Shown: positions 1 to 64,000 of the stretch, one piece after another | Layout: every line of letters begins with the position of its first letter | Numbering within the stretch: position 1 is the stretch's first letter | NCBI GenBank assembly: GCA_016714125.1 | Contig: JADJNX010000006.1 | Location: 111,681 to 175,680 of the forward strand | DNA length: 64,000 nt | Origin: Ignavibacteriales bacterium | GTDB taxonomy: Bacteria; Bacteroidota; Ignavibacteria; Ignavibacteriales; Ignavibacteriaceae | Direction of reading: 5' to 3' | The notes under the pieces: generated by a model | Seen by the model: the letters and a program-made list of their open reading frames with translations, nothing else | What the model was told of the DNA's origin: nothing | Databases searched by the model: none | Program-made: the position numbers and the translations under genes

Positions 1-117
1 CCAGGTTTCGTTACTTGAAACTAAACCGTGTAAAAAGATAATGGGATATGCGAATTTTGCATTTTGTCCATTAATTACAGCAAAAATCAAAAACAGAAAA
101 AGCAATGTTTTCTTCAT
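1..117 (-). CDS. N-terminal fragment of a secreted alpha/beta-hydrolase (lipase-like); gene runs off the window start
   Basis: Reverse translation from ATG at 117 gives MKKTLLFLFLIFAVINGQNAKFAYPIIFLHGLVSSNETW. This is a signal peptide followed by a PIIFLHG-type segment. It is below the ORF-track length cut-off. Confidence 0.4.
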   Translation of the reverse strand, partial: MKKTLLFLFLIFAVINGQNAKFAYPIIFLHGLVSSNETW

Positions 118-225
118 TAGAATATCTCCACATAATTTTCCGGTTGTCGGATTAATAACTTAATGATGATTAAAGTAGCATGATTAATTAAACAACAAAA
201 ATACATGCTATAACGAAGCAATTTA

Positions 226-302
226 TAAGTGGAAACTCGTAAATGTTCTAAGTGGAAACTCTTAATTTGAGTTTTTAGAACCGTGATAGAGAAGTGGAAA
301 GG
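226..302. promoter_or_regulatory. Direct repeats TAAGTGGAAACTC (x2, 23 nt apart) plus GAAGTGGAAAGG; possible regulator sites
   Basis: Exact 13-mer at 226-238 and 249-261, and a related copy at 291-302. They lie between the response-regulator stop (312) and the lipase-like gene start (117). Confidence 0.2.
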
Positions 303-311
303 AGCTTTATT

Positions 312-944
312 CTATTGTAAAAAGATTGTTTTTATTGCCCATATAATTAGTTCAGCCGTATTTCTAACTTTCGCTTTGCCGAAAATATTTGTACGGTGAA
401 CTTCAACAGTTTTGAGGCTTATGAATAATTGTTCAGCAATTTCTTGAGAAGTCAGCCCTCTACAGACAAGATTCAAAACATCCTGCTCCCTTATTGTGAG
501 ATAATCTTGAAAAAAGGGCTTGTGAATGATTTGAAAAGAAATTTTTTGCAAAATTTCCTTACTGAAGTAGTTCCCACCATTATAAACTTCTGTAATTGCT
601 TGCTGCAGTTCGTATTTTGATGCATTTTTTGTAACGAAACCCTTCGCACCGGCAAGAATCATCTGCGAATAGTGTAAAACATCCGAAAACATCGTCAATG
701 CAATTATTTTCAAGTCGGGTGACAGCTTAAGTGCTTTTTTAGTCGTCTCAATTCCATCAATAATCGGCATATTAATATCCATCAAAACTATATCAGGAAT
801 TGAATGATGAATATAATCAATGAATAAATCCCCGTTGGAAGTACCAAATACCATCTCAAATTGATCAATTTGATTTAGAACCAAAATGAGCCCTTCTCTA
901 AAAATATCGTGATCCTCAACTATTGCAATTTTAATTGAATTCAT
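312..944 (-). CDS. Response regulator, NarL/FixJ (LuxR HTH) family
   Basis: N-terminal receiver (IAIVEDHDIFREG...VLMDINMP) and C-terminal LuxR HTH (LTIREQDVLNLVCRGLTSQEIAEQLFISLKTVEVHRTNIF). Overlaps the upstream kinase gene. Confidence 0.9.
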   Translation of the reverse strand: MNSIKIAIVEDHDIFREGLILVLNQIDQFEMVFGTSNGDLFIDYIHHSIPDIVLMDINMPIIDGIETTKKALKLSPDLKIIALTMFSDVLHYSQMILAGAKGFVTKNASKYELQQAITEVYNGGNYFSKEILQKISFQIIHKPFFQDYLTIREQDVLNLVCRGLTSQEIAEQLFISLKTVEVHRTNIFGKAKVRNTAELIIWAIKTIFLQ

Positions 945-2238
945 TTTTATCCCTTGGAATTGGCGATATAATGAGATGTGCTTTCATACCTTTACCAGCA
1001 TAACTTTCAATTATTAGATCTCCATTAATAGAATTAACCCGATTTTGAATACTGTCCAATCCGATACCGGAATCACTTTGCAATTTTTCATCAACTATAA
1101 AACCCTTTCCATTATCTTCATAGTAAATATGGAAGAGACCATTTTCCATTTTTAGCTGCAGCGAGACTTGAGATGCACCGGCATGTTTTATCGTGTTATT
1201 TATCAGTTCTGTTATGGCACGATAACAAACAAGTTCAACTTTACTATCCAAGCGATTCATTGCACAAAAATCCAGGTTGAAGTGTATCTTTTCGCTTAAA
1301 CTGATGGGTTTGATAAAATTTTCTAAAGCAGTTATTAACCCATAAGTATCCAAAATATGAGGGCTTATATTATGGGAAATTCTGGAGACATCTTTGATTG
1401 CATCGCTGATTATCTCTTTTAGCTTTCGTTCAATCTCCATTTTGTTTTTATTATCTGTAGAGTCAATATAAGCCTGAAAAAATAGATTTATAGCCGAGAG
1501 AACAGGGCCAAGTTCATCATGTAAATCACTCGCTAACCTTTTCCTCTCATTTTCTTCGGTTAATATAATTGCATCAATCACTTTTTGTTGCATGGCCTTT
1601 CTTTCCGCCATCTCATTTTGCAAAGCGATATTAAGATCAGCAAGGTGTCCGGATTTTAATTCTATGTCCTTAAAATTGCTCTGAATCGTCGAGAAAAATA
1701 CTTTAAGGATATAATAAATTAAGGATGCCATGAGTATAAAATGGAGAATACGAATAGCTACGCAAGCAAACTGACAAATGTCAAATTTATAATTAAGGGG
1801 GAGAAATGCAATTTGTGTTATCATTAATATCCCTACAATCACAACAATAACAAAGGAGGATATAAAAACGAAGAGAGCTTCATTCTTTTTAGAAATGAAT
1901 AGCGAATAAATTATTGCAAGAATAAACCATAAACTTGCTATATCAATCAATCCCAGTAACAGGTTATAACATGCAGTAAGAAAAAGAATTGAGATGAAAA
2001 TCCAAGTTTTCAACCTGAGATCAATTTTATTTCTCAACAAAGCGAGGATGATTACAATAAATCCGAAAAAGGGAGGTAGATAACGCGGAAATTGATATTC
2101 ACTATTAATTAGGGCAAAGTAGATAATCACATTAAACGGTATTGACATCAACGCAACAAAAATAATACTGTTGTTAGTAATTTTGTTGATGATCGAATTA
2201 TGTCGGCTAAAAAAGCTAAATCTATGCAAAGATATCAC
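931..2238 (-). CDS. Membrane sensor histidine kinase (HisKA_3 / HATPase_c type)
   Basis: Multiple N-terminal TM segments, an H-box RKRLASDLHDELGPVL and an ATPase domain (ELINNTIKHAGAS...EDNGKGF...GIGLDSI). Confidence 0.85.
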   Translation of the reverse strand: MISLHRFSFFSRHNSIINKITNNSIIFVALMSIPFNVIIYFALINSEYQFPRYLPPFFGFIVIILALLRNKIDLRLKTWIFISILFLTACYNLLLGLIDIASLWFILAIIYSLFISKKNEALFVFISSFVIVVIVGILMITQIAFLPLNYKFDICQFACVAIRILHFILMASLIYYILKVFFSTIQSNFKDIELKSGHLADLNIALQNEMAERKAMQQKVIDAIILTEENERKRLASDLHDELGPVLSAINLFFQAYIDSTDNKNKMEIERKLKEIISDAIKDVSRISHNISPHILDTYGLITALENFIKPISLSEKIHFNLDFCAMNRLDSKVELVCYRAITELINNTIKHAGASQVSLQLKMENGLFHIYYEDNGKGFIVDEKLQSDSGIGLDSIQNRVNSINGDLIIESYAGKGMKAHLIISPIPRDKNEFN

Positions 2239-2276
2239 TTGGTTTAATTAAAAAATCACTTCCTTGGGAACAAAGG

Positions 2277-3482
2277 TTATTCCTTAAACACTTCCTCGGC
2301 GATATACTCTCCAATACTTAGTGATGCTGTCGCCGCCGGGGATGGAGCATTAAGCACATGCAGCATGTTTTTGGTGTGTTTTAAATAGAAATCATCGAGC
2401 AACTTACCATTCCGGTCAAGAGCCTGGGCACGAACACCGGCACCACCTTTTACAAGATCACCCTCCTGAATCGCAGGTAACAGTTTTTGAAGAGCTTCTG
2501 CGAAAGCGGTTTTATTTAACGATCGATAAATCTCTTTTAGACCCATTGACGCATACTTGGCACTCATCTTTAAATATCCGGGGAAAGTCAAAAATCCAAG
2601 TGTATCATTAAAACTAAAATCAGCCCAACTGTACCCTTCGCGCTTAAAAGCAGGCACCGCGTTTGGACCGGCTTCTACTCCCCCTTTTGCCATTCGGGTG
2701 AAGTGCACACCAAGGAAGGGGAATGCAGGATCAGGTACGGGGTAGATAAGATTGTTAACAAGAAATTCTTTTTCGGGTACAAGTTTGTAATATTCTCCAC
2801 GGAATGGAATGATCTTTATCTCGGGATCAACACCACATAACTGTGCAATAACATCTGAATGCAAACCACCACAGTTGATCAAAAATTTTGTTTCATATTC
2901 TCCCGTAGTAGTCAGGAGAGTTAACTCATTCCGATGTTGACGGAGTTCAATAAATTCGCAATTAAGTTTTATTTCTCCACCAAGACTTTCTATCAGTTCA
3001 GCGAGTTTTTTAACCACCTTTGTGTAATCAACTATACCTGTCTGCTGTACAAAAAGTCCCTCAATTCCTGCACAATATGGCTCATGTTCTCTAATTTCTT
3101 TGAAGTCAAGTCGCTTTAATCCTGTAAGGCCATTTGCTTTTCCTCGAAATTCAATATCATTAAGTCGGAAAATCTCATCCTGCGTCGTGGCTACCACTAC
3201 TTTCCCACATCTTTCGTGGTAAATATTGTGTTCCTCGCAGAATTGATACATCATCTCTCTGCCGATTGTGCAGTTTTTGGCTTTGAGTGAACCGGGTTTG
3301 TAATAAAGTCCGGAGTGGATAACCCCGCTGTTATTACCTGTTTGATGTTTTGAGAGGTACGGAGCTTTTTCGATAAGGAGGAGTTTGCAGCCGGGTTTCT
3401 TTTTAAGGATTGAGTAAGCGGTTGCCGTTCCGACGATACCGCCACCGATGATAACATAGTCGTAATTCATAATAAACTTCAA
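2277..3482 (-). CDS. lhgO: L-2-hydroxyglutarate oxidase (FAD-dependent)
   Basis: YDYVIIGGGIVGTATA Rossmann motif and HQTGNNSGVIHSGLYYKPGSLKAKNC, closely resembling E. coli LhgO. Confidence 0.75.
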   Translation of the reverse strand: MKFIMNYDYVIIGGGIVGTATAYSILKKKPGCKLLLIEKAPYLSKHQTGNNSGVIHSGLYYKPGSLKAKNCTIGREMMYQFCEEHNIYHERCGKVVVATTQDEIFRLNDIEFRGKANGLTGLKRLDFKEIREHEPYCAGIEGLFVQQTGIVDYTKVVKKLAELIESLGGEIKLNCEFIELRQHRNELTLLTTTGEYETKFLINCGGLHSDVIAQLCGVDPEIKIIPFRGEYYKLVPEKEFLVNNLIYPVPDPAFPFLGVHFTRMAKGGVEAGPNAVPAFKREGYSWADFSFNDTLGFLTFPGYLKMSAKYASMGLKEIYRSLNKTAFAEALQKLLPAIQEGDLVKGGAGVRAQALDRNGKLLDDFYLKHTKNMLHVLNAPSPAATASLSIGEYIAEEVFKE

Positions 3483-3535
3483 TTGTTTAATTTGTTGAAA
3501 ACTGAACTGAAATTTAGTTAAATAATTTGTTAAAT

Positions 3536-3850
3536 GGAGGGATGGGATAGTTCCACGGATGCCACGGAATAGACACGGATGCTCGCGGAATTTTAGCGTT
3601 AGAGGCAGGAGTGGTAATCGTCCCGATTGCCATCAGTAAAATGCACAGCCGTTAGAGAAAAAGTTACACAGATATCACGGATTTTCACAGATACCACGGA
3701 TTTTTTAGGGGACGCAGATCCACCCCGGCGGACAATGTACACGCAGATTAGACAGATTTTCGCAGAGGGTTTTTTTATTTACATCACTGAAGTTCTGAGG
3801 TTCCGAAGCTCTGAAGTTCTAAAAAACTCAAGTACTAAGTACTCAGGTAG
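3536..3850. repeat. Copy of the modular interspersed repeat family, followed by octamer tandem repeats
   Basis: Contains CACGGAT/CGCGGAA-type degenerate units and the GGAGTGGTAATCGTCCCGATTGCC hairpin. Also carries GGGGACGCAGAT..ACACGCAGATTAGACAGATTTTCGCAGAG with an 18-nt insert. These are followed by (TGAAGTTC)-like x4 and CTCAAGTA-like x3. Confidence 0.8.
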
Positions 3851-3854
3851 TTCT

Positions 3855-5696
3855 CTACGGAATCAGCTCTTGCCTGAGTTGATTAATGTCGATGAAATCG
3901 GCCCAGTTGTCGAGGAGGGGGACGCCGGTGATTCTACCGCCAAAACCCATGAGGCGGTGAACAAACATTACAATACTTGAAGTTTTTAGATCTTTTAGTT
4001 CCGATTCAAACGCTTTTGCATTATACTTTTGAGCGAGACCCGTGGTTTTGTTTGAGAGGAATTTATTGAGCTTCTTTTTGGAAAGGTAGGTTCTTAATTG
4101 CTCTTTTGAACTTTCATATTCAAATTTCAGAGAGTCATTCATACTGCTTTTTTCAGTTACGAGAAGTAGAGAATAACCATCACCTCTTTTGATGGGTCCA
4201 TACAGTTGGTTCAAATCGAGTTTACTTGCGATAATTCCGATATCACCGAGGAAGACTGCGGGTTTAAGTCCCGTTTCTCCTTTTTCGTTGACGAGAGGAT
4301 CAGTTTTCCCTCGTGATTTTAATATTTCGCTAAAAGATTTTCCTTTTCCTGTCTCATTCAATACCACTTCAATTTCGTTAAGATCTTTAACGGTCAAGAG
4401 TTGAATGTTTACAAGAACAAAATCTTTATCCTTCAATACATCCTGTCTGTAATAATCTTCAATTTCGGAATCGCTCACTCTCGCAGAATCGAGAAAAGAG
4501 ACTTTCATAACCTGTGCAAGAAGGTTTTGTTTCCATGATTCCAGATCATCCGTAACAGATTTTAACGATTTTAACCCTTTTTTTTCTGCTTCAAAAGTGA
4601 GTATCTGTTGTTGAACAAAATCTTTTGCCAGTTTGCTTAGTCGTTTAAATACTTCGTTTTTTGATTGCGATTTAAATTCAGGTTCATCCAGGGCAAGGGA
4701 AGCGAGGAAATCAAAAACAGTTACAGGTCTTTCATCCACATTAAAGAGGGTGGTACCGGATTTATCATTTCTGATTGAAGTTCTCAACTTTTGATAATCG
4801 GTGGAAGTGAGGATATACTTAAATCCTGTTGAATCATTTTTTGCGGGCGGCGCAGCATAAATTATATCAAATATTTGACCGGCAACGAATTTAAAAGGCT
4901 CACTTTCGATATTAATTTTGTAGTCTGCGAGCAATCCACCCAGATACTCTTTCATTCTGTGGAGGGCGCGACGGTCTTTAACGGTTTGTTTGATTTTATC
5001 AACAACCTTGGAGTTGGCGATATCAACCGCCTGGAAAACAACATTATCGATATGAAAGATAATCCAACCATTTTCGCTGTTAATCGGTTGGGTCGATTTT
5101 CCGGGGGTGAGGGCAAAGACCGAGTCTTCAATCTCTTCATCTTGAAGTACTCCAAGTTTCAACTCCATAGGGATAACCTGGATTGAGGAATACTCAGGTA
5201 ACTTTATAAGAGAATCAAGCTTTTTGCCGGAGGACAAAGACAAATGGATTTGTTGGATTAAATCCCGGTTTGGAGATGAAAGAATCGAGGTTTTAATCGT
5301 TTTGGAAGCTTTTGACAGGGCATTATTAACATCCCCGGCACTCAGATTAATTTTACTATCCACTTCCATTTTAAAGAGGGCATCCCTGAGGAAAAGGTCT
5401 TCGAGGGGCTTAAAGTAGAAACGGAATTCTTCAGTTCTGTCGGCTCCCTGATCAACAGCTTCAAGGTACCAAAGTTTTTCTGCAATAAGGGAATAGAGAA
5501 AATCTGCCTTCAGAGAATCACGGTTCCACCCGTTTTTGTGCGACAGGAAGGGGGAAAGTTCAAATCGAGTCTTAAAATCTCTTTCCGTTATCGTGGATCC
5601 ACCAACGGTGGCAAGAATTTTTCCATCAGGCTGGGCAGAGATTACCGAAATAAACAACAGAAGACAAACAAAGGCTCTTTTAAACATCATTTCCAA
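3855..5696 (-). CDS. Periplasmic PpiD/SurA-like peptidyl-prolyl isomerase chaperone
   Basis: Signal peptide, SurA-like N-terminal region and parvulin-like segments (GWIIFHIDNV; GYSLLLVTEK). 613 aa. Confidence 0.6.
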   Translation of the reverse strand: MEMMFKRAFVCLLLFISVISAQPDGKILATVGGSTITERDFKTRFELSPFLSHKNGWNRDSLKADFLYSLIAEKLWYLEAVDQGADRTEEFRFYFKPLEDLFLRDALFKMEVDSKINLSAGDVNNALSKASKTIKTSILSSPNRDLIQQIHLSLSSGKKLDSLIKLPEYSSIQVIPMELKLGVLQDEEIEDSVFALTPGKSTQPINSENGWIIFHIDNVVFQAVDIANSKVVDKIKQTVKDRRALHRMKEYLGGLLADYKINIESEPFKFVAGQIFDIIYAAPPAKNDSTGFKYILTSTDYQKLRTSIRNDKSGTTLFNVDERPVTVFDFLASLALDEPEFKSQSKNEVFKRLSKLAKDFVQQQILTFEAEKKGLKSLKSVTDDLESWKQNLLAQVMKVSFLDSARVSDSEIEDYYRQDVLKDKDFVLVNIQLLTVKDLNEIEVVLNETGKGKSFSEILKSRGKTDPLVNEKGETGLKPAVFLGDIGIIASKLDLNQLYGPIKRGDGYSLLLVTEKSSMNDSLKFEYESSKEQLRTYLSKKKLNKFLSNKTTGLAQKYNAKAFESELKDLKTSSIVMFVHRLMGFGGRITGVPLLDNWADFIDINQLRQELIP

Positions 5697-5699
5697 AAA

Positions 5700-6904
5700 T
5701 TATAAACCAAGAGCCTTAAGATAATCAGAATTGATAATACAGTTTTTCAATTTGATATTTTCGAGATATTGCGCGAGGATGGTTTTGATCTTCGCCTGAT
5801 CGGGTTTGTTATCTCTGATATATCCATAAGAGACATCAAATTTATTCGAAAAGTTTATTATCAAGTCATAATCGCTTGGCGGCACGATTGAGGTTATTCC
5901 CCTTTCGCTGTTAAGTTTTTGTAAGGCCAAAAGCACCAGCCGATATTTTCCTTTTCGAGCATCGTACGGAATTCAGTTATCCATTCATTGGTGTTTTCAC
6001 CTGACTCACCCATCCAGATTGGCACCTGATACTTTTCACCAAAATCGATGTAGTCCTGCACCACATCCTTGGTTGCAGGGGTCCAGTATTTATGAAAAGT
6101 GTAAACCAGATTGTCATCAAACGGTTTCCCAAAAACTGAAAAATTGCTGTTCCACTGAGCACCGGCTATGAAGATAATATGATTTTTATCAACAGTTCTT
6201 ATTGCAGCAGTTAATCTCTTGAAAAAGGGTTCAAGCAGTGGATTCAATTTATCTTTGTCGAAGTAGTGGGCAATTGGTTCGTTGAGGAGGTCATAACCAA
6301 TAACTATTGGATCGTTTTTATAGGTATCCGCAAGTTTTGTCCAGATTCTGATCGTCAGATTTATGTTTTCTTCCGATTCAAAAAGGAAAGGATATCCATA
6401 ACTGTCGTCTATGTTGTCACCGGTTTGACCGCCGGGGGCGCAGTGCATATCGAGGACAACGGGGAGATCTTCTTCACGACACCACTTTACAGCGGAATCG
6501 AGAAGGGCGTAACCCGGACCCGTCAATTCCTGCTTTTCATCATCAGTAACAAAAAGCCGGTAATTAAAAGGTATTCTGATCGAGTTAAAACCACATTTTT
6601 TTAAAAACTTTATGTCTTCGCGAGTTGTGTAGTCAACTCTGAACTTGTTCCAAAATTTTTCTGCTTCACGCTCTCCCAAAAGGATATCAAAAAGATCATA
6701 GATGAGTCGGGGGGAGCTCACTTTTTCAAATTTAAACATGTATCCTTCAGGAACGAGCCAGTTTCCCAGCCCGATTCCTTTAAGAAGTACAGGTTTTCCC
6801 TGGGGATCGAGAATCTCTTTCCCCCTGGTAGAAAAGAATCCCTTTTGTTGGGGATGAATCAGTCCAACAGCAGAAACAAAAAGGAGAAGCCAGAGGTATC
6901 TCAT
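5700..6904 (-). CDS. Glycoside hydrolase family 5 (beta-glucanase), reading frame broken near 5918
   Basis: GIGLGNWLVPEGYMF, LLNEP and GESGEN motifs. ORF 5894-6904 stops at WPYKNLTAKGE. ORF 5700-5936 continues plausibly (..KLNSERGITSIVPP..) across an A5/T5 run. Confidence 0.7.
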
Positions 6905-8232
6905 TATTTCGCCTTATGAGCAGCTTTTTCAAAACTTGGGACACTGCCTGCTATTCCGTAATAAGCGATAAACGCATAACAGAGAACAGGGAGTATAAAT
7001 GCATGATGCAGACCTATTGAAGAGTCGGCGATGAGTCCCTGAAGAACAGGGATAAGTGCGCCACCAACTATTGCCATACAAAGAATTCCGGATGCCTGTC
7101 CCGTATGTTTACCAAGTCCTTTAATTGCAAGGGAAAAGATAGTTGGGAACATGATCGAATTAAATAGCCCAACGAGAAGAATTGACCAGATGGCAACCTG
7201 ACCATTTGTGAGCATCGAAACAACCACCAGAATAGCTGCGGCAACAGCGTTAAATCCAAGCACCTGGCCGGGATTAATTTTCCTTTGAACTGCCGAGCCG
7301 ATGAATCTTCCAACCATCGCACCACCCCAATAGAATGAAACAAGTTTTCCTGCATCCATTTCAGCGAGGGAGTTATCAAGGAATACAAAATAGTTAACAA
7401 GGAAACTGCCAATTGCAACTTCAGCACCTACATAAACGAAGATACCAACAGCTCCGAGAATCAAGTGTTTATAACCCCATGCACTTGGGTGAAGATCGTC
7501 ATAACTCTGTTTTGCACCATCTTCAGATTCAACACTTCCGGCTTCAATTTGGGGCAATTTAATATAAGCAAATACCGCAGACAGGATCAAAAGAGCTGCA
7601 GCAAGACCGAGATACGGAATTTGAACAGCAGTAGCTTCTGCTTCGATGTATGCGTTTAAAGCTGCCGGTGCCATTTTGGACATTTCCTCTGATGTTTTCA
7701 CAGCAGTTGAAAGGATAAGGAGTGATCCAAAATATGGAGCAACGGTTGTTCCGAGTGAATTAAAGGCCTGTGTTAAGTTCAACCTCGATGAAGCCGTCTC
7801 AGGTTTTCCGAGAATTGTAACGTAGGGATTGGCTGCAACTTGAAGAAGTGTAATACCGGCGGCAAGGATAAAAAACGCCAGGAGAAAAACAGGATACGAC
7901 CTTAAACCTGCAGCGGGATAAAATATCATTGTTCCCACACCTGCGGTAAGCAGACCAATCACAATTCCTCTTTTATAACCAATCTTCTCAACTAATTTTC
8001 CAGCCGGAAGTGAAACGAGGAAATATGCAAGGAAAAAAGTGAATTGTACCAGCATCGATTCTGTGTAGCTGAGTGAAAAAACACTTTTAAGATGGGGAAT
8101 GAGGATGTCGTTTAGACAGGTAAGAAATCCCCACATAAAAAAGAGGGAAGTCAGTATCGTCAATTCAGGCATGTAGTTTGCTGTACTACCGTTGTTTTTT
8201 ATTTTACCGGCATTAGGTATCGTTGTTGCCAT
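6904..8232 (-). CDS. MFS glucose/galactose (FucP/GluP family) sugar:H+ symporter
   Basis: 12-TM profile and an N-terminus typical of the FHS family ([23 protein letters not shown]). Its stop overlaps the GH5 start (TAATG). Confidence 0.85.
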
Positions 8233-8374
8233 TATATCTCCGTTGGACTGAATAGGTTATTTCAAAGTCAATATATACTCAATAATTGTGCCCTTAAATA
8301 ATTGTTGGAATTCGACCGATTAATGTGGTTAAGATAGTCGGGAATTCGTGTCGTATTATTATTTTAATAATTTC

Positions 8375-8393
8375 AACTTATCAAATTAATAAA
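8375..8393. promoter_or_regulatory. AACTTATCAAATTAATAAA motif (imperfect TTATCAA-N-TTGATAA palindrome)
   Basis: Shares 18 of 19 nt with 12759-12777. Lies in the divergent region between the MFS/GH5 and sensor operons. Confidence 0.4.
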
Positions 8394-8474
8394 TATCGGC
8401 GGGATAAATGAACAGCGAGGGGAAAAATCTAAAATTTAATAATCTATATTTGCATTAAAATTTGCGGAAAGTTT

Positions 8475-9788
8475 ATGAATCTCGAAAAGATATTTTACAT
8501 TGTGGCGAGCACGGTACTTGTAACGGTATTTGTGTTGATAGTTTTCATTTTTTCACCTGTGTCATATGACGAAAGTCTGACTCAGAACGAAAAGGTGATT
8601 TACTATGCAGAGAACATCTCTCCCTCATTGCGAAAGATCATCGACGGATTTAATGAAAAATATAAAGGAAAGATCAGGGTGGAGACTATTGATCTTTCAT
8701 TTGATAAATTTAGTACCAATGAGCGGAAAGAACTTCTTGCCCGATACCTCAGAAGCAAAAGCAGCAGAATAGATATTTTTAGTGTTGATATAATCTGGGT
8801 TCCCCGTTTTTCAAGGTGGGCATTGCCACTTAACAGATACATCGACTCGTCTCTTGTTACGGATATTGTCCCCCATTTTCTTCCCACAAGTTATTACAAC
8901 GATTCTCTGGTTTCGATTCCTCTTTATGCGGATATTGCATTGATGTTTTACAGGGACGACCTGTTGGACAAGGTTCAGGGAGCAGAGGAATATCGTAAGG
9001 AATTGTCCTCCTCAATCACCTGGGAGAGGTTAATTGATCTAAAAATGAAGGTGGATGCCTCAAACGGGAGGGTTAACAAACCATTTTATCTTTTTCAGGC
9101 GGATGCCTACGAGGGGTTGATGTGTTCATTTACCGAATTGATGAGCAACTACAAAAATCCGATGGTGGCTTCGGAAGTGAAGCTGGGAGAAGATGATGAA
9201 TTGTCGAAAAAGTCGATCAAATTCCTTATTGATCTTGTTCACCAATATAAAATTTCGCCACCGGAGGTAATAAAATTTAAGGAAATGCAGAGTTTTCAAT
9301 ACTTTTTTGAAAATGAGGCATTTGCTGTAAGAGGATGGCCCGGATTTTTGAGCGGGGACAACAAGTTTTTCCCCAACGAGTTAAGGGGGAAAGTAAAGGC
9401 TGCACCACTTCCACATCTCGATGGAAGTTCACCTGCGTATGTTTTTGGCGGTTGTAACCTTATGGTCTCAAAACTTTCCTCCAAAATTCAGGAAGTCAGG
9501 ATATTTATTGATTATATGTTAAGTGATGAGATTCAGAAATTTCACTACGAAGACGGGAATGTTTTACCTGTGAAAAACTCTGTTTATTCTGATGCCGCAT
9601 TTTTGAAGAAACACCCCGAGTTGGTCTTTTATCAAAAACTGTTTGAAAACGGGATTCACAGACCAATGTTCGAGAGATACACAGGACTTTCTGACATAAT
9701 TGTCAAACACATAAATGAAGCGATTGAAAAAAATCTTGAGCCGGGTCAGGTTTTGGAGAAGATCAAAAACGAGATAGGGGCGAAATAG
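8475..9788 (+). CDS. Membrane-anchored extracellular solute-binding (ABC SBP-like) sensor protein
   Basis: One N-terminal TM helix, then an SBP family 1-like domain. No ABC permease or ATPase is nearby; the gene is immediately upstream of a kinase. Confidence 0.7.
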   Translation: MNLEKIFYIVASTVLVTVFVLIVFIFSPVSYDESLTQNEKVIYYAENISPSLRKIIDGFNEKYKGKIRVETIDLSFDKFSTNERKELLARYLRSKSSRIDIFSVDIIWVPRFSRWALPLNRYIDSSLVTDIVPHFLPTSYYNDSLVSIPLYADIALMFYRDDLLDKVQGAEEYRKELSSSITWERLIDLKMKVDASNGRVNKPFYLFQADAYEGLMCSFTELMSNYKNPMVASEVKLGEDDELSKKSIKFLIDLVHQYKISPPEVIKFKEMQSFQYFFENEAFAVRGWPGFLSGDNKFFPNELRGKVKAAPLPHLDGSSPAYVFGGCNLMVSKLSSKIQEVRIFIDYMLSDEIQKFHYEDGNVLPVKNSVYSDAAFLKKHPELVFYQKLFENGIHRPMFERYTGLSDIIVKHINEAIEKNLEPGQVLEKIKNEIGAK

Positions 9789-9795
9789 AACAATC

Positions 9796-11268
9796 ATGAA
9801 ACAGAGTATTTCAAACAAAATAAAAGAGTATCATTTTGAGTTCAGGCACGTAACCGTGCTCTTCATAATTCTCTTTTCATTCCAGCTGATCGTTTCTTTT
9901 ATCAATAAATCATCTATTACAAATTTCCTTGATACAACTCAGGATTGGTATCAAAAGGAGTCGGCAGAAGAGATTGCAAACCTTACTGCGACGGTGATCG
10001 AACTTGCCATCGAATCGGTTGATCCCAAAGATAAGATTCCCCCGGCTCAGGCGAACAAGGTGATTCAGTCGTTGGATATCATATTCAGTCAGCAGCAGCT
10101 TACTCATAATATTGACCAGCTTTTCATAATCATGCAAAATGATGGGAAAACATATAATATTAATGATGGTAGAGCCCTTTATACCGCTGTCATACATGCA
10201 GATCATTCACTTTTATCCATAGTTATTGATAAAAATGTAGCAACCCTTTATACTTCCATCGAGGGAGAATTAAAGTCAACTGAGAGAATTAAAACAGTGG
10301 TCAGGGACAAACAAACCTTCCATGTATTTGTTCCATTTGTTGTGAGGGGGGAGTTTATTGGAGCAATCTATATGAAGATCTCACCCGATTTCAGTTCCAT
10401 AAGTAATCAGGTAATCAGCAGTTATGATGAAACTTCCGTTATTTATCTTTCTCTGATCACTCTTGGTCTTCTTGCAATGTATTTTATCTCATCCTACACC
10501 GTTAAAGAGAGGGATGAGACCCAAAAACTTCTTTTTGATGAACACGAAAAGAGTCTGAAAAAACAGATTAATTACGAAAATGAACTGATCTTTACCAAAC
10601 GGATCTACCATACACATCATAAAGCAGAAAAAGTGATGGGGTTCATAAAAGAGGATTTACGAATGTTGGAGCTCGACAATATCGATGAGGTTAAATATCG
10701 TGTTGCAAAATATTCCAACTTTGTTTCGAGAGTAATCTATGATATGAAGTGGTTTGATCCTCCAATCCAGACAATCAGAAACCAGATGTTTCGGACTGAT
10801 CTTAACGAAGTGGTGAGATTTATCGTTGGCAATATTTTCCAGCGGGTAACAACTGAGACTGATGCCTACAAGATTGAATATAAGTTGGAACAGAATTTGC
10901 CTGTTGTTAATGTGAATGAATTTGTGGTGTGGGAAATTATTGAGCCACTTATACAAAACAGTATCGACCATGGATGTGAGGACAATCTTGTTGTCACGGT
11001 GGAGACCCAACATGATCCTGAGAAAAAATGTTCATTCCTTAGTATAACTGACAACGGGAAGGGAATCGATGGCAGTTTGCTTAAAATAAATGAAAATGGA
11101 ATCAAGTATCTGTTTGTGGAGAACACTACCACAAAGTCGCAGGGTTTACGAAACTCGGGATACGGCTGTTATATCGCCTGGGAGATGACAAAGAGGTGCG
11201 GTTGGGAGCTTGATGCGCAAAATCTTCCTGAAAAAGGATGCCGGTTTACAATTACAATAAAACATTAG
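9796..11268 (+). CDS. Sensor histidine kinase
   Basis: Two TM segments flank an extracytoplasmic domain. Has a histidine-rich dimerisation region (IYHTHHKAEK), an N-box (EPLIQNSIDHG) and G-boxes (DNGKGI, GYGCY). Confidence 0.75.
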   Translation: MKQSISNKIKEYHFEFRHVTVLFIILFSFQLIVSFINKSSITNFLDTTQDWYQKESAEEIANLTATVIELAIESVDPKDKIPPAQANKVIQSLDIIFSQQQLTHNIDQLFIIMQNDGKTYNINDGRALYTAVIHADHSLLSIVIDKNVATLYTSIEGELKSTERIKTVVRDKQTFHVFVPFVVRGEFIGAIYMKISPDFSSISNQVISSYDETSVIYLSLITLGLLAMYFISSYTVKERDETQKLLFDEHEKSLKKQINYENELIFTKRIYHTHHKAEKVMGFIKEDLRMLELDNIDEVKYRVAKYSNFVSRVIYDMKWFDPPIQTIRNQMFRTDLNEVVRFIVGNIFQRVTTETDAYKIEYKLEQNLPVVNVNEFVVWEIIEPLIQNSIDHGCEDNLVVTVETQHDPEKKCSFLSITDNGKGIDGSLLKINENGIKYLFVENTTTKSQGLRNSGYGCYIAWEMTKRCGWELDAQNLPEKGCRFTITIKH

Positions 11269-11286
11269 AGAGATTGAGAGACAGAA

Positions 11287-12744
11287 ATGATCTTCCAGGA
11301 TAAAAATATTAGTATCCTCCTTATTGAAGATGAAGAATTTGATGTAAGAAGAGTGAAGAAAACCGTAGAGCCATTTTCGGAAAAGATGGAAATTGTCCAT
11401 TATGTTTCAAACGGAAAGGCTGCTCTCGAATATCTTGAGGAGAACCGGAACAAAATTGATGTGGTGATAATGGATTACCAGATTTCCGGCGGTTTGATGG
11501 GTGAAGATCTGATTCACAAAATCAAAACCATCGATTCATCAATACAGATAATTGTTATCACAAAAATGACAATTAATCTTTCGGATTATCATTTTGCCAA
11601 CCGGCTTATTAAGGCGGGAGCTTTCTGGTACTGCACCAAATATCCGGGTGATATTGATGATTTTATTTATCAGCCTACTGATTTTATTCTCAGTATTTTT
11701 AATGCCCATGAAAAAAGTCTGCTCGAACGGGAGAGAATGCGTTCGATGCAAAAAATTAAACGGAATGTTGCTGATATTCTTTTGCAGAAGAAGATTATCG
11801 GTGAATCACCTTTGATGCTTGATCTAAAAAACGATCTCGACCGACTCGCTCAAAGCAACATCAACATCCTCATAAGGGGGGCTTCGGGTACCGGGAAGGA
11901 ACTGGTAGCGCATAATATCCATTATCGCAGTGGTCGAAAATATGAAAATTTTGTAGTGGTCAACTGCGGCAGTCTTCCCGACCAACTTGTTGAAAGTGAA
12001 CTTTTTGGTTATGAAAAGGGGGCATTCACGGGAGCCGACAAGAAAAAACCGGGTCTGTTTGAGATAGCAAACCATGGAACAATTTTTCTCGATGAGATAA
12101 CTGAACTTCCACTTGCAGCGCAGGTGAAACTTCTAAGAGTGATTCAGGAAGGTGAAATCGAAAAGATTGGCAGGACAGAGACAGTTAAAGTTGATGTGAG
12201 GGTAATAGCTGCCACAAACAGGAATATTGAGCAGGAAGTAAGGGAAAAGAGATTCCGTGAAGACCTCTACTACAGGCTAAATGTTCTTCCCGTTGTTGTT
12301 CCGGACTTAAAAAAACGGGTTGATGACATTCCGTCCCTCATCGATCACTTTTTGCGAAATATAAGTATTGACATGGGGAAGGAAAAGCCGGTAATACCCA
12401 ACGAAACTATGCAGATATTTGTGAAATACGACTGGCCGGGAAATGTAAGAGAGCTTAAAAATGTCGTGCAAAGAGTGTTGTTCCATTCGGGGAATACTGT
12501 TTCACCTATGAATGCAGTAAAAGCTCTAGGCATTGTTTATGAAACGGGGAGTGGTGACGATGGTTTTAAGGATATATTTAATCCAGAAAATATAATTGAT
12601 CTAAAGGATGCTGAAAGAATATTCAGAGAACGATATTTTAATTTTGTAAGAACTCATTCAGTTTCAGATGCCGATGCCGCCAAAAAAATGGGAATCGCCC
12701 CTCCCAACTATTACAGAATGATGAAAGAATTGGGGTTGAAATAG
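11287..12744 (+). CDS. Sigma-54-dependent response regulator (NtrC-family enhancer-binding protein)
   Basis: Receiver domain, AAA+ Walker A GASGTGKE, the GAFTGA loop (EKGAFTGAD) and a C-terminal HTH. Confidence 0.9.
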   Translation: MIFQDKNISILLIEDEEFDVRRVKKTVEPFSEKMEIVHYVSNGKAALEYLEENRNKIDVVIMDYQISGGLMGEDLIHKIKTIDSSIQIIVITKMTINLSDYHFANRLIKAGAFWYCTKYPGDIDDFIYQPTDFILSIFNAHEKSLLERERMRSMQKIKRNVADILLQKKIIGESPLMLDLKNDLDRLAQSNINILIRGASGTGKELVAHNIHYRSGRKYENFVVVNCGSLPDQLVESELFGYEKGAFTGADKKKPGLFEIANHGTIFLDEITELPLAAQVKLLRVIQEGEIEKIGRTETVKVDVRVIAATNRNIEQEVREKRFREDLYYRLNVLPVVVPDLKKRVDDIPSLIDHFLRNISIDMGKEKPVIPNETMQIFVKYDWPGNVRELKNVVQRVLFHSGNTVSPMNAVKALGIVYETGSGDDGFKDIFNPENIIDLKDAERIFRERYFNFVRTHSVSDADAAKKMGIAPPNYYRMMKELGLK

Positions 12745-12758
12745 GGCTCCGGTCTTTT

Positions 12759-12777
12759 AACTTATCAAATTGATAAA
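12759..12777. promoter_or_regulatory. Perfect 7-N1-7 palindrome TTATCAAATTGATAA; candidate enhancer (UAS) for the sigma-54 activator
   Basis: Palindrome at 12762-12776, about 95 nt upstream of the -24/-12 candidate. A near-identical copy lies at 8375-8393. Confidence 0.45.
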
Positions 12778-12871
12778 CCGTTGTTATTAAAATAATAATT
12801 GGCAGGGGTTTGCTCTCCTCTTGATATTCCCAATATTAAGAATTTGATGGGAAAGCAGTGTAAATTTTCAT

Positions 12872-12887
12872 TGGCATGATTTGTGCA
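12872..12887 (+). promoter_or_regulatory. Candidate sigma-54 promoter TGGCAT-N5-GTGCA
   Basis: GG and GC elements have canonical spacing and end 30 nt before the ATG at 12917. A second, one-nt-short candidate TGGCAGGGGTTTGCT lies at 12800-12814. Confidence 0.45.
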
Positions 12888-12916
12888 TTACTACGATTCA
12901 ACAATTGACTGAATGA

Positions 12917-14544
12917 ATGCCCAACACATTTACCTATTTAGACACTGCTGTAATAGTAATATACTTGATAATCGTATTGAGTATCGGTTTTTACTATTCC
13001 CGGAAAAACGATGAAAGTTATACTGACTACTTTCTCGCCGGTAGAAATGTGGGCTGGATCGCAATAGGTATCTCAATTTTTGCAACCAACATTTCGAGTG
13101 AACATTTTATCGGACTTGCAGGAGCGGGCTCAACAAGAGGCCTTGCAGTGGGGCAGTTCGAATTAATGGCCATTTTATGCTCATATTTGCAGGGTGGTTC
13201 CTTGCTCCAATTTTTATTAAATCGGGCGTGTTTACAGTACCTGAATTCCTTCAGTTAAATTTTGATGTAAGGATCAGGAAACTTTTTGCTGCTTTTTCAA
13301 TTGCCAACTACATCCTCACCAAAATTCTCGTCTCCCTCTTCGCCGCAAGTCTTCTCTTTTATAATATTTTTGGATTAAACATATACGCTTCCTCGATATT
13401 AATAGTATTAATAACAGGACTTTACAGCGTTATTGGCGGCTCAAATGCTGTGATAAGAACCCAGACATTCCAGGGAATTGTATTGATGACGGGGGCAGTG
13501 ATTCTTTCGGTTATCGGTTTTATGGCTGTTGGTGGATTTGAAGGTCTTTACAGTAAATTGCCGGCAGATTATTTTACCATGTTTAAAGCGATAGATGACA
13601 AAGATTATCCCTGGACAGGGATAGTGTTTGGAGCTCCCGTAATTGCATTTTGGTATTGGTGCACCGATCAGTATATGGTTCAAAGAATGTTAAGTGCAAG
13701 ATCGATAGACGATGCACGAAAGGGTTCACTTCTTGCAGCCTCATTTAAACTCCTTCCTATATTTATCCTTGTACTTCCCGGTTTGTTTGCAGCAGTACTT
13801 TACCCAGAATCAAGGGGTGATGGAGCCTACTCTGCGATGGTCAGTGGTGATCTGCTCCCGATGGGATTAAAAGGGGTTGTAATTGCAGGGCTTTTAGCTG
13901 CAATAATGTCTTCGCTCGCAGGAGCTTTTAACAGTATTGCGATTCTTTTCACAAACGATTATTACAAATTAAAATATCCTGACGCAAACGAGAGAAAACT
14001 TGTGCTTGTGGGCAGACTCGCCACCACAACGGCAGTTATTGCTGCAATATTAATTGTGCCCCTCGTTAAGATTATCAGTTCACAGCTTTATCTTTTTCTG
14101 CAAAGTGTGCAGTCATTTGTGAGTCCTCCCATTACTGCTGTATTTCTGTTTGGTCTCTTTTCGCGTAAAATGAACACCAGATCGGCACTTATTACTTTAG
14201 CAGTTACCGAAACACTTGGAATGGGCAGACTTGTGCTTGAAATGATGGTTCAGAATGGGGTAGAGCTTCATTCGTTCCTTAATTGGGTGTTGTCGATCAA
14301 CTTTCTTCACTACTCCCTATTCCTTTTTATTGTAAGTGTGGGGATGATTTTGACACTCAACTTTAATAACAGCATTGAAACAAACAAATTTGGGATTCAG
14401 CTCAGGGCAACTTTTGCCGAGAGTTTTGCCGAGATTACGGGGAATTTTACCGGTTTAAAAAGATTCGTAAAACCGAACCCGAGTTTTCTTCTTTCAGCTA
14501 TTATTCTGCTGATGATCCTTGGGCTCTGGAGCATCTGGTCGTGA
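12917..14544 (+). CDS. Sodium:solute symporter (SGLT-like sugar transporter), frame broken near 13172
   Basis: SSS-family TM profile. ORFs 12917-13258 and 13177-14544 join as ..FELMAIFMLIFAGWF.. if a T4 run is read as T5. Confidence 0.85.
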
Positions 14545-14611
14545 AAAATTATAAAAGTTTTAAATCCAAATATTCATTAATCAAAAACTCATTTTCATTG
14601 AGGTAAAACAT

Positions 14612-17097
14612 ATGAAGAGAATCATACTATCAATTCTTTTCCTTATCGGACTTTCGACCTCTGCTCTTCCGCAGTTGATTGAAAGCTTTGATACGGATCT
14701 TTCGGCGGATACCACCTACCTGTTTTCACTTGAAAGCGGAAGTAGAATGGACTATATGTTGAACACTACAGATTTTGTTCAAGGCGCAGGCTCGGGCGAA
14801 ATTAAATTTGTTATTGGTGCCATTCACGAATGGGGTAGCTACGGACAGTTAATTAAAAGACTTCCTACAGGACAGTATTATGACTGGTCAGCTACCGATT
14901 CATTGTCACTGATGATCAAAGTTGTAGTTCCTCCTGCTATTCCAACAAACATGGTATTCAGGATTCATATTGCTGACAAGCCAACCCCTGATGCTCCTAT
15001 CGAAGAATGGATTTACGAACATACAACCATCCTTGATGCAACGAGTCAATGGGTTGAGTTGAAAGTGCCAATTAAAATCCTTTCTTCAGACGGCAGTGCA
15101 ACTCCTTCTGATTCAGGTTTTGTTATCTTCCCTTCAGGATGGGGTGGCGGACCGGGAAATTCCTGGAACAATAATGAATTTGACTGGGATAAAATTGTAG
15201 GTTTCAACCTTGGCGCTATAACTTCAGGTTACACACCGGGCACAAACATCCCTGCAGATTCACTTACCGTTCGTTTTGATAACTTCAGAAGATATGGTAA
15301 CCGTTCAGTTCCTGCAATCGTTTTCAACGGTATTCAGTTCATGGGCAACCTCTCAGTATTCACCTGGGGGCAGTCGAACATGGAAGTGGTTCCAAATGCA
15401 GGTCCAGCTCCAAACAGTAATGCTGTAAAATGGACACAAGGTAATGAATGGGGCAACGGATGGTCAGGAATGGGACTTAATGTAAGTCCAGTATTCAACC
15501 TTGCAAGTTCATGGCAAGTTGACAGTGTTAAATTCAAATTAAAATGTCCTCCGGGAACCGGAGCTTTGAGAGTTCAGTTTGAAGCCGGCCCCGGTAAAAA
15601 AGGGACTGTTTTCACTCCAACGGCTGACGATCAGTGGCATAATTATGCTTTCCCGTTAAGAGACATGTTATTCCAGGACAACACCACATTCTTCGATTCA
15701 TCACAAGTGAGTGTAGTTGGAATGATGGCTGAAGCTTCAGCAGTTGCCGGAACAGTTATCTGGATCACCGACTGGTGGACAGGAAATCCAAAATTTGATG
15801 TAATTGCGCCGGAACCTCCAACCGGTGTTGCCGCATTTGCAGGAACCTTCCAGAATGTAGTAACCTGGGTTGATGTACCGGGAGAAACCGGTGAAGTTTA
15901 TGATATCTACTACTCAAAAACTCCAATTACTGATCTAACCTTACCGGGAGTTGAAGTTGTAAAACTTAATGTTCCTGAAGGTGGTCAGTTGATGGAACAC
16001 CTTCTTTTGGCTCCAAATACAAATCAATCCGTAACATATTATTATGCAGTGGTTTGTAAAGATGTAGCCGGTAACAAAAGTGGTCTCAGCCAAAACTCCG
16101 GTGCAGTAACCAACACCGCAAAAGGCAGACCAACAGTATCATTAAGCGCACCAACAAATTTTGTTGCGGATGGAAACCTTGCTGAATGGCAGGCAATCAA
16201 TCCTTTCAGAATGTTCTTGTCAGATGGTACTGGTCACCTTGTAACCAACACCACTATTTCCGGTGATGCTGATTGCTCGGCAAAAGCTTATATAGCAATG
16301 GATAATCAATATATGTACATCGCTTTTGATGTTGATGATGATATCGTTGTTCCAAGTGCTCAAGGATCATCCTATCTTAATGATTGTCCTGATCTTTATA
16401 TTGGTCTTTACGATTTCCGTGGAATGCCCCACACTTCATATCGTAGAGGTGCACAGCCTGATTATCACTTCAGATTCGCTTATAACCGCGTGATTATCGA
16501 TGGTTCAGCCGGAACTGACAGTCTTATCGGTGAAGGTGTTAACTATTATTGGGAAGAAAAATTCCCTTCAGGTTACATTGTTGAATGCAGAATCAATCTT
16601 TCAGAGTTAGCTCTCCACGGAAACGATCTTACTTTCGTTCCAAGAGAAGGTACCAGACTTCCAATCGATTTCGCACTTAACGATGCTGATGCCACCAATT
16701 CGAGAGAAGGAATCATGACTTATTCTCCATACAATGAAGACAAGTCATACCAGGATGTATCAAGATGGATCTATACCTGGATCGGAAACTTGTGGGAACC
16801 AGTAGTTGGTATCAACGACGAAACACTTACTCCTGATAACTATGGTTTGGCACAGAATTATCCAAATCCATTTAACCCTTCGACCACAATTAAATATGCG
16901 ATCGAAAAATCAGGATTTGTTTCCTTAAAGTATATGATGTATTGGGAAGAGAAGTTGCTGACCTGGTTGCTCAGGATCAAACAGCCGGTGTTTACACTGT
17001 TCAGTTTGATGCATCACTTCTTTCAAGTGGAATTTATTTCTACAAACTTGAAAGTGGTTCATTCTCTAAAATAAATAAAATGATGCTTGTAAAGTAG
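14612..17097 (+). CDS. Secreted carbohydrate-binding protein (FN3-like and CBM9-like regions) with a T9SS C-terminal domain; frame broken near 16929
   Basis: Signal peptide and a CBM9-like segment (ADGNLAEWQAINPF...YIAFDVDDD). The CTD starts NYPNPFNPSTTIKY. The alternative frame restores ..SLKVYDVLGREVADLVAQDQTAGVYTVQFDASLLSSGIYFYKLESGSFSKINKMMLVK and stops at 17097. Confidence 0.65.
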
Positions 17098-17171
17098 CAT
17101 TTCTCCCTGTGGATGCAGAAGCTGCAATTTCTGCACCCATTGTTTAGTTTCGATAATTTTGGGATATTCCG

Positions 17172-19889
17172 ATGAGACAAAAAATCTACTCTTTAATTAG
17201 AAATATCAATGCTTTTGCAGTGATAGTTCTGTTCATTTTTGGAACAACCTTTACTTTTGGTGGTGTAACCGGAAAGATTTCAGGCGTTGTACTTGATGCC
17301 AAGACAGGCGAACCTGTTATTGGTGCAAGTGTTATACTTGAAGGCACTTTTCTGGGAGCCGCTGCCGATATTAACGGTTATTATTCTATAAATAATGTCC
17401 CGCCGGGAACCTACCGGGTCATTTTTTCCGCAGTTGGTTTTCAAAAAACGATCATGGAAAAAGTGCTCGTGAAGATCGATCTGACAACCAATCTGGATGT
17501 AAAACTCCAGCCTTCGGGTCTGAATTTTGAACAAGAGGTTGTTATAACCTCCGATCGACCATTGGTGCAGAAAGATCTCACTTCCACTTCAGTAACGATC
17601 TCTTCCGAAGACATTAAGATGATGCCCGTTGAAAACATCAGTCAGGTTGTTAACCTGCAAGCCGGTGTTATTGATGGCCATTTCCGTGGTGGAAGATCAA
17701 ATGATGTGGCTTATCTGATAGACGGTGTTGCCGTCACGGATCCGTTTAACGGGGGATTTGGACTTGAAGTTGAGCAAACTTCAATCAGGCAGATGGAAGT
17801 AATAACAGGTACTTTTAATGCCGAGTATGGTCAGGCACTTTCAGGCGTTGTTAACATCGTTACTGAGGGTGGATCAAACAAGTTTAGAACAGATGTATCA
17901 GGTTATATAGGTAACTTTATAACCGGTGGATCAAATATTTTCAAAAATCTCGATAAGGTTGACCGTATTGCTCAAAAGAATGTGCAACTCACATTCAGCG
18001 GTCCAATCTCACTGGTTGATAACCTCTATTTCTTTGTGACAGGTAGATATTTTGACAACGCCGGTCATCTCTACGGACAACGAGTTTATAATGTAACGGA
18101 TGATGTTCCATTTTATCCGATTCCAAACGATAAAACTTTCTGGATTCCCAGAAACACAGGCGACAGATCTTATGTTGAGATGAATCCTTACACAAAGTAT
18201 TCGTTAAACGCAAAACTTACATACGCACTCCCTAAAATTGCTTTTACATATTCCATTTTTATGGATAAAACAAAAAGCAAAGGTTACGACCATGGTTATT
18301 CATGGACACCTGACGGAATAATGACCCATCATGGAAACGATTGGGTGCAAAATTTTCAGATTAATCACTACATCTCTTCCGAGACAAATCAAAGTCTTAA
18401 ATTTTCTGTCAACAGCTACCAGTATGAAGGTTATCTCTATGAGAACCCTTTTGATCCAAGATATGTGAACCCAAGACAGGGAATCGCCCTTTCGAACTAC
18501 ACTTTCCGCTCGGGTGGTAATCAGGGTGGCAGATACGACAGAACAAGCAAAAGTTTTGTGGGTCAGTGGTCTCTCGCTTCTCAGGTTTCAAAAGAACACA
18601 AAATCGGTATGGGTGTTGAAGCAAGACTTCATGATATTTATAACCATGGATGGGATCTTGTAAATCTTACCGATGGTCAGATTGATACGATGGGTAATTT
18701 AATTTTTACCCCCGGTTATCCGGCTGTTGGAACAATCTCTGATCAGGGATCAAACATTGAATACGCAAGAAAACCGATTGAATTATCCGCCTACATCCAG
18801 GATAAGATGGAATATGACATCATGATCATCAACGCCGGTGTAAGGTTTGACTACTTTAACTCGAAAGCAAGGATGCCTGTTGACAAACAGAATCCAACAA
18901 GAAACAGTGCTTTCCCCGGTGCCGACCAATGGATCGATGCTGAAGCCAAGTGGCAAATCAGTCCGAGACTTGGAGCTTCCTTCCCAATTACTGACAAAGG
19001 AATTATCAGATTTTCATACGGTCACTTTTTTAAGATACCTTCGTTCGAAAATCTTTATCAAAATCCCGATTTTATCGTAAGACCGGGTAACAGCCTTAGC
19101 ACTGTGGTTGGAAATCCCGATCTTAATGCTGAAAAGAATGTTATCTATGAAATCGGTTTACAGCAGGCACTTCTTGAAGACATCTCAGTGAATGTTTCCC
19201 TCTATTACCGTGATATCAGAAACTGGCTCGGTATGGAGATAGTAAACACTTATGAAGGCTTTAAGTATGCCCGTTTTATAAACAGAGATTATGCAAATGT
19301 TAGAGGTTTGGTTCTTGTTTTCGACAAAAGATTCTCAAACTACTTCAGTGCAAAACTTGACTATACATACCAGATCGCAGAGGGTAACTCCTCCGATCCT
19401 TATGCCGTTTACAATAAAAATCAGACAAATCCACCGATTGAAGAATCGAAAACAGTGGTTCCACTTTCATGGGATCAGAGACATACACTTAATCTGAGTG
19501 TTAATGTTGGTATTCCCGGTGACTGGACAGTAGGTCTCATTTTCCAATATGGCTCAGGAATGCCATATACGGAAGACCCAAAAGTTTCCCGCGGTGTCCG
19601 TTTCGAAAATGGCGGTATCAAGCCGACATATCTGAACCTGGATCTGAGGGCTGACAAGATATTTAATGTTTTTGGATTAAATATCAGAACCTACATTACA
19701 ATTTATAACGCATTGGATATTAGAAACGAATTCGGTGTTTACTCAACCACTGGTAGAGCCAATGCCGATCTGAATACTCAATATGCAGTTGATGTAATCG
19801 GATTAAACACTATTGAAGAATATATCAACAATCCAGCGATGTACTCTACTCCTCGAGAGATCAGAGTTGGCATTGGTTTCGATTTTTAA
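17172..19889 (+). CDS. TonB-dependent outer-membrane receptor with N-terminal carboxypeptidase-regulatory-like domain
   Basis: KISGVVLDAKTGEPVIGASV...PGTYRV domain, plug region (DGVAVTDPFNGG) and a long barrel ending in an aromatic residue (..RVGIGFDF). Confidence 0.9.
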   Translation: MRQKIYSLIRNINAFAVIVLFIFGTTFTFGGVTGKISGVVLDAKTGEPVIGASVILEGTFLGAAADINGYYSINNVPPGTYRVIFSAVGFQKTIMEKVLVKIDLTTNLDVKLQPSGLNFEQEVVITSDRPLVQKDLTSTSVTISSEDIKMMPVENISQVVNLQAGVIDGHFRGGRSNDVAYLIDGVAVTDPFNGGFGLEVEQTSIRQMEVITGTFNAEYGQALSGVVNIVTEGGSNKFRTDVSGYIGNFITGGSNIFKNLDKVDRIAQKNVQLTFSGPISLVDNLYFFVTGRYFDNAGHLYGQRVYNVTDDVPFYPIPNDKTFWIPRNTGDRSYVEMNPYTKYSLNAKLTYALPKIAFTYSIFMDKTKSKGYDHGYSWTPDGIMTHHGNDWVQNFQINHYISSETNQSLKFSVNSYQYEGYLYENPFDPRYVNPRQGIALSNYTFRSGGNQGGRYDRTSKSFVGQWSLASQVSKEHKIGMGVEARLHDIYNHGWDLVNLTDGQIDTMGNLIFTPGYPAVGTISDQGSNIEYARKPIELSAYIQDKMEYDIMIINAGVRFDYFNSKARMPVDKQNPTRNSAFPGADQWIDAEAKWQISPRLGASFPITDKGIIRFSYGHFFKIPSFENLYQNPDFIVRPGNSLSTVVGNPDLNAEKNVIYEIGLQQALLEDISVNVSLYYRDIRNWLGMEIVNTYEGFKYARFINRDYANVRGLVLVFDKRFSNYFSAKLDYTYQIAEGNSSDPYAVYNKNQTNPPIEESKTVVPLSWDQRHTLNLSVNVGIPGDWTVGLIFQYGSGMPYTEDPKVSRGVRFENGGIKPTYLNLDLRADKIFNVFGLNIRTYITIYNALDIRNEFGVYSTTGRANADLNTQYAVDVIGLNTIEEYINNPAMYSTPREIRVGIGFDF

Positions 19890-19905
19890 TTCCCGGAGTT
19901 TCAGA

Positions 19906-22900
19906 ATGTTAAAGAAAATATCATTAATTACTCTTCTTCTATTAACGGAGATTGTTTTTGCCCAGGTATCGCCTTCAACTCAGCGTTACCGTAACGATGA
20001 GTATGGTAATATCCAGTACCGTCGTGAAGGTGTTATGGATGGCAATCAAATTAGAACGCTGTTCTACAACAATGGTGAAGTGGGTCAGTGGCCCTACCAG
20101 CCATCAGGAGAGTGGCCCAAAGGAACGGGACATTCTTATCTTGATGGTGTTGCGGTATTAATTTCCACTGAGTTAACTGCTCCCGGTACGGGAACAATAG
20201 TTCACCCTCTTCAAACTTCATATCGTGAATGGATGGATAAAGATCCTGTTACCGGTGAAATTTGGGGATTTGAACCCCTTCCGGGTTACAACAGTCCTTC
20301 TTCAAAGAGACCTTCCATCAACACAGATCCTCTTACCTGGCCTTCCAACTGGCCCGCAGCGCTTGATCTTACACCGGAATGGGACAAAAACTGGTATGGC
20401 TATTTTGGACGAGGTGTTCTTAATTCCGAGTTTGAAACATTTTTTGTTATGGATGATTCAAAAGACAAGGAATATATGAGAAATCCTTTCTTCTTTTATC
20501 CAATAGCTGCCGACACCAATAGAGGCGGACTTGGCTTAAGGGTGGAGGTGAGAGGTTTTCAGTGGTCGCAGGTGTTAGCGCAAGATATTATCTTCTGGCA
20601 TTATGATATTGTAACCATCTCCGACTACAACTACCCCAAAACAGTTTTTGGTTTTTATACCGATTGCGGCGTGGGTGGAACTGATGATTCTGAAGATGAT
20701 AACGCTTCATTTGATCTTATTGCGGATCTTGCATACTGTTATGACGACAATGGTCTTGGTCTTCCTGATAACTGGAAAACTGGTTATTATGGATATGCTT
20801 ATCTTGAAAGCCCCGGAAACGGAATTGATGCCATTGACAACGATCAGGATGGCATGATTGATGAAAAAAGAGATGACGGTATCGATAACGATCGTGACTG
20901 GCTTCCATACCTTGATATCAACGGTAACGGAAAATGGGATGCTGACCAAAACGAACCCCTCAATAATGATGTGGGCAAAGATGGCGTTGGGCCCTTTGAC
21001 AGACAATATACCGGACCCGATCAGGGTGAAGGTGATGGAGTTGTAACCGATGGTGAACCCAATTTTGATAAAACTGACAAAGACGAGTCAGACCAGATAG
21101 GTCTTACAGCTCTGTCGATCTACAGACTTGGTCAGGGTGTAACCGGTGGGGGCTGGGCGAAAGATGATGAACCAATGTGGAACAGAATGGTTGCAGGCTC
21201 ATTTGATACTTCACTTCAGCGTGCAAATATCAGTATGGTGTTTGCTTCAGGTCCATTCCCCCTACAGCAAGGGACCAGAGAAAGATTCTCTATGTCACTT
21301 TTGTTTGGTGAGGACTTAAACGACATTCTCTTTAATAAAGAGACTGTTCAGCAGATTTACAATGCAAACTACAACTTTCAAAACCACCAATTAAACCGGA
21401 ATTGACCGCAGTTGGTGGTGATGGAGAAAGTATTCCTCTATTGGGACAATATTGCTGAAGAATCGCGTGATCCTTTCCTCGGTTTCCAGAATAATGATCC
21501 AACACAAGGATACAAAAAAGATTTTGAGGGTTACCTCATTTACAGAAGTACCGAGCCTGAATTTAACGATATCAAGTTAATCACCGACTCAAAAGGTTCA
21601 ACCAAATACTGGAAACCTCTTGTACAATTTGACTTAAAAGACAGCATTATGGGACCCGATCCAATTGGAATTAACGGTGCTCATTTTTGGAGAGGCAGCG
21701 AAACCGGATTGCGTTACTCATATGTTGACACAGATGTAAATAATGGTGTTAAATACTATTATGCATGTGTTTCGTATGATCAGGGTGATCCTAAATTTGG
21801 TACCGCAGGGTTACAACCTTCGGAGTGTACAAAAATTATCACCGAGGATTTTGCCGGTAACATACAATTTGTTGACATTAACTGCGCCGTTGTTGTGCCA
21901 AACGCTCCAGCTGCCGGTTATGTTCCGCCAAACATAGTAGGCGACACCAAATCGGTTACTTCGGGAAGAGGTTCAGGTTCTCTTCAAATGACAATTCTTG
22001 ATCCCGCTGCAGTTCAAAATGGAGCTGCATATCAGGTTGAATTCACTTCGAATAATACTTATCCGATCTACAAAACACTTTCTTATAAAATTATCAAAAC
22101 TCTTAACGGAGTTAATGATACACTAAAGACAATCGATTCATCTTATTTCGGAAAAGAAAGAGCCAGTCCTCCATTTGATGGAATGGCACTCAGTGTTTTG
22201 AACGACACCACTGTTGCGATAAATGATTCGCTTACCGGTTGGTTGATCAGAAACAACAATTTGACAGTACTTCCCTCAAAAGATGCAACCCCTGTTCGTG
22301 GAATTGCATGGCCTGCTGATTATGAGATAACTTTCTCGGATACTCCACAGGACACATGTTTCATTCAGTCTCCTCCAATCTACACTAAATTCCCTGTGAA
22401 TTTTAAGGTGTGGAATAAAACCGAACAGAAGTATTCAAAAATTGCTGTGAAGGATAATGACGGCTCAGCTACACTGTCGATTGGCGATCAAATTCAGATT
22501 CTTGAGTTTCAGGGATCGGTAGCACAGACCAACGTAAGGTTTGCATGGAATCTTTCATATGATGTTCCTTTTGATCCAAATGCCACACTTCAATATCCGG
22601 CAAATGGCGATAAATATTTCATCACCACTACCAAGCCATTTAAGACGGGAGATAAATTCCTCTTTTCAACACAGGGTGTCGGGCTCGACAATAACTTGGC
22701 GAAAAATCAACTTGGCAAAGTGGATGTTGTGCCTAATCCTTATCTTGGAGCTGCCACATGGGAAAGAAGAAACCTCAATTCCACAGGCCGCGGAGACAGA
22801 AAGATCGACTTTATTAATCTGCCGGGTGAATGTACTGTTAGAATCTATACAATCACAGGCCAGTTGATTAAAACTCTTCAAAAAAGCTCCACCTTCCAGG

Positions 22901-23025
22901 ATGGCAGTCTTTCTTGGAATCTGGTAACGGATGACGGTATGGACGCTGCTTATGGTGTTTACATTTATCATGTTGATGCTCCCAATGTTGGTGAACACAT
23001 CGGCAAATTTGCTTTAATTAAATAA
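19906..23025 (+). CDS. Large secreted protein with acidic Ca-binding-type repeats and a C-terminal beta-sandwich-like tail; two compensating frame breaks near 21385 and 21430
   Basis: Signal peptide MLKKISLITLLLLTEIVFAQ at 19906. DNDQDGMIDEKRDDGIDNDRDW..DINGNGKWDADQNEP repeats. Tail is VVPNPYLG...CTVRIYTITGQLI...GVYIYHV. An intermediate frame reads KPPIKPELTAVGGDG between the two ORFs. Confidence 0.6.
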
Positions 23026-23039
23026 GCGGACAAATTGAA

Positions 23040-24069
23040 ATGAAAAGAAAGATCTATATCCTGATATTTTTAGCAGTTTGCGCCAATCTTACATTTGCAC
23101 AAACTTTTAAGTCTGATGTTTCCAAAAGAGGAACAACAGCAGCCCCGTTCCTTTCAATCGGTCAGGGTGCCCGGTCAACAGCCATGGGCAGTGCCTTTGC
23201 CGGTGCCGCGAATGATGTCAGCTCAATTTATTGGAATCCGGCAGGTCTTACAAAGGCTGAAGGATTCCAGATGATGTTCGATCACACAATCTGGATCGCT
23301 GATGTTAGATATAACTATCTTGCAGCAAGCTACAACATGGGTGATATCGGAACAATCGGGTTAAGTTTCATCAGCTCTAATGTGGGCGAAATGAGAGTTA
23401 CCACAATTGACTATCCAGGCGGTACAGGTGAAACATTTACTGCAAACGATATGGCAATAAGTCTTGCTTATGCTATACAGTTGACCGATAAATTTTCGAT
23501 TGGTTTTAATCCAAAGTTCATTTACCAGAGTATCTGGAAAATGAGTGCCACTGCATTTGCCATCGATATGGGTGTGCAATATGTTACACCATTTGATGAT
23601 GCAGTTCTTGCGATGTCGATTTCCAACTTTGGCTCCAAAATCCAGCTTCTTGGTAATTCAAATCTTGTTCTTCATGATCTTGATCCCGGAAGCACAGGAA
23701 ACAACGGTAAGATACCTGCTTACTTAGAGACCGGTGCCTGGTCACTTCCTTTGAATTTCAGAGTTGGTGTTATGTATGCACCAATAAAAACCGATCAACA
23801 CAAGTTGTTGGTGGCAGTTGATGCAACACATCCAAGTGATGATTATGAGAGTGTGAACATTGGAGCAGAATACAGTTTTAATAAATTCCTCTTTCATCAG
23901 AGGAGGATACAAGTCGCTGTTTCAACAGGATTCTGAGGAGTCGTTTACCCTTGGTTTTGGTATAAAACAACACCTTATGAATAATGTTGCTGTATTGTTT
24001 GATTATGCTTACCAAAGTTTTGGAAGATTTAAGGACATTCAGAAATTTACGATGTCCGTGTCATTTTAA
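23040..24069 (+). CDS. PorV/PorQ-family outer-membrane barrel (T9SS-associated), frame broken near 23895
   Basis: N-terminus is KRGTTAAPFLSIGQGARSTAMGSAFAGAANDVSSIYWNPAGL, typical of PorV. The C-terminal piece (23860-24069) ends in ..FTMSVSF. Confidence 0.75.
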
Positions 24070-24077
24070 TGTGAGTT

Positions 24078-24118
24078 GCCGGCTTCGCGTTCTCCCATGT
24101 GTAAGCCGGCATTTTTTT
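24078..24118 (+). terminator. Rho-independent terminator
   Basis: GCCGGCTT...AAGCCGGC stem followed by a T7 run. Confidence 0.7.
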
Positions 24119-24150
24119 ATCAATGAAATTGAGCTTATGAAAAAAGAAAT

Positions 24151-25935
24151 TTGTTACTGCTTATAGCCTTCCTTCTGTTGACGATGGCTGTTCAAGCCAA
24201 GGACTTTAAAGGCGCCGAATTCAGAACCAAACAGGCCTTCCTTTACGGCAGGTTTGAGGTTAATATGAAATCAGCCGCCAGGAGATGGAGTGTTATCAAC
24301 TTTTTTACATATCACGAGTTCACAACCGGAATACAGGACTGGAACGAAATCGATATCGAAATACTTGGAAGGTACGATTACGATATTCAGTTTAACCCCA
24401 TTACTCCCGGACAGGTAAATCACACCAGTCATTTCCCTGCACCTTTCAGCCCACACACAGATTATCATACCTATGCTTTTGAATGGACGCCTACTTATGT
24501 CGCATGGTTTGTTGACGGTGTTGAAGTTCACAGACAAACGGGATCGCATATTGAAGCTTTAAATAAAGCTCAGAAACTTATGATGAACAACTGGACTCCA
24601 ACCTATGCAAACTGGGCGGGCACACTTAATGTGGATGCACTTCCGGCGTTTGCATATTATGACTGGGTGAAATATTACAACTATAACCCCGGTGGTGGAA
24701 ACTACGGGACCAATAACAATTTTTCCCTCTCCTGGAGTGACGAATTTGAATTCTGGAATACTGCCCGCTGGGAGAAAGGCACCCACACTTTTAACGGTAA
24801 CAACTGCGATTTTGTGACTACAAATGCAGTCTTCAGAGATTCAAAACTTATCCTTTGTTTAACTGATGCAGTAAACCTTGGTTACACCGATGTTAAAGCT
24901 CCTGTGGTTCTCTCTGCAAGAGTTCATGACAACAAAGTGATAGCTTATTTTACCGAGGAACTTGATTCAGTTACCGGACAAAACGTTGCAAATTTTAACA
25001 TAGTTGGTGCAACCGTTCAGAGTGTAACTCTCAGGAGTGATCCAAGAAGTGTTGAACTTACCGTTTCAGATTGGGATTTCACGACCACCAAAAACCTGTT
25101 GGTAATGAATGTTAAAGACAGGTTTAACAACACCTCCGCTCCAAAAGCTGTGACTATCATTCTTCAAAGGAACTGGACATATCCAATCAAACTTAACTGT
25201 GGTGGACCTCAGGTCGATATCGGTTGGATGGCAGATACAGAGTGGAACCTGGCAGGACTTTATGGTTTTCTCGATGGACAAACAGCAGCCTATTCGTCAA
25301 ATCTGCAAATAAACGGCACCGATGAGGATGAAGTCTATCGCAATGAAAAATACGGAATGGCAAACTACAGAGTTCGTGTTCCAAACGGAAGATATAAAGT
25401 AAAACTAATGTTTGCTGAAAACTATTTTACAAGCGCCAACAAAAGAATTTTTAGTGTCTTTCTTGAGAGCATCAAAGTATTAAACAACCTCGATATATTT
25501 GCTGAAGTTGGAACAAGTACTGCTTTGGTTAAAGACTTCACCAATATTGTTGTTCAGGATGGAATTCTCGATGTCCATTTTGCTGCACAGATTGACAATC
25601 CTGTGATCAGCGGAATAGTAATCGAAGCTGATCCAACCGGTATTCAGGATGGACAGTCAGAATTTCCGGGTGATTTCTCGCTTAATCAAAATTATCCCAA
25701 TCCGTTTAACGGGCAGACGGTGATTTCTTTTAATGTTAACAAACCGGATTTTTTTCGGTTTGCCCTGTTCAATACTATGGGAGAAACAGTTTTTGAGGAT
25801 GATCTTGGCTACCTTGAACAGGGCTTTCACTCCTTCCCGTTGGGGACCACTGAATTTGGTTCCAGTGGGGCATATTTTTATTCCATCTCCGGGACGGGTA
25901 GAACCGAAACGGGTAAACTTGTTTACTTGAAGTGA
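24151..25935 (+). CDS. GH16 endo-beta-1,3(4)-glucanase with malectin-like domain and T9SS CTD
   Basis: Catalytic motif WNEIDIEILG, malectin-like IKLNCGG...VPNGRYKVKLMFAE and CTD NYPNPFNGQTVISF. An ATG at 24138 (MKKEI) is out of frame by one nt, so the true start is probably there. Confidence 0.85.
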   Translation: MLLLIAFLLLTMAVQAKDFKGAEFRTKQAFLYGRFEVNMKSAARRWSVINFFTYHEFTTGIQDWNEIDIEILGRYDYDIQFNPITPGQVNHTSHFPAPFSPHTDYHTYAFEWTPTYVAWFVDGVEVHRQTGSHIEALNKAQKLMMNNWTPTYANWAGTLNVDALPAFAYYDWVKYYNYNPGGGNYGTNNNFSLSWSDEFEFWNTARWEKGTHTFNGNNCDFVTTNAVFRDSKLILCLTDAVNLGYTDVKAPVVLSARVHDNKVIAYFTEELDSVTGQNVANFNIVGATVQSVTLRSDPRSVELTVSDWDFTTTKNLLVMNVKDRFNNTSAPKAVTIILQRNWTYPIKLNCGGPQVDIGWMADTEWNLAGLYGFLDGQTAAYSSNLQINGTDEDEVYRNEKYGMANYRVRVPNGRYKVKLMFAENYFTSANKRIFSVFLESIKVLNNLDIFAEVGTSTALVKDFTNIVVQDGILDVHFAAQIDNPVISGIVIEADPTGIQDGQSEFPGDFSLNQNYPNPFNGQTVISFNVNKPDFFRFALFNTMGETVFEDDLGYLEQGFHSFPLGTTEFGSSGAYFYSISGTGRTETGKLVYLK

Positions 25936-25978
25936 CAGGTCATTAAATTCTAAACATAAACTAACTGCTGATAAAATT

Positions 25979-28232
25979 ATGAAACGATCGTTATTATTTA
26001 CAATTTCAATATTATTCTTTGGTTTAACTACCATGCTCAACGCACAAAGAGATGATAATAACTTAAAAAGTGAAGTGAAAAAACTTCTGGATAAAATGAC
26101 GATCGAGGAAAAGATCGGGCAGATGACTCAAGTTACAATTCAGACTGTTTCAAAAAAACAAGGAAACAAAGACCAGCATCACGAACTTGATCTTGCCAAA
26201 CTCGAAGAAGTGGTTGTTAAATACAATGTTGGATCACTCCTTAATGTTTATGATAAAGCGCATGAAATTGAATACTGGCACGAAGTGATCACAAAAATTC
26301 AGGACCTTGCCACAAAAAAGACACGGCTTAAAATTCCTGTGCTTTATGGTATAGACGCCATCCATGGTGCCACATACACTTTAAACTCCACACTTTTCCC
26401 TCAATCACTTGGAATGGCTTCAACTTTTAACAGGGAATTAGTTAAAAGGAGCAGAAATTACAGCAGTTGAAACTTATGCTTCGGGAATTCCATGGAATTT
26501 TAATCCCGTTCTTGATGTTGGAAGACAATCATTATGGCCAAGATTATGGGAAACAATGGGAGAAGATCCATATCTTGTATCAGAACTTGGAAGCACATAT
26601 GTAAAAGCAATGCAAGAGAACAACCTTGTTCCAAAAGACCGTTTCCTCGCATGTCTAAAACATTATGTTGGCTACAGTTTTCCTTTTAACGGACTTGACA
26701 GAACCCCTGCCTACATGTCTGAGAGAACCCTAAGAGAATTTTTCCTCCCTCCATTTGAAGCAGCAGTAAAAGCCGGAGCTTTAACCGTGATGGTTAACTC
26801 AGGTGAAATTGATGGAATTCCGGGACATGCCAACTTTCACCTCCTTACGGAAGTATTAAAAGGTGAAATGAGGTTTCAGGGATTTGTTGTCTCCGACTGG
26901 GAAGATATTAAAAGACTTTTTACTCGTGACAGAGTGGCTGAATCACCAAAAGAAGCAGTTTTTATGGCTGTTATGGCAGGAGTTGACATGAGCATGGTTC
27001 CAACAGACCTTAGCTTTTATGATCTCCTTCTTGAACTTGTTAAAGAGGGTTCCGTTCCCGTTTCCCGTATCGATGATGCGGTTAGCAGAATTTTATTTGT
27101 AAAAATGAAACTTGGACTCTTCGAAAACGCATATCCTGACAAATCATTTTTATCAAAATTTGCAACTCCCGAAAACACACAGGCAAATCTTGATGCAGCT
27201 CGTGAATCAATAGTCCTGCTCAAAAACGACAAAAATATCTTACCCTTGGGAAAAGATAAAAAAGTATTTGTTACCGGACCAACTGCTGATATGTTATCAG
27301 TATTAAATGGTGGCTGGACTGTTACATGGCAGGGTAATGAAGAATCACTTATGCAGAGTGATAAAAAAACCGTTGTTAAGGCGATGATTTCCGAAGTATC
27401 GTCAAAAAATATAATCTACAATCCGGGTTGTTCGTTTGATAAAATGCTCGATGTTGACAATGCAGTTAAAAGTGCAAAAGAATCTGATGTTATAGTTCTT
27501 TGTCTCGGTGAACCGGCATATTGCGAAACACCCGGAAACATCAACGATCTTACACTCCCAAAAGCACAGTTGGACTACGCCAAAATGATGATTGCCACAG
27601 GAAAGCCTGTTGTTCTTGTTATGATTGAAGGCAGACCAAGAGTTATAACTGAAATTGCCGACAAAGTTGATGGAATTATTGTTGCATTTCTCCCCGGTAT
27701 GCAGGGTGGTGTTGCTATTTCAGATGTATTATATGGAATGACCAACCCAAGTGGCAAACTTCCAATAACTTATCCCAAGTCACCAAATGCCATTACACTT
27801 TACGATTACAAACCGATCGAATTTTTTGACGGCAATGGTTACAACCCACTTTATCCATTTGGTCATGGTTTAAGTTATACTAAATTTACATATTCGGATT
27901 TGAAGCTTAGCGCAGACAAAATCACAGAAAATGAAGAGTTAAAAGTGTCGGTTACTGTAAAAAATACCGGTAATGTAAAAGGGAAAGAATCTGTTCTGCG
28001 TTATCTGACCGATCTTTTTGGAACAGTTTCCAGACCAAACAAACAATTAAAAGGTTTTGACAAAATTGAACTTGCACCGGGTGAAAGTAAAACAGTTCAC
28101 TTCACACTTGGTTATGAACATCTGTCGTTCATTGGTGCCTCCAACAGCAGGATTGTTGAGTTGGGTGAATTTGTTGTAACTATTGGTGATCTTAAATCCA
28201 AGTTCAAACTTGTATTTGGTGGTGGGAAATAA
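25979..28232 (+). CDS. bglX: GH3 beta-glucosidase (BglX-like), frame broken near 26447
   Basis: GQMTQV, GIDAIHG, VSDWEDI and KHYVGYS motifs. ORFs 25979-26470 and 26556-28232 join as ..ELVKGAEITAVETYASGIPWNFNPVLDV.. if an A4 run is read as A3. Confidence 0.85.
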
Positions 28233-28234
28233 AA

Positions 28235-30217
28235 TGAATTTATTTGTAAAAGTTCTCCCCCGGGTAGTATTAATGTTGGTTTTTGCAATGCCCCTTGCTG
28301 CCCAGGGATTTTTGAAAGTCTCCGGAAAAAATATTGTTAACGGCGTGGGACAAAATTATGTCCTCAAAGGTGTAGGCTTGGGCGGATGGCTGCTCCAGGA
28401 AGGATACATGCTTCATACTTCAGCCTTTGCAAATGCCCAATGGCAAATTAGAGCCAAAATCACTGATTTGATTGGTGAAACAAACACTGAAACCTTTTAC
28501 GAGACTTATCGAAACAATTATGTAAAAAAAGTTGATATTGATTCTCTTAAAGCTTGGGGTTTTAACTCAATACGGTTGCCGTTCCACTACAATCTTTTTG
28601 CCACTAACACAAATCCACCTGTCTTTTTGCAAAAGGTTTTGATTATACTGATTCACTCCTTGCATGGTGTAAAGCAAATCAGATCTATCTCATACTGGAT
28701 ATGCACGCAGCCCCGGTGGTCAGAGTAATGAACCGATAAGTGATTATAATCCTGCATTTCCTTCTTTATGGCAAAGTGAGCAGAATAAAGACCTCACTGT
28801 AAAAATCTGGCGTAAACTGGCAGAGAGATACAAAGATGAAGAATGGATCGGCGGATATGACCTGCTTAACGAGCCCAAATGGGACCTTGGAACTAACAAT
28901 GTTCCACTTCGCAATCTTTATATCAGACTCACTGACACTATTAGAGCTGTTGATACGAATCATATAATTTACATTGAAGGTAACTGGTTTGCAACCGATT
29001 TTTCAGGGTTAACACCTCCTTGGGATGCCAACCTGGTTTATAGTTTCCACAAATACTGGAACACAAACAACACCGGTTCAATTCAGTATCTGCTCGATCT
29101 TCGCAATAACTTTAACAGACCTTTATGGCTGGGTGAAACGGGTGAAAACTCAAATCAGTGGCTTTCAGATTTTGTGGAATTGATGCACAACAACAATATA
29201 GGCTGGGCTACCTGGCCTCACAAAAAAATTAAGTCAATTGCGGGACCTCTTTCAGCCACACTTTCGCCACTGTATCAGACACTTCTGAATTATTGGAATG
29301 GATCGGGATCGAGGCCAACTGCAACTTATGCTCAGGGTGCTCTGATGGCTCAGGCAAACGCACTTAAACTTGAGATGTGCACCTACAACAAAGATTATGT
29401 ATATGCTCTGTTGAAGCAACCATTTACAACCACTTCAATCCCGTTTGCAGAGAATCTGATTCCGGGAACGATCTACGCACCCAACTATGACATGGGAAAA
29501 CAGGGAGTCGCTTACTCGGACGTAGCTTATCAAAACACCAATAATGGAACTGCCTATAATTCCGGATACAACTACAGAAATGATGGTGTTGACATCGAAC
29601 AGTGCAGCGATTTTTCGTCGAACGGATATGATGTTGGTTGGATAGAAAATAATGAGTGGCTTGCTTATACCGTGCAGGTTCAGACGAGTGGTGTTTACAG
29701 TGCAGCTTTTAATGTTGCCGCTCAAAGTGCCGGTGGACAAATTTTTGTGTTGGTTGACGGACAAGGTTTAAGCATGGTTAATATCCCTGCAACTGGTGGC
29801 TGGCAGAACTGGCAGAATGTTATTCTGCAGAATATCAATCTTACAGCCGGAACTCATAAACTTACCCTACGGTTCTACAACGGCAGTTTTAACCTCAGCA
29901 ATATCGATTTTACTTTAATCTCTACCGATATTGAAGATGAGACTCAATTGCCCGTGGAATTTGCTCTGAGCCAAAACCATCCAAACCCGTTTAACCCCTC
30001 CACGATTGTTAAATATTCACTTCCTGTTGACGGATTTGTCAACATCAGTGTATATAATAATCTTGGTGAAAAGGTATCAGTTCTTGTTGATGGTGAAGTG
30101 AGTGCCGGGGAATATTCAGTTTCTTTTGATGCCGGAAATCTCCCGAGTGGAGTTTATTTCTGCAGAATGGAATCCGGAAATTTTATCTCCTCCCGCAAAA
30201 TGCTGCTGTTAAAATGA
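28235..30217 (+). CDS. GH5 glucanase with CBM6-like module and T9SS CTD; frame broken near 28625 and 28715
   Basis: Signal peptide MNLFVKVLPRVVLMLVFAMPLAAQG. GVGLGGWLLQEGYM, LLNEPKW and GETGEN motifs. CBM6-like GYDVGWIENNEWLAYTV. CTD NHPNPFNPSTIVKY. The breaks lie in a T5 run and a C4 run. Confidence 0.8.
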
Positions 30218-30291
30218 GTACCTGAGTACCTGAGTACCTGAGTGATTTTAGTATTGTGAATTAGCGTCACTCAAGTACTCAAGTACTCGAG
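30216..30291. repeat. Long imperfect hairpin built from inverted octamer tandem repeats
   Basis: (GAGTACCT)x3+GAGTG pairs with CACTCAAGTACTCAAGTACTC, giving 21 bp with two C-A mismatches and a 23-nt loop. It starts on the GH5 stop codon. Confidence 0.7.
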
Positions 30292-30329
30292 AATTCGTTT
30301 AATTAAATACACTATGAAAAGGAGTTTAT

Positions 30330-33300
30330 ATGAGTCTGAGAGTGATTAAACCCGGACTTTTTGTTTTTTTTATCATGCTCCTTTTTCTTCAGAGCGTAAA
30401 TCTTAATGGACAGTCTGTTCAGGTTGGGAATGGCAGTTACAGCACCGTACTACCTTCCGGAGCTATCGGACCATCATCCTCACAAGGCTCGCCTGTAGTT
30501 CCAAAAGTTTCATTAAGTTTTAATCAGCCTGTTCAGACCAACGATTGGTGGAGCAGCCTGATTTTTCCGTTTTACGGGAGTCAACATTCCAATACCTTGT
30601 ATGTGTTACCTTTAGTGGTAAAAGCGGGAGCCGATGGATTGGGAATGGGATATACAAAAGATCCGGTTTTTGCAGCAGCAGATTACCTGTACCCATATCA
30701 ACAGCAACTTACTGTTGGCGTTGAGGGATTAAATTCATCAAGAACGCTCGTTGAAGGGTATGGTGACTGGACAGTAACAGCATCGTGGAATGACGGGGTC
30801 AGATCGATGAAAACCACTATTGGTCACGGTTTGCCTTATGCATTTTTTACCCTTGCCGGTGGGAATGCAAAAGTGGTATGTAAAGAGACACCGGTAATCT
30901 GGTCAAATTCCAACGGAGTTGTTGGTTTAACTGTTGCAGGCAGACATTATGGTATATTTGGACCATCTGGCTCGGTCTGGACGGGCACCACGACACTTGT
31001 ATCAAACCTCAACGGAAAAGATTTTCTTTCCGTGGCGATTTTACCCGATAACACCCCCGCAACTTTGGAATATTATAGAAAACGGGCTTATGCTTTTGTG
31101 ACAGGCAGTACCGTATCCTGGACTTATGATAAACAAAATGCTGAGGTTGTTACCAATTTTAGTTATCAAAGCGTGTTAAAAGACAGCGCAGCAGGGAACC
31201 TGAATGGAACCTTGACTGCATTGTTCAGACACCAGTGGATTAATACAAACGCCCCCTCACTTCATATTCTTATGTCTCCGTAAGGGGTCAAATGAAAATA
31301 TTTGACGGGAATACCTTTTCAACAACCAACGATTTTAATGGTATCCTTCCCGCTTTCCCCGATGAAGGAATTTATAATCCTGCAATTTTGGGATCCTATA
31401 TCGATTCAATTGCAATGGAGACACTCTCTCCGGACCAATCTATGAGAACGGGAAATCAATCGCCAGATTTGCTCATGTTGTGAGGATAGCCGATCAACTT
31501 GGAAAAACCGCTGCTCGTGATCACTTCCTTCAGCAGATTAAAAACAGACTTGAAGCATGGTTAACCGTTGGCGGCGGAGCAGAAATTTCATGGATTGCCA
31601 ACTGGAATACTCTTTCTGCATACCCATCAGGGTATGGAGCGGATAACCAGCTTAACGACCATAATTTTCATTATGGGTACTTGATTGTAGCTGCCGCAAC
31701 TTTGGCTCAATACGACCCCCAATGGGCTTTGGAATCGCAGTGGGGTGGAATGATCAACCTGCTCATTAAAGATTGTGTGAACTGGGACAGGAACGACAGA
31801 AGATTTCCTTTTTTAAGAAGTTTTGATCCGTATGAAGGTCACTCGTGGGAAGCAGGTCACGGAGATTTTGGCGACGGAAACAATGAGGAATCCAGCTCGG
31901 AATCGATGAATTTTGCTTATGGCGTGGCTTTATGGGGTTCTGTAACTCAAAATGATACCATTCGAGATCTTGGGATTTATCTCTATGCTAACGAAAGAGC
32001 TGCAATAGAACAATACTTTTTTGACATAGATAATGTAGTTTTCCCGGCTTCTTATCCCAGAACTGCTTTGGGTATGGTTTGGGGTGGCAAAGGTGTATAT
32101 TCCACCTGGTTTGGTGCCGATCCCGAATTTATCCACGGAATTAACTTCCTCCCAATGACGGGTGGATCGTTATATCATGGAAGAAATCCTGAATATATCG
32201 ATATAAATTACGGCGAAATGGTGAACGAAATTGGAAGCAAACCCCGCAAGTGGAAAGATGTTATTTGGCAGTGGTATGCTTTTTCTGATCCACAATTTGC
32301 GATGAATCAGTTTTATGCAGAACCTTATTACGAGCAGTTTGATGGAGAATCCAGGGCGCATACTTATCACTGGCTGGGTAATCTTAGGAAAATCGGGAAG
32401 CTTAACACCACTGTAACTGCTGATATTCCTACTTATGCGGTTTTTAAATCGGGTTCACAAAAGAATACCTATGTGGCGTATAACCCGGGAAACAGTCCCT
32501 TGACTGTTAATTTTTCAGATGGATACTCGATGTTGGTCCCGGGAAGATCGATGAAATCTTTCAACAGTGACACTTCAGGTGTGGGGATGCCCGTGGCAGT
32601 TCCAATATCCGATGTTTCAAAGGGAAAAGCTCCACTTACTGTAAAGTTTAAGGGGAGTAACAGTTTTGACAGAAACGGCACCATTACCTCATATCATTGG
32701 GATTTTGGTGATTCCACAATGGCTTACAGTGCTGATACAACCCATGTCTACAGAAATCCCGGCGTTTACACAGCGGTTCTTACCGTTAAAAACAATTTAA
32801 ATCTCACCGGTGTTGGTGAGATTGTAATCACTGTGGATGGAAACGGCACACCTTATACCGGAACTCCAAAAACTGTTCCCGGTAAAATTGAGGCTGAGGA
32901 ATTTGATCTTGGTGGTGAAGGAGTTGCTTATCATGACAGTGATCCTCAAAATGTAGGAGTTCCATTCCGTCCAAATGAGGGAGTTGACATCGAAGGATGT
33001 GGAGATGTTGGTGGTGGATATGATGTCGGCTGGATAAAGGCAGGTGAATGGATGGAATATACCATTAATGTGACTGAGACGGGATATTATGACTTCTCAG
33101 CCAGAACAGCCTCTGTCCCGGGGGGTGGAGCATACCACATCGCTATTGACGGAATTAATGTAACAGGTAGAAAGACTGTACCTGTAACAGGTGGATGGCA
33201 GTTCTGGACAAATGTAATCTCAACAAGCATCCGGCTCGAAGCGGGTGTACACATCATGAGATTTGAAGCTGAAGGACCGGAGTTTAATTTTAACTACATT

Positions 33301-33615
33301 AACATTGTTCGCAACCTGACAGGAATTGAATCAACAGCAGCGGATCAACCAACGGAATATACTCTAAATCAAAATTATCCAAATCCGTTTAATCCTTCTA
33401 CTGCTATCCGGTTTGCATTGCCGCAATCGGGTCTCGTGAAACTTGTTGTTTATAATTCTCTTGGCGAAGAGCAGACAACACTCATTAACGGGATGATGGA
33501 ATCCGGATTTCATTCGGTCGTTTTTGATGCTAAAGGACTTCCAAGTGGAGTTTATTTTGTGAGAATGGTTGCCGGCAACTATATTTCGACCAAAAAAATG
33601 GTTTTATTAAGATGA
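30330..33615 (+). CDS. GH81 endo-beta-1,3-glucanase with PKD domain, CBM6-like module and T9SS CTD; frame broken near 31253 and 31430
   Basis: GH81 signatures LNDHNFHYGY, EGHSWEAG and NEESSSES. PKD segment PLTVKFKGS..YHWDFGDS..GVYTAVLTV. CBM6-like GKIEAEEFDLGGEGVAYHD. CTD NYPNPFNPSTAIRF. The first break is in a C5 run. Confidence 0.8.
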
Positions 33616-34532
33616 GTAGAAACTTCAAAGGAAGCAAAACAATAGTTAAAATTGTTTTGTTGCTCTTTTTTATTTTGTTTATTGGCTGTAAAGGATCAGA
33701 GAGTTCTCCAACGGATCCCGGAGATCCCGGTGTTGTGGTGCCAACAAAAAGTCCAAAGAGGGGGCTTTCATACAACCTGACAAACAGCAGCGACTTTGCA
33801 GCACTGAAAAGTGGTGTCTCCTGGTGGTATAACTGGTTTTATACAACAACAGCACCAACGGGGTATTATTCCGCCTACGAGATGGAATTTATCCCTATGC
33901 TTTGGGGAGGAAGTCCCTCAAGCAACGATATTCTCGCAGTTAAAAATTTCATTTTGGGTCATCCTGAAGTGAAATATCTGTTGGTAATGAATGAACCCAA
34001 TCTCACTGATCAGGCAAACAGAACCCCGCAGCAGGCGGCCGCCGACTGGCCAAAATATGAACAGGTTATTGCCGATCTTGCAGCCCAGGGAAGGACAATT
34101 TATCTTGTGGGTCCTCAAATGAATTGGGGTACAATGACAAATTATTCCGATCCCGTTGTGTGGCTTGATGCTTTTTATACTGCGTATAAAGTTAACAATG
34201 GCGGTGTGCCACCCAAAATCGATTATCTTGCATTTCACTGGTATGATTATGGACTGGCGGCTCAGTTGGACAGATTAAAAAAATATGACAAAAAAATCTG
34301 GATAACCGAAATGGCTAACTGGAATCCTCAAATCAACAGTTATGCAAAACAGGCAGAACAAATGACTCAGATGGTTGCAGTTTGTGAGAGCAGAAGTGAT
34401 GTTTTCCGTTACGCCTGGTTCATCGGAAGAGGAGGACTGCCCGATAATAAATATACCTATCTTTTTGAACAAACTCCCGGTCAGTTAAATGACTTGGGGC
34501 GGCTCTATCTTAGTCTGCCTTGGACTAAATAG
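33612..34532 (+). CDS. GH128-like (Glyco_hydro_cc) beta-1,3-glucanase lipoprotein
   Basis: Lipobox LFIGC. KRGLSYN...SWWYNW, EFIPMLWGG, VMNEPN and IWITEMANW motifs. ATGA overlap with the GH81 stop. Confidence 0.7.
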   Translation: MSRNFKGSKTIVKIVLLLFFILFIGCKGSESSPTDPGDPGVVVPTKSPKRGLSYNLTNSSDFAALKSGVSWWYNWFYTTTAPTGYYSAYEMEFIPMLWGGSPSSNDILAVKNFILGHPEVKYLLVMNEPNLTDQANRTPQQAAADWPKYEQVIADLAAQGRTIYLVGPQMNWGTMTNYSDPVVWLDAFYTAYKVNNGGVPPKIDYLAFHWYDYGLAAQLDRLKKYDKKIWITEMANWNPQINSYAKQAEQMTQMVAVCESRSDVFRYAWFIGRGGLPDNKYTYLFEQTPGQLNDLGRLYLSLPWTK

Positions 34533-34568
34533 ACCACAATTTAAATCTAAACGGTTAAAATACACAAC

Positions 34569-34599
34569 AAAAAGGCTGCCAATTTTGGCAGCCTTTTTT
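34569..34599. terminator. Bidirectional rho-independent terminator
   Basis: AAAAGGCTGCC-AATTTT-GGCAGCCTTTTTT lies between convergent genes. Confidence 0.75.
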
Positions 34600-34621
34600 A
34601 ATATATAATCCCGACGGTTGG

Positions 34622-35168
34622 TTAGCTTTTTACTAACTGAACTTCGCACAACAGTTTAACATCTTCGCCAACAAGAACTCCACCTGTTTCGAGGGCGGCA
34701 TTCCAGGTTAGACCAAAATCTTTTCTGTTGATCTTTCCTGAGAGTGAAAATCCGGCTTTGATGTTTCCCCATGGATCTTTCATCAAACCGCTGTATTCAG
34801 CATCGAGGGTAATCTTTTTTTGTTACATCTTTAATTGTGAAGTCGCCTGATACCTTAAAGTTGTTTTCATCAACTTTTTCGATTTCTGTTGAAACAAATG
34901 AGAGTTTGGCGAAATTTTCAACATCAAAAAAGTCGGCACTTCTAAGGTGATTGTCTCTGTCAGTATTGCTTGTGTCGATTGAAGTTACATCTGCAATGAA
35001 GCTGATATTTGAAGATTCAAATTTATCATCTTCGTTTACAACTGTTGCTTCAAATGATTTAAATTTTCCGGAGACATTTGTAAACATCATATGTTTTACT
35101 TTGAATCCGATTTCTGAGTGTGTTGGGTCGATTGACCAGTTAGTTTTTGCCATTTTATTGTTCTCCAT
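34622..35168 (-). CDS. YceI-family polyisoprenoid-binding protein, frame broken near 34810
   Basis: WSIDPTHSEIGFKVKHMMFTNVSGKF motif. Reading an A7 run as A6 restores ..DVTKKITLDAEYSGLMKDPWGN..VQLVKS. Confidence 0.8.
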
Positions 35169-35185
35169 TATTTGATTTTAAAAAA

Positions 35186-35902
35186 TTAAACGATCATTGG
35201 TACTTCCATCAACAAGAGGGAAGTTTTTGATTCTGCTGTAAAAGAAACTTTATTTGTATCCCATAATCCAAGACCATCGCGTGTTGAAAGATCGTGTCCA
35301 TCAACGATTACATCACCATCAAGTACATATACATACAAACCATTTTCAGGCGACTTAAATTCATAATCAAGCGATTTCCCTTTTTCAAGATCGGACATAT
35401 GAAACCAGGCATTTTGATGTATCCATACTCCCTCATCTTCTGAAGACGGGGAAAGAATCTGCTGAAAACGATTTTTTCTGTCTTCTGTATTAAGGGTTAT
35501 TTGGTCATACCGGGGTGTAACACCTTTTTCATTAGGGAATATCCAGATTTGAAGAAATTTTACGGGACTGTCATCGTTTTTGTTGTATTCGCTGTGTTTA
35601 ATACCCGTACCTGCGCTCATCACCTGAATATCACCATTCCTGATAACTGTTGTATTCTCCATACTGTCTTTATGTTCAAGATCGCCTTCAAGAGGAATCG
35701 AGATGATTTCCATATTATCATGATGATGTGTGCCAAAGCCCATACCGGGGGCAACAATATCATCGTTGATGACCCGGATGGCTCCGAAGTGCATTCTTTC
35801 CGGATCGTAATAATTTGCAAAACTAAATGTGTGTCTGCTTTTTAACCAGCCATGGTTTGCATCACCTCTGGTGGAAGCTTTGTGCAATACTGTCTGTGTC
35901 AT
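35186..35902 (-). CDS. Pirin-family protein
   Basis: GFGTHHHDNMEIISIPLEGDLEHKDS cupin metal-binding motif; bicupin length. Confidence 0.85.
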   Translation of the reverse strand: MTQTVLHKASTRGDANHGWLKSRHTFSFANYYDPERMHFGAIRVINDDIVAPGMGFGTHHHDNMEIISIPLEGDLEHKDSMENTTVIRNGDIQVMSAGTGIKHSEYNKNDDSPVKFLQIWIFPNEKGVTPRYDQITLNTEDRKNRFQQILSPSSEDEGVWIHQNAWFHMSDLEKGKSLDYEFKSPENGLYVYVLDGDVIVDGHDLSTRDGLGLWDTNKVSFTAESKTSLLLMEVPMIV

Positions 35903-36002
35903 GATTTTGTGTCCGTTTTTTTCTAAATTTACTGTACAAAGTTACCTTACATACGCCCCCTTCCAATGAACCAGATTATGAAAAAAGGTTAAGGTAGGTT
36001 AA

Positions 36003-36140
36003 GAGGATGGTTACGCGGATTACACGGATTTTCACGGAGAGAGGGGACGCAGATACACGCAGATTAGACAGATTTTCGCGGAGGAATATCGTTAGTGACA
36101 GGAGCGACAATCGTCCTCGATTGTCATCTGAAAATGACAT
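36003..36140. repeat. Copy of the modular interspersed repeat family
   Basis: GGATGGTTACGCGGATTACACGGATTTTCACGGA, GGGGACGCAGATACACGCAGATTAGACAGATTTTCGCGGAG and the GACAATCG-TCCT-CGATTGTC hairpin. Confidence 0.8.
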
Positions 36141-36161
36141 AAATTTTGGATATCGGAGATA

Positions 36162-36761
36162 TTACTTTTTTCGGAGGGATTCGTTTCTGACTTTGGAGAG
36201 GAATTCGGGGGTGATGCCGAGGAACTGCGCTATTTGTTTTTGGGGGAGGGTATTAATTAATGTGGGATATACCTGACAAAATTTTCCGTAACGTTCCTTG
36301 GCTGTCAGGCTCATGTTGTCTAAAAGTCGTCGATGGCTGTTGACGAGGGAGTTTTCGGTAATGATTCTGAAATATCTTTCGAGAGTTGGAACTTCATCAA
36401 AAAGATCAAGTTGATCCACTCGTGTAAGAAGTAAAACTTCCGTGTCTTCCACGGCGTTGATGTTCAAATAACTCTCTTTTTCAGAAATAAAACTGTACAT
36501 GTCAGTTATCCACCAGTTGGCAGGAGCAAATTGTAGGATGTGTTCAAAGCCGTTTTCATCGATGGAATATGAACGGAGGCAACCTGAAACCACAAATGCA
36601 GCAGACTTCGCAATCTGACCCTCATGAAGGTAAAACTGTTTCCGTTTAATCACTTTTCGGGTTAATCTCGAAAAAATCTTCTCTTCGTCTTCAGGCGAAA
36701 GTTCAGTATGCCTTTTGATTCCTTCAAAAAGTTTTTCTGCTTTTTCTTTCATCTCTTCCAT
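36162..36761 (-). CDS. Crp/Fnr-family transcriptional regulator
   Basis: cNMP-binding beta-roll followed by a C-terminal HTH (QKQIAQFLGITPEFLSKVR). Confidence 0.8.
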   Translation of the reverse strand: MEEMKEKAEKLFEGIKRHTELSPEDEEKIFSRLTRKVIKRKQFYLHEGQIAKSAAFVVSGCLRSYSIDENGFEHILQFAPANWWITDMYSFISEKESYLNINAVEDTEVLLLTRVDQLDLFDEVPTLERYFRIITENSLVNSHRRLLDNMSLTAKERYGKFCQVYPTLINTLPQKQIAQFLGITPEFLSKVRNESLRKK

Positions 36762-36881
36762 GCAAACTCTTTATTTACTTGACAGGCAAAGATGCTGAAA
36801 ATTGTAAAATAAACAATGGGAAACAAAGACGATTTCTTTTTATTTTTGACTGAACATTTAAATATTTATTCAGAGATCATT

Positions 36882-37910
36882 ATGTTTGAAAAAATTGACC
36901 GCCTGCATTTTGCAAATCTTCCCACACCTCTTGAACCTGCTGAAAAACTTGCCGCCCATCTTGGACTAAAATCATTCCTTTTTAAGAGGGACGACATGAC
37001 GGGGCTTGCGATGGGGGGTAATAAAGCCAGAAAACTTGAGTTTGAACTCGCAAGTGTTGTTGCCGGTGGGTATGACACCATAATTACAGTTGGAGGTCAA
37101 CAGTCGAACCATGCAAGAATGACTGCGGCTGCCTGCCGAAAACTTGGAATTGATATTAAACTGGTACTTGGAGGAAAGGATTTTACCGAATTTAAGGGGA
37201 ATCTGCTTCTCGACACTCTTTTTGGAGCTGATATCAGATATATTTCCGGGAGTGATGAGGATGATGACCTTGAGGCACTTCAGAAGAAATGGTTTGATGA
37301 ATTGGCAGAAGAAGGGAAAAAACCGTATTCACTTCCTTTGGGAGGGTCAACTCCACTTGGGACACTTGGGTATGTGGTAGCCATGGAAGAGCTGAAAAGT
37401 CAACTTCCGGATGACAAGGTACAGATATTTTGTGCAGTGGGTTCGTGTGGGACTCTTGCGGGAGCGGTTTTGGGAGCTGCCCTGTTTTTGCCAAATGCAA
37501 AGGTATATGGAATCAGTGTTTCCCGAACAAAAGAGGACATTTATAAAAGGACAAGGGAATTGATCAGAGAAAGTGCCAAATTGATCGATGCCGATCCTGA
37601 CCTGTCAGAGACAGAGTTTTTTGTTTATGACTGTTACCACGAAGAGTATGCCAAACATATCAAAATAGCCATGGATGCCGGAGAAGTTTGTGCAAGACTT
37701 GAAGGGATGATAATTGATCAGGTTTATACCGGAAAAGCAATGGCGGGACTTTTTGATCTTGCAAAAACAGGTGTTTTAAACAAAGAAGAACCCGTAATAT
37801 TCCTTCATACAGGTGGAATGCCGGAGGTGTTTTCTGATACACTAAAGTTTGGAGAGTACAAAAAATGCAGAAAATACAGTGTTGAAGAGGTTCAGGAGAT
37901 GAAAAAATGA
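36882..37910 (+). CDS. PLP-dependent D-cysteine desulfhydrase / ACC deaminase family enzyme
   Basis: GGNKARKLEFELA and GGQQSNHARMTAAAC motifs. The start was chosen at MFEKIDRLHF; the ORF track begins at 36816. Confidence 0.8.
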   Translation: MFEKIDRLHFANLPTPLEPAEKLAAHLGLKSFLFKRDDMTGLAMGGNKARKLEFELASVVAGGYDTIITVGGQQSNHARMTAAACRKLGIDIKLVLGGKDFTEFKGNLLLDTLFGADIRYISGSDEDDDLEALQKKWFDELAEEGKKPYSLPLGGSTPLGTLGYVVAMEELKSQLPDDKVQIFCAVGSCGTLAGAVLGAALFLPNAKVYGISVSRTKEDIYKRTRELIRESAKLIDADPDLSETEFFVYDCYHEEYAKHIKIAMDAGEVCARLEGMIIDQVYTGKAMAGLFDLAKTGVLNKEEPVIFLHTGGMPEVFSDTLKFGEYKKCRKYSVEEVQEMKK

Positions 37911-39018
37911 TGAAGCTGTTTCATCCCGATTTCCGCAAAATTCTATTTATTTTTATTGCTTTGTGGGTTGGTGGTTTTGTTGTCAGGGACAGGATGTCAA
38001 ATCCACGGACGAGATAATCACCAAAGTTGACAGTTTGATCCCTGCGCTTCAGGCAAAGTTTAATGTCCCCGGGGTTTCGTATGTTATCCTCAAAGATTAT
38101 GAGATGGTATATTCCCGCAGTTTTGGAGTAAAGGATGTACGCACTAACGAACCCGTGACGGATGAAACAATGTTTGAAGCTTGTTCCATGTCAAAACCGG
38201 TGTTCGCTTACCTGGCGATGAAACAGGTTGAGTCGGGTAATCTTCGACTTGATTCGCCAGTCTGGACTATTTTTGACGATCCCGCATTTCAGGGGCAGGA
38301 ACTTAGGAAAAAAATCACAACAAGAATGTTGCTTTCCCATACTTCAGGATTGCCAAACTGGCGTCCGGGAGATGATGAAGAGAATGGTTATATCCCCATT
38401 GAGTTTGAGCCGGGCTCAAAGTTTGGTTACTCAGGCGAGGGGATGTATTACCTGCAAAAAGTTGTGGAGAAAATAACGGGCAAGTCGCTTGAGGTGTTGG
38501 CAAAAGAAATCCTTTTTGACCGAAATTTTATGAAGAACTCAAGTTTTGTGTATTCAGCGGAGTTTGAAGGGAATCTGGCTGCAGGTCACGACACCCTTGG
38601 GAATTTCAATAAAAAAACCTCCTATTCCAGAGCGAATGCCGGTTTTTCACTCTATTGTTCGGCAATCGACTATGCCTTGTTTTTACTCGATGTCATGGCA
38701 CTCGACCGTAAGGGTGGAGATGCTCTTTCAGCAGAGTTCATCGATCAGATGTTAACACCACAAATAAAAGTTACAACCCGGGAACCCCAGATTCGACCCG
38801 GGAAAGCAAACGGGATTGATATTTTCCGTGGACTCGGTTGGGTGATCGATTCAACCCTTGAGGGTGATATCTGTTATCACAGTGGAGCCAATGGCTCCGG
38901 TTTTAGATGTTACAGCCAATTTAACCGAAAGAAGGGTTCGGGCATTGTGATTATGACCAATGGTGCCGGGGGCTTCGGAGTTTGGGATGCGATTGTCCGG
39001 GAAGTTGGAGATCTTTAG
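37907..39018 (+). CDS. Serine hydrolase (beta-lactamase/transpeptidase-like), probable frame break near 37975
   Basis: S-x-x-K motif (CSMSKPVFAY). The signal-peptide-like MMKLFHPDFRKILFIFIALWVGGF from ATG 37907 is in a different frame from the main ORF (37963-39018). Confidence 0.7.
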
Positions 39019-39084
39019 ATTAATCCAATAATCCAATAATATGAAAACCGTAAGAGAAAGGGGACTGCAAGCCGAAGGCATCCC

Positions 39085-39245
39085 TTTGGGAGATTAGGCG
39101 GATTACCGCGGATGATTTTTGACGAAGGCTCTCAAAATTTCCTCGAAGAGGAATAAATATTCGTAGCATAATTGTCATCATCAACCTCGAATACCCCGTT
39201 TGCGGGGTTTAATATTCACAGACCCCGATTACCGTCACTGCCAAA
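39085..39245. repeat. Copy of the modular interspersed repeat family, inverted relative to the 43.2-kb copy
   Basis: The reverse complement reads AACCCCGCAAACGGGGTA...GCTACGAATATTTATTCCTCTTCGAGGAAATTTTGAG. This matches 43203-43285 module by module. Confidence 0.7.
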
Positions 39246-39280
39246 AATATTAAGTCCTCCAAAATGTCATTTTTCCCTCT

Positions 39281-39943
39281 TTATTTAACTTGTTCAGAAC
39301 TATCAGGACTTAGTAAAATATGTGGATTTCTATTAAAATAGTCATTGAATACAAATACTGCAAGGAAGATATATGCGATAAATCCCACAACAATAACCAG
39401 TTGAACCGAGGATGTTTTCTGAATCTCCTGTTTTGATTTTACATCACAAACTTCACCAGGGCAGTACTGAGCTTTTCCTTTATAAAACATTGAATAAAAT
39501 TTGCAGCCCAGACAAATACCAAACGCAGTTTCCAAGAATAAAAATATAAGGCAAATCAAACATACAATACCGGTAAGAGGGCTGGGTATATTTAATACCG
39601 CTATACTTATGAAAACTATTGCGGCCAAAACTAAACCAATTATCCATGCAAATTTTTTTTGCTGAGCACCAACATATTCGGGCACTTGGTTCCTAACTAT
39701 CAAGCGACCAATTATTAAAAAAGGAGAAAATTTGGGATTGATAACTACACGTATCAGAATATCTGTTAAAAATATTGTAATAGCATACTTTAGAAGTAGA
39801 AAATCCCCTTTAAGAATAACTACCATAATTGAGATAAACATCATTAAAAATAATATTCCCGCTGCAGCTCTTATTTCCCTTTCATTTAAAACAGGAATGT
39901 CGTATCCTTCAACATCTTCTCCAAAGTAAATTATTTTATTCAT
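39281..39943 (-). CDS. DUF4395-like integral membrane protein
   Basis: Four or more TM helices and a C-terminal ETAFGICLGCKFY motif. The family name is recalled from memory. Confidence 0.5.
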   Translation of the reverse strand: MNKIIYFGEDVEGYDIPVLNEREIRAAAGILFLMMFISIMVVILKGDFLLLKYAITIFLTDILIRVVINPKFSPFLIIGRLIVRNQVPEYVGAQQKKFAWIIGLVLAAIVFISIAVLNIPSPLTGIVCLICLIFLFLETAFGICLGCKFYSMFYKGKAQYCPGEVCDVKSKQEIQKTSSVQLVIVVGFIAYIFLAVFVFNDYFNRNPHILLSPDSSEQVK

Positions 39944-40278
39944 TAGATTTTTTCCTTCTTTTTTTAAATTTCTCGATATCGATGAAAATATATTTGATCC
40001 AGGTTGATTATAGATTTCATTATCCGATGCAAAAATATGTAATTAATTAAAAATTTAAACAAAAGATCAACATACGGCAAGTTATGGTGAACCAACGGCA
40101 ATTAGACGTTTTGAAAAAAAATCTACTTTAAAATTTTCTGATTGGCATTGTGTAAATTTCAGTTGAGGTTTATTACCTTTCAAAAGAATTTTGTTTGTGT
40201 TTCAGCAAACATTTGAAGTAACTCTTCTTACGGAGCTTGTAATATTAGATGTCTTCTTCTTGTGAAAAAAGGGGAAGG

Positions 40279-40317
40279 CCCCCCCTTTTTTTTTTTTCCG
40301 TATTTTTTTTTTTTTTT
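40279..40317. repeat. Extreme homopolymer tract C7-T12-CCGTA-T15
   Basis: Read directly from the sequence. Preceded by AAAAAAGGGGAAGG, which can pair with the C/T runs. Confidence 0.9.
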
Positions 40318-40431
40318 CTTAATTTTGAGATCTTAATTTTTCGATTTTACCTTTTAAGTTTGTTGCAAGTTCTCAAGTTGCATATCTACAACAATAATTG
40401 TACATTTAAGTAATTAATCTCAGGTATTTTT

Positions 40432-40761
40432 GTGAAACGGTTTAGCCGGACGCTTGTACTTTATGTCTATATGTTCACCACGCTTTTGTCTATGGCTGGT
40501 GGAACCGGAATAGGTACGTCCTCCATCGTTTCCTTTAAGGCCAGAGGGATTGACCCCAAAGCCCACTACTTCACTTCCTTAAAAATCCCCAAACATATAT
40601 CCCCCGTTTCTCATACGACAATCGATATTCATGATGTTTGGGAAATTGTTGATATTAATAATGTCCCCGGATTTGAAGAAATTGTCATTTCAGAGCCGAC
40701 CGGAAATTACTCAACACCGTCAGTTCAACTTCCCACGAACAAGGCTCCGCCCACCATATAA
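40432..40761 (+). CDS. Hypothetical small secreted protein (GTG start)
   Basis: The ORF has an N-terminal hydrophobic segment. No family recognised. Confidence 0.3.
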   Translation: MKRFSRTLVLYVYMFTTLLSMAGGTGIGTSSIVSFKARGIDPKAHYFTSLKIPKHISPVSHTTIDIHDVWEIVDINNVPGFEEIVISEPTGNYSTPSVQLPTNKAPPTI

Positions 40762-40877
40762 TTCATCACCTTTATTCTATTATTCATGCAGCAAATAACA
40801 GATGCCGCCTAATGTGTTCATCACACATTTGGTGTTGTGTTTGTATTTATTCAATTGATATTTAAAGAGAGAATTAT

Positions 40878-40988
40878 ATGGAAAGCAAAGAAAAAAAAGA
40901 AAGTGCATCATTTTACGGAATGATCATGTTTATAACTCTGATAGTGGGTACAGTAGCCCTGCTGTTAAAGTTCATCATCGGTTTCTGA
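40878..40988 (+). CDS. 36-aa single-TM mini-protein (below ORF-track cut-off)
   Basis: MESKEKKESASFYGMIMFITLIVGTVALLLKFIIGF, with an AAAGAGAG Shine-Dalgarno-like purine run 8 nt upstream. Confidence 0.35.
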   Translation: MESKEKKESASFYGMIMFITLIVGTVALLLKFIIGF

Positions 40989-41009
40989 TTTTGCGGAAGA
41001 TGATTTTTT

Positions 41010-41135
41010 ATGGAAACACCCGCAATTATTACCATGGCAATCGCCTGGACCGTGATAATATCGTTTCTCGTTTATTTCCTTCGGAAAGCAGTTAAAACCC
41101 AGAAAAAGGGTGACGATGCAATCTCAGAGGAATAA
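41010..41135 (+). CDS. 41-aa single-TM mini-protein (below ORF-track cut-off)
   Basis: METPAIITMAIAWTVIISFLVYFLRKAVKTQKKGDDAISEE, followed by a terminator at 41174. Confidence 0.4.
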   Translation: METPAIITMAIAWTVIISFLVYFLRKAVKTQKKGDDAISEE

Positions 41136-41173
41136 TTCATTTATGTAAATGATGACTAAATCGTTTAAAATAA

Positions 41174-41209
41174 AAAGTGCGAATTCACTAAAGGTTCGCA
41201 CTTTTTTTT
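41174..41209 (+). terminator. Rho-independent terminator
   Basis: AAGTGCGAA-loop-TTCGCACTT stem followed by a T8 run. Confidence 0.7.
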
Positions 41210-41307
41210 GCTGGAAATCAAACTACTTGGAATTATTTAGCTTTCAAAAGCTGAAAATAATATGTTTATAACTTCCACATTCTCCCCAAATTTATAATTT
41301 TTCGATT

Positions 41308-41342
41308 ATAACCATATTTTATGCTTTGATATTTATGGTTAT
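41308..41342. promoter_or_regulatory. Inverted repeat ATAACCAT-N19-ATGGTTAT; candidate operator of the XRE/Fic pair
   Basis: 8-bp arms lie 40-75 nt upstream of the HTH gene start. Confidence 0.3.
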
Positions 41343-41381
41343 TACCATAACTTTGTAAGTTAAATATATGGATATACCCAA

Positions 41382-41846
41382 ATGAACAATGATAATCGAA
41401 GATTGTTGCTTGAACAACTCGACAGGAAGTTGGAGAGTTTTACTCCGGTTCGCAACCTGGAGGTGCCCTCAGAGGGTTGGATAAAGACTGTTCGAACTGC
41501 CCTCAACATGTCTCTGGCTCAACTGGCAAGAAGAATGAAAAAAACTCCGGCTACCGTAAAAGAGATGGAGACCCGCGAAAAGGATGGGGGAATTACTCTC
41601 AATAAACTTGCAGAAGCGGCGGATGCTCTCGAGTGCCGGGTTTTCTACACATTTATTCCCAAGGAAAGAACTTTTGATGATATTATCGAACAACGTGCGT
41701 TAAAACTTGCTAAAGAGATAATTATCCGCACATCCCAGACCATGGAACTTGAGAATCAGGCAAACAACTCAGAACGGAACCGGAATGCTCTTCTCCAAAG
41801 AAAAGAGAGAATTAAATATGAAATGCCGAGGTCTCTGTGGGATTAA
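41382..41846 (+). CDS. XRE-type HTH protein ('mobile mystery protein A' type)
   Basis: HTH GWIKTVRTALNMSLAQLARRM. Overlaps the downstream Fic gene by 10 nt. Confidence 0.75.
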   Translation: MNNDNRRLLLEQLDRKLESFTPVRNLEVPSEGWIKTVRTALNMSLAQLARRMKKTPATVKEMETREKDGGITLNKLAEAADALECRVFYTFIPKERTFDDIIEQRALKLAKEIIIRTSQTMELENQANNSERNRNALLQRKERIKYEMPRSLWD

Positions 41847-42433
41847 ATATTGATTATGAAGATGGTCAAACACCTCTCGACGAGGATGAAAAAGAAGGGT
41901 TGAAAATTCCAGGGATTACTACTCGGGGTGAGCTTGATGAATTTGAACAAGTTGGTGTGGAAAACGCAATTGCATCTTTATCAAAACAAAAAATATCACC
42001 TGAAATAATTCTTACTGAGGATTTTTTAATAGATCTGCACATTAAAATGTTTGGGAGTATATGGAAGTGGGCGGGAGAATTTCGTAAAACCAACAAAAAT
42101 ATCGGTGTTGACAAATATTATATCGGTATCGAAATCAAAAACCTTCTCGAAGATTGTCAATTTTGGGTAAATCATAAAACATTTCCAGACGATGAAATTG
42201 CAGTAAGAGTCAGCCACCGGCTCGTATGGATTCATCCATTTGCAAACGGTAATGGGAGGCATTCAAGGCTCTATGCTGATATCCTTGTAAGCAATGGCTT
42301 CAGTCGACCTGTTTTCTCGTGGGGCAGTAAGAACTTGATCAAAAAGGGAGAAGCCCGGTCTGCTTATCTCTCAGCATTAAGGCAGGCAGATATTCAGGAT
42401 TATTCAGCTTTAGTAAGATTTGCGAGATCATAG
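41837..42433 (+). CDS. Fic-domain protein ('mobile mystery protein B' type)
   Basis: Fic motif HPFANGNGRHSR. Confidence 0.85.
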   Translation: MGLNIDYEDGQTPLDEDEKEGLKIPGITTRGELDEFEQVGVENAIASLSKQKISPEIILTEDFLIDLHIKMFGSIWKWAGEFRKTNKNIGVDKYYIGIEIKNLLEDCQFWVNHKTFPDDEIAVRVSHRLVWIHPFANGNGRHSRLYADILVSNGFSRPVFSWGSKNLIKKGEARSAYLSALRQADIQDYSALVRFARS

Positions 42434-42556
42434 ACTTGAAAAAGTGTTTTGACTAGGCTGTACAAAGTTTTGTGTAAATAGTTAGTGAGATACATACCAT
42501 TCACTACCAAAGATGTCATAGATATTTCATTGTCATAGTTCAGATGACATAGTCCC

Positions 42557-43138
42557 TCAAAACCCAACTCTCATACCAAGCCCAACACCTGGATCGGTTA
42601 GCGTTCCAAGCAGTGTATACAGGGTTACATTGGCATTGTTTTGATGGATGAAATACATCGCTGCGTCAAAGACGAGGAGAAATGCACCTTGCACAAGCAG
42701 ACTGTTGCCATACCCGTTGAGGATGTCCTTCTTATCAGAGTTTTTTGCTTTTTCTTTGAGGAATAAACCGGTGGCGATATATGCAAGATCCAGTCCCGCA
42801 TTAAGGACAAAGATATTTTGAAGTGTTTGATGCCCAGTAACTGAATTGTAGAGAGACAAAGAATCTGTGCCGGTGTTCAAAAGTCCATTGAGTGCAAGAC
42901 CTAAGTTAACTGTGTTCCAGAGGGCGTTAAATTGATTAAAATATTTGGCTTCTCCCTGGGTGGTGAAAGAGAGAGTGGTACCCGAAACGATATTGGCCAA
43001 TGCCCAACCTCCAAGCACAAGCATACCTGTTCGGTTGATCTCGTTTTTTGTATTCTCAAATTCTTTGAGGGATGGAAGCGCATCCTGTGCGAGAACAAAT
43101 AACGGCAGAAATATCAAAAGTAAAAGTGTTTTTTTCAT
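42557..43138 (-). CDS. Hypothetical membrane protein with signal peptide
   Basis: MKKTLLLLIFLPLFVLAQ signal and several hydrophobic segments. No family recognised. Confidence 0.5.
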   Translation of the reverse strand: MKKTLLLLIFLPLFVLAQDALPSLKEFENTKNEINRTGMLVLGGWALANIVSGTTLSFTTQGEAKYFNQFNALWNTVNLGLALNGLLNTGTDSLSLYNSVTGHQTLQNIFVLNAGLDLAYIATGLFLKEKAKNSDKKDILNGYGNSLLVQGAFLLVFDAAMYFIHQNNANVTLYTLLGTLTDPGVGLGMRVGF

Positions 43139-43159
43139 GTTATAGTAACCTCAATTTTT

Positions 43160-43505
43160 TGTGGATGGTTCACCATGGTTGGGCAAATAAGTTTCTAATT
43201 TAACCCCGCACACGGGGTAAGGGTAATTTGGAGATTCAGCATAGCTACGAATATGAATTCCGTGTCGCGGAAAATCTTTGAGTTTTTTCGTTTTGCAGAG
43301 GGCAATCGGGACGCTACGAATATATATTCCCCACTGGGGAAAATCTCTGAATTATATCAATTTGCAGAGGGCAATCGGGACGATTACCACTCCTCACCCT
43401 TACGCCTAAGATCCGTGGACTCCGCGTAACCATCCCCATCTGCGAAACTCTGTTTAATCTGCGTGTATCTGCGTCCCCTAAATTCCATGGAACTATTCCC
43501 CCTGA
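43160..43505. repeat. Largest copy of the modular interspersed repeat family, including a 69-bp tandem duplication
   Basis: CCCCGCACACGGGG hairpin. Two 69-nt units (43244-43312, 43313-43381) each end in GCAGAGGGCAATCGGGAC. Reverse-oriented GGGGACGCAGATACACGCAGATTAAACAGAG module at 43455-43495. Confidence 0.8.
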
Positions 43506-43561
43506 ATATTGTTGTATTTTTACCGCTATCGCCAATTATTCAGTAAAGAAAACCGATCAAA

Positions 43562-44196
43562 ATGATTATTACCAGTAAAAATATGTTAGAGTTCGAAAAG
43601 CTCTACAGAACCAATTTTGTCAACTCGTTGAGTGGATTTAAGAGTGCAAACTTGATCGGCACAGTTTCATCTGAGGGCAAAACAAATCTGGCGATATTTA
43701 GTTCTGTAATTCATGTTGGTGCAAATCCACCGGCGATTGGCTTTTTGATGCGTCCCGTTAAAGTTGAAAGAGATACATATAAGAACATAAAAGAGACGGG
43801 TTTCTTTACGGTTAACCATATAGATAAGGCAATACACAAACAAGCTCATCAAACAGCGGCAAGATTTAGCAGCGATGTTTCGGAATTTGATGAATGTGGA
43901 TTTACTCCTGAGTATTCCGAGCACATAAAGGCACCTTATGTTAGAGAATCAAAGATAAAATTGGTTGCCGATTTGTTGAAGAGCAAGAAATCAAATTTAA
44001 CGGAACTGTTTTTATGGTTGGAGAAATTATTGAAGTAATCCTCCCCGATAATTTGGTTCTGGAAGACGGTTTCATTGAAATTGAAAAGGCAGGGACAATA
44101 ACAATCAGCGGATTGGATAGTTATCATGAAACAACAAAAATTGGTCGCCTTTCATATTTCCAAGCCCGGGACAAAAGCGAAAGAATTATGATATGA
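43562..44196 (+). CDS. Flavin reductase-like (FMN-binding split barrel) protein, frame broken near 44000
   Basis: The flavin-reductase domain pattern (..GKTNLAIFSSVIHVGANPPAIGFLMRP..) is split over ORFs 43562-44038 and 44014-44196. Confidence 0.65.
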
Positions 44197-44436
44197 AGGA
44201 TTTTTTCCATTGTAGACATCTCTCGAATAATTGAAATGGCCTGGGAAGACCGCACTCCATTTGAAGCACTCGAAATTCAATTTGGATTAAAAGAAAATGA
44301 TGTGAGGGAGATAATGAGAAGAGAAATGAAATCTTCAAGTTTTAGGATGTGGCGTGAGCGGGTAGGTGGTAGAAAAACAAAACATCTTTCTCTCCGCTCA
44401 GATGACATAAACCGATTTAAGAGTAAAAATCAGTAG
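44193..44436 (+). CDS. DUF2805 / TIGR03643-family small protein, probable frame break in a T6 run near 44203
   Basis: IIEMAWEDRTPFEALEIQFGLKENDV core. ATG 44193 joins the main ORF (44236-44436) if T6 is read as T5. Confidence 0.6.
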
Positions 44437-44460
44437 TTTTGTTAGAGAAGCCCAAATTGT

Positions 44461-45052
44461 TTACCAGCGCATAAATTTATAAGTAAAAATTAATTGAAGG
44501 GACAAATTTCCGTCATCGATTTTAGCAAAATTATAATATTTTAGTTCAGCACCTACAGCAAAATGTTTATTGAGTGGGCGCAGGTATGTTGCAGCACCTG
44601 AGAAACCAAGGGTAATCTGAGAACTGCTTGCCTTTGATCCAAATCCATTTCCTCTTGTGTTTAGGAACATGACTCCCGAAGAGAATTTAACTTCCAACTC
44701 GGGTAACATTTGCGGGAAAACGACCATTGAAAAAAACCGCCAGAAGTGGAATTGAAAACATCGAAATTTCCGCCTTACTTCTCCCAATTCCGGTGAGATT
44801 GACCACCTGATCAAGTGAATACAATTGATGATAACCCGTCTCTACCCCAATCCTTAGCAGGTGTTCAGGCTGCCACATTATTCTTAAAGTCCCATTCAAT
44901 CCATGAAGATTAATATCAGGCATGTTGAGATCAGTAAGATGATATGAATATCCGGCTCCAACTTCCAGATTAAGTGAATATAGAGAATCTTTAATCTGGG
45001 GAGTGGCAATGCCCATCAAGATTACAATGAGGAATAACGTCTTTATTAACAT
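44461..45052 (-). CDS. Small outer-membrane beta-barrel protein, frame broken near 44700-44760
   Basis: Signal peptide, alternating beta-strand pattern and a C-terminal aromatic residue (..IFTYKFMRW). Confidence 0.55.
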
Positions 45053-45055
45053 GAT

Positions 45056-46308
45056 CTACCTTGTATAATGATAGTATGCAACAAGTGACGGATAATTTGT
45101 AAGAATCCCATTAAATTTTCCCTCCGTAAGGAAGCTTTCGATAAAAGCCGGGTCGTCCATTGTCCAAACGAAGGCACCTCTTCCCTCATTTTGAAGCTCC
45201 ATAACAGTTGAAGTCTGAGTTCCGAGAGTCCACCGAGGCGCCCAATATATTGAATTTGCCCTTCGAACTGAATTAACATCGAGTTCACAGAGTGTTGGGA
45301 TTGTGCTAAAATCTTTCATATTAATGAGATTTGTCAACTTATCTTCAGATGGAATTCCAATAACAATCTGAATATCTCTTTTCTTTATTGACCCTCTTTT
45401 AAGCATCTCCTTAACGATCTCAGTGACAATCGGGATTTCATTACGAGAAGATTTTAGATCGAGCCAAACAATCGAAAGAGAAGTTTCTTCAATAATTAAT
45501 GTAAGAGCATCGATTAATGTGGGATTTTTTCACCATTTTTTAAGGTAATATAAGCGCTGATAAGAGGCCAGGTGAATTGTTCAATATTCCCCCATAACAC
45601 ACCTTTTTGAGTTGTTCTTAGATTAATATCATTATCGTGATAAATAAAGGGGACACCATCACTGCTGAGTTTGACATCAATCTCAACACCATTGGCACCA
45701 TATCCTTCAGCTTGTTTTAGTATCTCCAGAGTATTTTCCGATACACCGAGATAGTCCGAGTTTCTGCCACCTCCACGGTGAGCAAGAATATGAAATTTTG
45801 TCTGTTTAACAAAATCACTAAATGGACGCAAAAACTTGAGGATAACTTCCGTATTTTTGGGTTGGTTGCCGTTACCAAAAGAACCTCTCAGGATTATTTC
45901 ACCACTTGTCGAATCCTTCTGAAGGAGTCTTGTCCCTCCCTCAACTTTGGAAATTTGCATCCCCACAGCACCCGTTTCTGTGCTTGTCCTGAATCTCCAA
46001 TACCCTTCAAAATAGAATACAGAATCAAGAACTCCTCCTTGTAAAACTGCGTATCCACCATTTTTTGAAGAAAAAATTGAGAGAGTATTTTTATTCCACT
46101 TTAAAACCACCTGTTTGCCAAAAACTGAAGCACCGGATTCTACTGTGTAAATCCCTTCCATCCAGGGTTTTGGTTTATTTGGAACAGGATCCGTTGAACC
46201 AAGAACACCGGAGGGATCAACAATCGGGTATTGTACCTCAACACTATTTTCGCATGATGAAAGGAGAAATGAGACTCCCAAACAGAGGAGAAATATTACT
46301 TTTTTCAT
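45056..46308 (-). CDS. Glycerophosphodiester phosphodiesterase (GDPD) family lipoprotein, frame broken near 45518
   Basis: Lipobox LLSSC and GDPD motif ILAHRGGG..ENTLE...GANGVEIDV. Reading a C3 run as C4 restores ..GEKIPTLIDALTLI.. Confidence 0.75.
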
Positions 46309-47015
46309 AAATTAAAACTAAAAATAAATTCAGGAAGCAGGAAAAATCGGTCGAAAGTTGAGAATCCGGCCCAGAGGGGATAATAAAAGCGGGCGTAATT
46401 TGCTTTAAATCCGATCACTACAAAGTTCTCTTTCCAGAGAGGTTGCTCGATATAAACTCCAACAGAATATCCCGCCATTGTCCGGTATGAGTTTACTGTA
46501 TGTACATCTCCATTTCGGGTCGATTGGGTTAAAATAAGCATCATCTCAGATTTTACACTGACACTGAAGTTGGGGAAAGTATAACCCACAGTGATATTGG
46601 GCGATAGATTCCAGCCATCCATTCCTGTATCAAAACCGTAACTTTTCAGACGCCCAAACCAGAATCCCAAATCTGTCCCTACTGATAATTTGAAATCCCC
46701 AAAATCATGATTCCAGTTTAGCCCTGATGAAAAGTTGAACGTTAGGTAATTTGATTCAATAAAACCTTGAGCAAGAATATTATCAATAATGCCAACTTTT
46801 ATTCTGTAAGTAAAAAGAGGTGACAAAAATGCATCATCGGTTTCGATTACATCTTCAGGAAGTTTGGTGGAGCTTAATCCAATATTGTGAATCACTTCAC
46901 CTGATTTAAGAGAACGAGGGAGATGGAAGGAATTATTTGTAATCGTCGTAGTTTGGGGTAAAGCAGGGCAAATGTAAAACACTAAAACCAGGAGGACAAT
47001 TTTAAATGTTTTCAA
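46305..47015 (-). CDS. Hypothetical outer-membrane beta-barrel-like protein
   Basis: Signal peptide, alternating hydrophobic pattern and a C-terminus ending EFIFSFNL. Confidence 0.45.
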   Translation of the reverse strand: MKTFKIVLLVLVFYICPALPQTTTITNNSFHLPRSLKSGEVIHNIGLSSTKLPEDVIETDDAFLSPLFTYRIKVGIIDNILAQGFIESNYLTFNFSSGLNWNHDFGDFKLSVGTDLGFWFGRLKSYGFDTGMDGWNLSPNITVGYTFPNFSVSVKSEMMLILTQSTRNGDVHTVNSYRTMAGYSVGVYIEQPLWKENFVVIGFKANYARFYYPLWAGFSTFDRFFLLPEFIFSFNL

Positions 47016-47138
47016 TTGGTCAAAATATTCATTTAGTGTTAATTCAAAGATTGATTTAAAGGAAATCTCTTTTAATCGTCAAAAGCAAAAACAATTTAAC
47101 AAAAGTATGAATGTATATCAATACGGAAACTTATTCCT

Positions 47139-47154
47139 TGGCAGGTGACTTGCA
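47139..47154 (+). promoter_or_regulatory. Sigma-54-like -24/-12 element TGGCAG-N5-TTGCA
   Basis: Canonical spacing, but it lies about 215 nt upstream of the CIA30 gene. Confidence 0.3.
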
Positions 47155-47370
47155 TGCCTGGAGTTTTGCACTTCTATTCATATTCAGTACTTATTGACAG
47201 TTTTGTAATCCGAAATCCGTCCGGATGCAAAGATCGAAACCATTAAACCTTATCAATTATTTAAGCTTTCTTTCCACTCGCTATTTGCAACCTTCTTGTC
47301 AAAAAGTTTTGTTATTCTATTAACACTTTAAACTTCAACTTACTTATAATAAGTTTAGAAAGAGCGACAA

Positions 47371-47925
47371 ATGAATTTTCTTTCAATTATACTTGCAGCA
47401 ATGATTATGAATAACTCTATACTACTTAACGAAGACAACATTTTGCTCAATGCATCATTAATGAAAACAGAGAACCAGTGGCGCATAGTAAATGATGGTG
47501 TAATGGGTGGATTAAGTTCCTCAAAAACTACTATTAAAGATAGTAAAATAGTTTTCAGTGGAAATGTTTCTTTAGAAAATAATGGCGGATTTGCTTCGCT
47601 AAGAAGCCCGGTAAAAGATTACGATTTTTCTGAATTCTCGGGAATTGAATTAAAACTTAAAACCGATGGCAAGCGTTACAGCATATCAATGAAGGAGACT
47701 TCATACTTTAACGGATATTTTTATACTATTTCATTTGAAACAAAGAAAGATGAGTACATCATTGTCCGGATTACTTTTAATCAGTTGAAACTTTATTACT
47801 TTGGGAATGAAACCAACTCGAAAAATAAAATTCCTCTGGATAACATCAAAGAAATTTCTTTATTGATTGGTGATAAACAGGAAGGTGGTTTTATTACTGA
47901 GGTTGATTATATAAAACTATACTGA
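47371..47925 (+). CDS. CIA30 (complex I intermediate-associated protein 30-like) domain protein
   Basis: WRIVNDGVMGGLSSS...NNGGFASLRS motif. Confidence 0.75.
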   Translation: MNFLSIILAAMIMNNSILLNEDNILLNASLMKTENQWRIVNDGVMGGLSSSKTTIKDSKIVFSGNVSLENNGGFASLRSPVKDYDFSEFSGIELKLKTDGKRYSISMKETSYFNGYFYTISFETKKDEYIIVRITFNQLKLYYFGNETNSKNKIPLDNIKEISLLIGDKQEGGFITEVDYIKLY

Positions 47926-48115
47926 TTAAATTCAAATATATTTAACAATAATTATTATAGAAATGAATCGGGAGCGCTATCACGGAATTTAAAACAAAAA
48001 ACCCGCCACAAGGACGGGTAATTTTGTCGGCTCCGTCCCGATTCCTCGGGAAACCTGTGCCAACCCTTCGGTTAACAGCCGTCCCGACCAGTCGGGAGAG
48101 CTATCACGGAATTTA

Positions 48116-48142
48116 AAACAAAAAACCCGCCACAAGGACGGG
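48116..48142 (-). terminator. Terminator downstream of tRNA-Asn, duplicated at about 47990-48017
   Basis: Minus strand reads CCCGTCCTTGTGGCGGG followed by TTTTTTGTTTT. Confidence 0.55.
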
Positions 48143-48154
48143 TAATTTTGTCGG

Positions 48155-48226
48155 CTCCGCGAGCAGGACTCGAACTTGCAACCCTTCGGTTAACAGCCGA
48201 ATGCTCCACCATTGAGCTATCGCGGA
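48155..48226 (-). tRNA. tRNA-Asn (anticodon GTT)
   Basis: Manual fold: acceptor TCCGCGA/TCGCGGA, D stem GCTC/GAGC, anticodon stem TTCGG/CCGAA with loop CTGTTAA, T loop TTCGAGT. One A-C mismatch in the T stem. CCA is not encoded. Confidence 0.85.
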
Positions 48227-48496
48227 ATGTTTTGCTTCTTTAACAGTCGTCCCGATTCATCGGGAGAGCTATCTAGGAATGTTTTCATTTTAAAAGTTTT
48301 TCACAAAACAATTTCAAAATGAGCTACAAATATAAGCAAATTTCATATTGCTGTCAATAACAATTTAAAAAATTAAATTATTTTTCATTAGTCTTGTAAA
48401 TCTCCCTAAAAATAGAGAAATTCAATTGTGGTTTTGAGATATTATTTTTCTCACCGCAGATAGTTAAGCTCGTTTAAAAATTAACAGGATTTCAAT

Positions 48497-48859
48497 ATGC
48501 AGAGTGATTATTTAATCCGTGCAATGATGTCAAAACTTGCCACAGATTCAAAATTTGTGGGGGTATTCATGATGATTACCGGTGCATTGATCTGTCTTTC
48601 CATAGTGGGATTGCCATTAGGGATTCCCTACATATTTGCCGGAATGAGGGCAAAAGAGGGAGGGTCTCAAATTGAACAATATGTCCTTTCCAATAACAAT
48701 TCAATTAAAACATCCGCATACGAAAACTATCAGAAGCATTTTTTCATTCTTAAAGTGCTTTATATCGTTGGATTTATCGGTGCGATATTAGGGTTAATTT
48801 TTATCTTCTTCATACTTTACGCATTTGTAAGAGGATTAGGACCGGCGGGGGTACGTTGA
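48497..48859 (+). CDS. Small membrane protein, paralogue 1 of a tandem pair
   Basis: Shares its architecture with the next gene (..DYL...SKL....K.VGV..II.G.L.CL.I.G...G..YI..GM.A.E.G). Confidence 0.55.
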   Translation: MQSDYLIRAMMSKLATDSKFVGVFMMITGALICLSIVGLPLGIPYIFAGMRAKEGGSQIEQYVLSNNNSIKTSAYENYQKHFFILKVLYIVGFIGAILGLIFIFFILYAFVRGLGPAGVR

Positions 48860-48860
48860 T

Positions 48861-49226
48861 ATGGAAAATGATTATTTAGAAAAAAGTGCAGTTAGCAAAC
48901 TTGGTTCCGAGGCAAAAACGGTTGGGGTTCTCAATATTATTGTTGGAGTTCTTAACTGCCTGACCATAACAGGTATCATTACCGGAGTACTTTATATTAT
49001 TACCGGAATGAAGGCGAGGGAAGCCGGTGACCGCTTCCAAAACTATTCAGCGTTTAATGATGAGGCAGAAGAATTTCGGGCACTCGAAAGCCTTGGAAAG
49101 TATTTTCAATGGATGAAAATCACAATAATAGTCAGCCTTGTGGTTATGATTATTGCAATTATCCTCTCGTTAGTTGTGGAATCTCCCGGGCTCTACCCTG
49201 GTAACTCTACTTACCGCTCCCTTTAA
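48861..49226 (+). CDS. Small membrane protein, paralogue 2 of a tandem pair
   Basis: Same TM layout and conserved N-terminal motif as 48497-48859. Separated from it by 1 nt. Confidence 0.55.
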   Translation: MENDYLEKSAVSKLGSEAKTVGVLNIIVGVLNCLTITGIITGVLYIITGMKAREAGDRFQNYSAFNDEAEEFRALESLGKYFQWMKITIIVSLVVMIIAIILSLVVESPGLYPGNSTYRSL

Positions 49227-49232
49227 AATAAA

Positions 49233-49265
49233 AGAGGCTGATCCATAAGGGTCAGCCTCTTCTTC
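49233..49265 (+). terminator. Rho-independent terminator-like hairpin
   Basis: AGAGGCTGA-loop-TCAGCCTCT stem followed by a T-rich tail. Confidence 0.6.
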
Positions 49266-49497
49266 ATTTCACTTCACATCGGAGTTCAAAAAAATGACAC
49301 TCCGGCCTGCTGTCCTTACTTAATCATTCATTCATCAGATATTCACAATTGACATCACCGCCGGAGCATCGGGAGAGATTTTAAACTCACTTAAAGATTA
49401 AACATCTTCGATGCTAAATTAAGTTCCTGTAACAAAAAATATCAACAAAAGTTAAACACAATTTGATTATTTCGCTGAAGTGTAGTAATTTTGAAGA

Positions 49498-50421
49498 ATG
49501 AAAGATTCACTTCAATACCCAATTAATGTGGTTTCAAAACTCACCGGTCTCTCTTCACATCTAATTAGAGCGTGGGAGAAAAGATATAATGCTGTTGAGC
49601 CTTCAAGGACTGACACAAACAGACGGGTTTATTCCGACGAGGCAGTTGAGAAGTTAAAACTGTTAAAACTTCTAACCTCAAAAGGGTATTCCATCGGGAA
49701 TATTGCCTCGCTCACAGGGTCAAAACTGAAAGAAATGTTGGGTCATCCTGAACTGATGACTCATCTGCCTGATGTTCAGCCTCGTCATGAAGGAGATATT
49801 ATCACCCGATGTATTAAGATCATCGAAGAGTATGATTCACAACGCCTTGAGAGTGAACTGATTAAAGCTTCTCTCCAATTTACCCCCATTGAACTTTTTG
49901 ACAAGGTTATCACTCCTTTGATGCATAAAACAGGTGATCTTTGGCGAGTTGGAAAGTTGAGACCGGCACATGAACACCTCGCACTTGAGACCATTAAAAG
50001 ATTTATGCGCGGGATTCAGGCGGGGTTTTCGATACATGCATCAGCTCCCATTATGGTAATCTGTTCCCCTGTGAACCAGTTGCACGATCTCGGAGCTTAT
50101 ATGAGTTCATTTGCGGCAGTTTCTGAGGGGTGGAGAACTGTTTTTCTTGGTTCCAATCTCCCTGCAGAAGATATTGCTGCTGCATCCCTTAGAGTGAATG
50201 CAAAAGCAATTGCTTTGAGTATTGTTTATCCAGATGATGATCCCATTCTTTCATCTGATATCCAAAAGATGGGAATACTTGTCCCAAAGAATATCAGATT
50301 AATTTTTGGCGGGCAGTCAGTTTATGGTTATAAAAAGGAAATTGATGGAATTAATGGAATAATTGCAGGAAACATGACTGCACTGCGGAATGTAATGCAC
50401 TCTATAAGGAAGAAGAAATAG
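49498..50421 (+). CDS. MerR-family, cobalamin-binding light-responsive regulator (CarH/LitR type)
   Basis: MerR HTH (YPINVVSKLTGLSSHLIRAWEKRY). Exact W-x9-EH motif (WRVGKLRPAHEH). B12-binding His loop (VNQLHDLGAYM). Confidence 0.8.
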   Translation: MKDSLQYPINVVSKLTGLSSHLIRAWEKRYNAVEPSRTDTNRRVYSDEAVEKLKLLKLLTSKGYSIGNIASLTGSKLKEMLGHPELMTHLPDVQPRHEGDIITRCIKIIEEYDSQRLESELIKASLQFTPIELFDKVITPLMHKTGDLWRVGKLRPAHEHLALETIKRFMRGIQAGFSIHASAPIMVICSPVNQLHDLGAYMSSFAAVSEGWRTVFLGSNLPAEDIAAASLRVNAKAIALSIVYPDDDPILSSDIQKMGILVPKNIRLIFGGQSVYGYKKEIDGINGIIAGNMTALRNVMHSIRKKK

Positions 50422-50442
50422 CCTAAACCACCGAATAAGGGT

Positions 50443-52897
50443 TCATATCAAAATAATTCTTACATCTTTGTGTTTTCCTTTTTGGCGGAAAACTCTGTAG
50501 GCGTGGGCGATGGTGTCTCTAAGGATTGAGGCTGAGGGGTCAATTGATCGAGAGGTTTTGATTAACATCTGAAAACGAAACTCGTTTTTTATTTTTGCGA
50601 GAAGTGCTGCTGATGGGGGTAGAATTGAGACTGCACGATTGTAGTTAAACATCTCTTTATAAAGATCGATCAGAGTTTCACTGGCTTTGCGGGGGTCTTT
50701 ATCCTTGGTTTCGGCAAGGCAGAGATTAGCAAAAGGTGGATAATTTCTGAATTCCCTGCTTTGAACATCTCGCGCAAAAAATCCATGATAGTCGTTATTC
50801 ATTATGAATTTCATCAGTGGATGTCCACTGTCGCACGTCTGGATCATTACTTCACCCGGGAGGATACTTCTTCCGGCTCTTCCACTCACTTGCGTGAGCA
50901 TCTGAAATGTTCTTTCCTCCGCTCTGAAGTCGGGCATCCAAAGACTTGATTCAGCAGAAATTACACCCACAAGAGTTACGCGAGGGAAATCGAGTCCCTT
51001 TGAGACCATTTGTGTCCCTACCAAAATATCAATCTCTCCATCCCTGAACTTATTTAGCGTTTCGCCGAGTTTCCCTTTTTCGGAGATGGTGTCCGAATCA
51101 ATTCTTTCGATTATTGCTGAAGGAAAATAAGCTTGAAGTTCATCTTCAACCCTCTCGGTTCCCGTGCCAAAAAGTTTGATGTTTTTTGATCCACACATAC
51201 TGCATGCTTTAGGCATCGGCTTTATTGCATTACAATAGTGGCACTTCAGATTGTTGCTTTTAATGTGATATACCATTCCGACCGAACAATTTTCACATTT
51301 TTCGAGGTGCGCACATTCAACACAATAAACCTGTGTTGCAAATCCGCGACGGTTTTGAAGAAGGATTACACCTTCGTTTTTTTTGATTCTTTCGTCGATT
51401 GCAGAAAGGAGCATTTTTGAAAAAACATTCTCCATCTCCCCTTTCTTTTTCATCTCGGTTGTATTTACGAGAACAAGTTTTGGAAGTTTTGCTCCATCCA
51501 CCCTTTCGGGAAGTTCGAGCAGAGTATATTTTCCATTGTTTGTATTGTGCATTGACTCGATGGAGGGGGTTGCGGAGCCCAGGACAACAGGGCAGTTACA
51601 CTCCTTCGCCAGTACAATTGCGGCATCCCTTGCATGATATTTGGGAGGGTATTCAGCTTGTTTATAGCTTGAATCATGCTCTTCATCAACAATTATCAAT
51701 CCGATATTCTTCATGGGTGAAAAAGAGTGCAGATCTTGCGCCTGTTACAACTTTACAGGCTCCGGAAGCGATCCGCATCCATGCATCATGTCTTTCACCG
51801 GGTGACACCCTGCTGTGGATAACTGCCACCTTGTCACCAAAATTCACTGTTAAGCGGGCGGTCATCTGAGGAGTGAGGGAGATTTCAGGCACCAGCAAAA
51901 GGCAGTTTTCATTTTGTTACAACGCCTTTTTTATAAGCTCAATGTAAACCTGAGTTTTACCACTTCCCGTAACACCATGCAGTAAAAATGTCTTAAAACT
52001 TTTGGTGGTGATGTGTTCGGAAACCGTTTCAATTACATTTTCCTGATCTTTGGTAAGTTTAATGTCCTTAAGAGTTTCGGTATAAGTTTCGTGATAAACC
52101 CTTTCAACAACCTTTTCATAAAACTCAACAAGACCTTTTTCAGCAAGGGAATTAAGAGCCGAAGATGAGATGTTTGCCAGCTTCAGCAGTTTTGCCGTTG
52201 GTGCCTCTTTTGTGCGAAATGAGGCAAGTTTGAGAAGCAGCGCCACCTGTTTTGGCGACCGTTTTTCGATCTCTGGAATGATGGCATAAATCTCTTCAAG
52301 GGGGAGAGCAAGTTTCACAAATCGTTCAGTTTTTGTTCTAACCCGCGGTTTTGCAAGTCCATCCTCAATTGTTAAAATCCCCTCCTGTTCCATTTTTTTA
52401 AGTGGAACGAGGATAGATTTTACACCTGTCAGATTTTGCAATTGTTTTACGGTGTATTTATCCTTTTTGAGGAGGAGTTCCATCACTTTATAGCGACTTG
52501 TGTTCCTGTTTTTTTCATTTTCAATGAATTTGGAGATTGTTTCCTTATCGGAATATACCTGTTTTTCCGATTGGATTGAAGTGCCGTAAGGGTCGGTAAG
52601 TTTAACAGCTTCGCCAAGTGAACTGAGGTAATAGGATGAAAGCCATTGAAAAAACTTCAGTTTCTTTTTATCAAAAACGGGGTGTTTGTCGAGGATTCTG
52701 ACGATTTTTTTGATTTTATCAAGTTCAGTTTCTGGTGGGGTGTTGCTGATAGAGACAATAAATCCGGTCAGGGTTCTTTGTCCAAAGGGTGCCACTACCC
52801 GTTTCCCGATTTCCACCTCCTCATACAAGTCCATCGGGACTGAGTAAGAAAAGAGGGAATCAACGGGAAGCGGGAAAGCGACTTCTATAAATTTCAT
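50443..52897 (-). CDS. priA: Primosomal protein N' (PriA helicase), interrupted by an in-frame TAA (51917-51919) and a frame break near 51705
   Basis: Walker A GVTGSGKT, LVPEISLTPQ, IIVDEEHDSSYKQ and a Cys-rich zinc region. Three ORF pieces: 51917-52897, 51686-51898 and 50443-51714. Confidence 0.85.
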
Positions 52898-52922
52898 TGA
52901 GTCATTTATGAGTGAAAATCAC

Positions 52923-53474
52923 TCATTGTTTCATTTTTTTCTCAAAGAAGGGGACAAGGTCTTTTTTGCTTTGTGGTTTTTTGCTGATCATTTCAAAGAT
53001 CAGTTTTTTTTCATCTTTTGGCCAAATAATTCTTGTATAATCCGGTTTTTTAATCAGGGTGCCGTTGGTAAAACCCACGGAATCTTTGTTCATGCTGGTG
53101 TAATAATAATATTCACCGTCAAACTGGATCGATTCAACATTTCTGATCGAAGTGAAGGAAAAATTAACCGAGCCGGACAGTTTTTTGTTAACTACATCCA
53201 ATTCGGTACCAATAACTTTTCTACCAAATTCAGCCATGTAACCAAGGAACTCATCTTTTTGAAAATAGATGTCCCAAAGGATAGTGGTATCCTGCTCAAG
53301 TTCTTTATTTCCGGGGGCATCGGAATAGATTCCTTCAGCAAAAAGTGTGGCAACGCCGGAAGTGTCGGAGTTTTTATTAATCGTTATCTCATATCTCATT
53401 TTTTCAACGAGCAGGCAGCCCTGAGCGGTGATTAGCAGAAGGATTATTGAGGGGATCAAAAGAAATTTTTTCAT
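52923..53474 (-). CDS. Hypothetical lipoprotein
   Basis: Signal peptide with lipobox LLITAQGC. No family recognised. Confidence 0.55.
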   Translation of the reverse strand: MKKFLLIPSIILLLITAQGCLLVEKMRYEITINKNSDTSGVATLFAEGIYSDAPGNKELEQDTTILWDIYFQKDEFLGYMAEFGRKVIGTELDVVNKKLSGSVNFSFTSIRNVESIQFDGEYYYYTSMNKDSVGFTNGTLIKKPDYTRIIWPKDEKKLIFEMISKKPQSKKDLVPFFEKKMKQ

Positions 53475-53531
53475 TTTTTACCGGTTTTATTGTCAATTTT
53501 CTTGAATATTATCTTTACAATTTAAACAAAT

Positions 53532-54816
53532 TCAGGGTATAGCAGTCAAGTCATCAATTACCCTCTCATCATAGAGCAGATAATCGTAAGTTTCGCGGCT
53601 TCGGGTTACATGCCATGTGTCACCATCCACGATGATTTCGGGTGGCTTTCTTCTGACATTATAATTTGAAGACATCACGGATGCGTAAGCACCGGCGGAC
53701 ATTAATGCCAAAAGATCATCGGGTTTCGCTTTTTGGAGTTCTCTTCCTTTTGCAAGATAGTCACTCGATTCGCAGACGGGACCCACAACATCATAAGATA
53801 TTCTCTCGCGGGAATCATCCTTTTCAACAGGGAGAATGTCATGGAAACTCTGATAGAGAATAGGTCTTAAAATTTCTGTCATCGATGAATCGAGGATCAC
53901 AATATTTTTGCTGCCACTTTCTTTTGTATAAAGCACCTTGCTGACGATTGCTCCGCAGTTGGCAGTCAAAAATCTTCCGGGTTCAAAAAAGATGTCACAC
54001 CCAAAATCGTTCATCAAGGGGAGCTTCTTTTACCAAACTCTTGAATATGAAACCGGGTCGCCTCCGTGGTAAGGGGGAGCCAAAACCACCACCAAGGTCG
54101 ATATGTTTAAGTTTGATCCCGTGTTCTTCCAGTCTTTGTACAAAAGTATGTAGTTTATTTAGTGTTACAAAATAGGGATCAAATGAGAGAATTTGAGAAC
54201 CGAGATGCACATCTATACCGGTAAATTCAATATTTGGGTACTTATCTCTGTGGAGATAAATGTCCATTGCGGGTGCGGGATCCATGCCAAATTTTACACC
54301 ACTTTTCGCTGTTGATATGTTGGGGTGAGTTTGAACCACAATATCGGGATTAACTCTAAGAGCCACAGGAGCAATTTTCCCAAGCTCTCCTGCAATTCTA
54401 TTAATCTGCTCAACTTCCTCTTTTGATTCAGCTTTAATCATCAACATGTCGTTTTCAACTGCCATTGTGATTTCGTCGAGGGTTTTACCAACTCCCGTCA
54501 TTATCATCCGACTTGGATGAGCCCCGGCTCTTATTGCTCGGGTAAACTCTCCACCCGAATTTACATCGAGACCAAACCCCATGTTGTAAATTATTCTGAT
54601 TACATTCAGGTTTGAATTCGATTTTACAGCAAAAAATACTTTATGATTCACTTCGCTAAAGGCGTCGGTAAATTCTTTGCATCTTTTTATAATCGAAGCT
54701 TTGCTGTAAATGTAGGCGGGGGAGCCTTCTGCTAAAATAATTTCTTCTACAGGGACGTTTTCACAAAATAGTTTGTTATTTTGGTAGTGCCAAAAGTTAT
54801 CTTCAAAGTGCAGCAT
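53532..54816 (-). CDS. lysA: Diaminopimelate decarboxylase, frame broken near 54015
   Basis: Motifs FAVKSN, DLGGGFG, EPGRFL and GAYASVMSSNYN are split over ORFs 53995-54816 and 53532-54017. Confidence 0.85.
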
Positions 54817-54897
54817 TATGGGGAATTTTATGTAAGTAAAAACGAAATTTACTCAAAAAGTTAAGACGACGGAATTACACAGTTCCGGGAGACTCAA

Positions 54898-56259
54898 ATG
54901 TATAAACAGATTGTTGTTGATGATAGACGAATCAGACTGCTTCAGAGTGGAGCAAACAAGAAGGGTGTGGTGGTTTATTGGATGAGTCGGGACCAGCGGG
55001 CTGAGGATAACTGGGCATTGTTATATGCACTTCAAATTGCCGACAAAAGGCAACTTCCACTTATGGTCGTTTTTACTTTGCTGCCCGAATTTATGGAGGC
55101 TACCGAAAGACAATACAATTTTATGTTAAAGGGGCTTGCAGAAACCGAGAGGAGACTCCGTGGTTATCAAATCCCATTTAAGGTGCTTTTAGGTGAGCCA
55201 AAAGATGTTTTGCCGGCATTCCTCAAGGAATCAGGCGCTTCAACACTTGTTTCAGATTTTGATCCTTTGAAGATTAAACGAATCTGGAAGAGGGATGTTG
55301 CAAAAAACATCACAATTCCTTTTTATGAAGTGGATGCCCACAATGTTGTCCCTGCACTCCATGTTTCAGATAAGGAAGAATTTGCGGCTTATACCATCAG
55401 ACCAAAAATCGAGAGGCTTCTGCCCGAATTTCTGACTTCATTCCCAAATCTTACTGAGCCGATTGTTAAGGAGAGTATGCGGGAAATGGTTGATTGGACA
55501 GCGGTGGCTCAAAGTCTGCAAATCGACACTACTGTGAAAGAAACAACCCAATTTACTCCGGGGTCAAAGGCGGCCGATTTTAAACTTCAGGAATTCCTGA
55601 TCAAAAAAATCGACAAATACAACGAAAAGAGAAATGATCCCACCGAAGAGTATCAGTCGGACATCTCACCCTATTTACACTTTGGACAAATTGCACCACA
55701 GCGGGCAGCTTTTGAGGCTTTCACAAGAATTAAAAACAGCGAGGCAAAAGATGCATTTCTGGAGGAATTGATTGTCAGGAGGGAGTTATCTGATAATTTC
55801 TGCTATTTTAATCCAAAATATGATTCTTTTGAAGGGCTGAAAGATTGGGGTAAAAAGACTTTAAACGAACACCGCAATGATGAAAGAGAGTTTGTTTATT
55901 CTCTCGAAGAGTTTGAAAAAGCAAAAACCCACGAAGATTTGTGGAATGCTGCCCAAATGGAGATGGTAAAATCGGGGAAAATGCACGGTTATATGAGAAT
56001 GTATTGGGCAAAAAAGATTCTTGAATGGAGTGGAAGTCCCGAAGAAGCGATGAATATCTCAATATACCTGAACGACAAATACTCTTTGGACGGAAGAGAC
56101 CCAAATGGCTACACCGGAATAGCATGGTCAATTGGTGGTATTCACGACCGGGCCTGGACAGAACGTCCTGTGTATGGGAAAATCAGATATATGAATTACA
56201 ACGGTTGCAAAAGGAAATTTGACACTGCCCAATACATCGGGAAATGGAGTCAGGGCTGA
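54898..56259 (+). CDS. phr: Class II CPD photolyase
   Basis: VVYWMSRDQRAEDNWAL N-terminus and the C-terminal MHGYMRMYWAKKILEW / GIAWSIGG motifs characteristic of class II enzymes. Confidence 0.85.
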   Translation: MYKQIVVDDRRIRLLQSGANKKGVVVYWMSRDQRAEDNWALLYALQIADKRQLPLMVVFTLLPEFMEATERQYNFMLKGLAETERRLRGYQIPFKVLLGEPKDVLPAFLKESGASTLVSDFDPLKIKRIWKRDVAKNITIPFYEVDAHNVVPALHVSDKEEFAAYTIRPKIERLLPEFLTSFPNLTEPIVKESMREMVDWTAVAQSLQIDTTVKETTQFTPGSKAADFKLQEFLIKKIDKYNEKRNDPTEEYQSDISPYLHFGQIAPQRAAFEAFTRIKNSEAKDAFLEELIVRRELSDNFCYFNPKYDSFEGLKDWGKKTLNEHRNDEREFVYSLEEFEKAKTHEDLWNAAQMEMVKSGKMHGYMRMYWAKKILEWSGSPEEAMNISIYLNDKYSLDGRDPNGYTGIAWSIGGIHDRAWTERPVYGKIRYMNYNGCKRKFDTAQYIGKWSQG

Positions 56260-56359
56260 AGGAAAGCGTTCCATGCTTTTTCAAATTCTTTTGTTTCTAT
56301 CAGGATTCCTATTTTCATCTTTTAATCTCCGGTTGATTTTTATAACTATTCAATTAAAG

Positions 56360-57377
56360 TTACTCTTCATCAAGCAGTAAAAAATTGTTGCTTATTGCTT
56401 TAAACGAAAATCGTTTGTCATCGGCTGTGCGAAACACCAATCCCTCGCGATTGGCATCGGGGTTCAATTGTGACTTCCCATTCGCCATCTGCAATATTTC
56501 GTCGATACTTTCAGGCAGACTAAAATCATTAAAAACCACCGGCACCTTCTCGAGACCAAAACTATCCATTATTTCAAAGAAAGACAGCCCTGTCGAAATA
56601 TCGATATGAGTCAATATCAAAAGCATCAAAAAATTTGATTGATTGACCCTTAAATTTGTAAATATTCTTCTGGATTCCTTCCCCAAGCAGTTCACCTTGA
56701 AGGGCGATGTTTCGTCCTAAATTACGCAGTTTATTCTCGATATCGAGCTCTCTGACCACTTTCCAGTAAGTATTTTCCGGATTTTCAACCAGTTCAAGAT
56801 TTCTTGAGCAGATTCCAAACTGTCCATCCTTCAGATAGATAGTAATTGAAGTTCCGTCAACTTTCTCTGTTACATAAAAAAGGGAATGTTTGTAGAGAAT
56901 CAGTTCATCAAGAAGATTTTGCACCCTCTCCTCATCGGTTTTACTAAGAAATCCGGGAAATGGCCCCTTAACTTCACCTGCAAGCTTGGCAGGAATTGGG
57001 GGTTCGTATTTCACAATTTCAAGCAGATCGGTAACATCAGTTCCTGGAATGAGATCGATGCAGTGTGCACCCAGGGCAGTTACAGGGAGAAGGAGTCCCT
57101 GGCTGATTTGACCTCTTAATTTGATCGTTTTAAGACGAAAACCCTCTTTGCCATCTGACATTCTTTTAAATGAGGACTTCCTCAGGAATTCAAATTCAGG
57201 TTTTACGGGGAGTAAAGAATCAACTTCACAGTAAATTGCTGGGTCACCCGGACTAAATTCGTCCTTTTTGATTACTACCTTCCAACCAAGAATTGAAGCA
57301 AGTTCAATTTTGTCTGCTCCGTCAATTGGTTGTACATCAGAAACAATTTGGATCGTAGCTAATTTTCTCATTGTCAT
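56360..57377 (-). CDS. ATP-dependent RNA ligase family protein (DRB0094-like), frame broken near 56600-56690
   Basis: N-terminal OB-like KLATIQIV..IDGADKIE and nucleotidyltransferase motif I (EKVDGTS). The C-terminal piece lies in ORF 56360-56695. Confidence 0.65.
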
Positions 57378-57524
57378 ATTAAAATTTGTGAAAAGTTGAT
57401 AATAATATAAGAAATGAGAATGGGAATCCTGCCTTCCGGAATTTTTCGGTTTTTACATCAATTCATTATTAAGTAAATTTAAAGTCAGATTTTTTTGAAA
57501 TAAACGAAGAGCAAACAACGACTG

Positions 57525-59291
57525 ATGGAATTTAAGTTAAGAACACATAATTGTGGTGAGTTACGGGAGAGCAATATTGGCGAAAAGGTTGTGCTAAACG
57601 GCTGGACAGCAGTGAGAAGAGACCTCGGTGGGGTTATTTTTATTGATCTGCGCGACAGGTTTGGTATCACCCAGGTGGTTTTTGAGCATACTTTTAATGC
57701 AGATTCTCATGAACAGGCAAAAGAGTTAAGATCAGAATTTGTAATTTCCATCGAAGGAACCGTCAGGAAAAGACCTGAAGGTACTGAGAATGATGCCTTG
57801 CCAACAGGGAAAGTGGATATAATGGTTGACAAATTATCGATTCTGAATCGCGCAAAAACTCCTCCCTTCCCAATTGAAGATGAGATTGATGTACATGAAG
57901 AGCTTAGACTAAAATATCGCTACCTTGATCTTCGTCGTCCTTCTATGCAGAAGAATATGCTTCTTCGCCACAGAATGTATCAGGTTGTGAGAAGTTTCTT
58001 CGACACTAACAATTTTGTTGAGATTGAAACACCGATTTTGATGAAATCCACCCCTGAAGGGGCGAGGGATTTCCTTGTACCAAGCAGAATGCATAAAGGG
58101 AAGTTTTATGCTCTGCCACAGTCTCCTCAACAATATAAACAGATATTAATGGTAGCCGGTTACGATCGCTACTTCCAGATTGTAAAATGTTTCAGAGATG
58201 AAGATCTTCGAGCTGACAGACAGTTGGAATTTACCCAGATAGATGTTGAGATGTCGTTCATCAACCAGGATTTTGTTTTTTCAACTTTTGAAAAACTGAT
58301 GAAGGTTCTCTACAAAGAGATTTGGGGAAAAGAGTTGGAAACCCCAATTCCACGCCTCACATTTGAGGAAGCGATGACATGGTATGGCTCTGATAAACCC
58401 GATTTAAGATTTGATCTCAAAATGTCAACTTTAAACGGAGTTTTTGCAAATACCGAATTTAGAGTTTTCAAAGATACAATTGAAACTAAAGGAATTATCA
58501 CCGGACTTGTTGCTCCGGGTTGTGGCGACTATACCAGGAATCAGCTTGATGTGCTTACCGACTTTATCAAAAAACAGGGTGCGGGTGGGCTCATCTGGAT
58601 TCGTGTGAAAGAAGACGGGCTCGAATCTCCAACCATGAAATTTTTCACGGATGAAGAAAAAGTTGCCATGGTGGAAGAACTTGGTGCAAAACCGGGTGAT
58701 TTGATCCTGATCCTGAGTGGTAAAAAATATAAAACCCTCGGATTGATGGGTAACATTCGTCTTGAGATGTCGAGAAGATTAAATCTGGTTACGGAAGAGA
58801 CAGAACCAAAACTTCTTTGGGTTAAAGATTTCCCACTTTTTGAATGGGATGAAGAGACCAACAGATATTACGCTATGCATCATCCCTTCACTTCCCCCAA
58901 CATGGAGGATTTGGCATTGATGGATACCAATCCTGCAGAAGTCAGGGCTCAGGCGTATGATTTGGTTCTTAATGGTAACGAAATTGCCGGCGGAAGTATC
59001 AGAATTCATGATTCATAGTTACAAGCCAAAATGTTTAAAACACTTGGATTCACTGAAGAAGATGCAAAAGAGAAGTTTGGTTTCCTTATGGGAGCTTTTC
59101 AATATGGAGCGCCTCCTCATGGTGGAATCGCTTTCGGTTTTGACAGACTCTGTATGATTTTCTGCGGAGAAAAATCGATCCGTGAAGTAATTGCATTCCC
59201 CAAAACTGCAAATGCCATCTCACTTATGGATGACAATCCATCTCTCGTCTCCGACGAGCAGTTGAAAGAACTGCATCTCAGAATAAGATAA
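57525..59291 (+). CDS. aspS: Aspartate-tRNA ligase, interrupted by an in-frame TAG at 59016-59018
   Basis: Class II motifs ([17 protein letters not shown]; GGSIRIH; [15 protein letters not shown]). ORFs 57525-59018 and 59031-59291 are in the same frame. Confidence 0.9.
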
Positions 59292-59296
59292 AAATT

Positions 59297-59325
59297 AAAC
59301 CCGGCGATGAGCCGGGTTTTTTTTG
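59297..59325 (+). terminator. Rho-independent terminator
   Basis: ACCCGGC-GATGA-GCCGGGT stem followed by a T8 run. Confidence 0.8.
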
Positions 59326-59345
59326 TCTAATTGCTGGTGATTTTT

Positions 59346-59387
59346 AGGGGACGCAGATACACGCAGATTAGGAGGATTTTCGCGGAG
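59346..59387. repeat. Solo module of the interspersed repeat family
   Basis: AGGGGACGCAGATACACGCAGATTAGGAGGATTTTCGCGGAG. Confidence 0.75.
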
Positions 59388-59435
59388 TATTTTGTAATTT
59401 TGTGTGGAAAGTAAAAACATTTATACGGGTGTAAC

Positions 59436-60794
59436 ATGGAAACAATTGGTTTTTTAGTGGTTGGATTGGTTGTGGGATTTATTGTCGGATATCTGATTGC
59501 AAATGCAAAAAAATCCGGTGTTCAGAGTGAGATGGCTGTGCTTACGGAAAAGAGCAAAAGGTCTGAAAATGAGGCAGTTACTCTTAAAGAACAATTGGAC
59601 AAAGAGAGAACAAATTACAATAACCAGCTTCGACAATTGGAATCGGAGAAGGGGAGATTCGAAGAGAGTGCCCGCCGGATACCGTATCTTGAAGACGAGT
59701 TAAAATCTCTCCAAGAGTCATCCAAGAATTTGAAGGCCCAAAATGCTGCTTTAAATGAACGCTACATTGCAGAAAAAGAGAGTCTTGAGCTACGCCTAAA
59801 TGAATTAAAAGAAGCAAAAGAAGCCCTCACCAAAGAATTTGAGAATATCGCCAACAGGATATTTGAAACCAAAAATCAGACTTTCACGGAACAAAGCAAA
59901 TCAAATCTTGAATCCCTCCTGCAACCTTTTAAAGAAAATATTTCTGAATTCAAAGCAAGAGTTGAGAATATCTACACCGAGGAAACCAGGGAACGATCAT
60001 CTTTACGAACCGAATTGAATGCACTTCGGGATCTAAATTTACAGTTGAACGAGGGTGCCAAAAATCTTACCAATGCTCTGAAGGGGGATAAGAAAAAACA
60101 GGGGACATGGGGTGAACTGATACTTGAGCGGATTTTTGAAATCTCAGGATTGACAAAAGGGAGCGAGTACAGAATCCAGGTGTCGGGGATTGGTATAGAG
60201 GGTGCACGATATCAACCAGATGCAATTGTATATCTACCTGATAACAAACAAATAATTGTGGATGCAAAAACTTCACTTGTGGCTTATGAGAGGTATTTTT
60301 CTGCTGAGGAGGAATCCATTAAAAAGATGGCACTCTCTGAACATATTAATGCGATTGAAAAGCATATAAATGACCTGAGTGCAAAAGAATATTACAGAAT
60401 AGAAGGAGTTACTTCTCTCGACTATGTATTGATGTTTATACCAATAGAACCTGCTTTTGACCTCTTGATGCAGGAGTCGCCTGAAACTTACAATAGAGCT
60501 CTCGAAAAAAATATTATCCTTGTTACCCGAACCACGCTCCTCGTGACTTTAAAAACGATCGGAAGTATCTGGAAAACAGAAAAACGGAATCAGAATGCAA
60601 TATTGATTGCCAACAAAGTTCAAGACTTTTTAAAGAAACTGGAACGGTTTGTTGAAAACTTTGAGGAGGTTGGGAAGGCACTCGATAAAGCACAGCGGGT
60701 ATATGGTGACGCCAACAATCAATTACGGGATGGCAGAGGGAATCTGACCTCACGCGGATATGAGATAGCTCAACTTGGCGGCTTTCCAGATTAA
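59436..60794 (+). CDS. rmuC: DNA recombination protein RmuC
   Basis: N-terminal TM anchor, long coiled coil and a C-terminal RmuC nuclease-like domain (PDAIVYLPDNKQIIVDAK). Confidence 0.85.
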   Translation: METIGFLVVGLVVGFIVGYLIANAKKSGVQSEMAVLTEKSKRSENEAVTLKEQLDKERTNYNNQLRQLESEKGRFEESARRIPYLEDELKSLQESSKNLKAQNAALNERYIAEKESLELRLNELKEAKEALTKEFENIANRIFETKNQTFTEQSKSNLESLLQPFKENISEFKARVENIYTEETRERSSLRTELNALRDLNLQLNEGAKNLTNALKGDKKKQGTWGELILERIFEISGLTKGSEYRIQVSGIGIEGARYQPDAIVYLPDNKQIIVDAKTSLVAYERYFSAEEESIKKMALSEHINAIEKHINDLSAKEYYRIEGVTSLDYVLMFIPIEPAFDLLMQESPETYNRALEKNIILVTRTTLLVTLKTIGSIWKTEKRNQNAILIANKVQDFLKKLERFVENFEEVGKALDKAQRVYGDANNQLRDGRGNLTSRGYEIAQLGGFPD

Positions 60795-60919
60795 AAAATT
60801 ATCTGCCGGTGATGAGACAACCCCGGAAGAAGATGCGAATTAAGCTAATATAAAAGGTTGCTCAAGGACGGGTAATATCATTCCGGATTACAAACCTGGC
60901 CCAAAAGGGCATCACCGGG

Positions 60920-61879
60920 TTACAAAATACCTTTGATATAACTAAAAATATTCGTCGCATGAAATCGTGAATTTTCGATAAACCATTTTCGGGTTTCCTG
61001 ACCACAACAGACCACGCCGGCGAGGAATATGCCCGGGATATTGGTTTGAAATGTTGTGTTATCGTATTGTGGTTCCATGGTTACGGGATCAATTGTAGCG
61101 ATTCCAATCCTGGTGAGGAAATCATAATCGGGGCGATAACCGGTCATTGCCAATACAAAATCATTTTTGATAGTTATTGTGCCTTCCGGCGATGAAATCA
61201 GGACACTATCTGCCTTAATTTCAGACACAGTGGAATTAAAATATGCTTTAATGCTGCCGTCTGTAATTCGATTTTCAATATCTGGTCTTACCCAGTATTT
61301 TACACCTTTATCGATGGTATCATGTTTTATAACCATCGTTACCCTCGCTCCTTTTCTGAAAGTTTCCAACGCTACATCCACCGCCGAATTTCCTCCTCCA
61401 ATCACAACAATATCCATATTTGCGTAGAGGTGTGGATCATCATAATAGTGTTTAACTTTTGATAGTTCCTCCCCGGTGATGTTCATCAGGTTTGGGAAAT
61501 CAAAGAATCCTGTCGAAACTATGACAATTTTTGCATTGTAAACATTTTTATCGGTGAGGATTGTGAAATCACCTTTTGAACCCGAGACATTTTCAACTTT
61601 TTCATACAAATTAATATCAAGTTGCCACGAATCCGCCACTCTGCGGTAATATTCAAGTGCTTCACTTCTGGTTGGTTTGGTTCCATGTGAAATGAAGGGG
61701 ACCTCTCCAATTTCAAGTCTCTCGGAAGTGGAGAAAAAAGTCATGTTAACGGGATAGTTAAAAATTGAATTAACCAGACACCCTTTTTCGATGACTTTGT
61801 AAGAGAGGTTGTTCCGTTTTGCTTCGATGGCACAAGCGAGTCCGATGGGACCTGCACCGATAATAATTATATCATATTG
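60920..61879 (-). CDS. ypdA: YpdA-family FAD/NAD(P)-dependent disulfide reductase (thioredoxin-reductase-like)
   Basis: YDIIIIGAGPIGLACA and VVIGGGNSAVD dinucleotide motifs, plus FFSTSERLEIG. The start was chosen at MQYDIIIIG; the ORF track begins at 61933. Confidence 0.7.
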   Translation of the reverse strand, partial: QYDIIIIGAGPIGLACAIEAKRNNLSYKVIEKGCLVNSIFNYPVNMTFFSTSERLEIGEVPFISHGTKPTRSEALEYYRRVADSWQLDINLYEKVENVSGSKGDFTILTDKNVYNAKIVIVSTGFFDFPNLMNITGEELSKVKHYYDDPHLYANMDIVVIGGGNSAVDVALETFRKGARVTMVIKHDTIDKGVKYWVRPDIENRITDGSIKAYFNSTVSEIKADSVLISSPEGTITIKNDFVLAMTGYRPDYDFLTRIGIATIDPVTMEPQYDNTTFQTNIPGIFLAGVVCCGQETRKWFIENSRFHATNIFSYIKGIL

Positions 61880-61955
61880 CATGGATTGAATAGTTTTTCG
61901 ATTTCTGTTGTTATAGTAATATATAGAATTCAAGAATTTAAATTAGGTAAACTCA

Positions 61956-62339
61956 ATGGAAACAGAAATTAAATATTTCACCCCAAGGGAAGCAGCGAAA
62001 ACTTTGCCACTCGTAAGAAAAATCGTCAGTGATATTCTTATTGAGGGGCAGGAGTTAAAATCTCTTGCACAAATCCAACCCCGAACCGCTGAAATTGAAG
62101 CACAGGTAGAAGTTCTTAAAACCAATATCCTGAATTACATCGAAGAGCTTACAGAAATCGGTTGCTTTTTTAAAGACTGGAACTTTGAATTTGGGCTTGT
62201 CGATTTTCCCTCGGTCATCGAAGGGGAAGAAGTACTGTTATGTTGGAAGAGTGATGAAGATGAAATCAAGTTTTATCATGGTTATAACGATGGCTTTAAA
62301 GGCGGAAGAGAAATCCCGGAAGATAATCTGGAGAGTTAA
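61956..62339 (+). CDS. DUF2203-like protein
   Basis: KYFTPREAAKTLPLV...GLVDFPSVIEGEEVLLCWK pattern. The family name is recalled from memory. Confidence 0.55.
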   Translation: METEIKYFTPREAAKTLPLVRKIVSDILIEGQELKSLAQIQPRTAEIEAQVEVLKTNILNYIEELTEIGCFFKDWNFEFGLVDFPSVIEGEEVLLCWKSDEDEIKFYHGYNDGFKGGREIPEDNLES

Positions 62340-62344
62340 TAACA

Positions 62345-63817
62345 ATGATCTATGACAACATAGTTATTGGAGCGGGATATGGAGGTTTAACAGCCGCAGC
62401 ACTTCTGGCTAAAGCAGGACAAAAAGTTCTATTGTTGGAAGCACACACAGTTCCCGGGGGATGCGCCTCATTCTACAATAGAAAGGGGATATTATTCGAT
62501 TCGGGGGCTACCACTTTAAGTGGAATGGCGGAAGGACAGCCGATGAACAAGCTGTTCAGAGAGCTTGAAATAGAACCAAGGGTAATAAAACTTGATCCCG
62601 GGATGATCATCAAATTTGGTGACAGAGAGCTGGTGAGGCATTCGAATCTTGAACAATGGATTATAGAGTGCGAACGATTTTTTGGACTTAAAGGAATCAG
62701 AGGATTCTGGGAATTGGTTCATTCGATTGACAAAAAAGTTTACAAACTGATCGCAAATAACAAAAGGATTCCCCCGGTTTCAGCAGGTGATTTGTTGAGT
62801 CTGGCAAAACCTTCAAATCTCAAGGGGCTGCCACTTCTGCCATATCTGTTTAAACCCGTTGAATCGGTGTTGAAAAAATTTGGACTTGGGGATGACCCAC
62901 TTTTTCGCAGTTTCATTGATGAACAACTCTTGATAACCACCCAAAATACTGCCGACGATGCACCTTTTTTAACGGCAGCGATGGGGTTGGCTTATCCAGC
63001 ACAGACTTATTATCCCTATGGTGGACTTTTCTTTCCCGCAAAACAGATTGAAAAAAGATTCAGGGAATTTGGAGGGGAAGTAAAATATAAAAAGAAGGTG
63101 ACGGCAATCCGGCAGGAAAAGGGAAGATATAAAATAGTAACTGATGATGGAAGTGAGTATCTTTGTAGCGGAGTAATAACGAATATTCCACTTTGGAATC
63201 TTCCGGCTCTTACAGAGGGTGAATTCAAAGAATATTTTATTAAAGTATCGCCGAAACAAGATGGTGCCTGGGGTGCCTTTATGATTAATTTTGCGATTAA
63301 ACATAACCTGCGGGAAGATCTTAAATCGGTTTATTGGCAGATACATGTTCCTGAGGGAGTGCCGTATTGTGAATCAAAATCTTTTTTTGTTACAATTTCG
63401 CCCGAAGACGACACACAAAAGGCTCCAAAAGGAGTTAAAAGTGTAACAATTTCTTTACACACCAAACCGGAAAACTGGTATGGGTTAACTGAAGAAGAGT
63501 ATTCCCGAAGGAAAAATAAGACGGGGAGTTTTATTGTGCAAAAGTTTGATCAGGCCTTTCCAATGTTGGCAGGGTATGAAAAAAGTCATGTTGAATTTGG
63601 TACTCCGGTTACATTTGAAAAATATACAGGTCGTTTTAGAGGCCTGGTTGGGGGAGTGCCTCATTCAGTAAAAAACAATTTGTTAAAGATGAATTCAGGG
63701 GTAACTCCTTTCAAAAACTTTTACAACACAGGGGATACAGTTTTCCCGGGGCAGGGAACAGTAGCTGTTACAATCGGTGCCTCGAATTTAGTTACACGAA
63801 TCTTAGACAAAAAATAG
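62345..63817 (+). CDS. Phytoene desaturase-family FAD oxidoreductase (CrtI/CrtD-like)
   Basis: YDNIVIGAGYGGLTAAALLAKAGQKVLLLEAH motif and C-terminal GDTVFPGQG. Confidence 0.7.
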   Translation: MIYDNIVIGAGYGGLTAAALLAKAGQKVLLLEAHTVPGGCASFYNRKGILFDSGATTLSGMAEGQPMNKLFRELEIEPRVIKLDPGMIIKFGDRELVRHSNLEQWIIECERFFGLKGIRGFWELVHSIDKKVYKLIANNKRIPPVSAGDLLSLAKPSNLKGLPLLPYLFKPVESVLKKFGLGDDPLFRSFIDEQLLITTQNTADDAPFLTAAMGLAYPAQTYYPYGGLFFPAKQIEKRFREFGGEVKYKKKVTAIRQEKGRYKIVTDDGSEYLCSGVITNIPLWNLPALTEGEFKEYFIKVSPKQDGAWGAFMINFAIKHNLREDLKSVYWQIHVPEGVPYCESKSFFVTISPEDDTQKAPKGVKSVTISLHTKPENWYGLTEEEYSRRKNKTGSFIVQKFDQAFPMLAGYEKSHVEFGTPVTFEKYTGRFRGLVGGVPHSVKNNLLKMNSGVTPFKNFYNTGDTVFPGQGTVAVTIGASNLVTRILDKK

Positions 63818-63876
63818 ACAAGCGTACTAATTCAAAAAATATTGAACTTAACTTTAAAGTGTTTGGTTTTACTATT

Positions 63877-64000
63877 ATGAAACACAAAGCAGATAGAATA
63901 GACAAGAAAAAAGTAGTAATTATCGGTTCCGGATTAGGCGGGCTGTCGGCGGCTCTGAGGCTCTCCTCGAAGGGTCATAAGGTCACGATATTAGAAAAAT
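63877..64000 (+). CDS. 5' part of a second phytoene desaturase-family gene; runs off the window end
   Basis: MKHKADRIDKKKVVIIGSGLGGLSAALRLSSKGHKVTILEK Rossmann motif. Confidence 0.55.
   Translation, partial: MKHKADRIDKKKVVIIGSGLGGLSAALRLSSKGHKVTILEK

Follow-up and report, generated by a model that had tools for sequence, protein, structure and literature searches.

To our knowledge, intergenic mosaics of the REP/BIME and NIME types have been characterised almost exclusively in Proteobacteria. NIME regions tend to adjoin variable genes. The BOX element of Streptococcus pneumoniae, with the structure boxA-(boxB)n-boxC, is a modular, polar, non-coding intergenic repeat in which the number of internal units varies, and in heterocystous cyanobacteria lineage-specific short tandem units, the STRR heptamers, fill intergenic DNA at many sites. 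REPs fall into GTAG- and CGTC-tagged superfamilies, and mosaic regions have been described in Neisseria (Di Nocera et al., PMC3733652). GTAG lies directly 5′ of the stem in REP consensus sequences (Nunvar et al., PMC2817692), and CGTC-tagged REP/dRS3 sequences have an unpaired CGTC, an 8–9 bp stem starting with AT, a loop of 4–5 nt, and a CCA tail (PMC3733652).

Here, we describe a comparable system from an uncultured lineage of Ignavibacteriales. Its anatomy is distinctive, with polar modules, a hairpin with a 3′ tag, and arrays with a period of about 10 nt. The window, meaning the whole 64-kb stretch of DNA analysed, carries five such loci, which we refer to as A to E. We think it probable that these are bacterial intergenic repeat mosaics in which unrelated short non-coding families have gathered at the same sites within one Ignavibacteriales clade, and that they are repeat-DNA mosaics of the BIME/NIME kind appears very likely. 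Module coordinates come from reading of the five loci together with an unbiased repeat search of the window. The first-pass annotation had listed five loci built from four modules, (a) to (d), and all were present, none within a gene. It had described loci C and D as inverted; this was correct for D, and locus C proved to be oriented as A, B, and E are, its first element being a + strand variant of module (a) at 39060. The features of the five loci are:

3542..3592, + strand: locus A, array head (GGGATAGTTCCACGGAT) and CRCGGAW units, module (d); TRF period 9 at 3553-3582
3593..3660, + strand: locus A, module (b), conserved block of about 60 nt
3613-3631, + strand: locus A, hairpin of (b), GGTAATCG-TCC-CGATTGCC
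3663..3706, + strand: locus A, second CRCRGAT decamer array; period 19, equal to two units; repeat family D7
3708..3767, + strand: locus A, long form of module (a); positions 3720-3738 are an inserted GC-rich mini-hairpin of 19 nt
3787..3850, + strand: locus A, degenerate GAAGTTCTGA / CTCAAGTAC arrays (module f)
36003..36042, + strand: locus B, array head and CRCGGAT units, with one 11-nt unit fewer than in relatives
36043..36083, + strand: locus B, module (a), reference copy; 95% identity to the L015 orthologue
36084..36137, + strand: locus B, variant of module (b)
36106-36125, + strand: locus B, variant (b) hairpin GACAATCG-TCCT-CGATTGTC, the sole compensatory change found in (b)
39060..39115, + strand: locus C, variant of module (a): GGGGAC, then a double mini-hairpin GCCGAAGGCATCCCTTTGGGAG, then CRCGGAT units
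39139..39167, + strand: locus C, (c) unit with hairpin TTCCTC-GAA-GAGGAA, 3 nt, and tag ATATTCGTAGC; top covariance-model match, 47.1 bits
39195..39247, + strand: locus C, decayed (c) unit ACCCCG-TTTG-CGGGGT, 3 nt, ATATTCACAGA, followed by a decayed GTCCCGATTGCC block
43190..43232, - strand: locus D, third (c) unit (ACCCCGTGTGCGGGGT); its tag is decayed here and intact (ATATTCATAGC) in L015-L019
43244..43312, - strand: locus D, 69-nt unit consisting of a GTCCCGATTGCC block, hairpin TTCCG-CGACA-CGGAA, and tag; repeat family D5
43313..43358, - strand: locus D, (c) unit with hairpin TTCCCC-AGT-GGGGAA and tag; 91% identity to the orthologue
43359..43409, - strand: locus D, module (b), with its hairpin at 43370-43388
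43410..43437, - strand: locus D, array head and two CRCGGAK units (four in relatives)
43438..43478, - strand: locus D, module (a), short form (long form in orthologues)
43479..43505, - strand: locus D, array head GGGAATAGTTCCATGGA, bordering a gene-content difference at 43506-44460
59347..59387, + strand: locus E, solitary module (a) with three mismatches to the reference copy, between the aspS terminator and rmuC

Modules (a) and (d) are one kind of module, namely CRCRGAT arrays with a period of about 10 nt. Each unit has 7 conserved and about 3 variable nt, and the start-to-start spacing was 9–11 nt in 68 of 104 neighbouring pairs. The degenerate units annotated as (d) are real and periodic, and their separation from (a) was not upheld, as (a) is itself four CRCRGAT units frozen in sequence. 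Matches to (a) were absent from shuffled sequence. All four annotated copies of (a) were recovered, and the insertion in the 3708 copy measured 19 nt rather than the 18 nt reported, 18 nt being its length in the orthologous long form of relatives. This long form, in which the GC-rich insert follows the first unit, also occurs in the related loci L001, L015-L019, L028, and L051. Small hairpin modules sometimes replace CRCRGAT units or stand between them; the double mini-hairpin GCCGAAGGCATCCCTTYGGGAG (39071-39092) was found in nine independent contexts and can sit inside (a). The GAAGTTCTGA-type arrays at 3787-3850 form a further module, and at the orthologue of locus C, L001 carries (AAGTTCTCA)x9.

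Module (b) is a block of about 60 nt, conserved in sequence, around an 8-bp palindrome. Its annotated hairpin was present, on the + strand at locus A and the - strand at locus D, with the variant at locus B. The 3′ half of the block, GTCCCGATTGCCnTCTGCAAAA, also occurs directly after (c) tags without the 5′ arm. Covariation had been claimed between copies of this hairpin, and we found a single compensatory pair, confined to locus B and its orthologues, with about 20 other copies unchanged in sequence. Together with a pair-breaking metagenomic variant, GGCAATCG..CGATTACC, which has a C-A mismatch on this strand, this indicates that (b) is conserved in sequence and not merely in pairing. RNAalifold recovered the 8-bp hairpin of (b) and no consensus structure beyond single hairpins. 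A link between GTCCCGATT of (b) and tRNA-like copies near tRNA-Asn came to only 10–11 shared bases and was left as coincidence.

Module (c) is a REP-like unit with strong compensatory variation, so that the conserved pairing proposed in the first-pass annotation holds for this module through many compensatory changes, as against one event in (b). The unit comprises a variable hairpin of 5–7 bp, the foot of which lies exactly 3 nt before a constant tag, AT(A/G)TTCGTAGC. Tags were located at 39157-39167 (+), 43244-43254 (-), and 43313-43323 (-), with a degenerate one at 39212-39222. Like REPs, (c) is a short, imperfect extragenic palindrome in many copies, with four units in the 64-kb window and about 40 in related loci. 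Units follow each other head to tail every 49–57 nt, and the constant part between neighbours is 11 nt only, with hairpins that differ; at least 12 different stems were seen. The arms are asymmetric, the 5′ arm being pyrimidine-rich and the 3′ arm purine-rich (170 C-G or T-A pairs versus 30 G-C or A-T pairs). In a test anchored on the tag sequence alone, and hence independent of the covariance-model alignment, a stem of at least 5 bp ended exactly 3 nt upstream of 19 of 33 unique tags, compared with 5% of random positions, and the counts by stem-tag gap were 19 at 3 nt (the peak), 15 at 4 nt, and 0–6 at other gaps. A covariance model built from nine units retrieved 44, and in the resulting alignment, which is fitted to the model, 96.3% of cells were paired and five of six pairs had changed on both sides. 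Double-change cells numbered 60, versus 0–13 with the partner slid, and 0 of 500 shuffles scored as high. A CRISPR array was considered and rejected: the stretches between tags are repeated families, neighbouring hairpins differ, and the constant sequence is 11 nt.

Across the window and related loci, the modules were co-oriented, all on one strand, in 39 of 42 mosaics or arrays. The order of (a), (b), and (d) varies; (c) arrays are consistently found 3′ of (a) and (b). Replication strand was rejected as the cause of co-orientation, given that B and C point one way and D the other within a 7-kb stretch, and that L008 has an inverted pair of mosaics. The two mosaics of L008 lie about 500 nt apart and bracket an ORF of 118 aa (6106-6462) without a Pfam domain. 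RAYT genes typically stand between inverted REPs, and this is the one small ORF that inverted arrays bracket here. Flanking genes encode an FAD oxidoreductase, a PPIase-domain protein, pirin, a cNMP-binding regulator, a beta-lactamase-fold protein, DUF4395 and DUF6992 proteins, flavin reductase, AspRS, and RmuC. Looking up window genes by exact protein sequence gave no recorded entry. As the annotation had proposed, the copies are intergenic: none of the 42 mosaics lies inside a long ORF, and the flanking ORFs have Pfam domains. The ORFs that run over the mosaics are spurious, as had also been suggested, with orthologous copies differing by indels of 11, 18, 22, and 69 nt; coding potential was rejected on the non-triplet indels between orthologues. 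No sigma-70 promoter was found at locus D. The string TGGCATGTTCGTAGCA resembles the sigma-54 promoter TGGCACG-N4-TTGCW and was rejected as such, only the ATG-type subfamily with a GGC spacer fitting that pattern. In an all-against-all BLASTP comparison within about 630 kb, no gene family recurred beside the mosaics other than abundant proteins with T9SS tails.

We then considered the distribution of the modules. A search of 185,579 species genomes with an exact 25-mer of (a) gave 13 occurrences, all in three Ignavibacteriales/Ignavibacteriaceae MAGs, and (a) is present in metagenomes as well. Complete or near-complete assemblies with the family are JADJIA01, CAYJKN01, CAZHCW01, JADJCD01, and JADJZQ01. 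Confinement to the window is therefore ruled out, and the view of a genuine dispersed modular family, as opposed to drift, is borne out. The vocabulary of (a), (b), and (d) appears to be limited to a narrow clade, since mosaics are absent from the Ignavibacterium album-like stretches L082, L083, and L084, each covering about 20 kb. In L082, a single small CRCAGAT array was observed together with its inverted complement. Scanning metagenomes for two tags 38–62 nt apart yielded 60 loci, about 11 of which were of the Ignavibacteria type with (a), (b), and (d). A second group, of about 50% GC, has the form GCCCCATCGGGGC-GAT-ATATTCGTAGC with periods of 26 or 49 nt and the same 3-nt gap, and has none of (a), (b), or (d). 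A protein on one contig of this group shows 76–87% identity to GH3 proteins, and the named matches are mostly from Chitinophagaceae and Sphingobacteriales; on the Chitinophagaceae-like contigs, (c) units are arranged both in tandem and convergently. The other two-tag metagenome loci lack the hairpin, and their number is close to that expected by chance. No (c) units were found in 21 kb of the Bacteroidota genome GCA_044223995.1, which is related to L080 (one protein at 87%). Among viral contigs, (a) was found once, in L014 among ordinary-looking genes, and the two-tag pattern matched 52 loci, about the number expected by chance, all of them coding or other tandem repeats without the hairpin-tag unit. 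Distant BLAST of locus D against plasmid and phage records gave no match. A literature text search with the tag string returned primers only and no description of the unit, and the hairpin-tag unit common to Ignavibacteriota and Bacteroidota appears to be undescribed.

Comparison between relatives shows how the mosaics change. L001 is syntenic with positions 34566-41200 of the window at 89% identity, and six further orthologous stretches were fetched via the DUF6992 protein, L015-L019 (87–90% identity) and L020 (~81%). In the relatives of 87–90% identity, mosaics are also present at the sites of B, C, and D. Site B differs by one 11-nt unit, and site D by the 18-nt insert of (a), two decamers, and the 69-nt unit (43244..43312), which follows a tag in the window only and is missing from the orthologous mosaic of the relatives, with the indel exactly at a tag. 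At site C, relatives have a different set of modules and a gene-containing difference of 1.3 kb. The paralogous arrays of L006 and L009 likewise differ by one tag-bounded unit of 55 nt. The mosaics therefore keep their site across 10–19% genome divergence and gain or lose whole units at tags and decamers. No new mosaic site was seen in about 20 kb at ~11% divergence, which fits slow turnover or no mobility, and among the relatives compared none of the sites occurred in both a filled and a truly empty state. Between orthologues, modules are 83–95% identical, genes 91–94%, and some other spacer DNA 58–71%; judged from these sequences, the conservation of the modules is mild evidence of constraint. 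Conservation of orthologous (a) and (b) copies could mean an unspecified host function, which would count against the mosaic explanation.

Unit turnover probably occurs by slippage or recombination. The constant spacing of hairpin and tag, together with the strand-asymmetric arms, suggests that (c) may be recognised in a strand-specific manner, as a single-stranded hairpin-plus-tag, by an enzyme or a binding protein. By analogy to the recognition of REPs by RAYT and of IS200/IS605 right ends by TnpA, such recognition would seed new sites. A seeded site would then probably be remodelled mainly by slippage and by ectopic recombination between short punctuation sequences, and this would explain both the retained orientation and the indels of whole units. 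A dedicated hairpin-recognising enzyme is hypothetical, and we regard it as possible rather than probable. No Y1/RAYT-like ORF was found among six-frame ORFs in about 630 kb of window and related loci with phmmer, a weak test in that the seeds, E. coli RayT and IS608 TnpA, were approximate sequences. In mosaics that follow a gene, transcription would place the (c) hairpins in the 3′ UTR as stem-loops, which may be weak terminators or decay barriers. Such arrangements, (c)-bearing arrays downstream of a co-directional gene, account for 12 of 17 cases (p=0.14), and since this bias is not significant, a 3′-UTR role is tentative.

The main rival, kept alive by the sequence-level conservation of (a) and (b), holds that the mosaics are protein-binding arrays on duplex DNA, in which the CRCRGAT units and the (b) palindrome AATCG-N3-CGATT would be operators of regulatory or architectural platforms, bound by a response-regulator-type binder of direct repeats, a dimeric helix-turn-helix protein, or a nucleoid or partition protein. 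The period of 9–11 nt is close to one helical turn, and unit changes of 11 and 22 nt keep helical phase. Conservation of (a) and (b) in sequence and not in pairing alone also fits such operators, as does conservation of orthologous copies on a par with that of genes, and even in L020, at 81% identity, (a) is the one module kept at site D, upstream of the DUF6992 gene. Mosaic orientation shows no significant bias with respect to neighbouring genes (20 of 32, p=0.2), and this independence from transcription suits a role at the DNA level. We nevertheless consider binding arrays unlikely, because the flanking genes are functionally unrelated, the distance to start codons runs from 16 to >400 nt, and certain copies are situated where two convergent genes end (locus C; L003, L006, and L007). 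Moreover, about half of the units read CRCAGAT instead of CRCGGAT, the density in the window of about one mosaic per 13 kb is high for a regulon, and no candidate protein was found.

The compensatory variation of the (c) stems, which is strong, could instead point to a structured RNA family, whose transcribed hairpins would act as sRNAs, 3′-UTR stabilisers, terminators, or a sponge for a GGA-binding protein. G-U is tolerated, with a T-G pair in (b) and eight G-T cells in (c), several loops are GGA, GGAU occurs in the units, and two (c) hairpins at locus D match a loose terminator pattern, with a TTGATATTC-like tail and no U-run; the position of (c)-bearing arrays downstream of co-directional genes points the same way. 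However, C-A cells (five) are nearly as frequent as the G-U cells, so these counts do not discriminate between RNA- and DNA-level selection, and neither the downstream position nor orientation relative to flanking genes is significantly biased. Loci A and B are antisense to both neighbours, (a) has no internal pairing, no consensus structure extends beyond single hairpins, and (b) offers one compensatory event set against a variant that breaks a pair on this strand. Rfam gave tRNA-Asn only in the window at gathering score, and nothing credible over locus D or the L009 array at E-values up to 10. The small RNA family suggested in the first-pass annotation thus found no backing, and a structured RNA family is, in our judgement, distinctly doubtful. 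The annotation had also raised a MITE-like element. Classical MITEs, deletion derivatives of insertion sequences moved whole by a DDE transposase, would likewise be small, intergenic, and multicopy, and we regard this origin as very improbable here: terminal inverted repeats are missing from the mosaic ends, the modules are all direct and co-oriented, length, ends, and content are not fixed and differ at every site, orthologous sites differ in internal units rather than in having or lacking a whole element, and plasmid and phage records show no similarity.

Returning to the repeat-mosaic reading that we favour, its chief interest is that the hairpin-tag unit occurs in two phyla and points to a hypothetical recognising protein. 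If an enzyme or binding protein does recognise the hairpin-plus-tag, this would be a new mobile or structural DNA family in the Fibrobacteres-Chlorobi-Bacteroidetes (FCB) group. An extended proposal, which we consider rather unlikely, is that the hairpin, 3 nt, and AT(A/G)TTCGTAGC constitute a third tagged-palindrome superfamily beside the GTAG and CGTC REPs, common to Ignavibacteriota and Bacteroidota (Chitinophagaceae). A hypothetical strand-specific enzyme would insert units beside the tag, giving rise to head-to-tail arrays, and the Ignavibacteriales arrays would have recruited the decamer arrays and the 60-nt block, selected as binding platforms for host proteins. At a practical level, the mosaics produce spurious ORFs, likely break short-read assemblies, and coincide with gene-content differences between close relatives, and they therefore matter for annotating and binning these MAGs.

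Finally, the mosaics can be set against the known systems. Like the right end of IS200/IS605 elements, the (c) unit has a subterminal hairpin and, about 10–14 nt later, a short conserved sequence where the unit ends; by analogy, insertion beside such a sequence would regenerate the target and could produce head-to-tail arrays. The mosaics differ from these elements in having one hairpin per unit and no left end, and no TnpA/TnpB gene was found nearby. STRR units differ from those described here, which have a period of 9–11, are degenerate, and are embedded in larger mosaics. In BOX, the A-B-C order is fixed and the ends are complementary; in the mosaics described here, (a), (b), and (d) come in varying order and (c) alone keeps to the 3′ side. 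NIMEs are similar as mosaic regions of 50–150 nt units with short constant punctuation and several interleaved families (PMC3733652), and in this region mosaics adjoin two gene-content differences and not a third, in line with the variable genes beside NIMEs. Their punctuation, the dRS3 inverted repeat of 20 bp, nevertheless differs from the direct 11-nt tag after a hairpin, and there is no sequence similarity. Membership in NIME dRS3 or CGTC-tagged REPs was rejected: the CGTC in (b) straddles stem and loop (AATCG-TCC-CGATT, with a 3-nt loop) and is not an unpaired end, and (c) units have no CGTC.

With REPs and BIMEs, the mosaics share high-copy extragenic palindromes with a conserved unpaired tag, arrays, mosaics with other motifs, compensatory variation of stems, and a mainly intergenic location that is often downstream of a gene (PMC3733652, PMC2817692). 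The likeness of the tag to the GTAG of REPs, which the first-pass annotation had raised as speculative, proved superficial. The GTAG of REPs lies immediately 5′ of the stem, whereas the (c) tag is 11 nt long and lies 3′ of the hairpin, with its GTAG 9 nt from the foot (on the opposite strand, CTAC is 5′ of the hairpin), and membership in GTAG REPs was rejected on this ground. BIMEs were rejected likewise: other motifs are present, but the units run head to tail, in contrast to the alternating REP orientation of BIMEs. The stems of (c) are also far more diverse within one genome than those of classical single-RAYT families, and nothing in REP/BIME systems corresponds to the decamer arrays or the 60-nt block. 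The mosaics work like REP/BIME or NIME, yet fail a defining feature of each, and their closest analogues are BIME/REP, NIME, and BOX.

Gene-content differences were counted against the five orthologous stretches that are 87-90% identical to the window (L015-L019), and mosaics adjoin two of these three differences:

39040-40366, DUF4395 gene
41208-42555, two-gene segment
43506-44460, flavin reductase gene

In L017 and L018, an AlbA_2/ArsA-like pair occupies the place of the two-gene segment. Separately, we note that a long homopolymer-rich stretch (C8 T12 .. T18, window 40286-40326) adjoins the indel at mosaic locus C, and this stretch may be a weak point of the assembly.

The short units were also found in other settings. 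Arrays of GAAGTTCTGA/CTCAAGTAC lie at mosaic edges at window 3787-3850, at 7100-7170 of the syntenic stretch L001, and in the mosaic-carrying contig L008. A further, related short-unit array was observed at window 30215-30288, immediately after the gene for a T9SS-tail protein, where (TGAGTACC)x3.6 and (ACTCAAGT)x2.5 are mutually inverted. The Ignavibacterium album-like contig L082, which has no mosaics in about 20 kb, carries at 330-420 a short array of CRCAGAT units and, after it, the inverted complement of that array, which suggests that CRCAGAT-type decamer units may be older than the mosaic family. Module (a) with decamers was also located between two co-directional genes at 2663-2738 of L014, an IMG/VR contig classed as viral. 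This contig may be host DNA or the edge of a prophage.

Arrays of the hairpin-tag type, GCCCCATCGGGGC-GAT-ATATTCGTAGC, are present in six Chitinophagaceae-like metagenome contigs of about 50% GC (L023, L025, L040, L068, L074, and L080). L023 holds at least six repeats of the 26-nt unit with no spacers between them, and L040, L068, and L080 additionally carry convergent pairs with truncated tags.

Within the window, tRNA-like partial copies flank a tRNA-Asn(GTT) gene (region 47948-48280), all on its strand:

about 47960-47990, minus strand, tRNA-like 5' half
48030-48112, minus strand, nearly full tRNA-like copy
48153-48226, minus strand, tRNA-Asn(GTT)
48240-48280, minus strand, tRNA-like 5' half

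TCCCGA..TCGGGA hairpins stand in for the D and T arms in the copies, which yielded no ARAGORN call and no match to the Rfam tRNA model at E-values up to 10. The same terminator-like hairpin lies 3' of both the nearly full copy and tRNA-Asn, and the 5' tRNA-like copy is also kept beside tRNA-Asn in the 81% identical relative L020. Elsewhere in the window, an in-frame TAG lies at 59016-59018, in the part of the aspartyl-tRNA synthetase gene (57525-59291) that encodes the conserved catalytic core; possible explanations are a sequencing error, a pseudogene, and recoding.

Two mosaic-carrying contigs have genes bracketed by repeats. In L003 (4350-6460), an AAA_14/DUF4143 ATPase gene (4697-6187) stands between direct copies of a repeat about 370 nt long, which contains an entire (b)-(a)-(d) mosaic plus upstream non-module sequence and indicates a putative segmental duplication or cassette. 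In L008 (5800-6790), two mutually inverted mosaics lie on either side of a 118-aa ORF (6106-6462, minus strand) in which no Pfam domains were found. The inverted mosaics around it form the arrangement expected for a REP-associated gene, although the protein does not resemble a transposase.

Follow-up and report, generated by a model that had tools for sequence, protein, structure and literature searches.

We identified, within the 64-kb window (the whole stretch of DNA that was analysed), a genuine β-glucan-degrading gene cluster of an Ignavibacteria-type bacterium. According to Pfam and NCBIfam, carbohydrate-utilisation genes tile positions 5.9–34.6 kb contiguously. On balance we lean towards the full explanation that the sequence suggests, namely that the locus would be the Ignavibacteria version of a PUL for β-glucans with β-1,3 links (mixed-linkage 1,3-1,4-glucan/lichenan and 1,3-glucan/laminarin), equipped with a receptor partner delivered by T9SS and anchored to a barrel. 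All gene families named in an earlier note on this DNA were recovered by Pfam and NCBIfam where it had placed them, a profile check that it had itself proposed, and each of its motifs (EIDIE, NDHNFHYGY, GHSWEAG, ESSSES and NYPNPFNPST) was located. The genes are co-oriented and operon-like, save for a GH5 gene (5894–6904) and an MFS transporter gene (6904–8232), both on the minus strand. A 13-bp GC-rich palindromic hairpin between A and T runs (34569–34598, no strand assigned) is predicted to be a bidirectional intrinsic terminator that ends the operon.

Four secreted proteins carry a T9SS C-terminal domain (CTD), as had been claimed. Three of them, all on the plus strand, passed the 23-bit cut-off of the TIGR04183 model at their C-termini: a lichenase-type GH16 enzyme with a malectin-like module (24137–25935; 29.1 bits), a GH5 enzyme with a CBM6 module, hereafter GH5b (28234–30217; 35.1 bits), and a GH81 endo-β-1,3-glucanase with PKD and CBM6 modules (30330–33615; 39.4 bits). 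The fourth, a protein of ~828 aa (14612–17097, plus strand), combines an uncharacterised N-terminal region with a CBM9-like module (CBM9_1, 49 bits) and a type-A CTD, which is disrupted by a 1-nt deletion at 16923 and readable in the next frame; its orthologues carry PF18962. Pfam likewise bore out the CBM6, malectin, PKD and CBM9 modules attributed to the secreted proteins. The CBM9 protein, a candidate surface glycan-binding protein, has only its CTD in common with its counterpart in GH130-type cassettes.

Structural matches were strong for GH81 (Glyco_hydro81C, 180.5 bits; PDB 6fop, E 3.6e-112; BhGH81, E 2.7e-86) and for a GH128 β-1,3-glucanase-family lipoprotein (33612–34532, plus strand; PF11790, 169.5 bits; lipobox FIGC; PDB 6uaw, E 1.2e-83). 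The PDB neighbours of GH5b were 9ku5, CelC and CBM6 modules. Two further glycosidases possess a signal peptide and no CTD: the GH5 enzyme at 5894–6904 (PF00150, 105.7 bits), predicted to be periplasmic and closest among solved structures to 9ku5, CelC 1cec and the Candida exo-1,3-β-glucanase, and a β-glucosidase-type GH3 enzyme (25979–28232, plus strand; Glyco_hydro_3, Glyco_hydro_3_C and Fn3-like domains).

Pfam matches also supported the dedicated sensor system and the two secondary transporters proposed previously. The sensor genes, all on the plus strand, encode a solute-binding-protein-like sensor domain protein with a hydrophobic N-terminal membrane anchor (8475–9788; SBP_bac_1, 57.9 bits), a sensor histidine kinase with an N-terminal transmembrane segment (9796–11268; HATPase_c), and an NtrC-type sigma-54-dependent response regulator (11287–12744; Sigma54_activat, 236 bits, plus Response_reg). 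A sigma-54-type −24/−12 promoter element, TGGCATGATTTGTGCA (12872–12887, plus strand), lies ~30 nt 5′ of the start codon of a sodium:solute symporter gene (SSF; 12917–14544, plus strand; PF00474, 178 bits). It is the single match to TGGCA[CT]-N5-NTGC[ATC] on both strands of the window. Of the 56 orthologous loci, 15 have a slightly looser motif in the corresponding place (background rate, 0.037 per 600 nt); across loci, its presence showed no correlation with adjacency of the regulator. The second transporter is the MFS inner-membrane protein (PF07690, 89.5 bits).

The TonB-dependent receptor (17172–19889, plus strand) comprises, by Pfam, an N-terminal CarboxypepD_reg domain, a TonB-box-like EVVITS, a plug and a barrel. 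It does not belong to the SusC family, scoring 64.5 bits with TIGR04056 (cut-off 368) in a match restricted to residues 35–161, and comparison with solved structures gave no close relative. No SusD-family Pfam match was found among 60 ORFs spanning the entire window, and the dense tiling of the locus leaves no room for a hidden 1.5-kb gene. The SusD-independent receptor of the earlier note thus holds as far as the absence of SusD is concerned; what had been overlooked is the occupant of the SusD position. Frame analysis resolved the 3.1 kb between receptor and barrel into one gene (19906–23025, plus strand) encoding a conserved all-beta, predicted surface protein of 1039 aa, which appears as two ORFs owing to compensating indels at 21378 and 21426. 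The gene follows the receptor by 17 nt and precedes by 15 nt that of a PorV/PorQ-family (FadL-like) outer-membrane barrel (23040–24069, plus strand; NF033709, 183.5 bits, cut-off 90). The barrel resembles F. johnsoniae PorV (6h3i_F, E 1.9e-9), and it failed the equivalog models of PorV proper (75.9 vs 250 bits) and PorQ proper (104 vs 220 bits).

The 1039-aa protein starts with a signal peptide that lacks a lipobox and ends in a PorU/PorZ-like C-terminal domain; it also contains an aspartate-rich loop region. Full-length 1039-aa homologues share 96% identity with it. No family match was found in Pfam or NCBIfam, and the 4320 cluster representatives of its family at 50% identity bear only the name "hypothetical". 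Its AF2 model (pLDDT 88.6, pTM 0.82) is all-beta and multi-domain, which excludes a SusD fold. The C-terminal 110 aa matched the CTD part of the PorU model in 16/16 family members and that of the PorZ model in 15/16, these matches being local and far beneath the full-length cut-offs of both models; TIGR04183 scores were sub-threshold (17.5–19.4 vs 23 bits). PorU and PorZ are the two T9SS proteins with uncleaved CTDs, bound to PorV and PorQ (PMC10202324). Between locus types, the N-terminal domain, D-rich loops, FN3-like domain and CTD of the family are conserved at 46–63%, compared with 28–31% for residues 641–935. Foldseek yielded no convincing whole-chain relative (TM ≤0.2), so that ligand binding by these variable domains is a conjecture.

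We examined synteny in 56 species-level Ignavibacteria orthologous loci with full 10-kb flanks. Receptor and barrel were present in all 56, SSF in 55, the CBM9 protein in 50, GH3 in 46, GH16 in 40 and GH5b in 27, defining a core of GH16-malectin, GH3 and GH5-CBM6 that is conserved across Ignavibacteria. A member of the 1039-aa family stood between receptor and PorV-like barrel in 56/56 orthologous and 10/10 distant loci. The partners of this trio vary. In a distant locus of a Melioribacteraceae genome they are GH9, GH16, GH3 and GH5; Rhodothermaceae, Calditrichaeota and others have LacI, GH130 and an ABC importer, and L092 has a GH100/GDE-like gene. The three proteins diverge in step, with 38–45% identity across phyla, the 1039-aa protein being the best conserved.

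From these data we infer that the 1039-aa protein may be a T9SS-delivered, barrel-anchored partner of the receptor. A rather unlikely alternative, in keeping with the earlier model, is that the receptor imports alone, while barrel and 1039-aa protein form a locus-specific T9SS accessory, a PorQ-PorZ-like private shuttle or attachment pair for the CTD enzymes with no part in import. Membership of the barrel in the PorV/PorQ family, the similarity of the 1039-aa CTD to those of PorZ and PorU, the listing of PorZ 5m11 by Foldseek (E 1.6e-5) and the four CTD cargos encoded around the pair are all consistent with such a role. However, the PorZ match has a TM of only 0.10–0.14, the PorZ and PorU models match at the CTD only, and the pair persists directly behind the receptor in GH130/ABC-type loci, whose recognised enzymes have no CTD. 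Co-divergence of all three proteins argues against the accessory role as well, and the tandem cassettes of L089, with two receptor-plus-large-protein pairs in one contig, fit substrate-specific uptake units better. It is just as conceivable that the barrel works for the CBM9 CTD protein encoded upstream, or for the enzymes.

Dedication of the locus to laminarin-type β-1,3/1,6-glucan, as the previous title had it, in which case GH16 would act as a laminarinase, appears improbable. The strong matches of GH81 and GH128 to β-1,3-glucanase families, together with CBM6 modules similar to those of enzymes that bind β-1,3-glucan (BH0236 and 5fui, for example), do speak for this reading; GH16 speaks against it. 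Among solved structures, the GH16 catalytic domain (residues 14–239) is closest to the Fibrobacter succinogenes 1,3-1,4-β-glucanase (PDB 3axd/1mve, E 4e-49); across the 1,3-1,4-β-glucanases of Fibrobacter and Bacillus, E-values run from 4e-49 to 1e-23, whereas laminarinases reach just ~1e-7. The best NCBIfam model is lichenase BglS, and EIDIE (24346–24360) is without the extra residue that we take to typify laminarinases. GH16 thus classifies by sequence as lichenase-type, and the target would therefore be β-1,3-containing glucans including mixed-linkage glucan, beyond laminarin alone. The locus protein differs from the Fibrobacter enzyme in its malectin-like module and T9SS CTD. Moreover, orthologous loci retain GH16, GH3 and GH5, whereas GH81 was seen in at least 4/56 and GH128 in at least 1/56, both lower bounds, since the 10-kb flanks scarcely reach the GH81 position and end before the expected GH128.

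Very improbable indeed is that the cluster is decaying into pseudogenes, in spite of ~13 frame-breaking 1–2 bp indels within 20 kb; were they genuine, the source organism would carry a non-functional locus. They interrupt genes at 12917/13177, 14612, 19813/21412, 23040, 24151, 25979/26556, 28183/29174 and 30330/31292/31480. Besides those in the CBM9 and 1039-aa genes, they comprise a 1-nt deletion at ~13173 that splits SSF, a 1-nt insertion at 23895 (barrel), a 2-nt deletion at 26448 (GH3) and indels at 24140, 24282 and 24301 (GH16), 28635 and 28712 (GH5b), and 31256 and 31430 (GH81). Yet most of those listed with context adjoin short homopolymer runs, one pair compensates within 48 nt, and the 1039-aa protein is, indels aside, nearly identical to its intact homologues. 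All affected genes are intact in L004 and L001, the L004 orthologues of SSF, GH3 and GH5b having 542, 751 and 678 aa. Since a 90%-identical MAG keeps every locus gene intact, and breaks of the same type occur in other genes of the window, splitting priA (50443/51917) and a PLP decarboxylase (53532/53995) and truncating aspS (57525), the frame breaks are best read as a window-wide assembly error and not as decay.

The locus resembles canonical SusC/SusD PULs (B. thetaiotaomicron starch; the GH16/GH17/GH3 laminarin PULs of marine Flavobacteriia) in pairing co-regulated, CBM-bearing surface endo-glycanases with a surface binding protein. It also shares with them a TonB-dependent importer whose N-terminal domain is of the CarboxypepD_reg type, exo-enzymes in the periplasm, an inner-membrane transporter, a dedicated sensor and a conserved partner gene directly 3′ of the receptor. 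It differs in having a receptor outside the SusC model and no SusD in the window; the partner is all-beta, without lipobox and with a CTD-like end, whereas SusD is a helical lipoprotein of ~550 aa. A PorV/PorQ-family barrel is a third obligatory component, and T9SS cargos take the place of surface lipoproteins, GH128 being the sole lipoprotein. Blanvillain et al. in 2007 reportedly described SusD-less TonB-dependent CUT loci in Xanthomonas and other Proteobacteria. As is generally known, these similarly join a SusD-less TonB-dependent receptor to glycosidases, an inner-membrane sugar transporter and a regulator. To our knowledge, and unlike the present locus, they have no T9SS cargos, PorV-like barrel or conserved large partner protein behind the receptor. 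The PorZ-PorQ and PorU-PorV pairs of Porphyromonas gingivalis likewise combine a large secreted protein bearing a PorU/PorZ-like CTD with a FadL-like PorV/PorQ-family barrel, and are held together via the retained CTD (PMC10202324). The locus pair is not orthologous to them, falling short of the PorV, PorQ, PorZ and PorU equivalog models, and no C25 peptidase or PorZ propeller domain was detected in the 1039-aa protein. Its two genes are adjacent. In contrast to those pairs, its CTD retention is putative, and it always sits beside a TonB-dependent receptor in carbohydrate loci.

Homology and synteny suggest how induction, localisation, substrate use and contacts within the trio might fit together. 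The SBP-like sensor, histidine kinase and NtrC-type regulator would activate the sigma-54 promoter at 12872. T9SS would export GH16 lichenase-malectin, GH5-CBM6, GH81-PKD-CBM6 and the CBM9 protein, so that glucan could be bound and cut at the cell surface. The resulting oligosaccharides would pass through the TonB-dependent receptor, be shortened by the periplasmic enzymes GH3 and GH5 and by the GH128 lipoprotein, and cross the inner membrane via the SSF and MFS carriers. The 1039-aa protein would be a further T9SS substrate, one whose retained CTD would dock it non-covalently on the barrel encoded just downstream. Its conserved N-terminal domain, aspartate-rich loops (probably Ca2+-binding), FN3-like domain and CTD would provide a constant scaffold, and the fast-evolving β-sandwiches of residues 641–935 a likely ligand-specific part. 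Held beside the receptor, it could hand over oligosaccharides as a functional SusD stand-in of wholly different fold and anchor. The alternative architecture proposed earlier is indeed non-canonical, SusD-less and T9SS-coupled, but it is not peculiar to a single genome. We conclude that the arrangement is standard in Ignavibacteria, and that its outer-membrane trio is common to Rhodothermaceae, Calditrichota, KSB1-like and other lineages, recurring in further FCB phyla, where it lies next to different carbohydrate genes.

Carbohydrate-utilisation genes were found, by ORF listing and Pfam/NCBIfam scans, to tile window 5.9-34.6 kb completely, from end to end. Two genes lie on the minus strand and encode a GH5 enzyme (5894-6904) and an MFS carrier (6904-8232). 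The plus-strand genes encode an SBP_bac_1-like protein (from 8475), a histidine kinase (from 9796), an NtrC-type sigma-54 activator (from 11287; PF00158, 236 bits), an SSF symporter (12917-14544), a CBM9-like protein (14612-17097), a TonB-dependent receptor (17172-19889), a 1039-aa protein of no family (19906-23025) and a PorV/PorQ-family barrel (23040-24069). They continue with GH16-malectin-CTD (24137-25935; CTD, T9SS C-terminal domain), GH3 (25979-28232), GH5-CBM6-CTD (28234-30217), GH81-PKD-CBM6-CTD (30330-33615) and GH128 (33612-34532). A 13-bp GC-rich palindrome with A and T runs on its flanks closes the unit at 34569-34598, and the downstream genes (YceI, pirin, a cNMP-binding regulator, a PLP enzyme and a beta-lactamase-fold protein) are unrelated. 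The limits of 5700 and 34600 drawn in the earlier note are therefore right, and every peptide motif quoted there was found, those of GH81 at 31654-31905. Between the CBM9 and receptor genes we also observed a weak terminator-like hairpin (17114-17135); attenuated read-through at this hairpin might lead to different expression of the upstream and downstream operon halves.

Ten plus-strand genes are interrupted, and ORF-based reading of the window requires frame correction. We compared the window with L004, the related locus of an Ignavibacteriaceae MAG, which shares 90% nucleotide identity with it across 23 kb. Each gene broken here is a single ORF in L004 if it lies wholly inside that locus stretch (the L004 GH81 gene runs off the end). 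The frame-breaking differences are 1-2 bp indels (at 13173, 16923, 21378, 21426, 23895, 24140, 24282, 24301, 26448, 28635, 28712, 31256 and 31430), and most of those listed with their context lie beside short homopolymer runs. Decay of the locus by pseudogenisation was rejected as an explanation: the same type of damage is present outside it, where priA is split (50443-52897), aspS truncated (57525-59018) and a PLP-dependent decarboxylase split (53532-54816), and the breaks were therefore treated as sequencing or assembly error. Indels spread over the whole window and hitting essential genes point to an error-prone assembly, probably long-read and unpolished.

Other features were observed elsewhere in the window. 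A MerR-family regulator with B12-binding domains (CarH/LitR-like), a DNA photolyase and a phytoene-desaturase-like amine oxidase are encoded near one another (49498-50421, 54898-56259 and 62345-63817) and may together form a light-responsive set of genes. Between the photolyase and aspS, on the minus strand (56574-57377), is a gene for an RNA ligase with a PHA02142-type OB-fold domain. At 41382-42433, among small ORFs, a gene for an HTH_3 (Cro/C1-type) protein overlaps a Fic/DOC-family gene, in what looks like a toxin-antitoxin-like pair; GC content is lower at 40-42 kb (0.36). GC also dips to 0.33-0.34 at 1-2000, which spans a LuxR-type response regulator and a HisKA_3 kinase, and at 46001-48000, versus about 0.40 elsewhere.

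Judged by their profile and structure matches, GH81 (PF17652, 180.5 bits; PDB 6fop, E 3.6e-112) and GH128 (PF11790, Glyco_hydro_cc, 169.5 bits versus 21; PDB 6uaw, E 1.2e-83) are solid members of beta-1,3-glucanase families. GH16 was nearest to the Fibrobacter succinogenes and Bacillus-type 1,3-1,4-beta-glucanases (E 4e-49 to 5e-23), whereas laminarinases matched it only at E 7e-8 to 5e-6, and its top NCBIfam model was BglS (139.5 bits, under the equivalog cut-off of 300). By these matches GH16 is a lichenase-type enzyme, its catalytic domain not lying closest to the characterised laminarinases. Two further genes belong to GH5, the minus-strand gene by its own match (PF00150, 105.7 bits) and the gene at 28234 via its intact L004 orthologue; their nearest structures (9ku5, CelC and fungal exo-1,3-beta-glucanases) pin neither subfamily nor specificity. 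Taken together, the GH81 and GH128 matches and the lichenase-type GH16 suggest that the substrate is most likely beta-glucans with 1,3 links, mixed-linkage glucan included. The 'laminarin-type' label of the earlier note is too narrow for the locus.

Type-A CTDs are carried by GH16, the plus-strand GH5, GH81 and the CBM9 protein, as the same note had proposed for secretion by T9SS. Scores against TIGR04183 (cut-off 23 bits) were 29.1 for GH16, 35.1 for this GH5 and 39.4 for GH81, while the CTD of the CBM9 protein, frame-broken in the window, was detected in its orthologues. A signal peptide but no CTD is present in GH3 and in the minus-strand GH5, which are on that basis predicted to be periplasmic; GH128 has a lipobox (FIGC). 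T9SS core genes were absent from the window.

The SusD-less character proposed for the locus was borne out: a scan of 60 ORFs from the whole window gave no Pfam match to the SusD family. In a canonical SusC/SusD PUL a SusD-family lipoprotein lies beside the receptor, whereas here that place is taken by an all-beta protein without a lipobox; SusD is helical, and the model of the 1039-aa protein is nothing like it. The receptor itself scored 64.5 bits with the SusC/RagA model TIGR04056, against a curated cut-off of 368.25, and this match was limited to residues 35-161, its N-terminal CarboxypepD_reg-type domain. Profile and sequence searches of the PDB revealed no close solved relative of the receptor; with the receptor, the CBM9 protein and the 1039-aa family they gave essentially nothing past CTD or N-terminal-domain matches. 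The barrel falls within the PorV/PorQ subfamily (NF033709, 183.5 bits versus a cut-off of 90) and matches F. johnsoniae PorV (6h3i_F) at E 1.9e-9. It scored below the equivalog cut-offs for both PorV (NF033710, 75.9 versus 250 bits) and PorQ (NF033711, 104.2 versus 220 bits).

The gene between receptor and barrel, overlooked in the earlier reading, appears in the window as two ORFs (19813-21405 and 21412-23025) in the same frame with a stop between them, the 50 nt between being conserved sequence in another frame. Stitched together they give a 1039-aa protein; there are full-length database homologues of just this length with 96% identity, and Ignavibacterium spp. have homologues at about 80%. 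The protein carries a type-I signal peptide, and scans against Pfam and NCBIfam assigned it to no family. AlphaFold2 modelling with 17 close homologues reached a pLDDT of 46.5; addition of 116 distant members, giving a 133-sequence alignment, raised this to 88.6 (pTM 0.82). The resulting model is all-beta with very few helices. A beta-rich N-terminal domain (about residues 40-495) is followed by an FN3-like domain (about 496-640), two further beta-sandwiches (641-935) and a C-terminal beta-sandwich (about 940-1039). Inside the N-terminal domain, at about 300-400, an aspartate-rich stretch with DxDxDG-type repeats is irregular but confidently modelled, and we read it as putatively Ca2+-binding.

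Whole-chain Foldseek against the PDB gave low-TM matches only, to fibronectin FN3 arrays, PorZ and the N-terminal beta-sandwiches of GH94, GH149, GH116 and GH161, and a profile search of PDB sequences with the family returned only the PorU CTD (6za2, E 0.11). TIGR04183 scored 17.5-19.4 bits on the 1039-aa protein, below 23. For the CTD itself we aligned the last 110 residues from 16 diverse family members: local matches to the CTD segment were found with the PorU model in 16/16 (best E 1.2e-5) and with the PorZ model in 15/16 (best E 1.5e-6), and sub-threshold matches to the generic type-A model in 12/16. PorU and PorZ are T9SS proteins with uncleaved CTDs, which stay bound to PorV and PorQ (PMC10202324). 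Identification of the 1039-aa protein as PorU, PorZ or an enzyme was rejected: it lacks any peptidase, propeller or (alpha/alpha)6 domain and is poor in helices.

In a scan that took one genome from each GTDB species, 422 proteins related to the 1039-aa protein were identified, and the 80 best of these 422 all came from Ignavibacteria. Synteny was counted in the 56 loci with full 10-kb flanks. Receptor and PorV-like barrel were present in all 56, SSF in 55, the CBM9 protein in 50, GH3 in 46, GH16-malectin in 40 and GH5-CBM6 in 27; GH81 was found in at least 4/56, with flanks that barely reach its position, and GH128 in at least 1/56, with flanks that end before its expected position. The same gene order was present in the annotated contexts of one Ignavibacterium genome and two Melioribacteraceae assemblies. 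From this conserved synteny and the matching contexts we conclude that this is the standard Ignavibacteria beta-glucan locus, not specific to this genome. As in a canonical PUL, the receptor shares its locus with CAZymes, a transporter and a regulator, and this synteny is kept in the 56 loci; the locus belongs among TonB-dependent polysaccharide utilisation loci.

A possible sigma-54 element, TGGCATGATTTGTGCA (TGGCAT-N5-GTGCA), was spotted at 12872 by reading intergenic sequence and was then tested. It is the sole match to TGGCA[CT]-N5-NTGC[ATC] in the 64-kb window, and a slightly looser form of the motif occurs at the same position in 15/56 loci, against a background of 0.037. A search of the window for the exact consensus, allowing one mismatch, showed no enrichment, and across loci the motif did not correlate with the adjacent regulator gene. 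An NtrC-type activator and a candidate -24/-12 promoter are both present, as would be expected of sigma-54-dependent two-component control.

An exhaustive HMMER search extended the family of the 1039-aa protein to 4320 cluster representatives at 50% identity, of which 662 fell below E 1e-30. Its named members belong to Ignavibacteria, KSB1, Delongbacteria, Calditrichota, Rhodothermaceae, Marinimicrobia, Natronogracilivirga and unclassified Bacteroidota MAGs. In 10/10 distant members examined (about 40% identity), the gene has a CarboxypepD_reg-type TonB-dependent receptor on one side and a PorV/UPF0164-type barrel on the other. At least seven of these ten cassettes have an 835-1176-aa CTD protein upstream, often CBM4_9-like, and this protein has nothing but its CTD in common across cassettes. 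The neighbours vary: a Melioribacteraceae genome has GH9, GH16, GH3 and GH5; Rhodothermaceae, Calditrichaeota and others have LacI, a sugar ABC importer and GH130; and locus L092 has a GH100/GDE-like gene. Another distant locus, L089, holds two receptor-plus-large-protein units in tandem (7292-23075), with GntR/LacI-type regulators and no glycosidase within 10 kb. Their order is receptor, 1024-aa protein, PorV-like barrel, rotamase, FG-GAP CTD protein, second receptor and a 1167-aa protein running off the locus.

Cross-phylum identity to the L004 proteins is 38-40% for the receptor, 41-45% for the 1039-aa protein and 42-45% for the barrel. The three diverge in step, and by these comparisons the trio behaves as a unit joined to varied enzymes, importers and regulators. 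Within the 1039-aa protein, identity across cassette types is 46-63% in the N-terminal domain, D-rich loops, FN3-like domain and CTD, versus 28-31% in residues 641-935.

A large (613 aa) SurA-like PPIC-type peptidyl-prolyl isomerase is encoded beside the locus (3855-5696, minus strand), and similar SurA_N/rotamase genes lie just after the cassette in two distant loci (L089, 14228-15895; L090, 15120-16649). The isomerase may be a dedicated chaperone for the outer-membrane proteins of the cassette.

The gene content, CTDs, absence of SusC and SusD, synteny, modularity and fold class of the partner protein established here suggest a route for glycan uptake. Sigma-54-dependent induction would proceed from the element at 12872, and the endo-enzymes and CBM9 protein would be exported by T9SS. 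The 1039-aa protein would also be exported and would sit next to the receptor, docked on the neighbouring PorV/PorQ-family barrel by a CTD that it retains; there its variable sandwiches could capture oligosaccharides for TonB-dependent import. Trimming in the periplasm by GH3, GH5 and GH128 would then yield products that the SSF and MFS carriers take up. The main rival explanation, less likely but plausible, keeps the receptor standing alone, as in the earlier note, and makes the barrel and the 1039-aa protein a private T9SS attachment pair for cargos of the locus. Against this, GH130/ABC loci, in which the recognised enzymes are without CTDs, still have the pair immediately after the receptor.

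More broadly, we tentatively propose, with less than even confidence, that the trio of receptor, ~1050-aa all-beta protein and barrel, usually with a variable CBM-bearing CTD protein upstream, is a glycan-import module of the outer membrane, widespread and as yet without a name, in FCB lineages outside Bacteroidia (Ignavibacteria, Rhodothermia/Balneolia, Calditrichota, Marinimicrobia and KSB1). The part played in Bacteroidia by the SusD lipoprotein would fall there to a protein delivered by T9SS and anchored to a barrel of its own through an uncleaved CTD. We found no description of the cassette in the open-access literature, and an earlier description elsewhere is possible; the Melioribacter genome paper covers only its SusCDE operon and CTD-bearing CAZymes, not the cassette.

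PUL prediction, and much of the picture of glycan turnover in the FCB superphylum, is keyed to SusC/SusD pairs, and such loci are therefore counted only as loose CAZyme clusters. Receptor, ~1050-aa protein and PorV-like barrel form a compact, recognisable marker, with 4320 clusters of the central protein and no Pfam family. This marker flags carbohydrate uptake loci with varied enzyme sets in lineages abundant in sediments, hot springs, anammox reactors and the ocean. Since Ignavibacterium album, Melioribacter roseus and Rosettibacter primus are carriers that can be cultured, the model is open to direct testing. If this reading is true, SusCD-type uptake would have been solved a second time, independently, in a form invisible to predictors that search for SusC/SusD pairs, and, if the anchoring model holds, the PorQ-PorZ principle of a CTD retained on a private barrel would extend from the secretion machine to nutrient uptake.

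Follow-up and report, generated by a model that had tools for sequence, protein, structure and literature searches.

The locus described here raises the question of why the genes for a TonB-dependent receptor (TBDR), a large secreted protein and a PorV/PorQ-type barrel should stand side by side among glycan-degrading enzymes. The window analysed, a stretch of 64,000 nucleotides from an Ignavibacteriales bacterium, carries the three genes co-directionally on the forward strand: the TBDR at 17172-19889, the secreted protein (p2) at 19906-23025 and the barrel (p3) at 23040-24069. Gaps of 16 and 14 bp separate them, in agreement with the three consecutive, tightly spaced genes described in the earlier note on this DNA. 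A literature search found no published description of the trio. As an answer we propose, with the chances about evenly balanced, that the T9SS exports p2, that the cognate barrel p3 keeps it on the cell surface, and that it there assists the TBDR in capture much as SusD does. We give the same even weight to the broader proposal that in FCB bacteria other than Bacteroidia the trio forms the conserved outer-membrane core of polysaccharide-utilisation loci (PULs) that lack SusD.

The genes for p2 and p3 lie where the earlier note had placed them; the uninterrupted reading frame of 1040 codons assigned to p2 is not found. An in-frame TGA at 21403-21405 is due to a 1-nt deletion at about 21377 that is compensated by a 1-nt insertion at about 21426; the stretch from one to the other reads SKPPIKPELTAVGGDGE in frame 3. 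In p3 a +1 insertion at about 23892-23895 shifts the final 45 residues into a different frame that ends at 24069, leaving the first reading frame with a stop at 23936. Intact p2 (1039 aa) and p3 (342 aa) occur in relatives with 95-96% protein identity over the full length. The same kind of break affects at least eight further genes in the window, including those for an SSF symporter, the C-terminal domain (CTD) of a CBM9 protein, the start of a GH16 enzyme, GH3, GH5, GH81 and PriA. Because of these other broken genes and the intact close relatives, the frame breaks are most likely indel errors of the assembly and not decay of the locus. A module that is dead in the source organism, with real frameshifts in a decaying locus, would account for the stop in p2, the frameshift in p3 and the further broken genes of the locus; we consider it very improbable, since 1-2-nt indels of the same type hit genes outside the locus as well (PriA among them), the two indels in p2 cancel each other within 50 nt, and the high identity to intact relatives is accompanied by no further signs of decay. 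A scatter of such indels is typical of uncorrected long-read assemblies.

Complete loci were taken from 557 confirmed relatives among GTDB species representatives, and 60 of the 62 complete loci show the order TBDR, p2, p3 on one strand. The locus labels include Ignavibacteria, Kryptoniota, Calditrichia, Rhodothermales/Balneola, Marinimicrobia, KSB1, Eisenbacteria and Stahlbacteria; this conservation of order across several FCB lineages supports the view of the earlier note that the trio is one module. Median gaps across the trio loci are 7.5 bp and 13 bp, the three proteins co-diverge, their matrices of pairwise identity being correlated at r = 0.90-0.94, and several copies of the trio occur per genome (L012/L044, L041/L070 and L007/L083). 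The downstream neighbours vary, being GH16 with malectin in nine loci, GH94 in six, GH9 in four, glucoamylase in three and GH3 in two. The trio is thus inherited as one ordered unit beside changing sets of glycan-degrading enzymes. Its transcription unit in the window is predicted to end at an intrinsic-terminator-like hairpin on the forward strand at 24077-24118 (GCCGGCUU...AAGCCGGC, followed by U7), located after the p3 stop codon and ahead of the GH16 gene. The hairpin folds with -21.6 kcal/mol (z = -4.26), and none of 200 shuffled sequences folded as well. A consensus terminator scanner missed it because the scanner is limited to loops of 3-8 bases.

Pfam analysis of the 905-aa product of the first gene identified an N-terminal carboxypeptidase-regulatory-like domain (CarbopepD_reg_2, 71 bits), a plug (Plug, 32.8 bits; cut-off 23.9) and a 22-strand-type barrel (TonB_dep_Rec_b-barrel, 92.8 bits; cut-off 27), all above the cut-offs, confirming its designation as a TBDR with a carboxypeptidase-regulatory domain. 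The SusC/RagA model TIGR04056 was rejected, with 64.5 bits against a cut-off of 368.25 and a match confined to the N-terminal residues 35-161, and no SusC chain occurred among the PDB sequence matches. The earlier note had placed the PorV paralogue in the position where SusD would follow SusC; it is p2 that directly follows the receptor. Pfam found no SusD-like domain in p2, whose AF2 model is all-beta and multidomain. No SusD-like gene and no adjacent susC/susD pair were found in the locus of the window, which is PUL-like in all other respects. The likeness to SusC/SusD lies in the arrangement: the gene of a TonB-dependent transporter whose N-terminal domain is carboxypeptidase-regulatory-like stands directly before that of a surface protein, both are clustered with genes for glycan-degrading enzymes, a regulator and sugar transporters, and many paralogous copies exist with different enzyme sets. 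Unlike that pair, however, the trio has a receptor outside the SusC/RagA family and a second protein that is about twice as long, is not a lipoprotein and carries no SusD-like domain, and its anchoring would be C-terminal, through a CTD and a dedicated barrel, instead of through an N-terminal lipid.

The p2 protein belongs to an unnamed family of secreted proteins of about 1040 aa and comprises a signal peptide, an N-terminal beta-sandwich, an Fn3 domain that contains an insert, a pair of Ig-like domains and a CTD. Its signal peptide is of the SPI type and ends at FAQ|V, and no lipobox is present at the cleavage site across the family. The sequence matches 6111 clusters (E<=1e-3), but no NCBIfam or Pfam family describes it: apart from a weak FlgD_ig match no Pfam family was found at E<=10, and the intact 1039-aa homologues likewise show no Pfam domain. 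Among 20 diverse family members scanned, two carried Reg_prop propeller repeats. The AF2 model (pLDDT 85.3, pTM 0.78) shows sandwich, Fn3 and Ig-like domains with almost no helices. PorZ (5m11) was the top Foldseek match of the model, and matches with probability 1.00 were obtained to GH94, GH149 and related glycan phosphorylases, covering a sandwich-sized part only. This part is presumed to correspond to the phosphorylases' N-terminal supersandwich and is tentatively assigned to the N-terminal domain of p2; glycan binding by p2 is suggested by this partial fold resemblance, and in GH94 enzymes the supersandwich is not known as an independent carbohydrate-binding module. The acidic stretch DNDQDGMIDEKRDDGIDNDRDW...NGNGKWDADQNEP to which the earlier note drew attention is present as a D/G-rich loop with DxDxDG-like motifs at 20806-21105 on the forward strand (residues ~301-400, 29% D+E). 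The loop has no regular secondary structure in the AF2 model and is among the two most conserved segments of p2. Neither TSP_3 nor any other Pfam family matched it, and from its motif it is presumed to bind Ca2+. The modelled architecture as a whole would fit a displayed binding protein.

The CTD of p2 occupies residues ~940-1039 (22723-23025, forward strand), over which the AF2 model shows a beta-sandwich. It is related to the type-A CTDs of the T9SS, with an insert of ~18 residues after VVPNPY, and its family consensus is VVPNPY..GRGERRI.F.NLP..CTIRIYT..G.LV.TL..DG..WNL.S.DG.D.AYG.YIYHVDAPG.GE.IGKFA.IK. The distinction drawn earlier between this tail (VVPNPY...RIYTITGQLI...) and the NYPNPFNPST CTDs of the neighbouring enzymes stands. 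In forward scoring the type-A models stayed below their cut-offs (TIGR04183, 20.2 against 23; PF18962, 12.8 against 27), and the best NCBIfam matches were the PorU C-terminus (23.3 bits), TIGR04183 and the PorZ C-terminus (16 bits). The PDB profile match was the PorU CTD (6za2). In the reverse direction, the profile of the p2 family matched the C-terminal type-A CTDs of 47 neighbouring open reading frames, with E-values down to 3e-16; by profile comparison the CTD is thus homologous to type-A CTDs while forming a highly conserved class of its own. Neither p2 nor any of the 20 diverse family members gave a match to the type-B CTD (CHU_C, PF13585). PorU and PorZ were both rejected as identities of p2, since their full models gave 23.3 bits against 420 (NF033707) and 16 bits against 260 (NF052228), each over the last ~55 residues only, and p2 has no Peptidase_C25 match. 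With the acidic loop, the CTD makes up the pair of segments in which p2 is most conserved: conservation in the CTD is 0.66 compared with 0.38 in the Ig domains. Its pairwise identity is 56% against 42% for the remainder of p2, and just moderately above that of the type-A CTDs of the upstream neighbours (46%). Strong conservation of this kind would fit a retained binding domain and not a discarded signal.

The third gene encodes an outer-membrane barrel of the PorV/PorQ family, 342 aa long after repair of the frame. The family model NF033709 (cut-off 90) scored 217.8 bits over profile positions 1-326 of 326 for the repaired protein and 183.5 bits for the unrepaired one. Pfam gave Toluene_X (FadL) at 33.9 bits (cut-off 29.7) and PorV at 29.0 bits (cut-off 27), so that the PorV/PorQ-type barrel recognised in the earlier note is borne out at the level of sequence, and the only sequence relative in the PDB was Flavobacterium johnsoniae PorV (6h3i_F, E 1.3e-8). 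The orthologue models stayed well below their cut-offs: PorV (NF033710) scored 86 against 250, PorV2 (NF052325) 79 against 325, and PorQ (NF033711), the highest of the three, 105.8 against 220. On these scores p3 represents a subfamily separate from PorV, PorQ and PorV2.

Several characterised systems provide a basis for comparison. It is known for Porphyromonas gingivalis that a barrel of the PorV/PorQ family holds a large surface protein by a kept type-A-like CTD, as in PorZ-PorQ and PorU-PorV (PMC10202324, PMC10947112). The CTD of PorZ is kept and PorZ binds PorQ; protection of CTDs by 'cognate PorV-like barrels' is also a published proposal (PMC10202324). Our results resemble these pairs in that, among named proteins, the p2 CTD best matches the C-termini of PorU and PorZ and the highest-scoring orthologue model for p3 is PorQ. 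The genes porU and porV adjoin each other in many Bacteroidota. The pair of p2 and p3 differs in being multicopy, in lying inside glycan-utilisation loci and in always being preceded by a TonB-dependent receptor, and is therefore placed outside the secretion machinery itself. Type-B cargo, in turn, shows genetic linkage to PorP/SprF barrels that act as its own shuttles or anchors, and the neighbouring barrel is required for secretion and surface anchorage of the cargo (PMC12618676; PMC9143113). As in SprB-SprF of F. johnsoniae and PG1035-PorP of P. gingivalis, the trio places a presumed cargo with a special CTD beside the gene of a probably dedicated PorV-like barrel; in contrast to them, the p2 CTD is type-A-related, p3 belongs to the PorV/PorQ family and not to PorP/SprF, and p2 is linked to an uptake receptor where type-B cargo is linked to gliding adhesins. 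A further precedent is BamG, a 14-strand FadL/PorV-like barrel that packs against BamA and whose loops hold a surface protein (PMC12578637). By analogy, p3 could stand beside the TBDR while gripping p2; BamH, however, is a lipoprotein, the BAM complex folds outer-membrane proteins, and the likeness of BamG to p3 is at the level of the FadL superfamily.

According to the proposed mechanism, the T9SS would carry p2 across the outer membrane, after which its CTD would stay uncleaved in the grip of the extracellular loops of p3, as modelled on the PorZ CTD with PorQ, the PorU CTD with PorV and type-B CTDs with PorP/SprF-like barrels. The Ig-like pair and the Fn3 domain would form a stalk, bringing the N-terminal sandwich with its calcium-loaded acidic loop to or over the mouth of the TBDR. 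There p2 would help to catch or pass on oligosaccharides released through the T9SS-secreted enzymes and CBM proteins of the locus, and the TBDR would import them using TonB. If this is true, p2 and p3 together would do the work that in Bacteroidia falls to the lipid-anchored SusD or surface glycan-binding lipoprotein.

The earlier note had offered two readings of the barrel, a shuttle for the enzymes of the locus or a partner of the receptor. The former is disfavoured because the ordinary type-A CTDs of the neighbouring enzymes should suit the housekeeping PorV, because the trio recurs unchanged beside quite different enzyme sets, and because the terminator parts p3 from the downstream enzymes in the window; the latter is retained as a possible addition. 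The sequence evidence points to p3 as a barrel dedicated to the distinct CTD of p2, and possibly a receptor partner too. A related explanation, which we consider unlikely while giving it more credence than the other alternatives, treats p2 as ordinary T9SS cargo and p3 as a transient dedicated shuttle, the CTD being cut and p2 released or LPS-linked as a free or sheath-bound enzyme or binder. Homology of the p2 CTD to type-A CTDs, which are normally cleaved, speaks for it, as do the many invariant acidic and aromatic residues in the N-terminal domain, which could be catalytic, and the documented special shuttles for special CTDs (PMC12618676). It leaves unexplained, however, the strict adjacency to the TBDR and the co-divergence in 60 of 62 loci; moreover, a CTD so strongly conserved suggests a function that lasts, the model of p2 contains no conspicuous known catalytic fold, and similar p2 proteins occur in loci with differing substrates.

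The barrel may instead act mainly as a partner of the TBDR barrel, as BamG does for BamA, or as a FadL-type channel for small hydrophobic or amphipathic products, with p2 anchored by other means. For this somewhat more doubtful explanation one may cite the p3 score above the FadL/Toluene_X cut-off, the structural role of the FadL-like BamG (PMC12578637) and the identities of TBDR and p3, which correlate as well as those of p2 and p3 (0.91 vs 0.90). Yet p3 scores 218 bits on the PorV/PorQ family against 34 on FadL, it always lies directly 3' of the special-CTD protein in the manner of type-B cargo and its PorP/SprF barrel, and p2 has neither a lipid anchor nor another obvious anchor. The roles of p3 as holder of the p2 CTD and as receptor partner or channel are not exclusive. 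Lastly, the TBDR could work outward and export p2, making the trio a secretion device and not an uptake system. A precedent is reported in Oar of Myxococcus xanthus, a carboxypeptidase-regulatory-domain TonB-dependent transporter required for secretion of the protease PopC (PMC6434023), and the TBDR of the trio shares the CarboxypepD_reg type of N-terminal domain with it. We regard this as extremely improbable: the T9SS-type CTD of p2 points to the T9SS as exporter, the trio loci are laid out like loci for nutrient uptake, carrying inner-membrane sugar symporters, periplasmic GH3 and phosphorylases, and a plugged 22-strand barrel is unlikely to let through a multidomain protein of 1040 residues.

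One observation speaks against the capture role that the preferred reading, that of a p3-held p2 serving the receptor, assigns to p2. Identity of p2 is 35-45% between loci with different substrates, and because this exceeds the expectation for a determinant of specificity, the role of p2 may be one of structure or gating, with the glycan bound by the variable CBM proteins encoded upstream. In the window the substrate is judged to be a beta-1,3/1,4-glucan of the laminarin type, since GH16, GH3, GH5, GH81 and GH128-like genes surround the trio. The gene directly upstream of the receptor (14612-17097, forward strand) encodes a secreted CBM9 protein (Pfam CBM9_1, 49 bits) with a standard T9SS type-A CTD (LAQNYPNPFNPSTTIKY...KMMLVK), which is split across two frames by a 1-nt deletion at about 16922, located against loci L084/L085. 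The open reading frame in this position carries Por_Secre_tail in 38 of 49 related loci and CBM9_1 in 17, and the CBM9 gene probably belongs to the module as a fourth member, less tightly tied to it than the other three.

Comparative analysis of related loci revealed that the genes for a TonB-dependent receptor (TBDR), a secreted protein of about 1040 amino acids (p2) and a PorV/PorQ-family barrel (p3) form a deeply conserved, co-inherited unit. A p2 profile matched 6111 sequence clusters (50% identity) at E<=1e-3, 866 of them at E<=1e-30, and a separate scan, with each GTDB species represented by one genome, confirmed at least 557 p2 relatives. The best 80 of these at least 557 loci were used for synteny analysis, in which ORFs were called and searched with iterated profiles of the TBDR, p2 and p3 of the window. 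These best 80 loci carry the labels Ignavibacteria/Melioribacteraceae, Kryptoniota, Calditrichia, Rhodothermales/Balneola/Rubrivirga, Neomarinimicrobiota, KSB1, Eisenbacteria, Stahlbacteria and unclassified 'Bacteroidota' metagenome-assembled genomes (MAGs). All three genes were found among them wherever the contig extends far enough. The earlier note had taken the three genes for a candidate uptake or secretion module, and the synteny check bears out the unit: 60 of the 62 complete loci show the order TBDR, p2, p3 on a single strand, with median intergenic gaps of 7.5 and 13 bp. Comparing the three proteins by their pairwise-identity matrices gave r = 0.90-0.94, which indicates that they co-diverge without partner swapping. 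Several genomes contain two or more trios. All 78 PorV-family ORFs found in 1.2 Mb of related loci lie within a trio with p2, immediately 3' of p2 except in two rearranged loci, L050 and L078.

These two loci, the only exceptions to the gene order, contain the same genes rearranged plus an extra p2 copy. The order is p2, p2, TBDR, p3 in a Calditrichia MAG (L050:622-10250) and TBDR, p3, p2-like, p2 in a KSB1 MAG (L078:296-10049); the second paralogue suggests that the module can carry two surface proteins. The trio was also observed in MAGs labelled 'Chitinophagales' (L028, L038, L046, L068) and 'Cytophagia' (L059, L064) and in one labelled 'Caldisericaceae', another phylum (L037). Taken at face value, the Chitinophagales and Cytophagia labels would put the trio alongside SusC/SusD systems in some Bacteroidia; labels of a Bacteroidia order or another phylum may instead be binning or naming artefacts.

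In the window the three genes are co-directional on the + strand at 17172-24069, with gaps of 16 and 14 bp, in agreement with the tight spacing described earlier. The TBDR (17172-19889, +, 905 aa) contains an N-terminal carboxypeptidase-regulatory-like domain, a plug and a barrel, each above its Pfam cut-off; p2 (19906-23025, +) has about 1040 aa and p3 (23040-24069, +) has 342 aa after repair of their reading frames. p2 does contain the D/G-rich acidic stretch and the unusual tail at its C-terminus that the earlier note quoted. Two of the three genes, p2 and p3, are interrupted. An in-frame TGA at 21403-21405 in p2 is the product of two indels, one nucleotide lost at ~21377 and one gained at ~21426, between which the other frame encodes SKPPIKPELTAVGGDGE, a conserved family motif. 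A 1-nt insertion at ~23892-23895 places the last 45 residues of p3 in another frame. Recoding or an alternative genetic code was ruled out for the TGA, since the two indels lie 50 nt apart, the intervening frame is the conserved motif and relatives have no stop. Genuine frameshifts would mean pseudogenisation of the module in the window organism, a reading that we regard as very unlikely; intact copies of proteins 95-96% identical to p2 exist in other assemblies. We read the indels as probable assembly errors, not decay. Isolated 1-2-nt indels also split other window genes, each of which is one intact gene in relatives: an SSF symporter (12917-14544), the C-terminal domain (CTD) of a CBM9 protein (16922), the start of a GH16 gene (24137-24300), GH3 (25979-28232), GH5-CBM6 (28183-30217), probably GH81 (30330-33615) and, far from the trio, PriA (50443-52897). 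Overall the window resembles an unpolished assembly prone to errors, and single-ORF readings of it need comparison with relatives.

Analysis of p3 upheld its proposed membership of the PorV/PorQ family: it scores far above the NF033709 cut-off, and the repaired protein spans the whole profile. It falls below all three orthologue cut-offs (PorQ 106 against 220, PorV 86 against 250, PorV2 79 against 325), and among PDB sequences its sole relative is PorV of F. johnsoniae (E 1.3e-8). By these scores p3 belongs to the CTD-binding barrel family but stands apart within it, passing the family model and failing the orthologue models. The window TBDR falls outside SusC/RagA, scoring 64.5 bits against a TIGR04056 cut-off of 368, through its N-terminal domain only.

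No Pfam or NCBIfam family was found for p2 (searched whole, as halves and as the CTD alone) or for 20 diverse members, except for weak FlgD_ig/CTD matches and Reg_prop in two members; public sources name p2 only 'hypothetical protein'. It begins with an SPI signal ending ..AQ, and family-wide the cleavage site lacks a lipobox. Against the models of the type-A T9SS CTD, the p2 CTD scored 20.2 for TIGR04183 (cut-off 23) and 12.8 for PF18962 (cut-off 27); its best named matches were the C-termini of PorU (23 bits) and PorZ (16 bits), and two p2 profiles searched against PDB sequences gave a sole, marginal match, to the CTD of the PorU structure 6za2. Decisive for the predicted homology of the p2 CTD to type-A CTDs is the p2 profile searched against neighbouring ORFs: all 50 weak matches fell at HMM positions ~948-1006, and 47 of the 50 were the extreme C-terminus (type-A CTD) of the neighbour, with E-values down to 3e-16. 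The p2 CTD carries an insert of ~18 residues after VVPNPY and has a much tighter consensus. The p2 CTDs share a mean pairwise identity of 56%, compared with 46% among the type-A CTDs of upstream neighbours and 42% over the rest of p2. On the reverse profile matches, the p2 CTD is a relative of T9SS CTDs, in a class of its own. From its sequence p2 is a secreted protein, not a lipoprotein, and ends in a special CTD of the T9SS type.

An AlphaFold model of p2 with pLDDT 85.3 and pTM 0.78 was obtained from a 107-sequence alignment spanning several lineages; 10 close homologues alone gave pLDDT 41.5. The model comprises an N-terminal beta-sandwich domain (residues ~21-490), inside which lies an unstructured acidic loop (~301-400; 29% D+E, DxDxDG-like motifs), an Fn3 domain with an insert (~491-668), two Ig-like sandwiches (669-928), a short helix (929-938) and the C-terminal beta-sandwich of the CTD (940-1039). 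Conservation over 63 loci is highest for the CTD (0.66) and the acidic loop (0.65) and lowest for the Ig-like domains (0.38-0.39), as expected for a spacer role of the latter; the loop presumably binds Ca2+. In a Foldseek comparison with the PDB the lowest E-value belonged to PorZ (1.3e-6), and many probability-1.00 matches were found to GH94/GH149 glycan phosphorylases, laminaribiose/cellobiose phosphorylases and dextran dextrinase, with TM-scores that amount to some 200 residues superposed. The p2 model is nearly helix-free, which rules out the (alpha/alpha)6 catalytic barrel of these enzymes as the shared fold; we infer that the matching part is probably their N-terminal beta-supersandwich. 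Two of the 20 scanned p2-family members, P0137 and P0140 (1358-1476 aa, alignment A2), contain Reg_prop repeats (best E 1.8e-17). Reg_prop, the two-component regulator propeller, is what we take to be the repeat type of the PorZ propellers, and it may be a further architectural link of the family to PorZ. The genes porU and porV are commonly adjacent. Identity of p2 with PorU was ruled out, as p2 has no C25 peptidase domain and the p2-p3 pair is multi-copy and receptor-linked.

The trio is set in clusters resembling polysaccharide utilisation loci (PULs), and the enzymes differ between loci. Directly downstream lie GH16 with malectin (9 loci), GH94 phosphorylases (6), GH9 (4), glucoamylase (3) and GH3 (2), as well as peptidyl-prolyl isomerases (PPIases; 8 of 53 related loci) and solute-binding proteins (5). 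Directly upstream of the receptor, 38 of 49 loci encode a protein with a standard T9SS type-A CTD, 17 of these with CBM9; in the window this is the CBM9 protein at 14612-17097. This variable CTD protein is likely a substrate-specific binder, and the conserved unit may comprise four genes with it included. The window cluster spans ~5.9 to 34.5 kb: GH5, an MFS transporter, a solute-binding protein, a histidine kinase, a sigma-54 response regulator and the SSF symporter in the 5' part, the CBM9-CTD protein and the trio in the centre, and GH16-malectin-CTD, GH3, GH5-CBM6-CTD, GH81-PKD-CBM6-CTD and a GH128-like enzyme in the 3' part. By their family assignments, the enzymes appear to be a beta-1,3/1,4-glucan set, and the same arrangement occurs in Ignavibacterium and Melioribacteraceae genomes.

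We propose that p2 would be exported by the T9SS and its CTD would stay uncleaved, held by p3, while the Ig/Fn3 stalk would hold the N-terminal sandwich and the acidic, presumably Ca2+-binding loop at the receptor; there p2 would aid the capture or hand-over of oligosaccharides for TonB-dependent import. To this model as a whole we give an even chance. Precedents make each step plausible: the CTDs of PorZ and PorU are retained, bound to PorQ and PorV respectively, and cognate PorV-like barrels have been proposed to shield CTDs from cleavage (PMC10202324); type-B cargo has PorP/SprF shuttles or anchors of its own, to which it is genetically linked (PMC12618676; PMC9143113); and BamG is a FadL-like barrel on BamA whose loops hold a surface protein (PMC12578637). 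The main weaknesses are that glycan binding by p2 is suggested by a partial fold match and that p2 seems rather too conserved across substrates for a specificity determinant; p2 may instead serve structurally, as a lid or gate, and leave glycan binding to the variable CBM proteins encoded upstream.

The reading in which p3 is a transient shuttle only and p2 is cleaved, then released or LPS-linked, we consider unlikely. Slightly less probable still is that p3 serves mainly as a partner of the receptor barrel or as a FadL-type channel, which is compatible with the anchoring model. That the receptor works outward, in the manner of Oar, is very unlikely for a trio set in PUL-like clusters. The wider form of the anchoring model, in which much of the FCB group outside Bacteroidia (Ignavibacteria, Calditrichia, Rhodothermales, Marinimicrobia and KSB1 among others) would import glycans by a non-SusCD system, with p2 permanently docked via its uncleaved CTD on its own PorV/PorQ-like barrel beside the receptor, is tentative, a little short of an even chance.

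SusC/SusD pairs define glycan capture in Bacteroidia and serve as the marker for PULs in genomes and metagenomes. The role proposed for p2 is that of the lipid-anchored SusD and the surface glycan-binding proteins; however, the receptor fails the SusC model and p2 fails the SusD test. The trio also resembles T9SS cargo with its cognate barrel, as in PorZ-PorQ and SprB-SprF, but p2 fails the tests for PorU, PorZ and the type-B CTD. By analogy, the trio would work like an uptake pair of the SusC/SusD type and a T9SS cargo/barrel pair combined, being a member of neither. Full-text searches, largely of the open literature, found no description of the trio, the p2 family or PorV paralogues beside TonB receptors in these lineages, and the TBDRs mentioned in the Caldithrix genome paper are vitamin ones only.

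In sediments, hot springs, soils, bioreactors and the ocean, degraders from Ignavibacteria, Calditrichia, Marinimicrobia, Rhodothermales and related groups are abundant. The SusC/SusD marker largely misses their receptor-centred loci, which lack SusD, and a conserved TBDR-p2-p3 core would supply a new marker with which to predict the glycan-uptake loci of these lineages. On the assumption that the trio-bearing lineages lack a surface-lipoprotein route of the Bacteroidia type, the trio suggests another way of mounting a surface accessory protein. It would also carry over to nutrient uptake the concept that special CTDs have cognate PorV-like barrels, known from gliding adhesins and the T9SS attachment complex. 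If true, the model implies a direct, conserved functional coupling of T9SS surface display to TonB-dependent nutrient uptake, and the trio would define a protein family, nameless today, that judging from the profile matches is large (more than 6000 sequence clusters) and forms the centre of the trio.

Just upstream of the locus, the genes at 8475-12744 encode a histidine kinase and a response regulator dependent on sigma-54, together with a solute-binding protein, and a sigma-54 activator of that type also lies upstream in Ignavibacterium sp. (L001). PULs of Bacteroidia are typically controlled by hybrid two-component, SusR or ECF-sigma systems; the arrangement here suggests sigma-54 control of the glucan locus, not one of these. 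A PPIC-type (SurA-like) PPIase is encoded near the window locus (3855-5696, - strand), and the recurrent SurA-like PPIases beside the trio may be a chaperone link for assembly of the outer-membrane components. Direct RNA folding revealed a hairpin with a U7 tail at 24077-24118, directly 3' of p3 (-21.6 kcal/mol, z = -4.3), which is predicted to end the transcription unit ahead of the GH16 gene; a consensus terminator scan missed it, its loop apparently exceeding the scanner's range of 3-8 bases. The U-tail of the window hairpin is one T short compared with the related loci L084 and L085 (indel at 24111).

Follow-up and report, generated by a model that had tools for sequence, protein, structure and literature searches.

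The window analysed here, a 64,000-nucleotide stretch of DNA from an Ignavibacteriales bacterium, carries on its minus strand a genuine tRNA-Asn gene flanked by altered, partial copies of itself (Table 1). From its promoter the array runs through a 5' pseudo-half to the genuine tRNA-Asn and a terminator; there follow a full-length pseudo-copy that contains two hairpins, a second terminator identical to the first, and a final fragment. The five minus-strand elements described in the first-pass annotation were all recovered base for base, as were the palindromes that it had proposed to replace the D and T arms of the full-length pseudo-copy. Since the promoter is located upstream of the 5' pseudo-half, the latter falls within the predicted pre-tRNA leader. 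This pseudo-half consists of the acceptor 5' strand with two substitutions, UA, GCTC, a hairpin in place of nt 14–27, and CGACTGTTAA, which runs to the anticodon loop and ends there. In the full-length pseudo-copy one hairpin takes the place of the D loop and stem and another that of the T arm's 3' part; this second hairpin follows GCACAGGTT, which resembles GCAAGTT, that is, the T-stem 5' strand plus TT, and the same GCAAGTT-hairpin junction is present at the related locus L029. The loop of the truncated third copy is the reverse complement of the hairpin 1 loop. As a whole the array has a tandem period of 124 bp and contains a 68-nt repeat of 99% identity.

Table 1. Features of the tRNA-Asn array, listed in minus-strand order.
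Feature	Position	Strand	Remarks
Possible decayed hairpin arm, CTCTCCCGAT	49368..49377	-	~1 kb upstream of promoter; relation to array uncertain
Sigma-70-like promoter, TTGACA-17-TATATT	48329..48357	-	11/12 matches; upstream of 5' pseudo-half
5' pseudo-half of tRNA-Asn	48240..48280	-	ATTCCTAGATAGCTC-TCCCGATGAATCGGGA-CGACTGTTAA
Hairpin 1, TCCCGA-TGAA-TCGGGA	48250..48265	-	In place of D loop and 3' D stem
Genuine tRNA-Asn (GTT)	48153..48226	-	ARAGORN; Rfam tRNA 65.6 bits at 48155-48226
Intrinsic terminator 1	48115..48143	-	Stem 48143-48125, then T-run
Full-length pseudo-tRNA-Asn	48029..48112	-	nt 1-13 and 21-nt block 28-48 retained
Hairpin 2, TCCCGA-CTGG-TCGGGA	48082..48097	-	D position of full-length pseudo-copy
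Hairpin 3, TCCCGA-GGAA-TCGGGA	48036..48051	-	T position, after GCACAGGTT
Intrinsic terminator 2	47991..48019	-	Terminator-like hairpin 48019-48001, identical to terminator 1
Truncated third copy, ATTCCGTGATAGCGC-TCCCGA-TTCA...	47965..47988	-	One hairpin arm only

ARAGORN and the Rfam tRNA model RF00005 detected the genuine gene alone, and no pseudo-copy was recognized as a tRNA by either, even at E<=10. With Rfam 15, at gathering and E<=10 thresholds, only tRNA models matched in the window and in 18 related loci, and intron RNA was not detectable there. It had been claimed that the full-length pseudo-copy keeps the anticodon arm exactly. At the level of sequence this is correct, as the 21-nt stretch 48061–48081 is identical by recent descent to 48179–48199 of the genuine tRNA-Asn. 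At the level of structure it does not hold: only 3 bp of the anticodon stem can form because its 5' strand has been partly replaced, and the minimum-energy fold pairs this region differently. At most 5 acceptor pairs can still form in the same copy, and one apparently compensatory change in its acceptor stem, T5-A68, was read as chance because it is not conserved in a related genome (L005). Equilibrium folding predicts that the acceptor strand in the leader pairs with the genuine 3' acceptor strand (P 0.65). Competition between pseudo-half and genuine tRNA is thus predicted in the presence of the hairpin (0.65) as well as in its absence (0.80), and the idea that the hairpin provides 'insulation' against such mispairing forms no part of the favored explanation.

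The palindrome TCCCGA-N4-TCGGGA occurs three times in the window compared with 0.13 expected (0 of 100 shuffles reached three), and none was found in the 64 kb outside the tRNA-Asn array. The 10-mer CGTCCCGATT, by which the array had been linked to interspersed repeats of the window, has five matches against 0.10 expected; two of these are the hairpins themselves, and the remaining three belong to a distinct repeat that includes CGTCCCGATTGCC and carries a single hairpin arm, so that the proposed link, resting on one arm and its flank, proved weak. A related fragment had also been noticed near 49369, and here the 10-mer CTCTCCCGAT is indeed common to the hairpin region and this site (2 matches vs. 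0.07 expected), with its kinship to the array left uncertain.

The same architecture is widespread in relatives. A motif scan returned 49 loci, where about 9 would be expected by chance, and 27 of the 49 have a tRNA within 700 nt. Eighteen of these 27, together with L002, which is cut by a contig end, are Ignavibacteria tRNA-Asn loci, and in 18/18 of them a promoter is followed by a hairpin-bearing pseudo-copy and then by the genuine tRNA-Asn; the layout with the 5' pseudo-half recurs in about 20 Ignavibacteria species genomes. Every one of the 34 hairpins seen in the window and the 18 Ignavibacteria loci is located at tRNA-Asn. Within Bacteroidota, tRNA-Met, Lys, Val, Arg, and Phe have partial copies with the same hairpin, and over two phyla copies of seven tRNA species carry it in place of a D-, anticodon-side or T-loop segment, which bears out the earlier suggestion of a hairpin module tied to tRNA-like sequence. 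The hairpin takes the place of 3–19 nt, its junctions indicating replacement with no target duplication, and the junctions vary by 1–3 nt with tRNA type, which counts against one precise cleavage site. Different palindromes occupy the same T-loop spot in Asn cassettes.

Among these relatives, a metagenome-assembled genome (L005) that is 85.5% identical over 7.4 kb possesses the same array, with at least two homologues of the full-length pseudo-copy in tandem; copy number varies among the window, L005, and L010. In ten related Ignavibacteria the 5' pseudo-half is far better conserved than the surrounding spacers, in a sample selected for an intact hairpin, and this conservation hints at a function of its own. 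Homologues of the S46 peptidase encoded upstream were tried as a route to unbiased tRNA-Asn loci; all were paralogues without a downstream tRNA. The idea that the hairpins are terminal repeats of a tRNA-carrying element was rejected as a general model because an upstream hairpin is present in just 2 of 66 flavobacterial tRNA-Phe loci. Viral contigs had 0 matches to the tRNA-Asn 39-mer or to either of two hairpin patterns, and thus gave no sign of phage origin.

Judging from its covariation, the hairpin stem is under structural selection. Over 47 distinct hairpin sequences 98.2% of cells are paired, compared with 90.8% in shuffles (0 of 500 reached the observed value). The outer stem pair is C-G in 24 sequences and U-A in 23, with 0 mispairs; covariation is seen at the two outer stem pairs, and CCGA/UCGG, the inner 4 bp, is invariant.

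Beyond what the first-pass annotation had reported, the tRNA copies in relatives flank a gene, absent from the window, for a GIY-YIG nuclease of 85–96 aa that comprises the catalytic domain only. Such ORFs (Pfam PF01541, E 1e-12 to 1e-14) adjoin the copies in six of the related loci (L003, L016, L029, L037, L041, L047). When 80 metagenome loci were fetched by the protein alone, blind to the hairpin, 57 of the 95 ORF matches lay within 250 nt downstream of a same-strand tRNA, mainly Phe at 46–64 nt; an exact hairpin followed within 160 nt downstream in 45 matches, and most others have a covarying variant in the same position. The loci fetched in this way show a tRNA, a terminator, the GIY-YIG gene, a 3' tRNA piece with a hairpin for its T-loop, and a terminator, often in tandem, and in the Phe cassettes the pseudo-3' copy begins in the anticodon loop. 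Leu(TAA) and CAT tRNAs are also among the cassette hosts. For the 85-aa family of Ignavibacteria, again retrieved without reference to the hairpin, 3/3 contexts proved to be tRNA-Asn loci that contain Asn pieces with hairpins.

The cassette protein is evidently maintained, as its pattern of substitution indicates: dN/dS between tandem ORF copies is 0.18–0.39, and an alignment of five cassette ORFs has invariant columns of Tyr, Tyr, Gly, Arg, His, and Glu, which we take to be the GIY-YIG catalytic positions. Pfam matches span residues 1–73 only, with no DNA-binding module, and among solved structures the nearest are stand-alone UPF0213 proteins. Assignment of the nuclease to a defence system was rejected, since PADLOC and PHROGs gave marginal or no matches. 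Tandem arrays of two to four cassette units occur; L043 equals L037 minus the ORF, units with and without the ORF are intermingled in L065, L098, and L110, and the presence or absence of the cassette varies among relatives.

On balance we favor the view that the window array is an ORF-less offshoot of a family of cassettes that are linked to tRNA genes and centered on this stand-alone GIY-YIG nuclease gene. The array has a co-oriented partial tRNA copy, a G+C-rich hairpin with CCGA/TCGG core for the D or T loop, and then a copy of the tRNA's terminator, and its copies match units of L005, L029, L134, and L135 as well as Phe, Leu, and Met cassettes. A GIY-YIG ORF between genuine tRNA and pseudo-copy is missing, and jackhmmer found none among the six-frame ORFs of at least 50 aa in the 64-kb window; the array is therefore classed as ORF-less, like L043, L065, and L033, and its link to the nuclease is one of repeat-architecture homology and not of a gene at the locus. 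A complete unit comprises the genuine tRNA, a terminator, the GIY-YIG ORF, a partial copy of the same tRNA, and a copy of the terminator, where every partial copy has a short G+C-rich hairpin for the conserved loops, namely the D loop after GCTC and the T loop after GTTC, GTTCG or GTTCGA, and in Asn copies a hairpin also substitutes nt 38–47. Such units may multiply in tandem and drop the ORF, giving rise to ORF-less arrays such as that of the window.

We infer that the nuclease breaks DNA in or beside the tRNA gene and that repair by unequal or short-homology recombination leaves partial duplications with breakpoints in the anticodon loop and T loop. The hairpin would then be a cis module selected for its structure, which could either render the redundant tRNA-derived copies inert, neither tRNA-like nor a target of nuclease or recombinase, or serve as the structural recognition site of the nuclease, and host selection would preserve the one intact tRNA copy. 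Besides the missing ORF, the variable hairpin junctions and the conserved 5' pseudo-half, three further observations weigh against this reading. The genuine tRNA beside each cassette retains intact loops, so that a simple model in which the hairpin gives immunity to a loop-cutting homing nuclease exposes the essential copy; F. shii (L003) has a second tRNA-Phe without a cassette; and subfamilies follow taxon and tRNA identity, a pattern that does not speak for horizontal mobility. A bolder proposal, which we put forward tentatively, treats the nuclease and the 16-nt hairpin, itself selected for structure, as the two components of a minimal selfish system on tRNA genes: the nuclease would cut stem-loops of the tRNA gene, and repair would both duplicate the gene and introduce the hairpin into the conserved loops of each redundant copy. 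Alternatively, the patched copies may be expressed as arm-remodelled tRNA-like RNAs with regulatory or decoy roles.

The hairpin could instead be a minimal mobile or self-propagating palindrome, REP- or MITE-like and possibly mobilized in trans by the GIY-YIG nuclease, that invades the loops of stem-loop DNA and survives solely in redundant tRNA copies. One 6-bp stem does appear at D, anticodon-side, and T positions in two phyla, and it is also seen inside terminator loops of L057, L076 (twice), and L079, inside another hairpin in L093, and partly duplicated in L020; loops differ between copies at one locus, with one loop inverted, and structure-dependent mobility would likewise yield stem covariation. 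We nevertheless think this unlikely: the hairpin is not dispersed, as all 34 copies in the window and the 18 Ignavibacteria loci are at tRNA-Asn, sequence is replaced instead of plainly interrupted, neither a target duplication nor a constant junction is seen, and unrelated palindromes take the same T-loop position.

Functional RNA is a further candidate. The 5' pseudo-half could be a cis leader freed by RNase P that tunes the folding or processing of pre-tRNA-Asn, or a small RNA, and the full-length copy an arm-remodelled tRNA-like RNA, e.g., one that acts as a decoy for enzymes directed at the anticodon. Every copy has the orientation of the tRNA and lies between a strong promoter and terminators, stem covariation is what RNA-level selection would produce, the predicted pairing of leader and genuine acceptor strands points the same way, and so does the conservation of the pseudo-half in ten genomes relative to adjacent spacers, although that sample was picked by a hairpin-requiring pattern. 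This explanation likewise seems unlikely to us, as acceptor pairing of the full-length copy is not retained between the window and L005, its anticodon stem is reduced and refolded as described above, second hairpins and 3' parts have freely decayed in many lineages, and no Rfam family matches. Moreover, the hairpin is found in seven unrelated tRNA contexts, in terminator loops, and downstream of ORFs, a poor fit to an Asn-specific regulator.

The copies might also be relics of repeated integrase-type island integration and excision at tRNA-Asn, followed by unrelated mutations. The breakpoints lie in the anticodon loop and T loop, where integrases classically cross over. In relatives tRNA-Asn does serve an integrating element: in L022 its 3' end is overlapped by the gene for a large serine recombinase, and L037 has the same downstream flank. 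In addition, 3.9 kb beside the window tRNA are absent from L010. However, simple att duplication would not account for the internal replacements in the copies, as the first-pass annotation had argued, nor for their 5' parts, and no recombinase gene is located within about 5 kb, nor across 42.5–51.7 kb of the window (Pfam, ten ORFs). Five-prime halves are present upstream of the gene, no tRNA-like repeat is located where the 3.9-kb segment ends on its far side (~44225), and unrelated mutation cannot explain why hundreds of loci have one covarying hairpin in the same loops, so this scenario is largely refuted and highly improbable. An assembly artefact, i.e., a collapsed or chimeric repeat, might be suspected in a window that probably derives from metagenome assembly and contains a frameshifted priA, but it can practically be dismissed, since the independent assembly L005 has the same array with species-level differences and the architecture recurs in dozens of genomes, isolates included.

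tRNA genes are classic landing sites for mobile DNA, and to our knowledge the footprints that such DNA leaves there are exact partial repeats made by integrases. The footprint described here is different. In two phyla, and for no fewer than seven tRNA species, a covarying hairpin overwrites the universally conserved loops of partial tRNA copies, and these copies are tied to a very small GIY-YIG nuclease of the UPF0213 type, which is uncharacterised; a literature search found no description of hairpin-patched tRNA copies with GIY-YIG genes at tRNA genes. If the link to the nuclease is causal, it would provide a function and a testable substrate for the widespread UPF0213-type protein family, define a new minimal selfish element, and account for 'tRNA-like' repeats missed by tRNA finders and Rfam. 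If the two-part selfish reading is true, tRNA identity would be 'edited out' in a manner not recognised before. Arrays in tRNA leaders and trailers may also influence tRNA expression and genome annotation.

Several known systems share part of this architecture. Group I introns with homing endonuclease genes occupy tRNA anticodon loops (Leu-UAA, fMet, Ile-CAU) and similarly associate a nuclease ORF with a tRNA gene, but the ORF of the present cassettes comes after a complete tRNA and terminator, not within the gene, and Rfam finds no intron RNA. REPs are dispersed genome-wide in extragenic space and mobilized by HUH Y1 transposases (RAYT). Like REP/RAYT systems and MITEs, the present family has short palindromic hairpins with conserved stem and variable loop, many non-autonomous copies, and a small nuclease gene that is flanked by them. 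Unlike REPs, its hairpins occur only in tRNA-derived repeats (and terminators) at a single type of locus, where they replace sequence and are associated with a GIY-YIG enzyme; in the window, instead of many dispersed extragenic copies, there are three, all at the tRNA-Asn array, and the window flanks have no HUH or DDE transposase, nor do the junctions have terminal inverted repeats with target-site duplication.

Partial tRNA repeats of the att type (tRNA gene fragments, bioRxiv 10.1101/2022.07.05.498093) are likewise non-functional fragments beside a genuine tRNA with breakpoints in the anticodon and T loops, but they repeat the 3' end exactly and lie at the distal end of an island that carries an integrase. 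In the present arrays 5' halves are closely packed in tandem with full-length copies and 3' pieces, loops are systematically replaced by hairpins, and there is no integrase; in the window the copies are proximal to the tRNA, include 5' parts, and are internally altered, and neither a tyrosine or serine recombinase by the tRNA nor an exact distal repeat of its 3' part was found. Phage T4 SegB, according to the abstracts of two reports, is a site-specific endonuclease encoded in a tRNA gene cluster that drives preferential inheritance of the region and promotes segmental amplification of anti-defence loci (PMC2330249, PMC13096335). Both systems place a small GIY-YIG gene among or beside tRNA genes, and the tandem arrays of the present cassettes are similar in outcome to SegB amplification. 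In contrast to phage SegB, the present tRNA-Asn 39-mer and hairpin patterns have no viral-contig matches, and the proteins, known from sequence alone, are chromosomal and consist of the catalytic domain only (nearest to UPF0213), without the Seg-like fusion of nuclease domain to DNA-binding domain. The present cassette also differs from SegB in including a partial copy of the neighboring tRNA, its loops replaced by a hairpin.

The array at the tRNA-Asn gene proved right in every detail of its first-pass annotation, with all elements where they had been placed and the palindrome TCCCGA-N4-TCGGGA enriched (three occurrences in 64 kb against 0.13 expected, all at the tRNA-Asn locus). From the real gene, the full-length pseudo-copy retains nt 1-13 and, without a mismatch, the 21 nt of positions 28-48; D-loop nt 14-27 are replaced by a TCCCGA-CTGG-TCGGGA hairpin, and the remaining T arm by a TCCCGA-GGAA-TCGGGA hairpin that follows GCACAGGTT. 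Both ARAGORN and the Rfam tRNA model detected the genuine tRNA-Asn and neither detected the pseudo-copies. The annotation had also tied the palindromes to interspersed repeats through a shared 10-mer, CGTCCCGATT; its five matches are present, but three of them lie in a different repeat, which contains CGTCCCGATTGCC (two of its copies carry GGTAATCGTCCCGATTGCC), and comprise one arm only with no partner. The fragment near 49369 likewise has a 10-mer in common with the hairpin region (two matches against 0.07 expected), but nothing further. Elsewhere in the window, priA is divided into two ORFs by about 200 nt of out-of-frame coding sequence, either as a frameshift pseudogene or through an assembly error.

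Features of the tRNA-Asn array and other stretches of the window
Feature	Position	Strand	Details
Whole array	48357 to 47965	minus	
Predicted promoter, strong, sigma-70-like	48357-48329	minus	TTGACA-17-TATATT
tRNA-Asn 5' pseudo-half	48280-48240	minus	ATTCCTAGATAGCTC / TCCCGA-TGAA-TCGGGA / CGACTGTTAA
Spacer	between 5' pseudo-half and genuine tRNA-Asn	minus	11 nt
Genuine tRNA-Asn(GTT)	48226-48153	minus	ARAGORN; Rfam 65.6 bits
Terminator 1, stem	48143-48125	minus	
Full-length pseudo-copy of tRNA-Asn	48112-48029	minus	
Terminator 2	48019-48001	minus	identical to terminator 1
Third copy of tRNA-Asn, truncated	47988-47965	minus	
Segment of 3.9 kb missing from L010	44225-48112		CIA30-domain gene, GDPD-domain gene, several small ORFs
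Interspersed 'word' repeats	3540-3760 and 43190-43500		CACGGAT / CGCAGAT / CACAGAT-type short words and GGTAATCGTCCCGATTGCC
priA, both ORFs	50443-52897	minus	
priA, first ORF	51917-52897	minus	3'BD and start of helicase
priA, second ORF	50443-51714	minus	helicase C-terminus, Cys-rich region, C-terminal domain

A scan of one genome per prokaryotic species with TRGCTC-TCCCGA-N4-TCGGGA-C returned 49 loci (numbered L below, together with those fetched via protein) against about 9 expected by chance, by our own arithmetic from the information content of the pattern, and a tRNA gene lies within 700 nt of the motif in 27 of the 49. About 20 loci belong to Ignavibacteriaceae or Ignavibacteriales, where the motif is the same tRNA-Asn 5' pseudo-half as in the window, 20-60 nt upstream of the genuine gene and always downstream of a predicted promoter, with varying hairpin loops (TGAA, TAGA, TGTA, CAAG, TGCA, TAAA, CGGG, TGTG). 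In L005 (85.5% identity with the window across 7.4 kb) the upstream half is present twice, and full-length copies with two hairpins stand at least twice in tandem; L010 (79-91% identity) carries no more than the upstream half and lacks window 44225-48112. Separately assembled genomes thus contain the array, in copy numbers that differ between close relatives. The segment missing from the otherwise syntenic L010 begins exactly at the first downstream pseudo-copy, holds no integrase and has no tRNA-like repeat at its far boundary; in L010 the flavin-reductase gene region (window 44225 downwards) follows about 100 nt after the tRNA-Asn terminator. Ten species (L015, L019, L022, L027, L030, L035-L037, L043, L046) share a nearly unchanged tRNA-Asn promoter region, CTTGACAAACAACGGGGTCAATGTTATCTTTGACCTCG, ahead of the pseudo-half, and its overlapping inverted repeats TTGAC...GTCAA and GGTCAA...TTGACC suggest an operator.

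In Bacteroidota the same hairpin is found within partial copies of other tRNAs: tRNA-Met(CAT) in Chitinophagaceae and Algoriphagus, tRNA-Lys, tRNA-Val in Aequorivita, tRNA-Arg in Winogradskyella (four tandem units, the hairpin decayed in one) and tRNA-Phe in Flavobacterium. The replaced segments occupy constant places, in the D loop after GCTC (nt 13/14) and in the T loop after GTTC, GTTCG or GTTCGA (nt 56-58), with nt 38-47 replaced in addition in tRNA-Asn copies, and the 5' copies stop either within the anticodon loop or, in the T loop, after GTTC. The hairpin-patched tRNA array is a recurrent architecture and no accident of the window's genome. On a Verrucomicrobiota chromosome (L006), a dispersed repeat with five copies in 8 kb (at 331, 1951, 4563, 6290, 7611) contains GGTAG(C/A)TC-TCCCGA-N4-TCGGGA-CTG(G/A)TCCGC, followed in some copies by GGTAGAGC, and may represent, in another phylum, a family derived from the tRNA D arm with the same hairpin. 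Comparable repeats that contain the motif, with no tRNA nearby, are present in Isosphaeraceae (L008, L049), Smithella (L025, L028, L034) and Bacteroidales (L009, L012, L014, L044, L045).

In six motif-found loci (L003, L016, L029, L037, L041, L047) a small ORF directly abuts the hairpin-bearing copy, in L041 as two copies. Its product is scarcely more than a GIY-YIG catalytic domain (Pfam PF01541, E 1e-12 to 1e-14, residues 1-73 of 85-96), and among solved structures it comes closest to 1zg2 and 1ywl, uncharacterised stand-alone proteins of UPF0213. In an alignment of five ORFs, the columns for Tyr, Tyr, Gly, Arg, His and Glu do not vary; given what is known of the fold, we read these as the catalytic positions of GIY-YIG. 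To avoid the bias of hairpin-based finding, metagenomes were searched with the protein alone, which gave 80 loci and 95 ORF hits. Among these, 57 follow a tRNA on the same strand by at most 250 nt; almost all of them follow tRNA-Phe, at 46-64 nt, and a distant subfamily follows tRNA-Leu(TAA). The remainder are mostly second to fourth members of tandem arrays or interrupted at contig ends. The exact hairpin follows the ORF within 160 nt in 45 of the 95 hits, and in most of the others a variant of it occupies that place. The canonical unit, here called a cassette, is ordered tRNA, terminator, GIY-YIG ORF, hairpin-bearing tRNA 3' piece (T-stem 5' strand, TTC, hairpin, T-stem 3' strand, acceptor 3' strand) and copy of the terminator. 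The 85-aa subfamily of Ignavibacteria comprises 368 clusters at E<1e-8, and all three sampled, chosen blind to the hairpin, sit at tRNA-Asn with hairpin-bearing Asn pieces. Layouts differ: in L134, four or more pseudo-copies precede the genuine gene, which is followed by two consecutive units of ORF, 3' pseudo-copy and terminator; L135 and L037 run promoter, 5' half, second patched copy, ORF and genuine tRNA; L136, at a contig end, has a tRNA 3' end with terminator, then the ORF and a decayed pseudo-copy.

No GIY-YIG ORF was found in the 64-kb window. L043 has the layout of L037 minus the ORF, whose last codons and tail are still there, and flavobacterial loci also possess ORF-less units between tRNA and ORF; read against these, the window array would most simply be an ORF-less member of the cassette family, its own tie being its architecture. 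The window copies belong to a tRNA-derived repeat family that accompanies GIY-YIG genes at tRNA genes. Flavobacterium shii (L003) has two tRNA-Phe genes, 3097-3170 and 1666-1739, 1.4 kb apart, with a cassette on the second only; the nuclease gene is thus present alongside a target copy that has no cassette. Word repeats similar to those of the window stand directly downstream of tRNA-Asn in L010, L026 and L039, and most tRNA-Phe cassettes are followed by a flavobacterial counterpart (CCGCAAAG / CGCTAAG words).

The hairpin is a conserved, structure-constrained part of this repeat family and is selected as structure. Across 47 distinct pseudo-T-arm sequences, 98.2% of cells are paired, against 90.8 ± 0.7% in shuffles (the observed value reached in 0/500) and 23-70% in slid controls. 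The outermost pair is C-G in 24 and U-A in 23 with no mispairs, the second is C-G in 36, U-A in 7, G-C in 2, U-G in 1 and other in 1, and the inner CCGA/UCGG is invariant save a few broken pairs. Such covariation means that pairing matters, and is as expected of an RNA structure as of a DNA hairpin or cruciform. Other palindromes take the same T-loop position in Asn cassettes (TCCGCC-GC-GGCGGA, TCCGTTA-GC-TAACGGA, TTCGCC-GC-GGCGAA), and the D-position hairpin of L135 is CCCCGA/TCGGGG. Decayed hairpins in L043, L013, L033 and the window fragment indicate that some copies are not maintained. The hairpin is also able to occupy non-tRNA loops, as it is found within the tRNA-Phe terminator loop (CCCGAATAG-hairpin-TTCGGG; L057 at 2845, L076 at 30 and 619, L079 at 2845) and, near 2790 of L093, nested in another CCCCGA/CGGGG hairpin.

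Cassette units undergo tandem amplification and shed their ORF. It is common to find two to four ORF units in a row (four in L055), and dN/dS of 0.18-0.39 between tandem ORFs of 86-99% identity indicates purifying selection on the protein. Within a genome, the part on the 3' side of the hairpin, together with the terminator, mostly matches the 3' end and terminator of the genuine tRNA at 93-100% identity, and mean identity over the 10 nt on the 5' side is 77%; evidently the long uninterrupted 3' repeat is homogenised or repeatedly re-formed, with the short 5' stub left to drift.

We infer a mechanism that goes further than co-occurrence, covariation and amplification. The nuclease would break DNA inside the tRNA gene or close to it, partial duplications ending in the anticodon and T loops would be left by unequal or short-homology repair, and the conserved loops of redundant copies would be overwritten by the hairpin, one needed copy being kept by selection. 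The hairpin might strip tRNA-like recognition features, take away a nuclease or recombinase target, or offer the nuclease a structural handle. In a folding test of an RNA 'insulation' idea, the predicted probability that the leader acceptor strand pairs with the genuine 3' strand was 0.65 with the hairpin and 0.80 without.

A role for the pseudo-copies as functional leader or as decoy RNA stays under consideration because the 5' pseudo-half is more conserved than its flanking spacers in ten related genomes, although these were selected for an intact hairpin; in the full-length copy acceptor pairing is not conserved and the anticodon stem is down to 3 bp. A simple homing-immunity function of the hairpin has problems with the intact loops of the genuine tRNA and with the cassette-free tRNA-Phe beside the F. 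shii cassette. Were the hairpin a self-propagating element, the nested and terminator-loop copies would be explained, but its confinement to tRNA loci, its replacing rather than inserting into sequence, and the unrelated palindromes at the same spot are hard to square with this. Integrase relics fail as an explanation: a Pfam search of ten ORFs between 42.5 and 51.7 kb found no recombinase, 5' copies are present and there is no distal repeat. The annotation, too, had argued against simple att duplication. In L022, a gene for a 546-aa large serine recombinase (3916-5556, minus strand; Resolvase, Recombinase and Zn-ribbon) does run into the tRNA-Asn 3' end from the opposite strand, with the same flank in L037, so that in these Ignavibacteria a separate integrating element also uses tRNA-Asn for attachment. 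Mis-assembly is excluded by the same array in the independent assembly L005.

Rfam has no model for the hairpin module in the window and related loci, PADLOC and PHROGs gave no placement of the GIY-YIG protein, and a full-text literature search found no description of hairpin-patched tRNA copies arranged with GIY-YIG genes. Among known systems, the cassettes come closest to GIY-YIG homing endonuclease genes that stand alone within tRNA clusters, T4 SegB being one (PMC2330249); SegB is also reported to promote segmental amplification of anti-defence loci (PMC13096335). In contrast to SegB, the cassette proteins, which are predicted nucleases, are chromosomal, are without a DNA-binding domain and come with hairpin-patched tRNA copies. 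REP/RAYT systems and MITEs have the hairpin logic in common with the cassettes but not the dispersal and enzyme, and integrase att repeats have the tRNA fragments but not their form. We regard the array and cassette as a form of nuclease-associated selfish DNA at tRNA genes.
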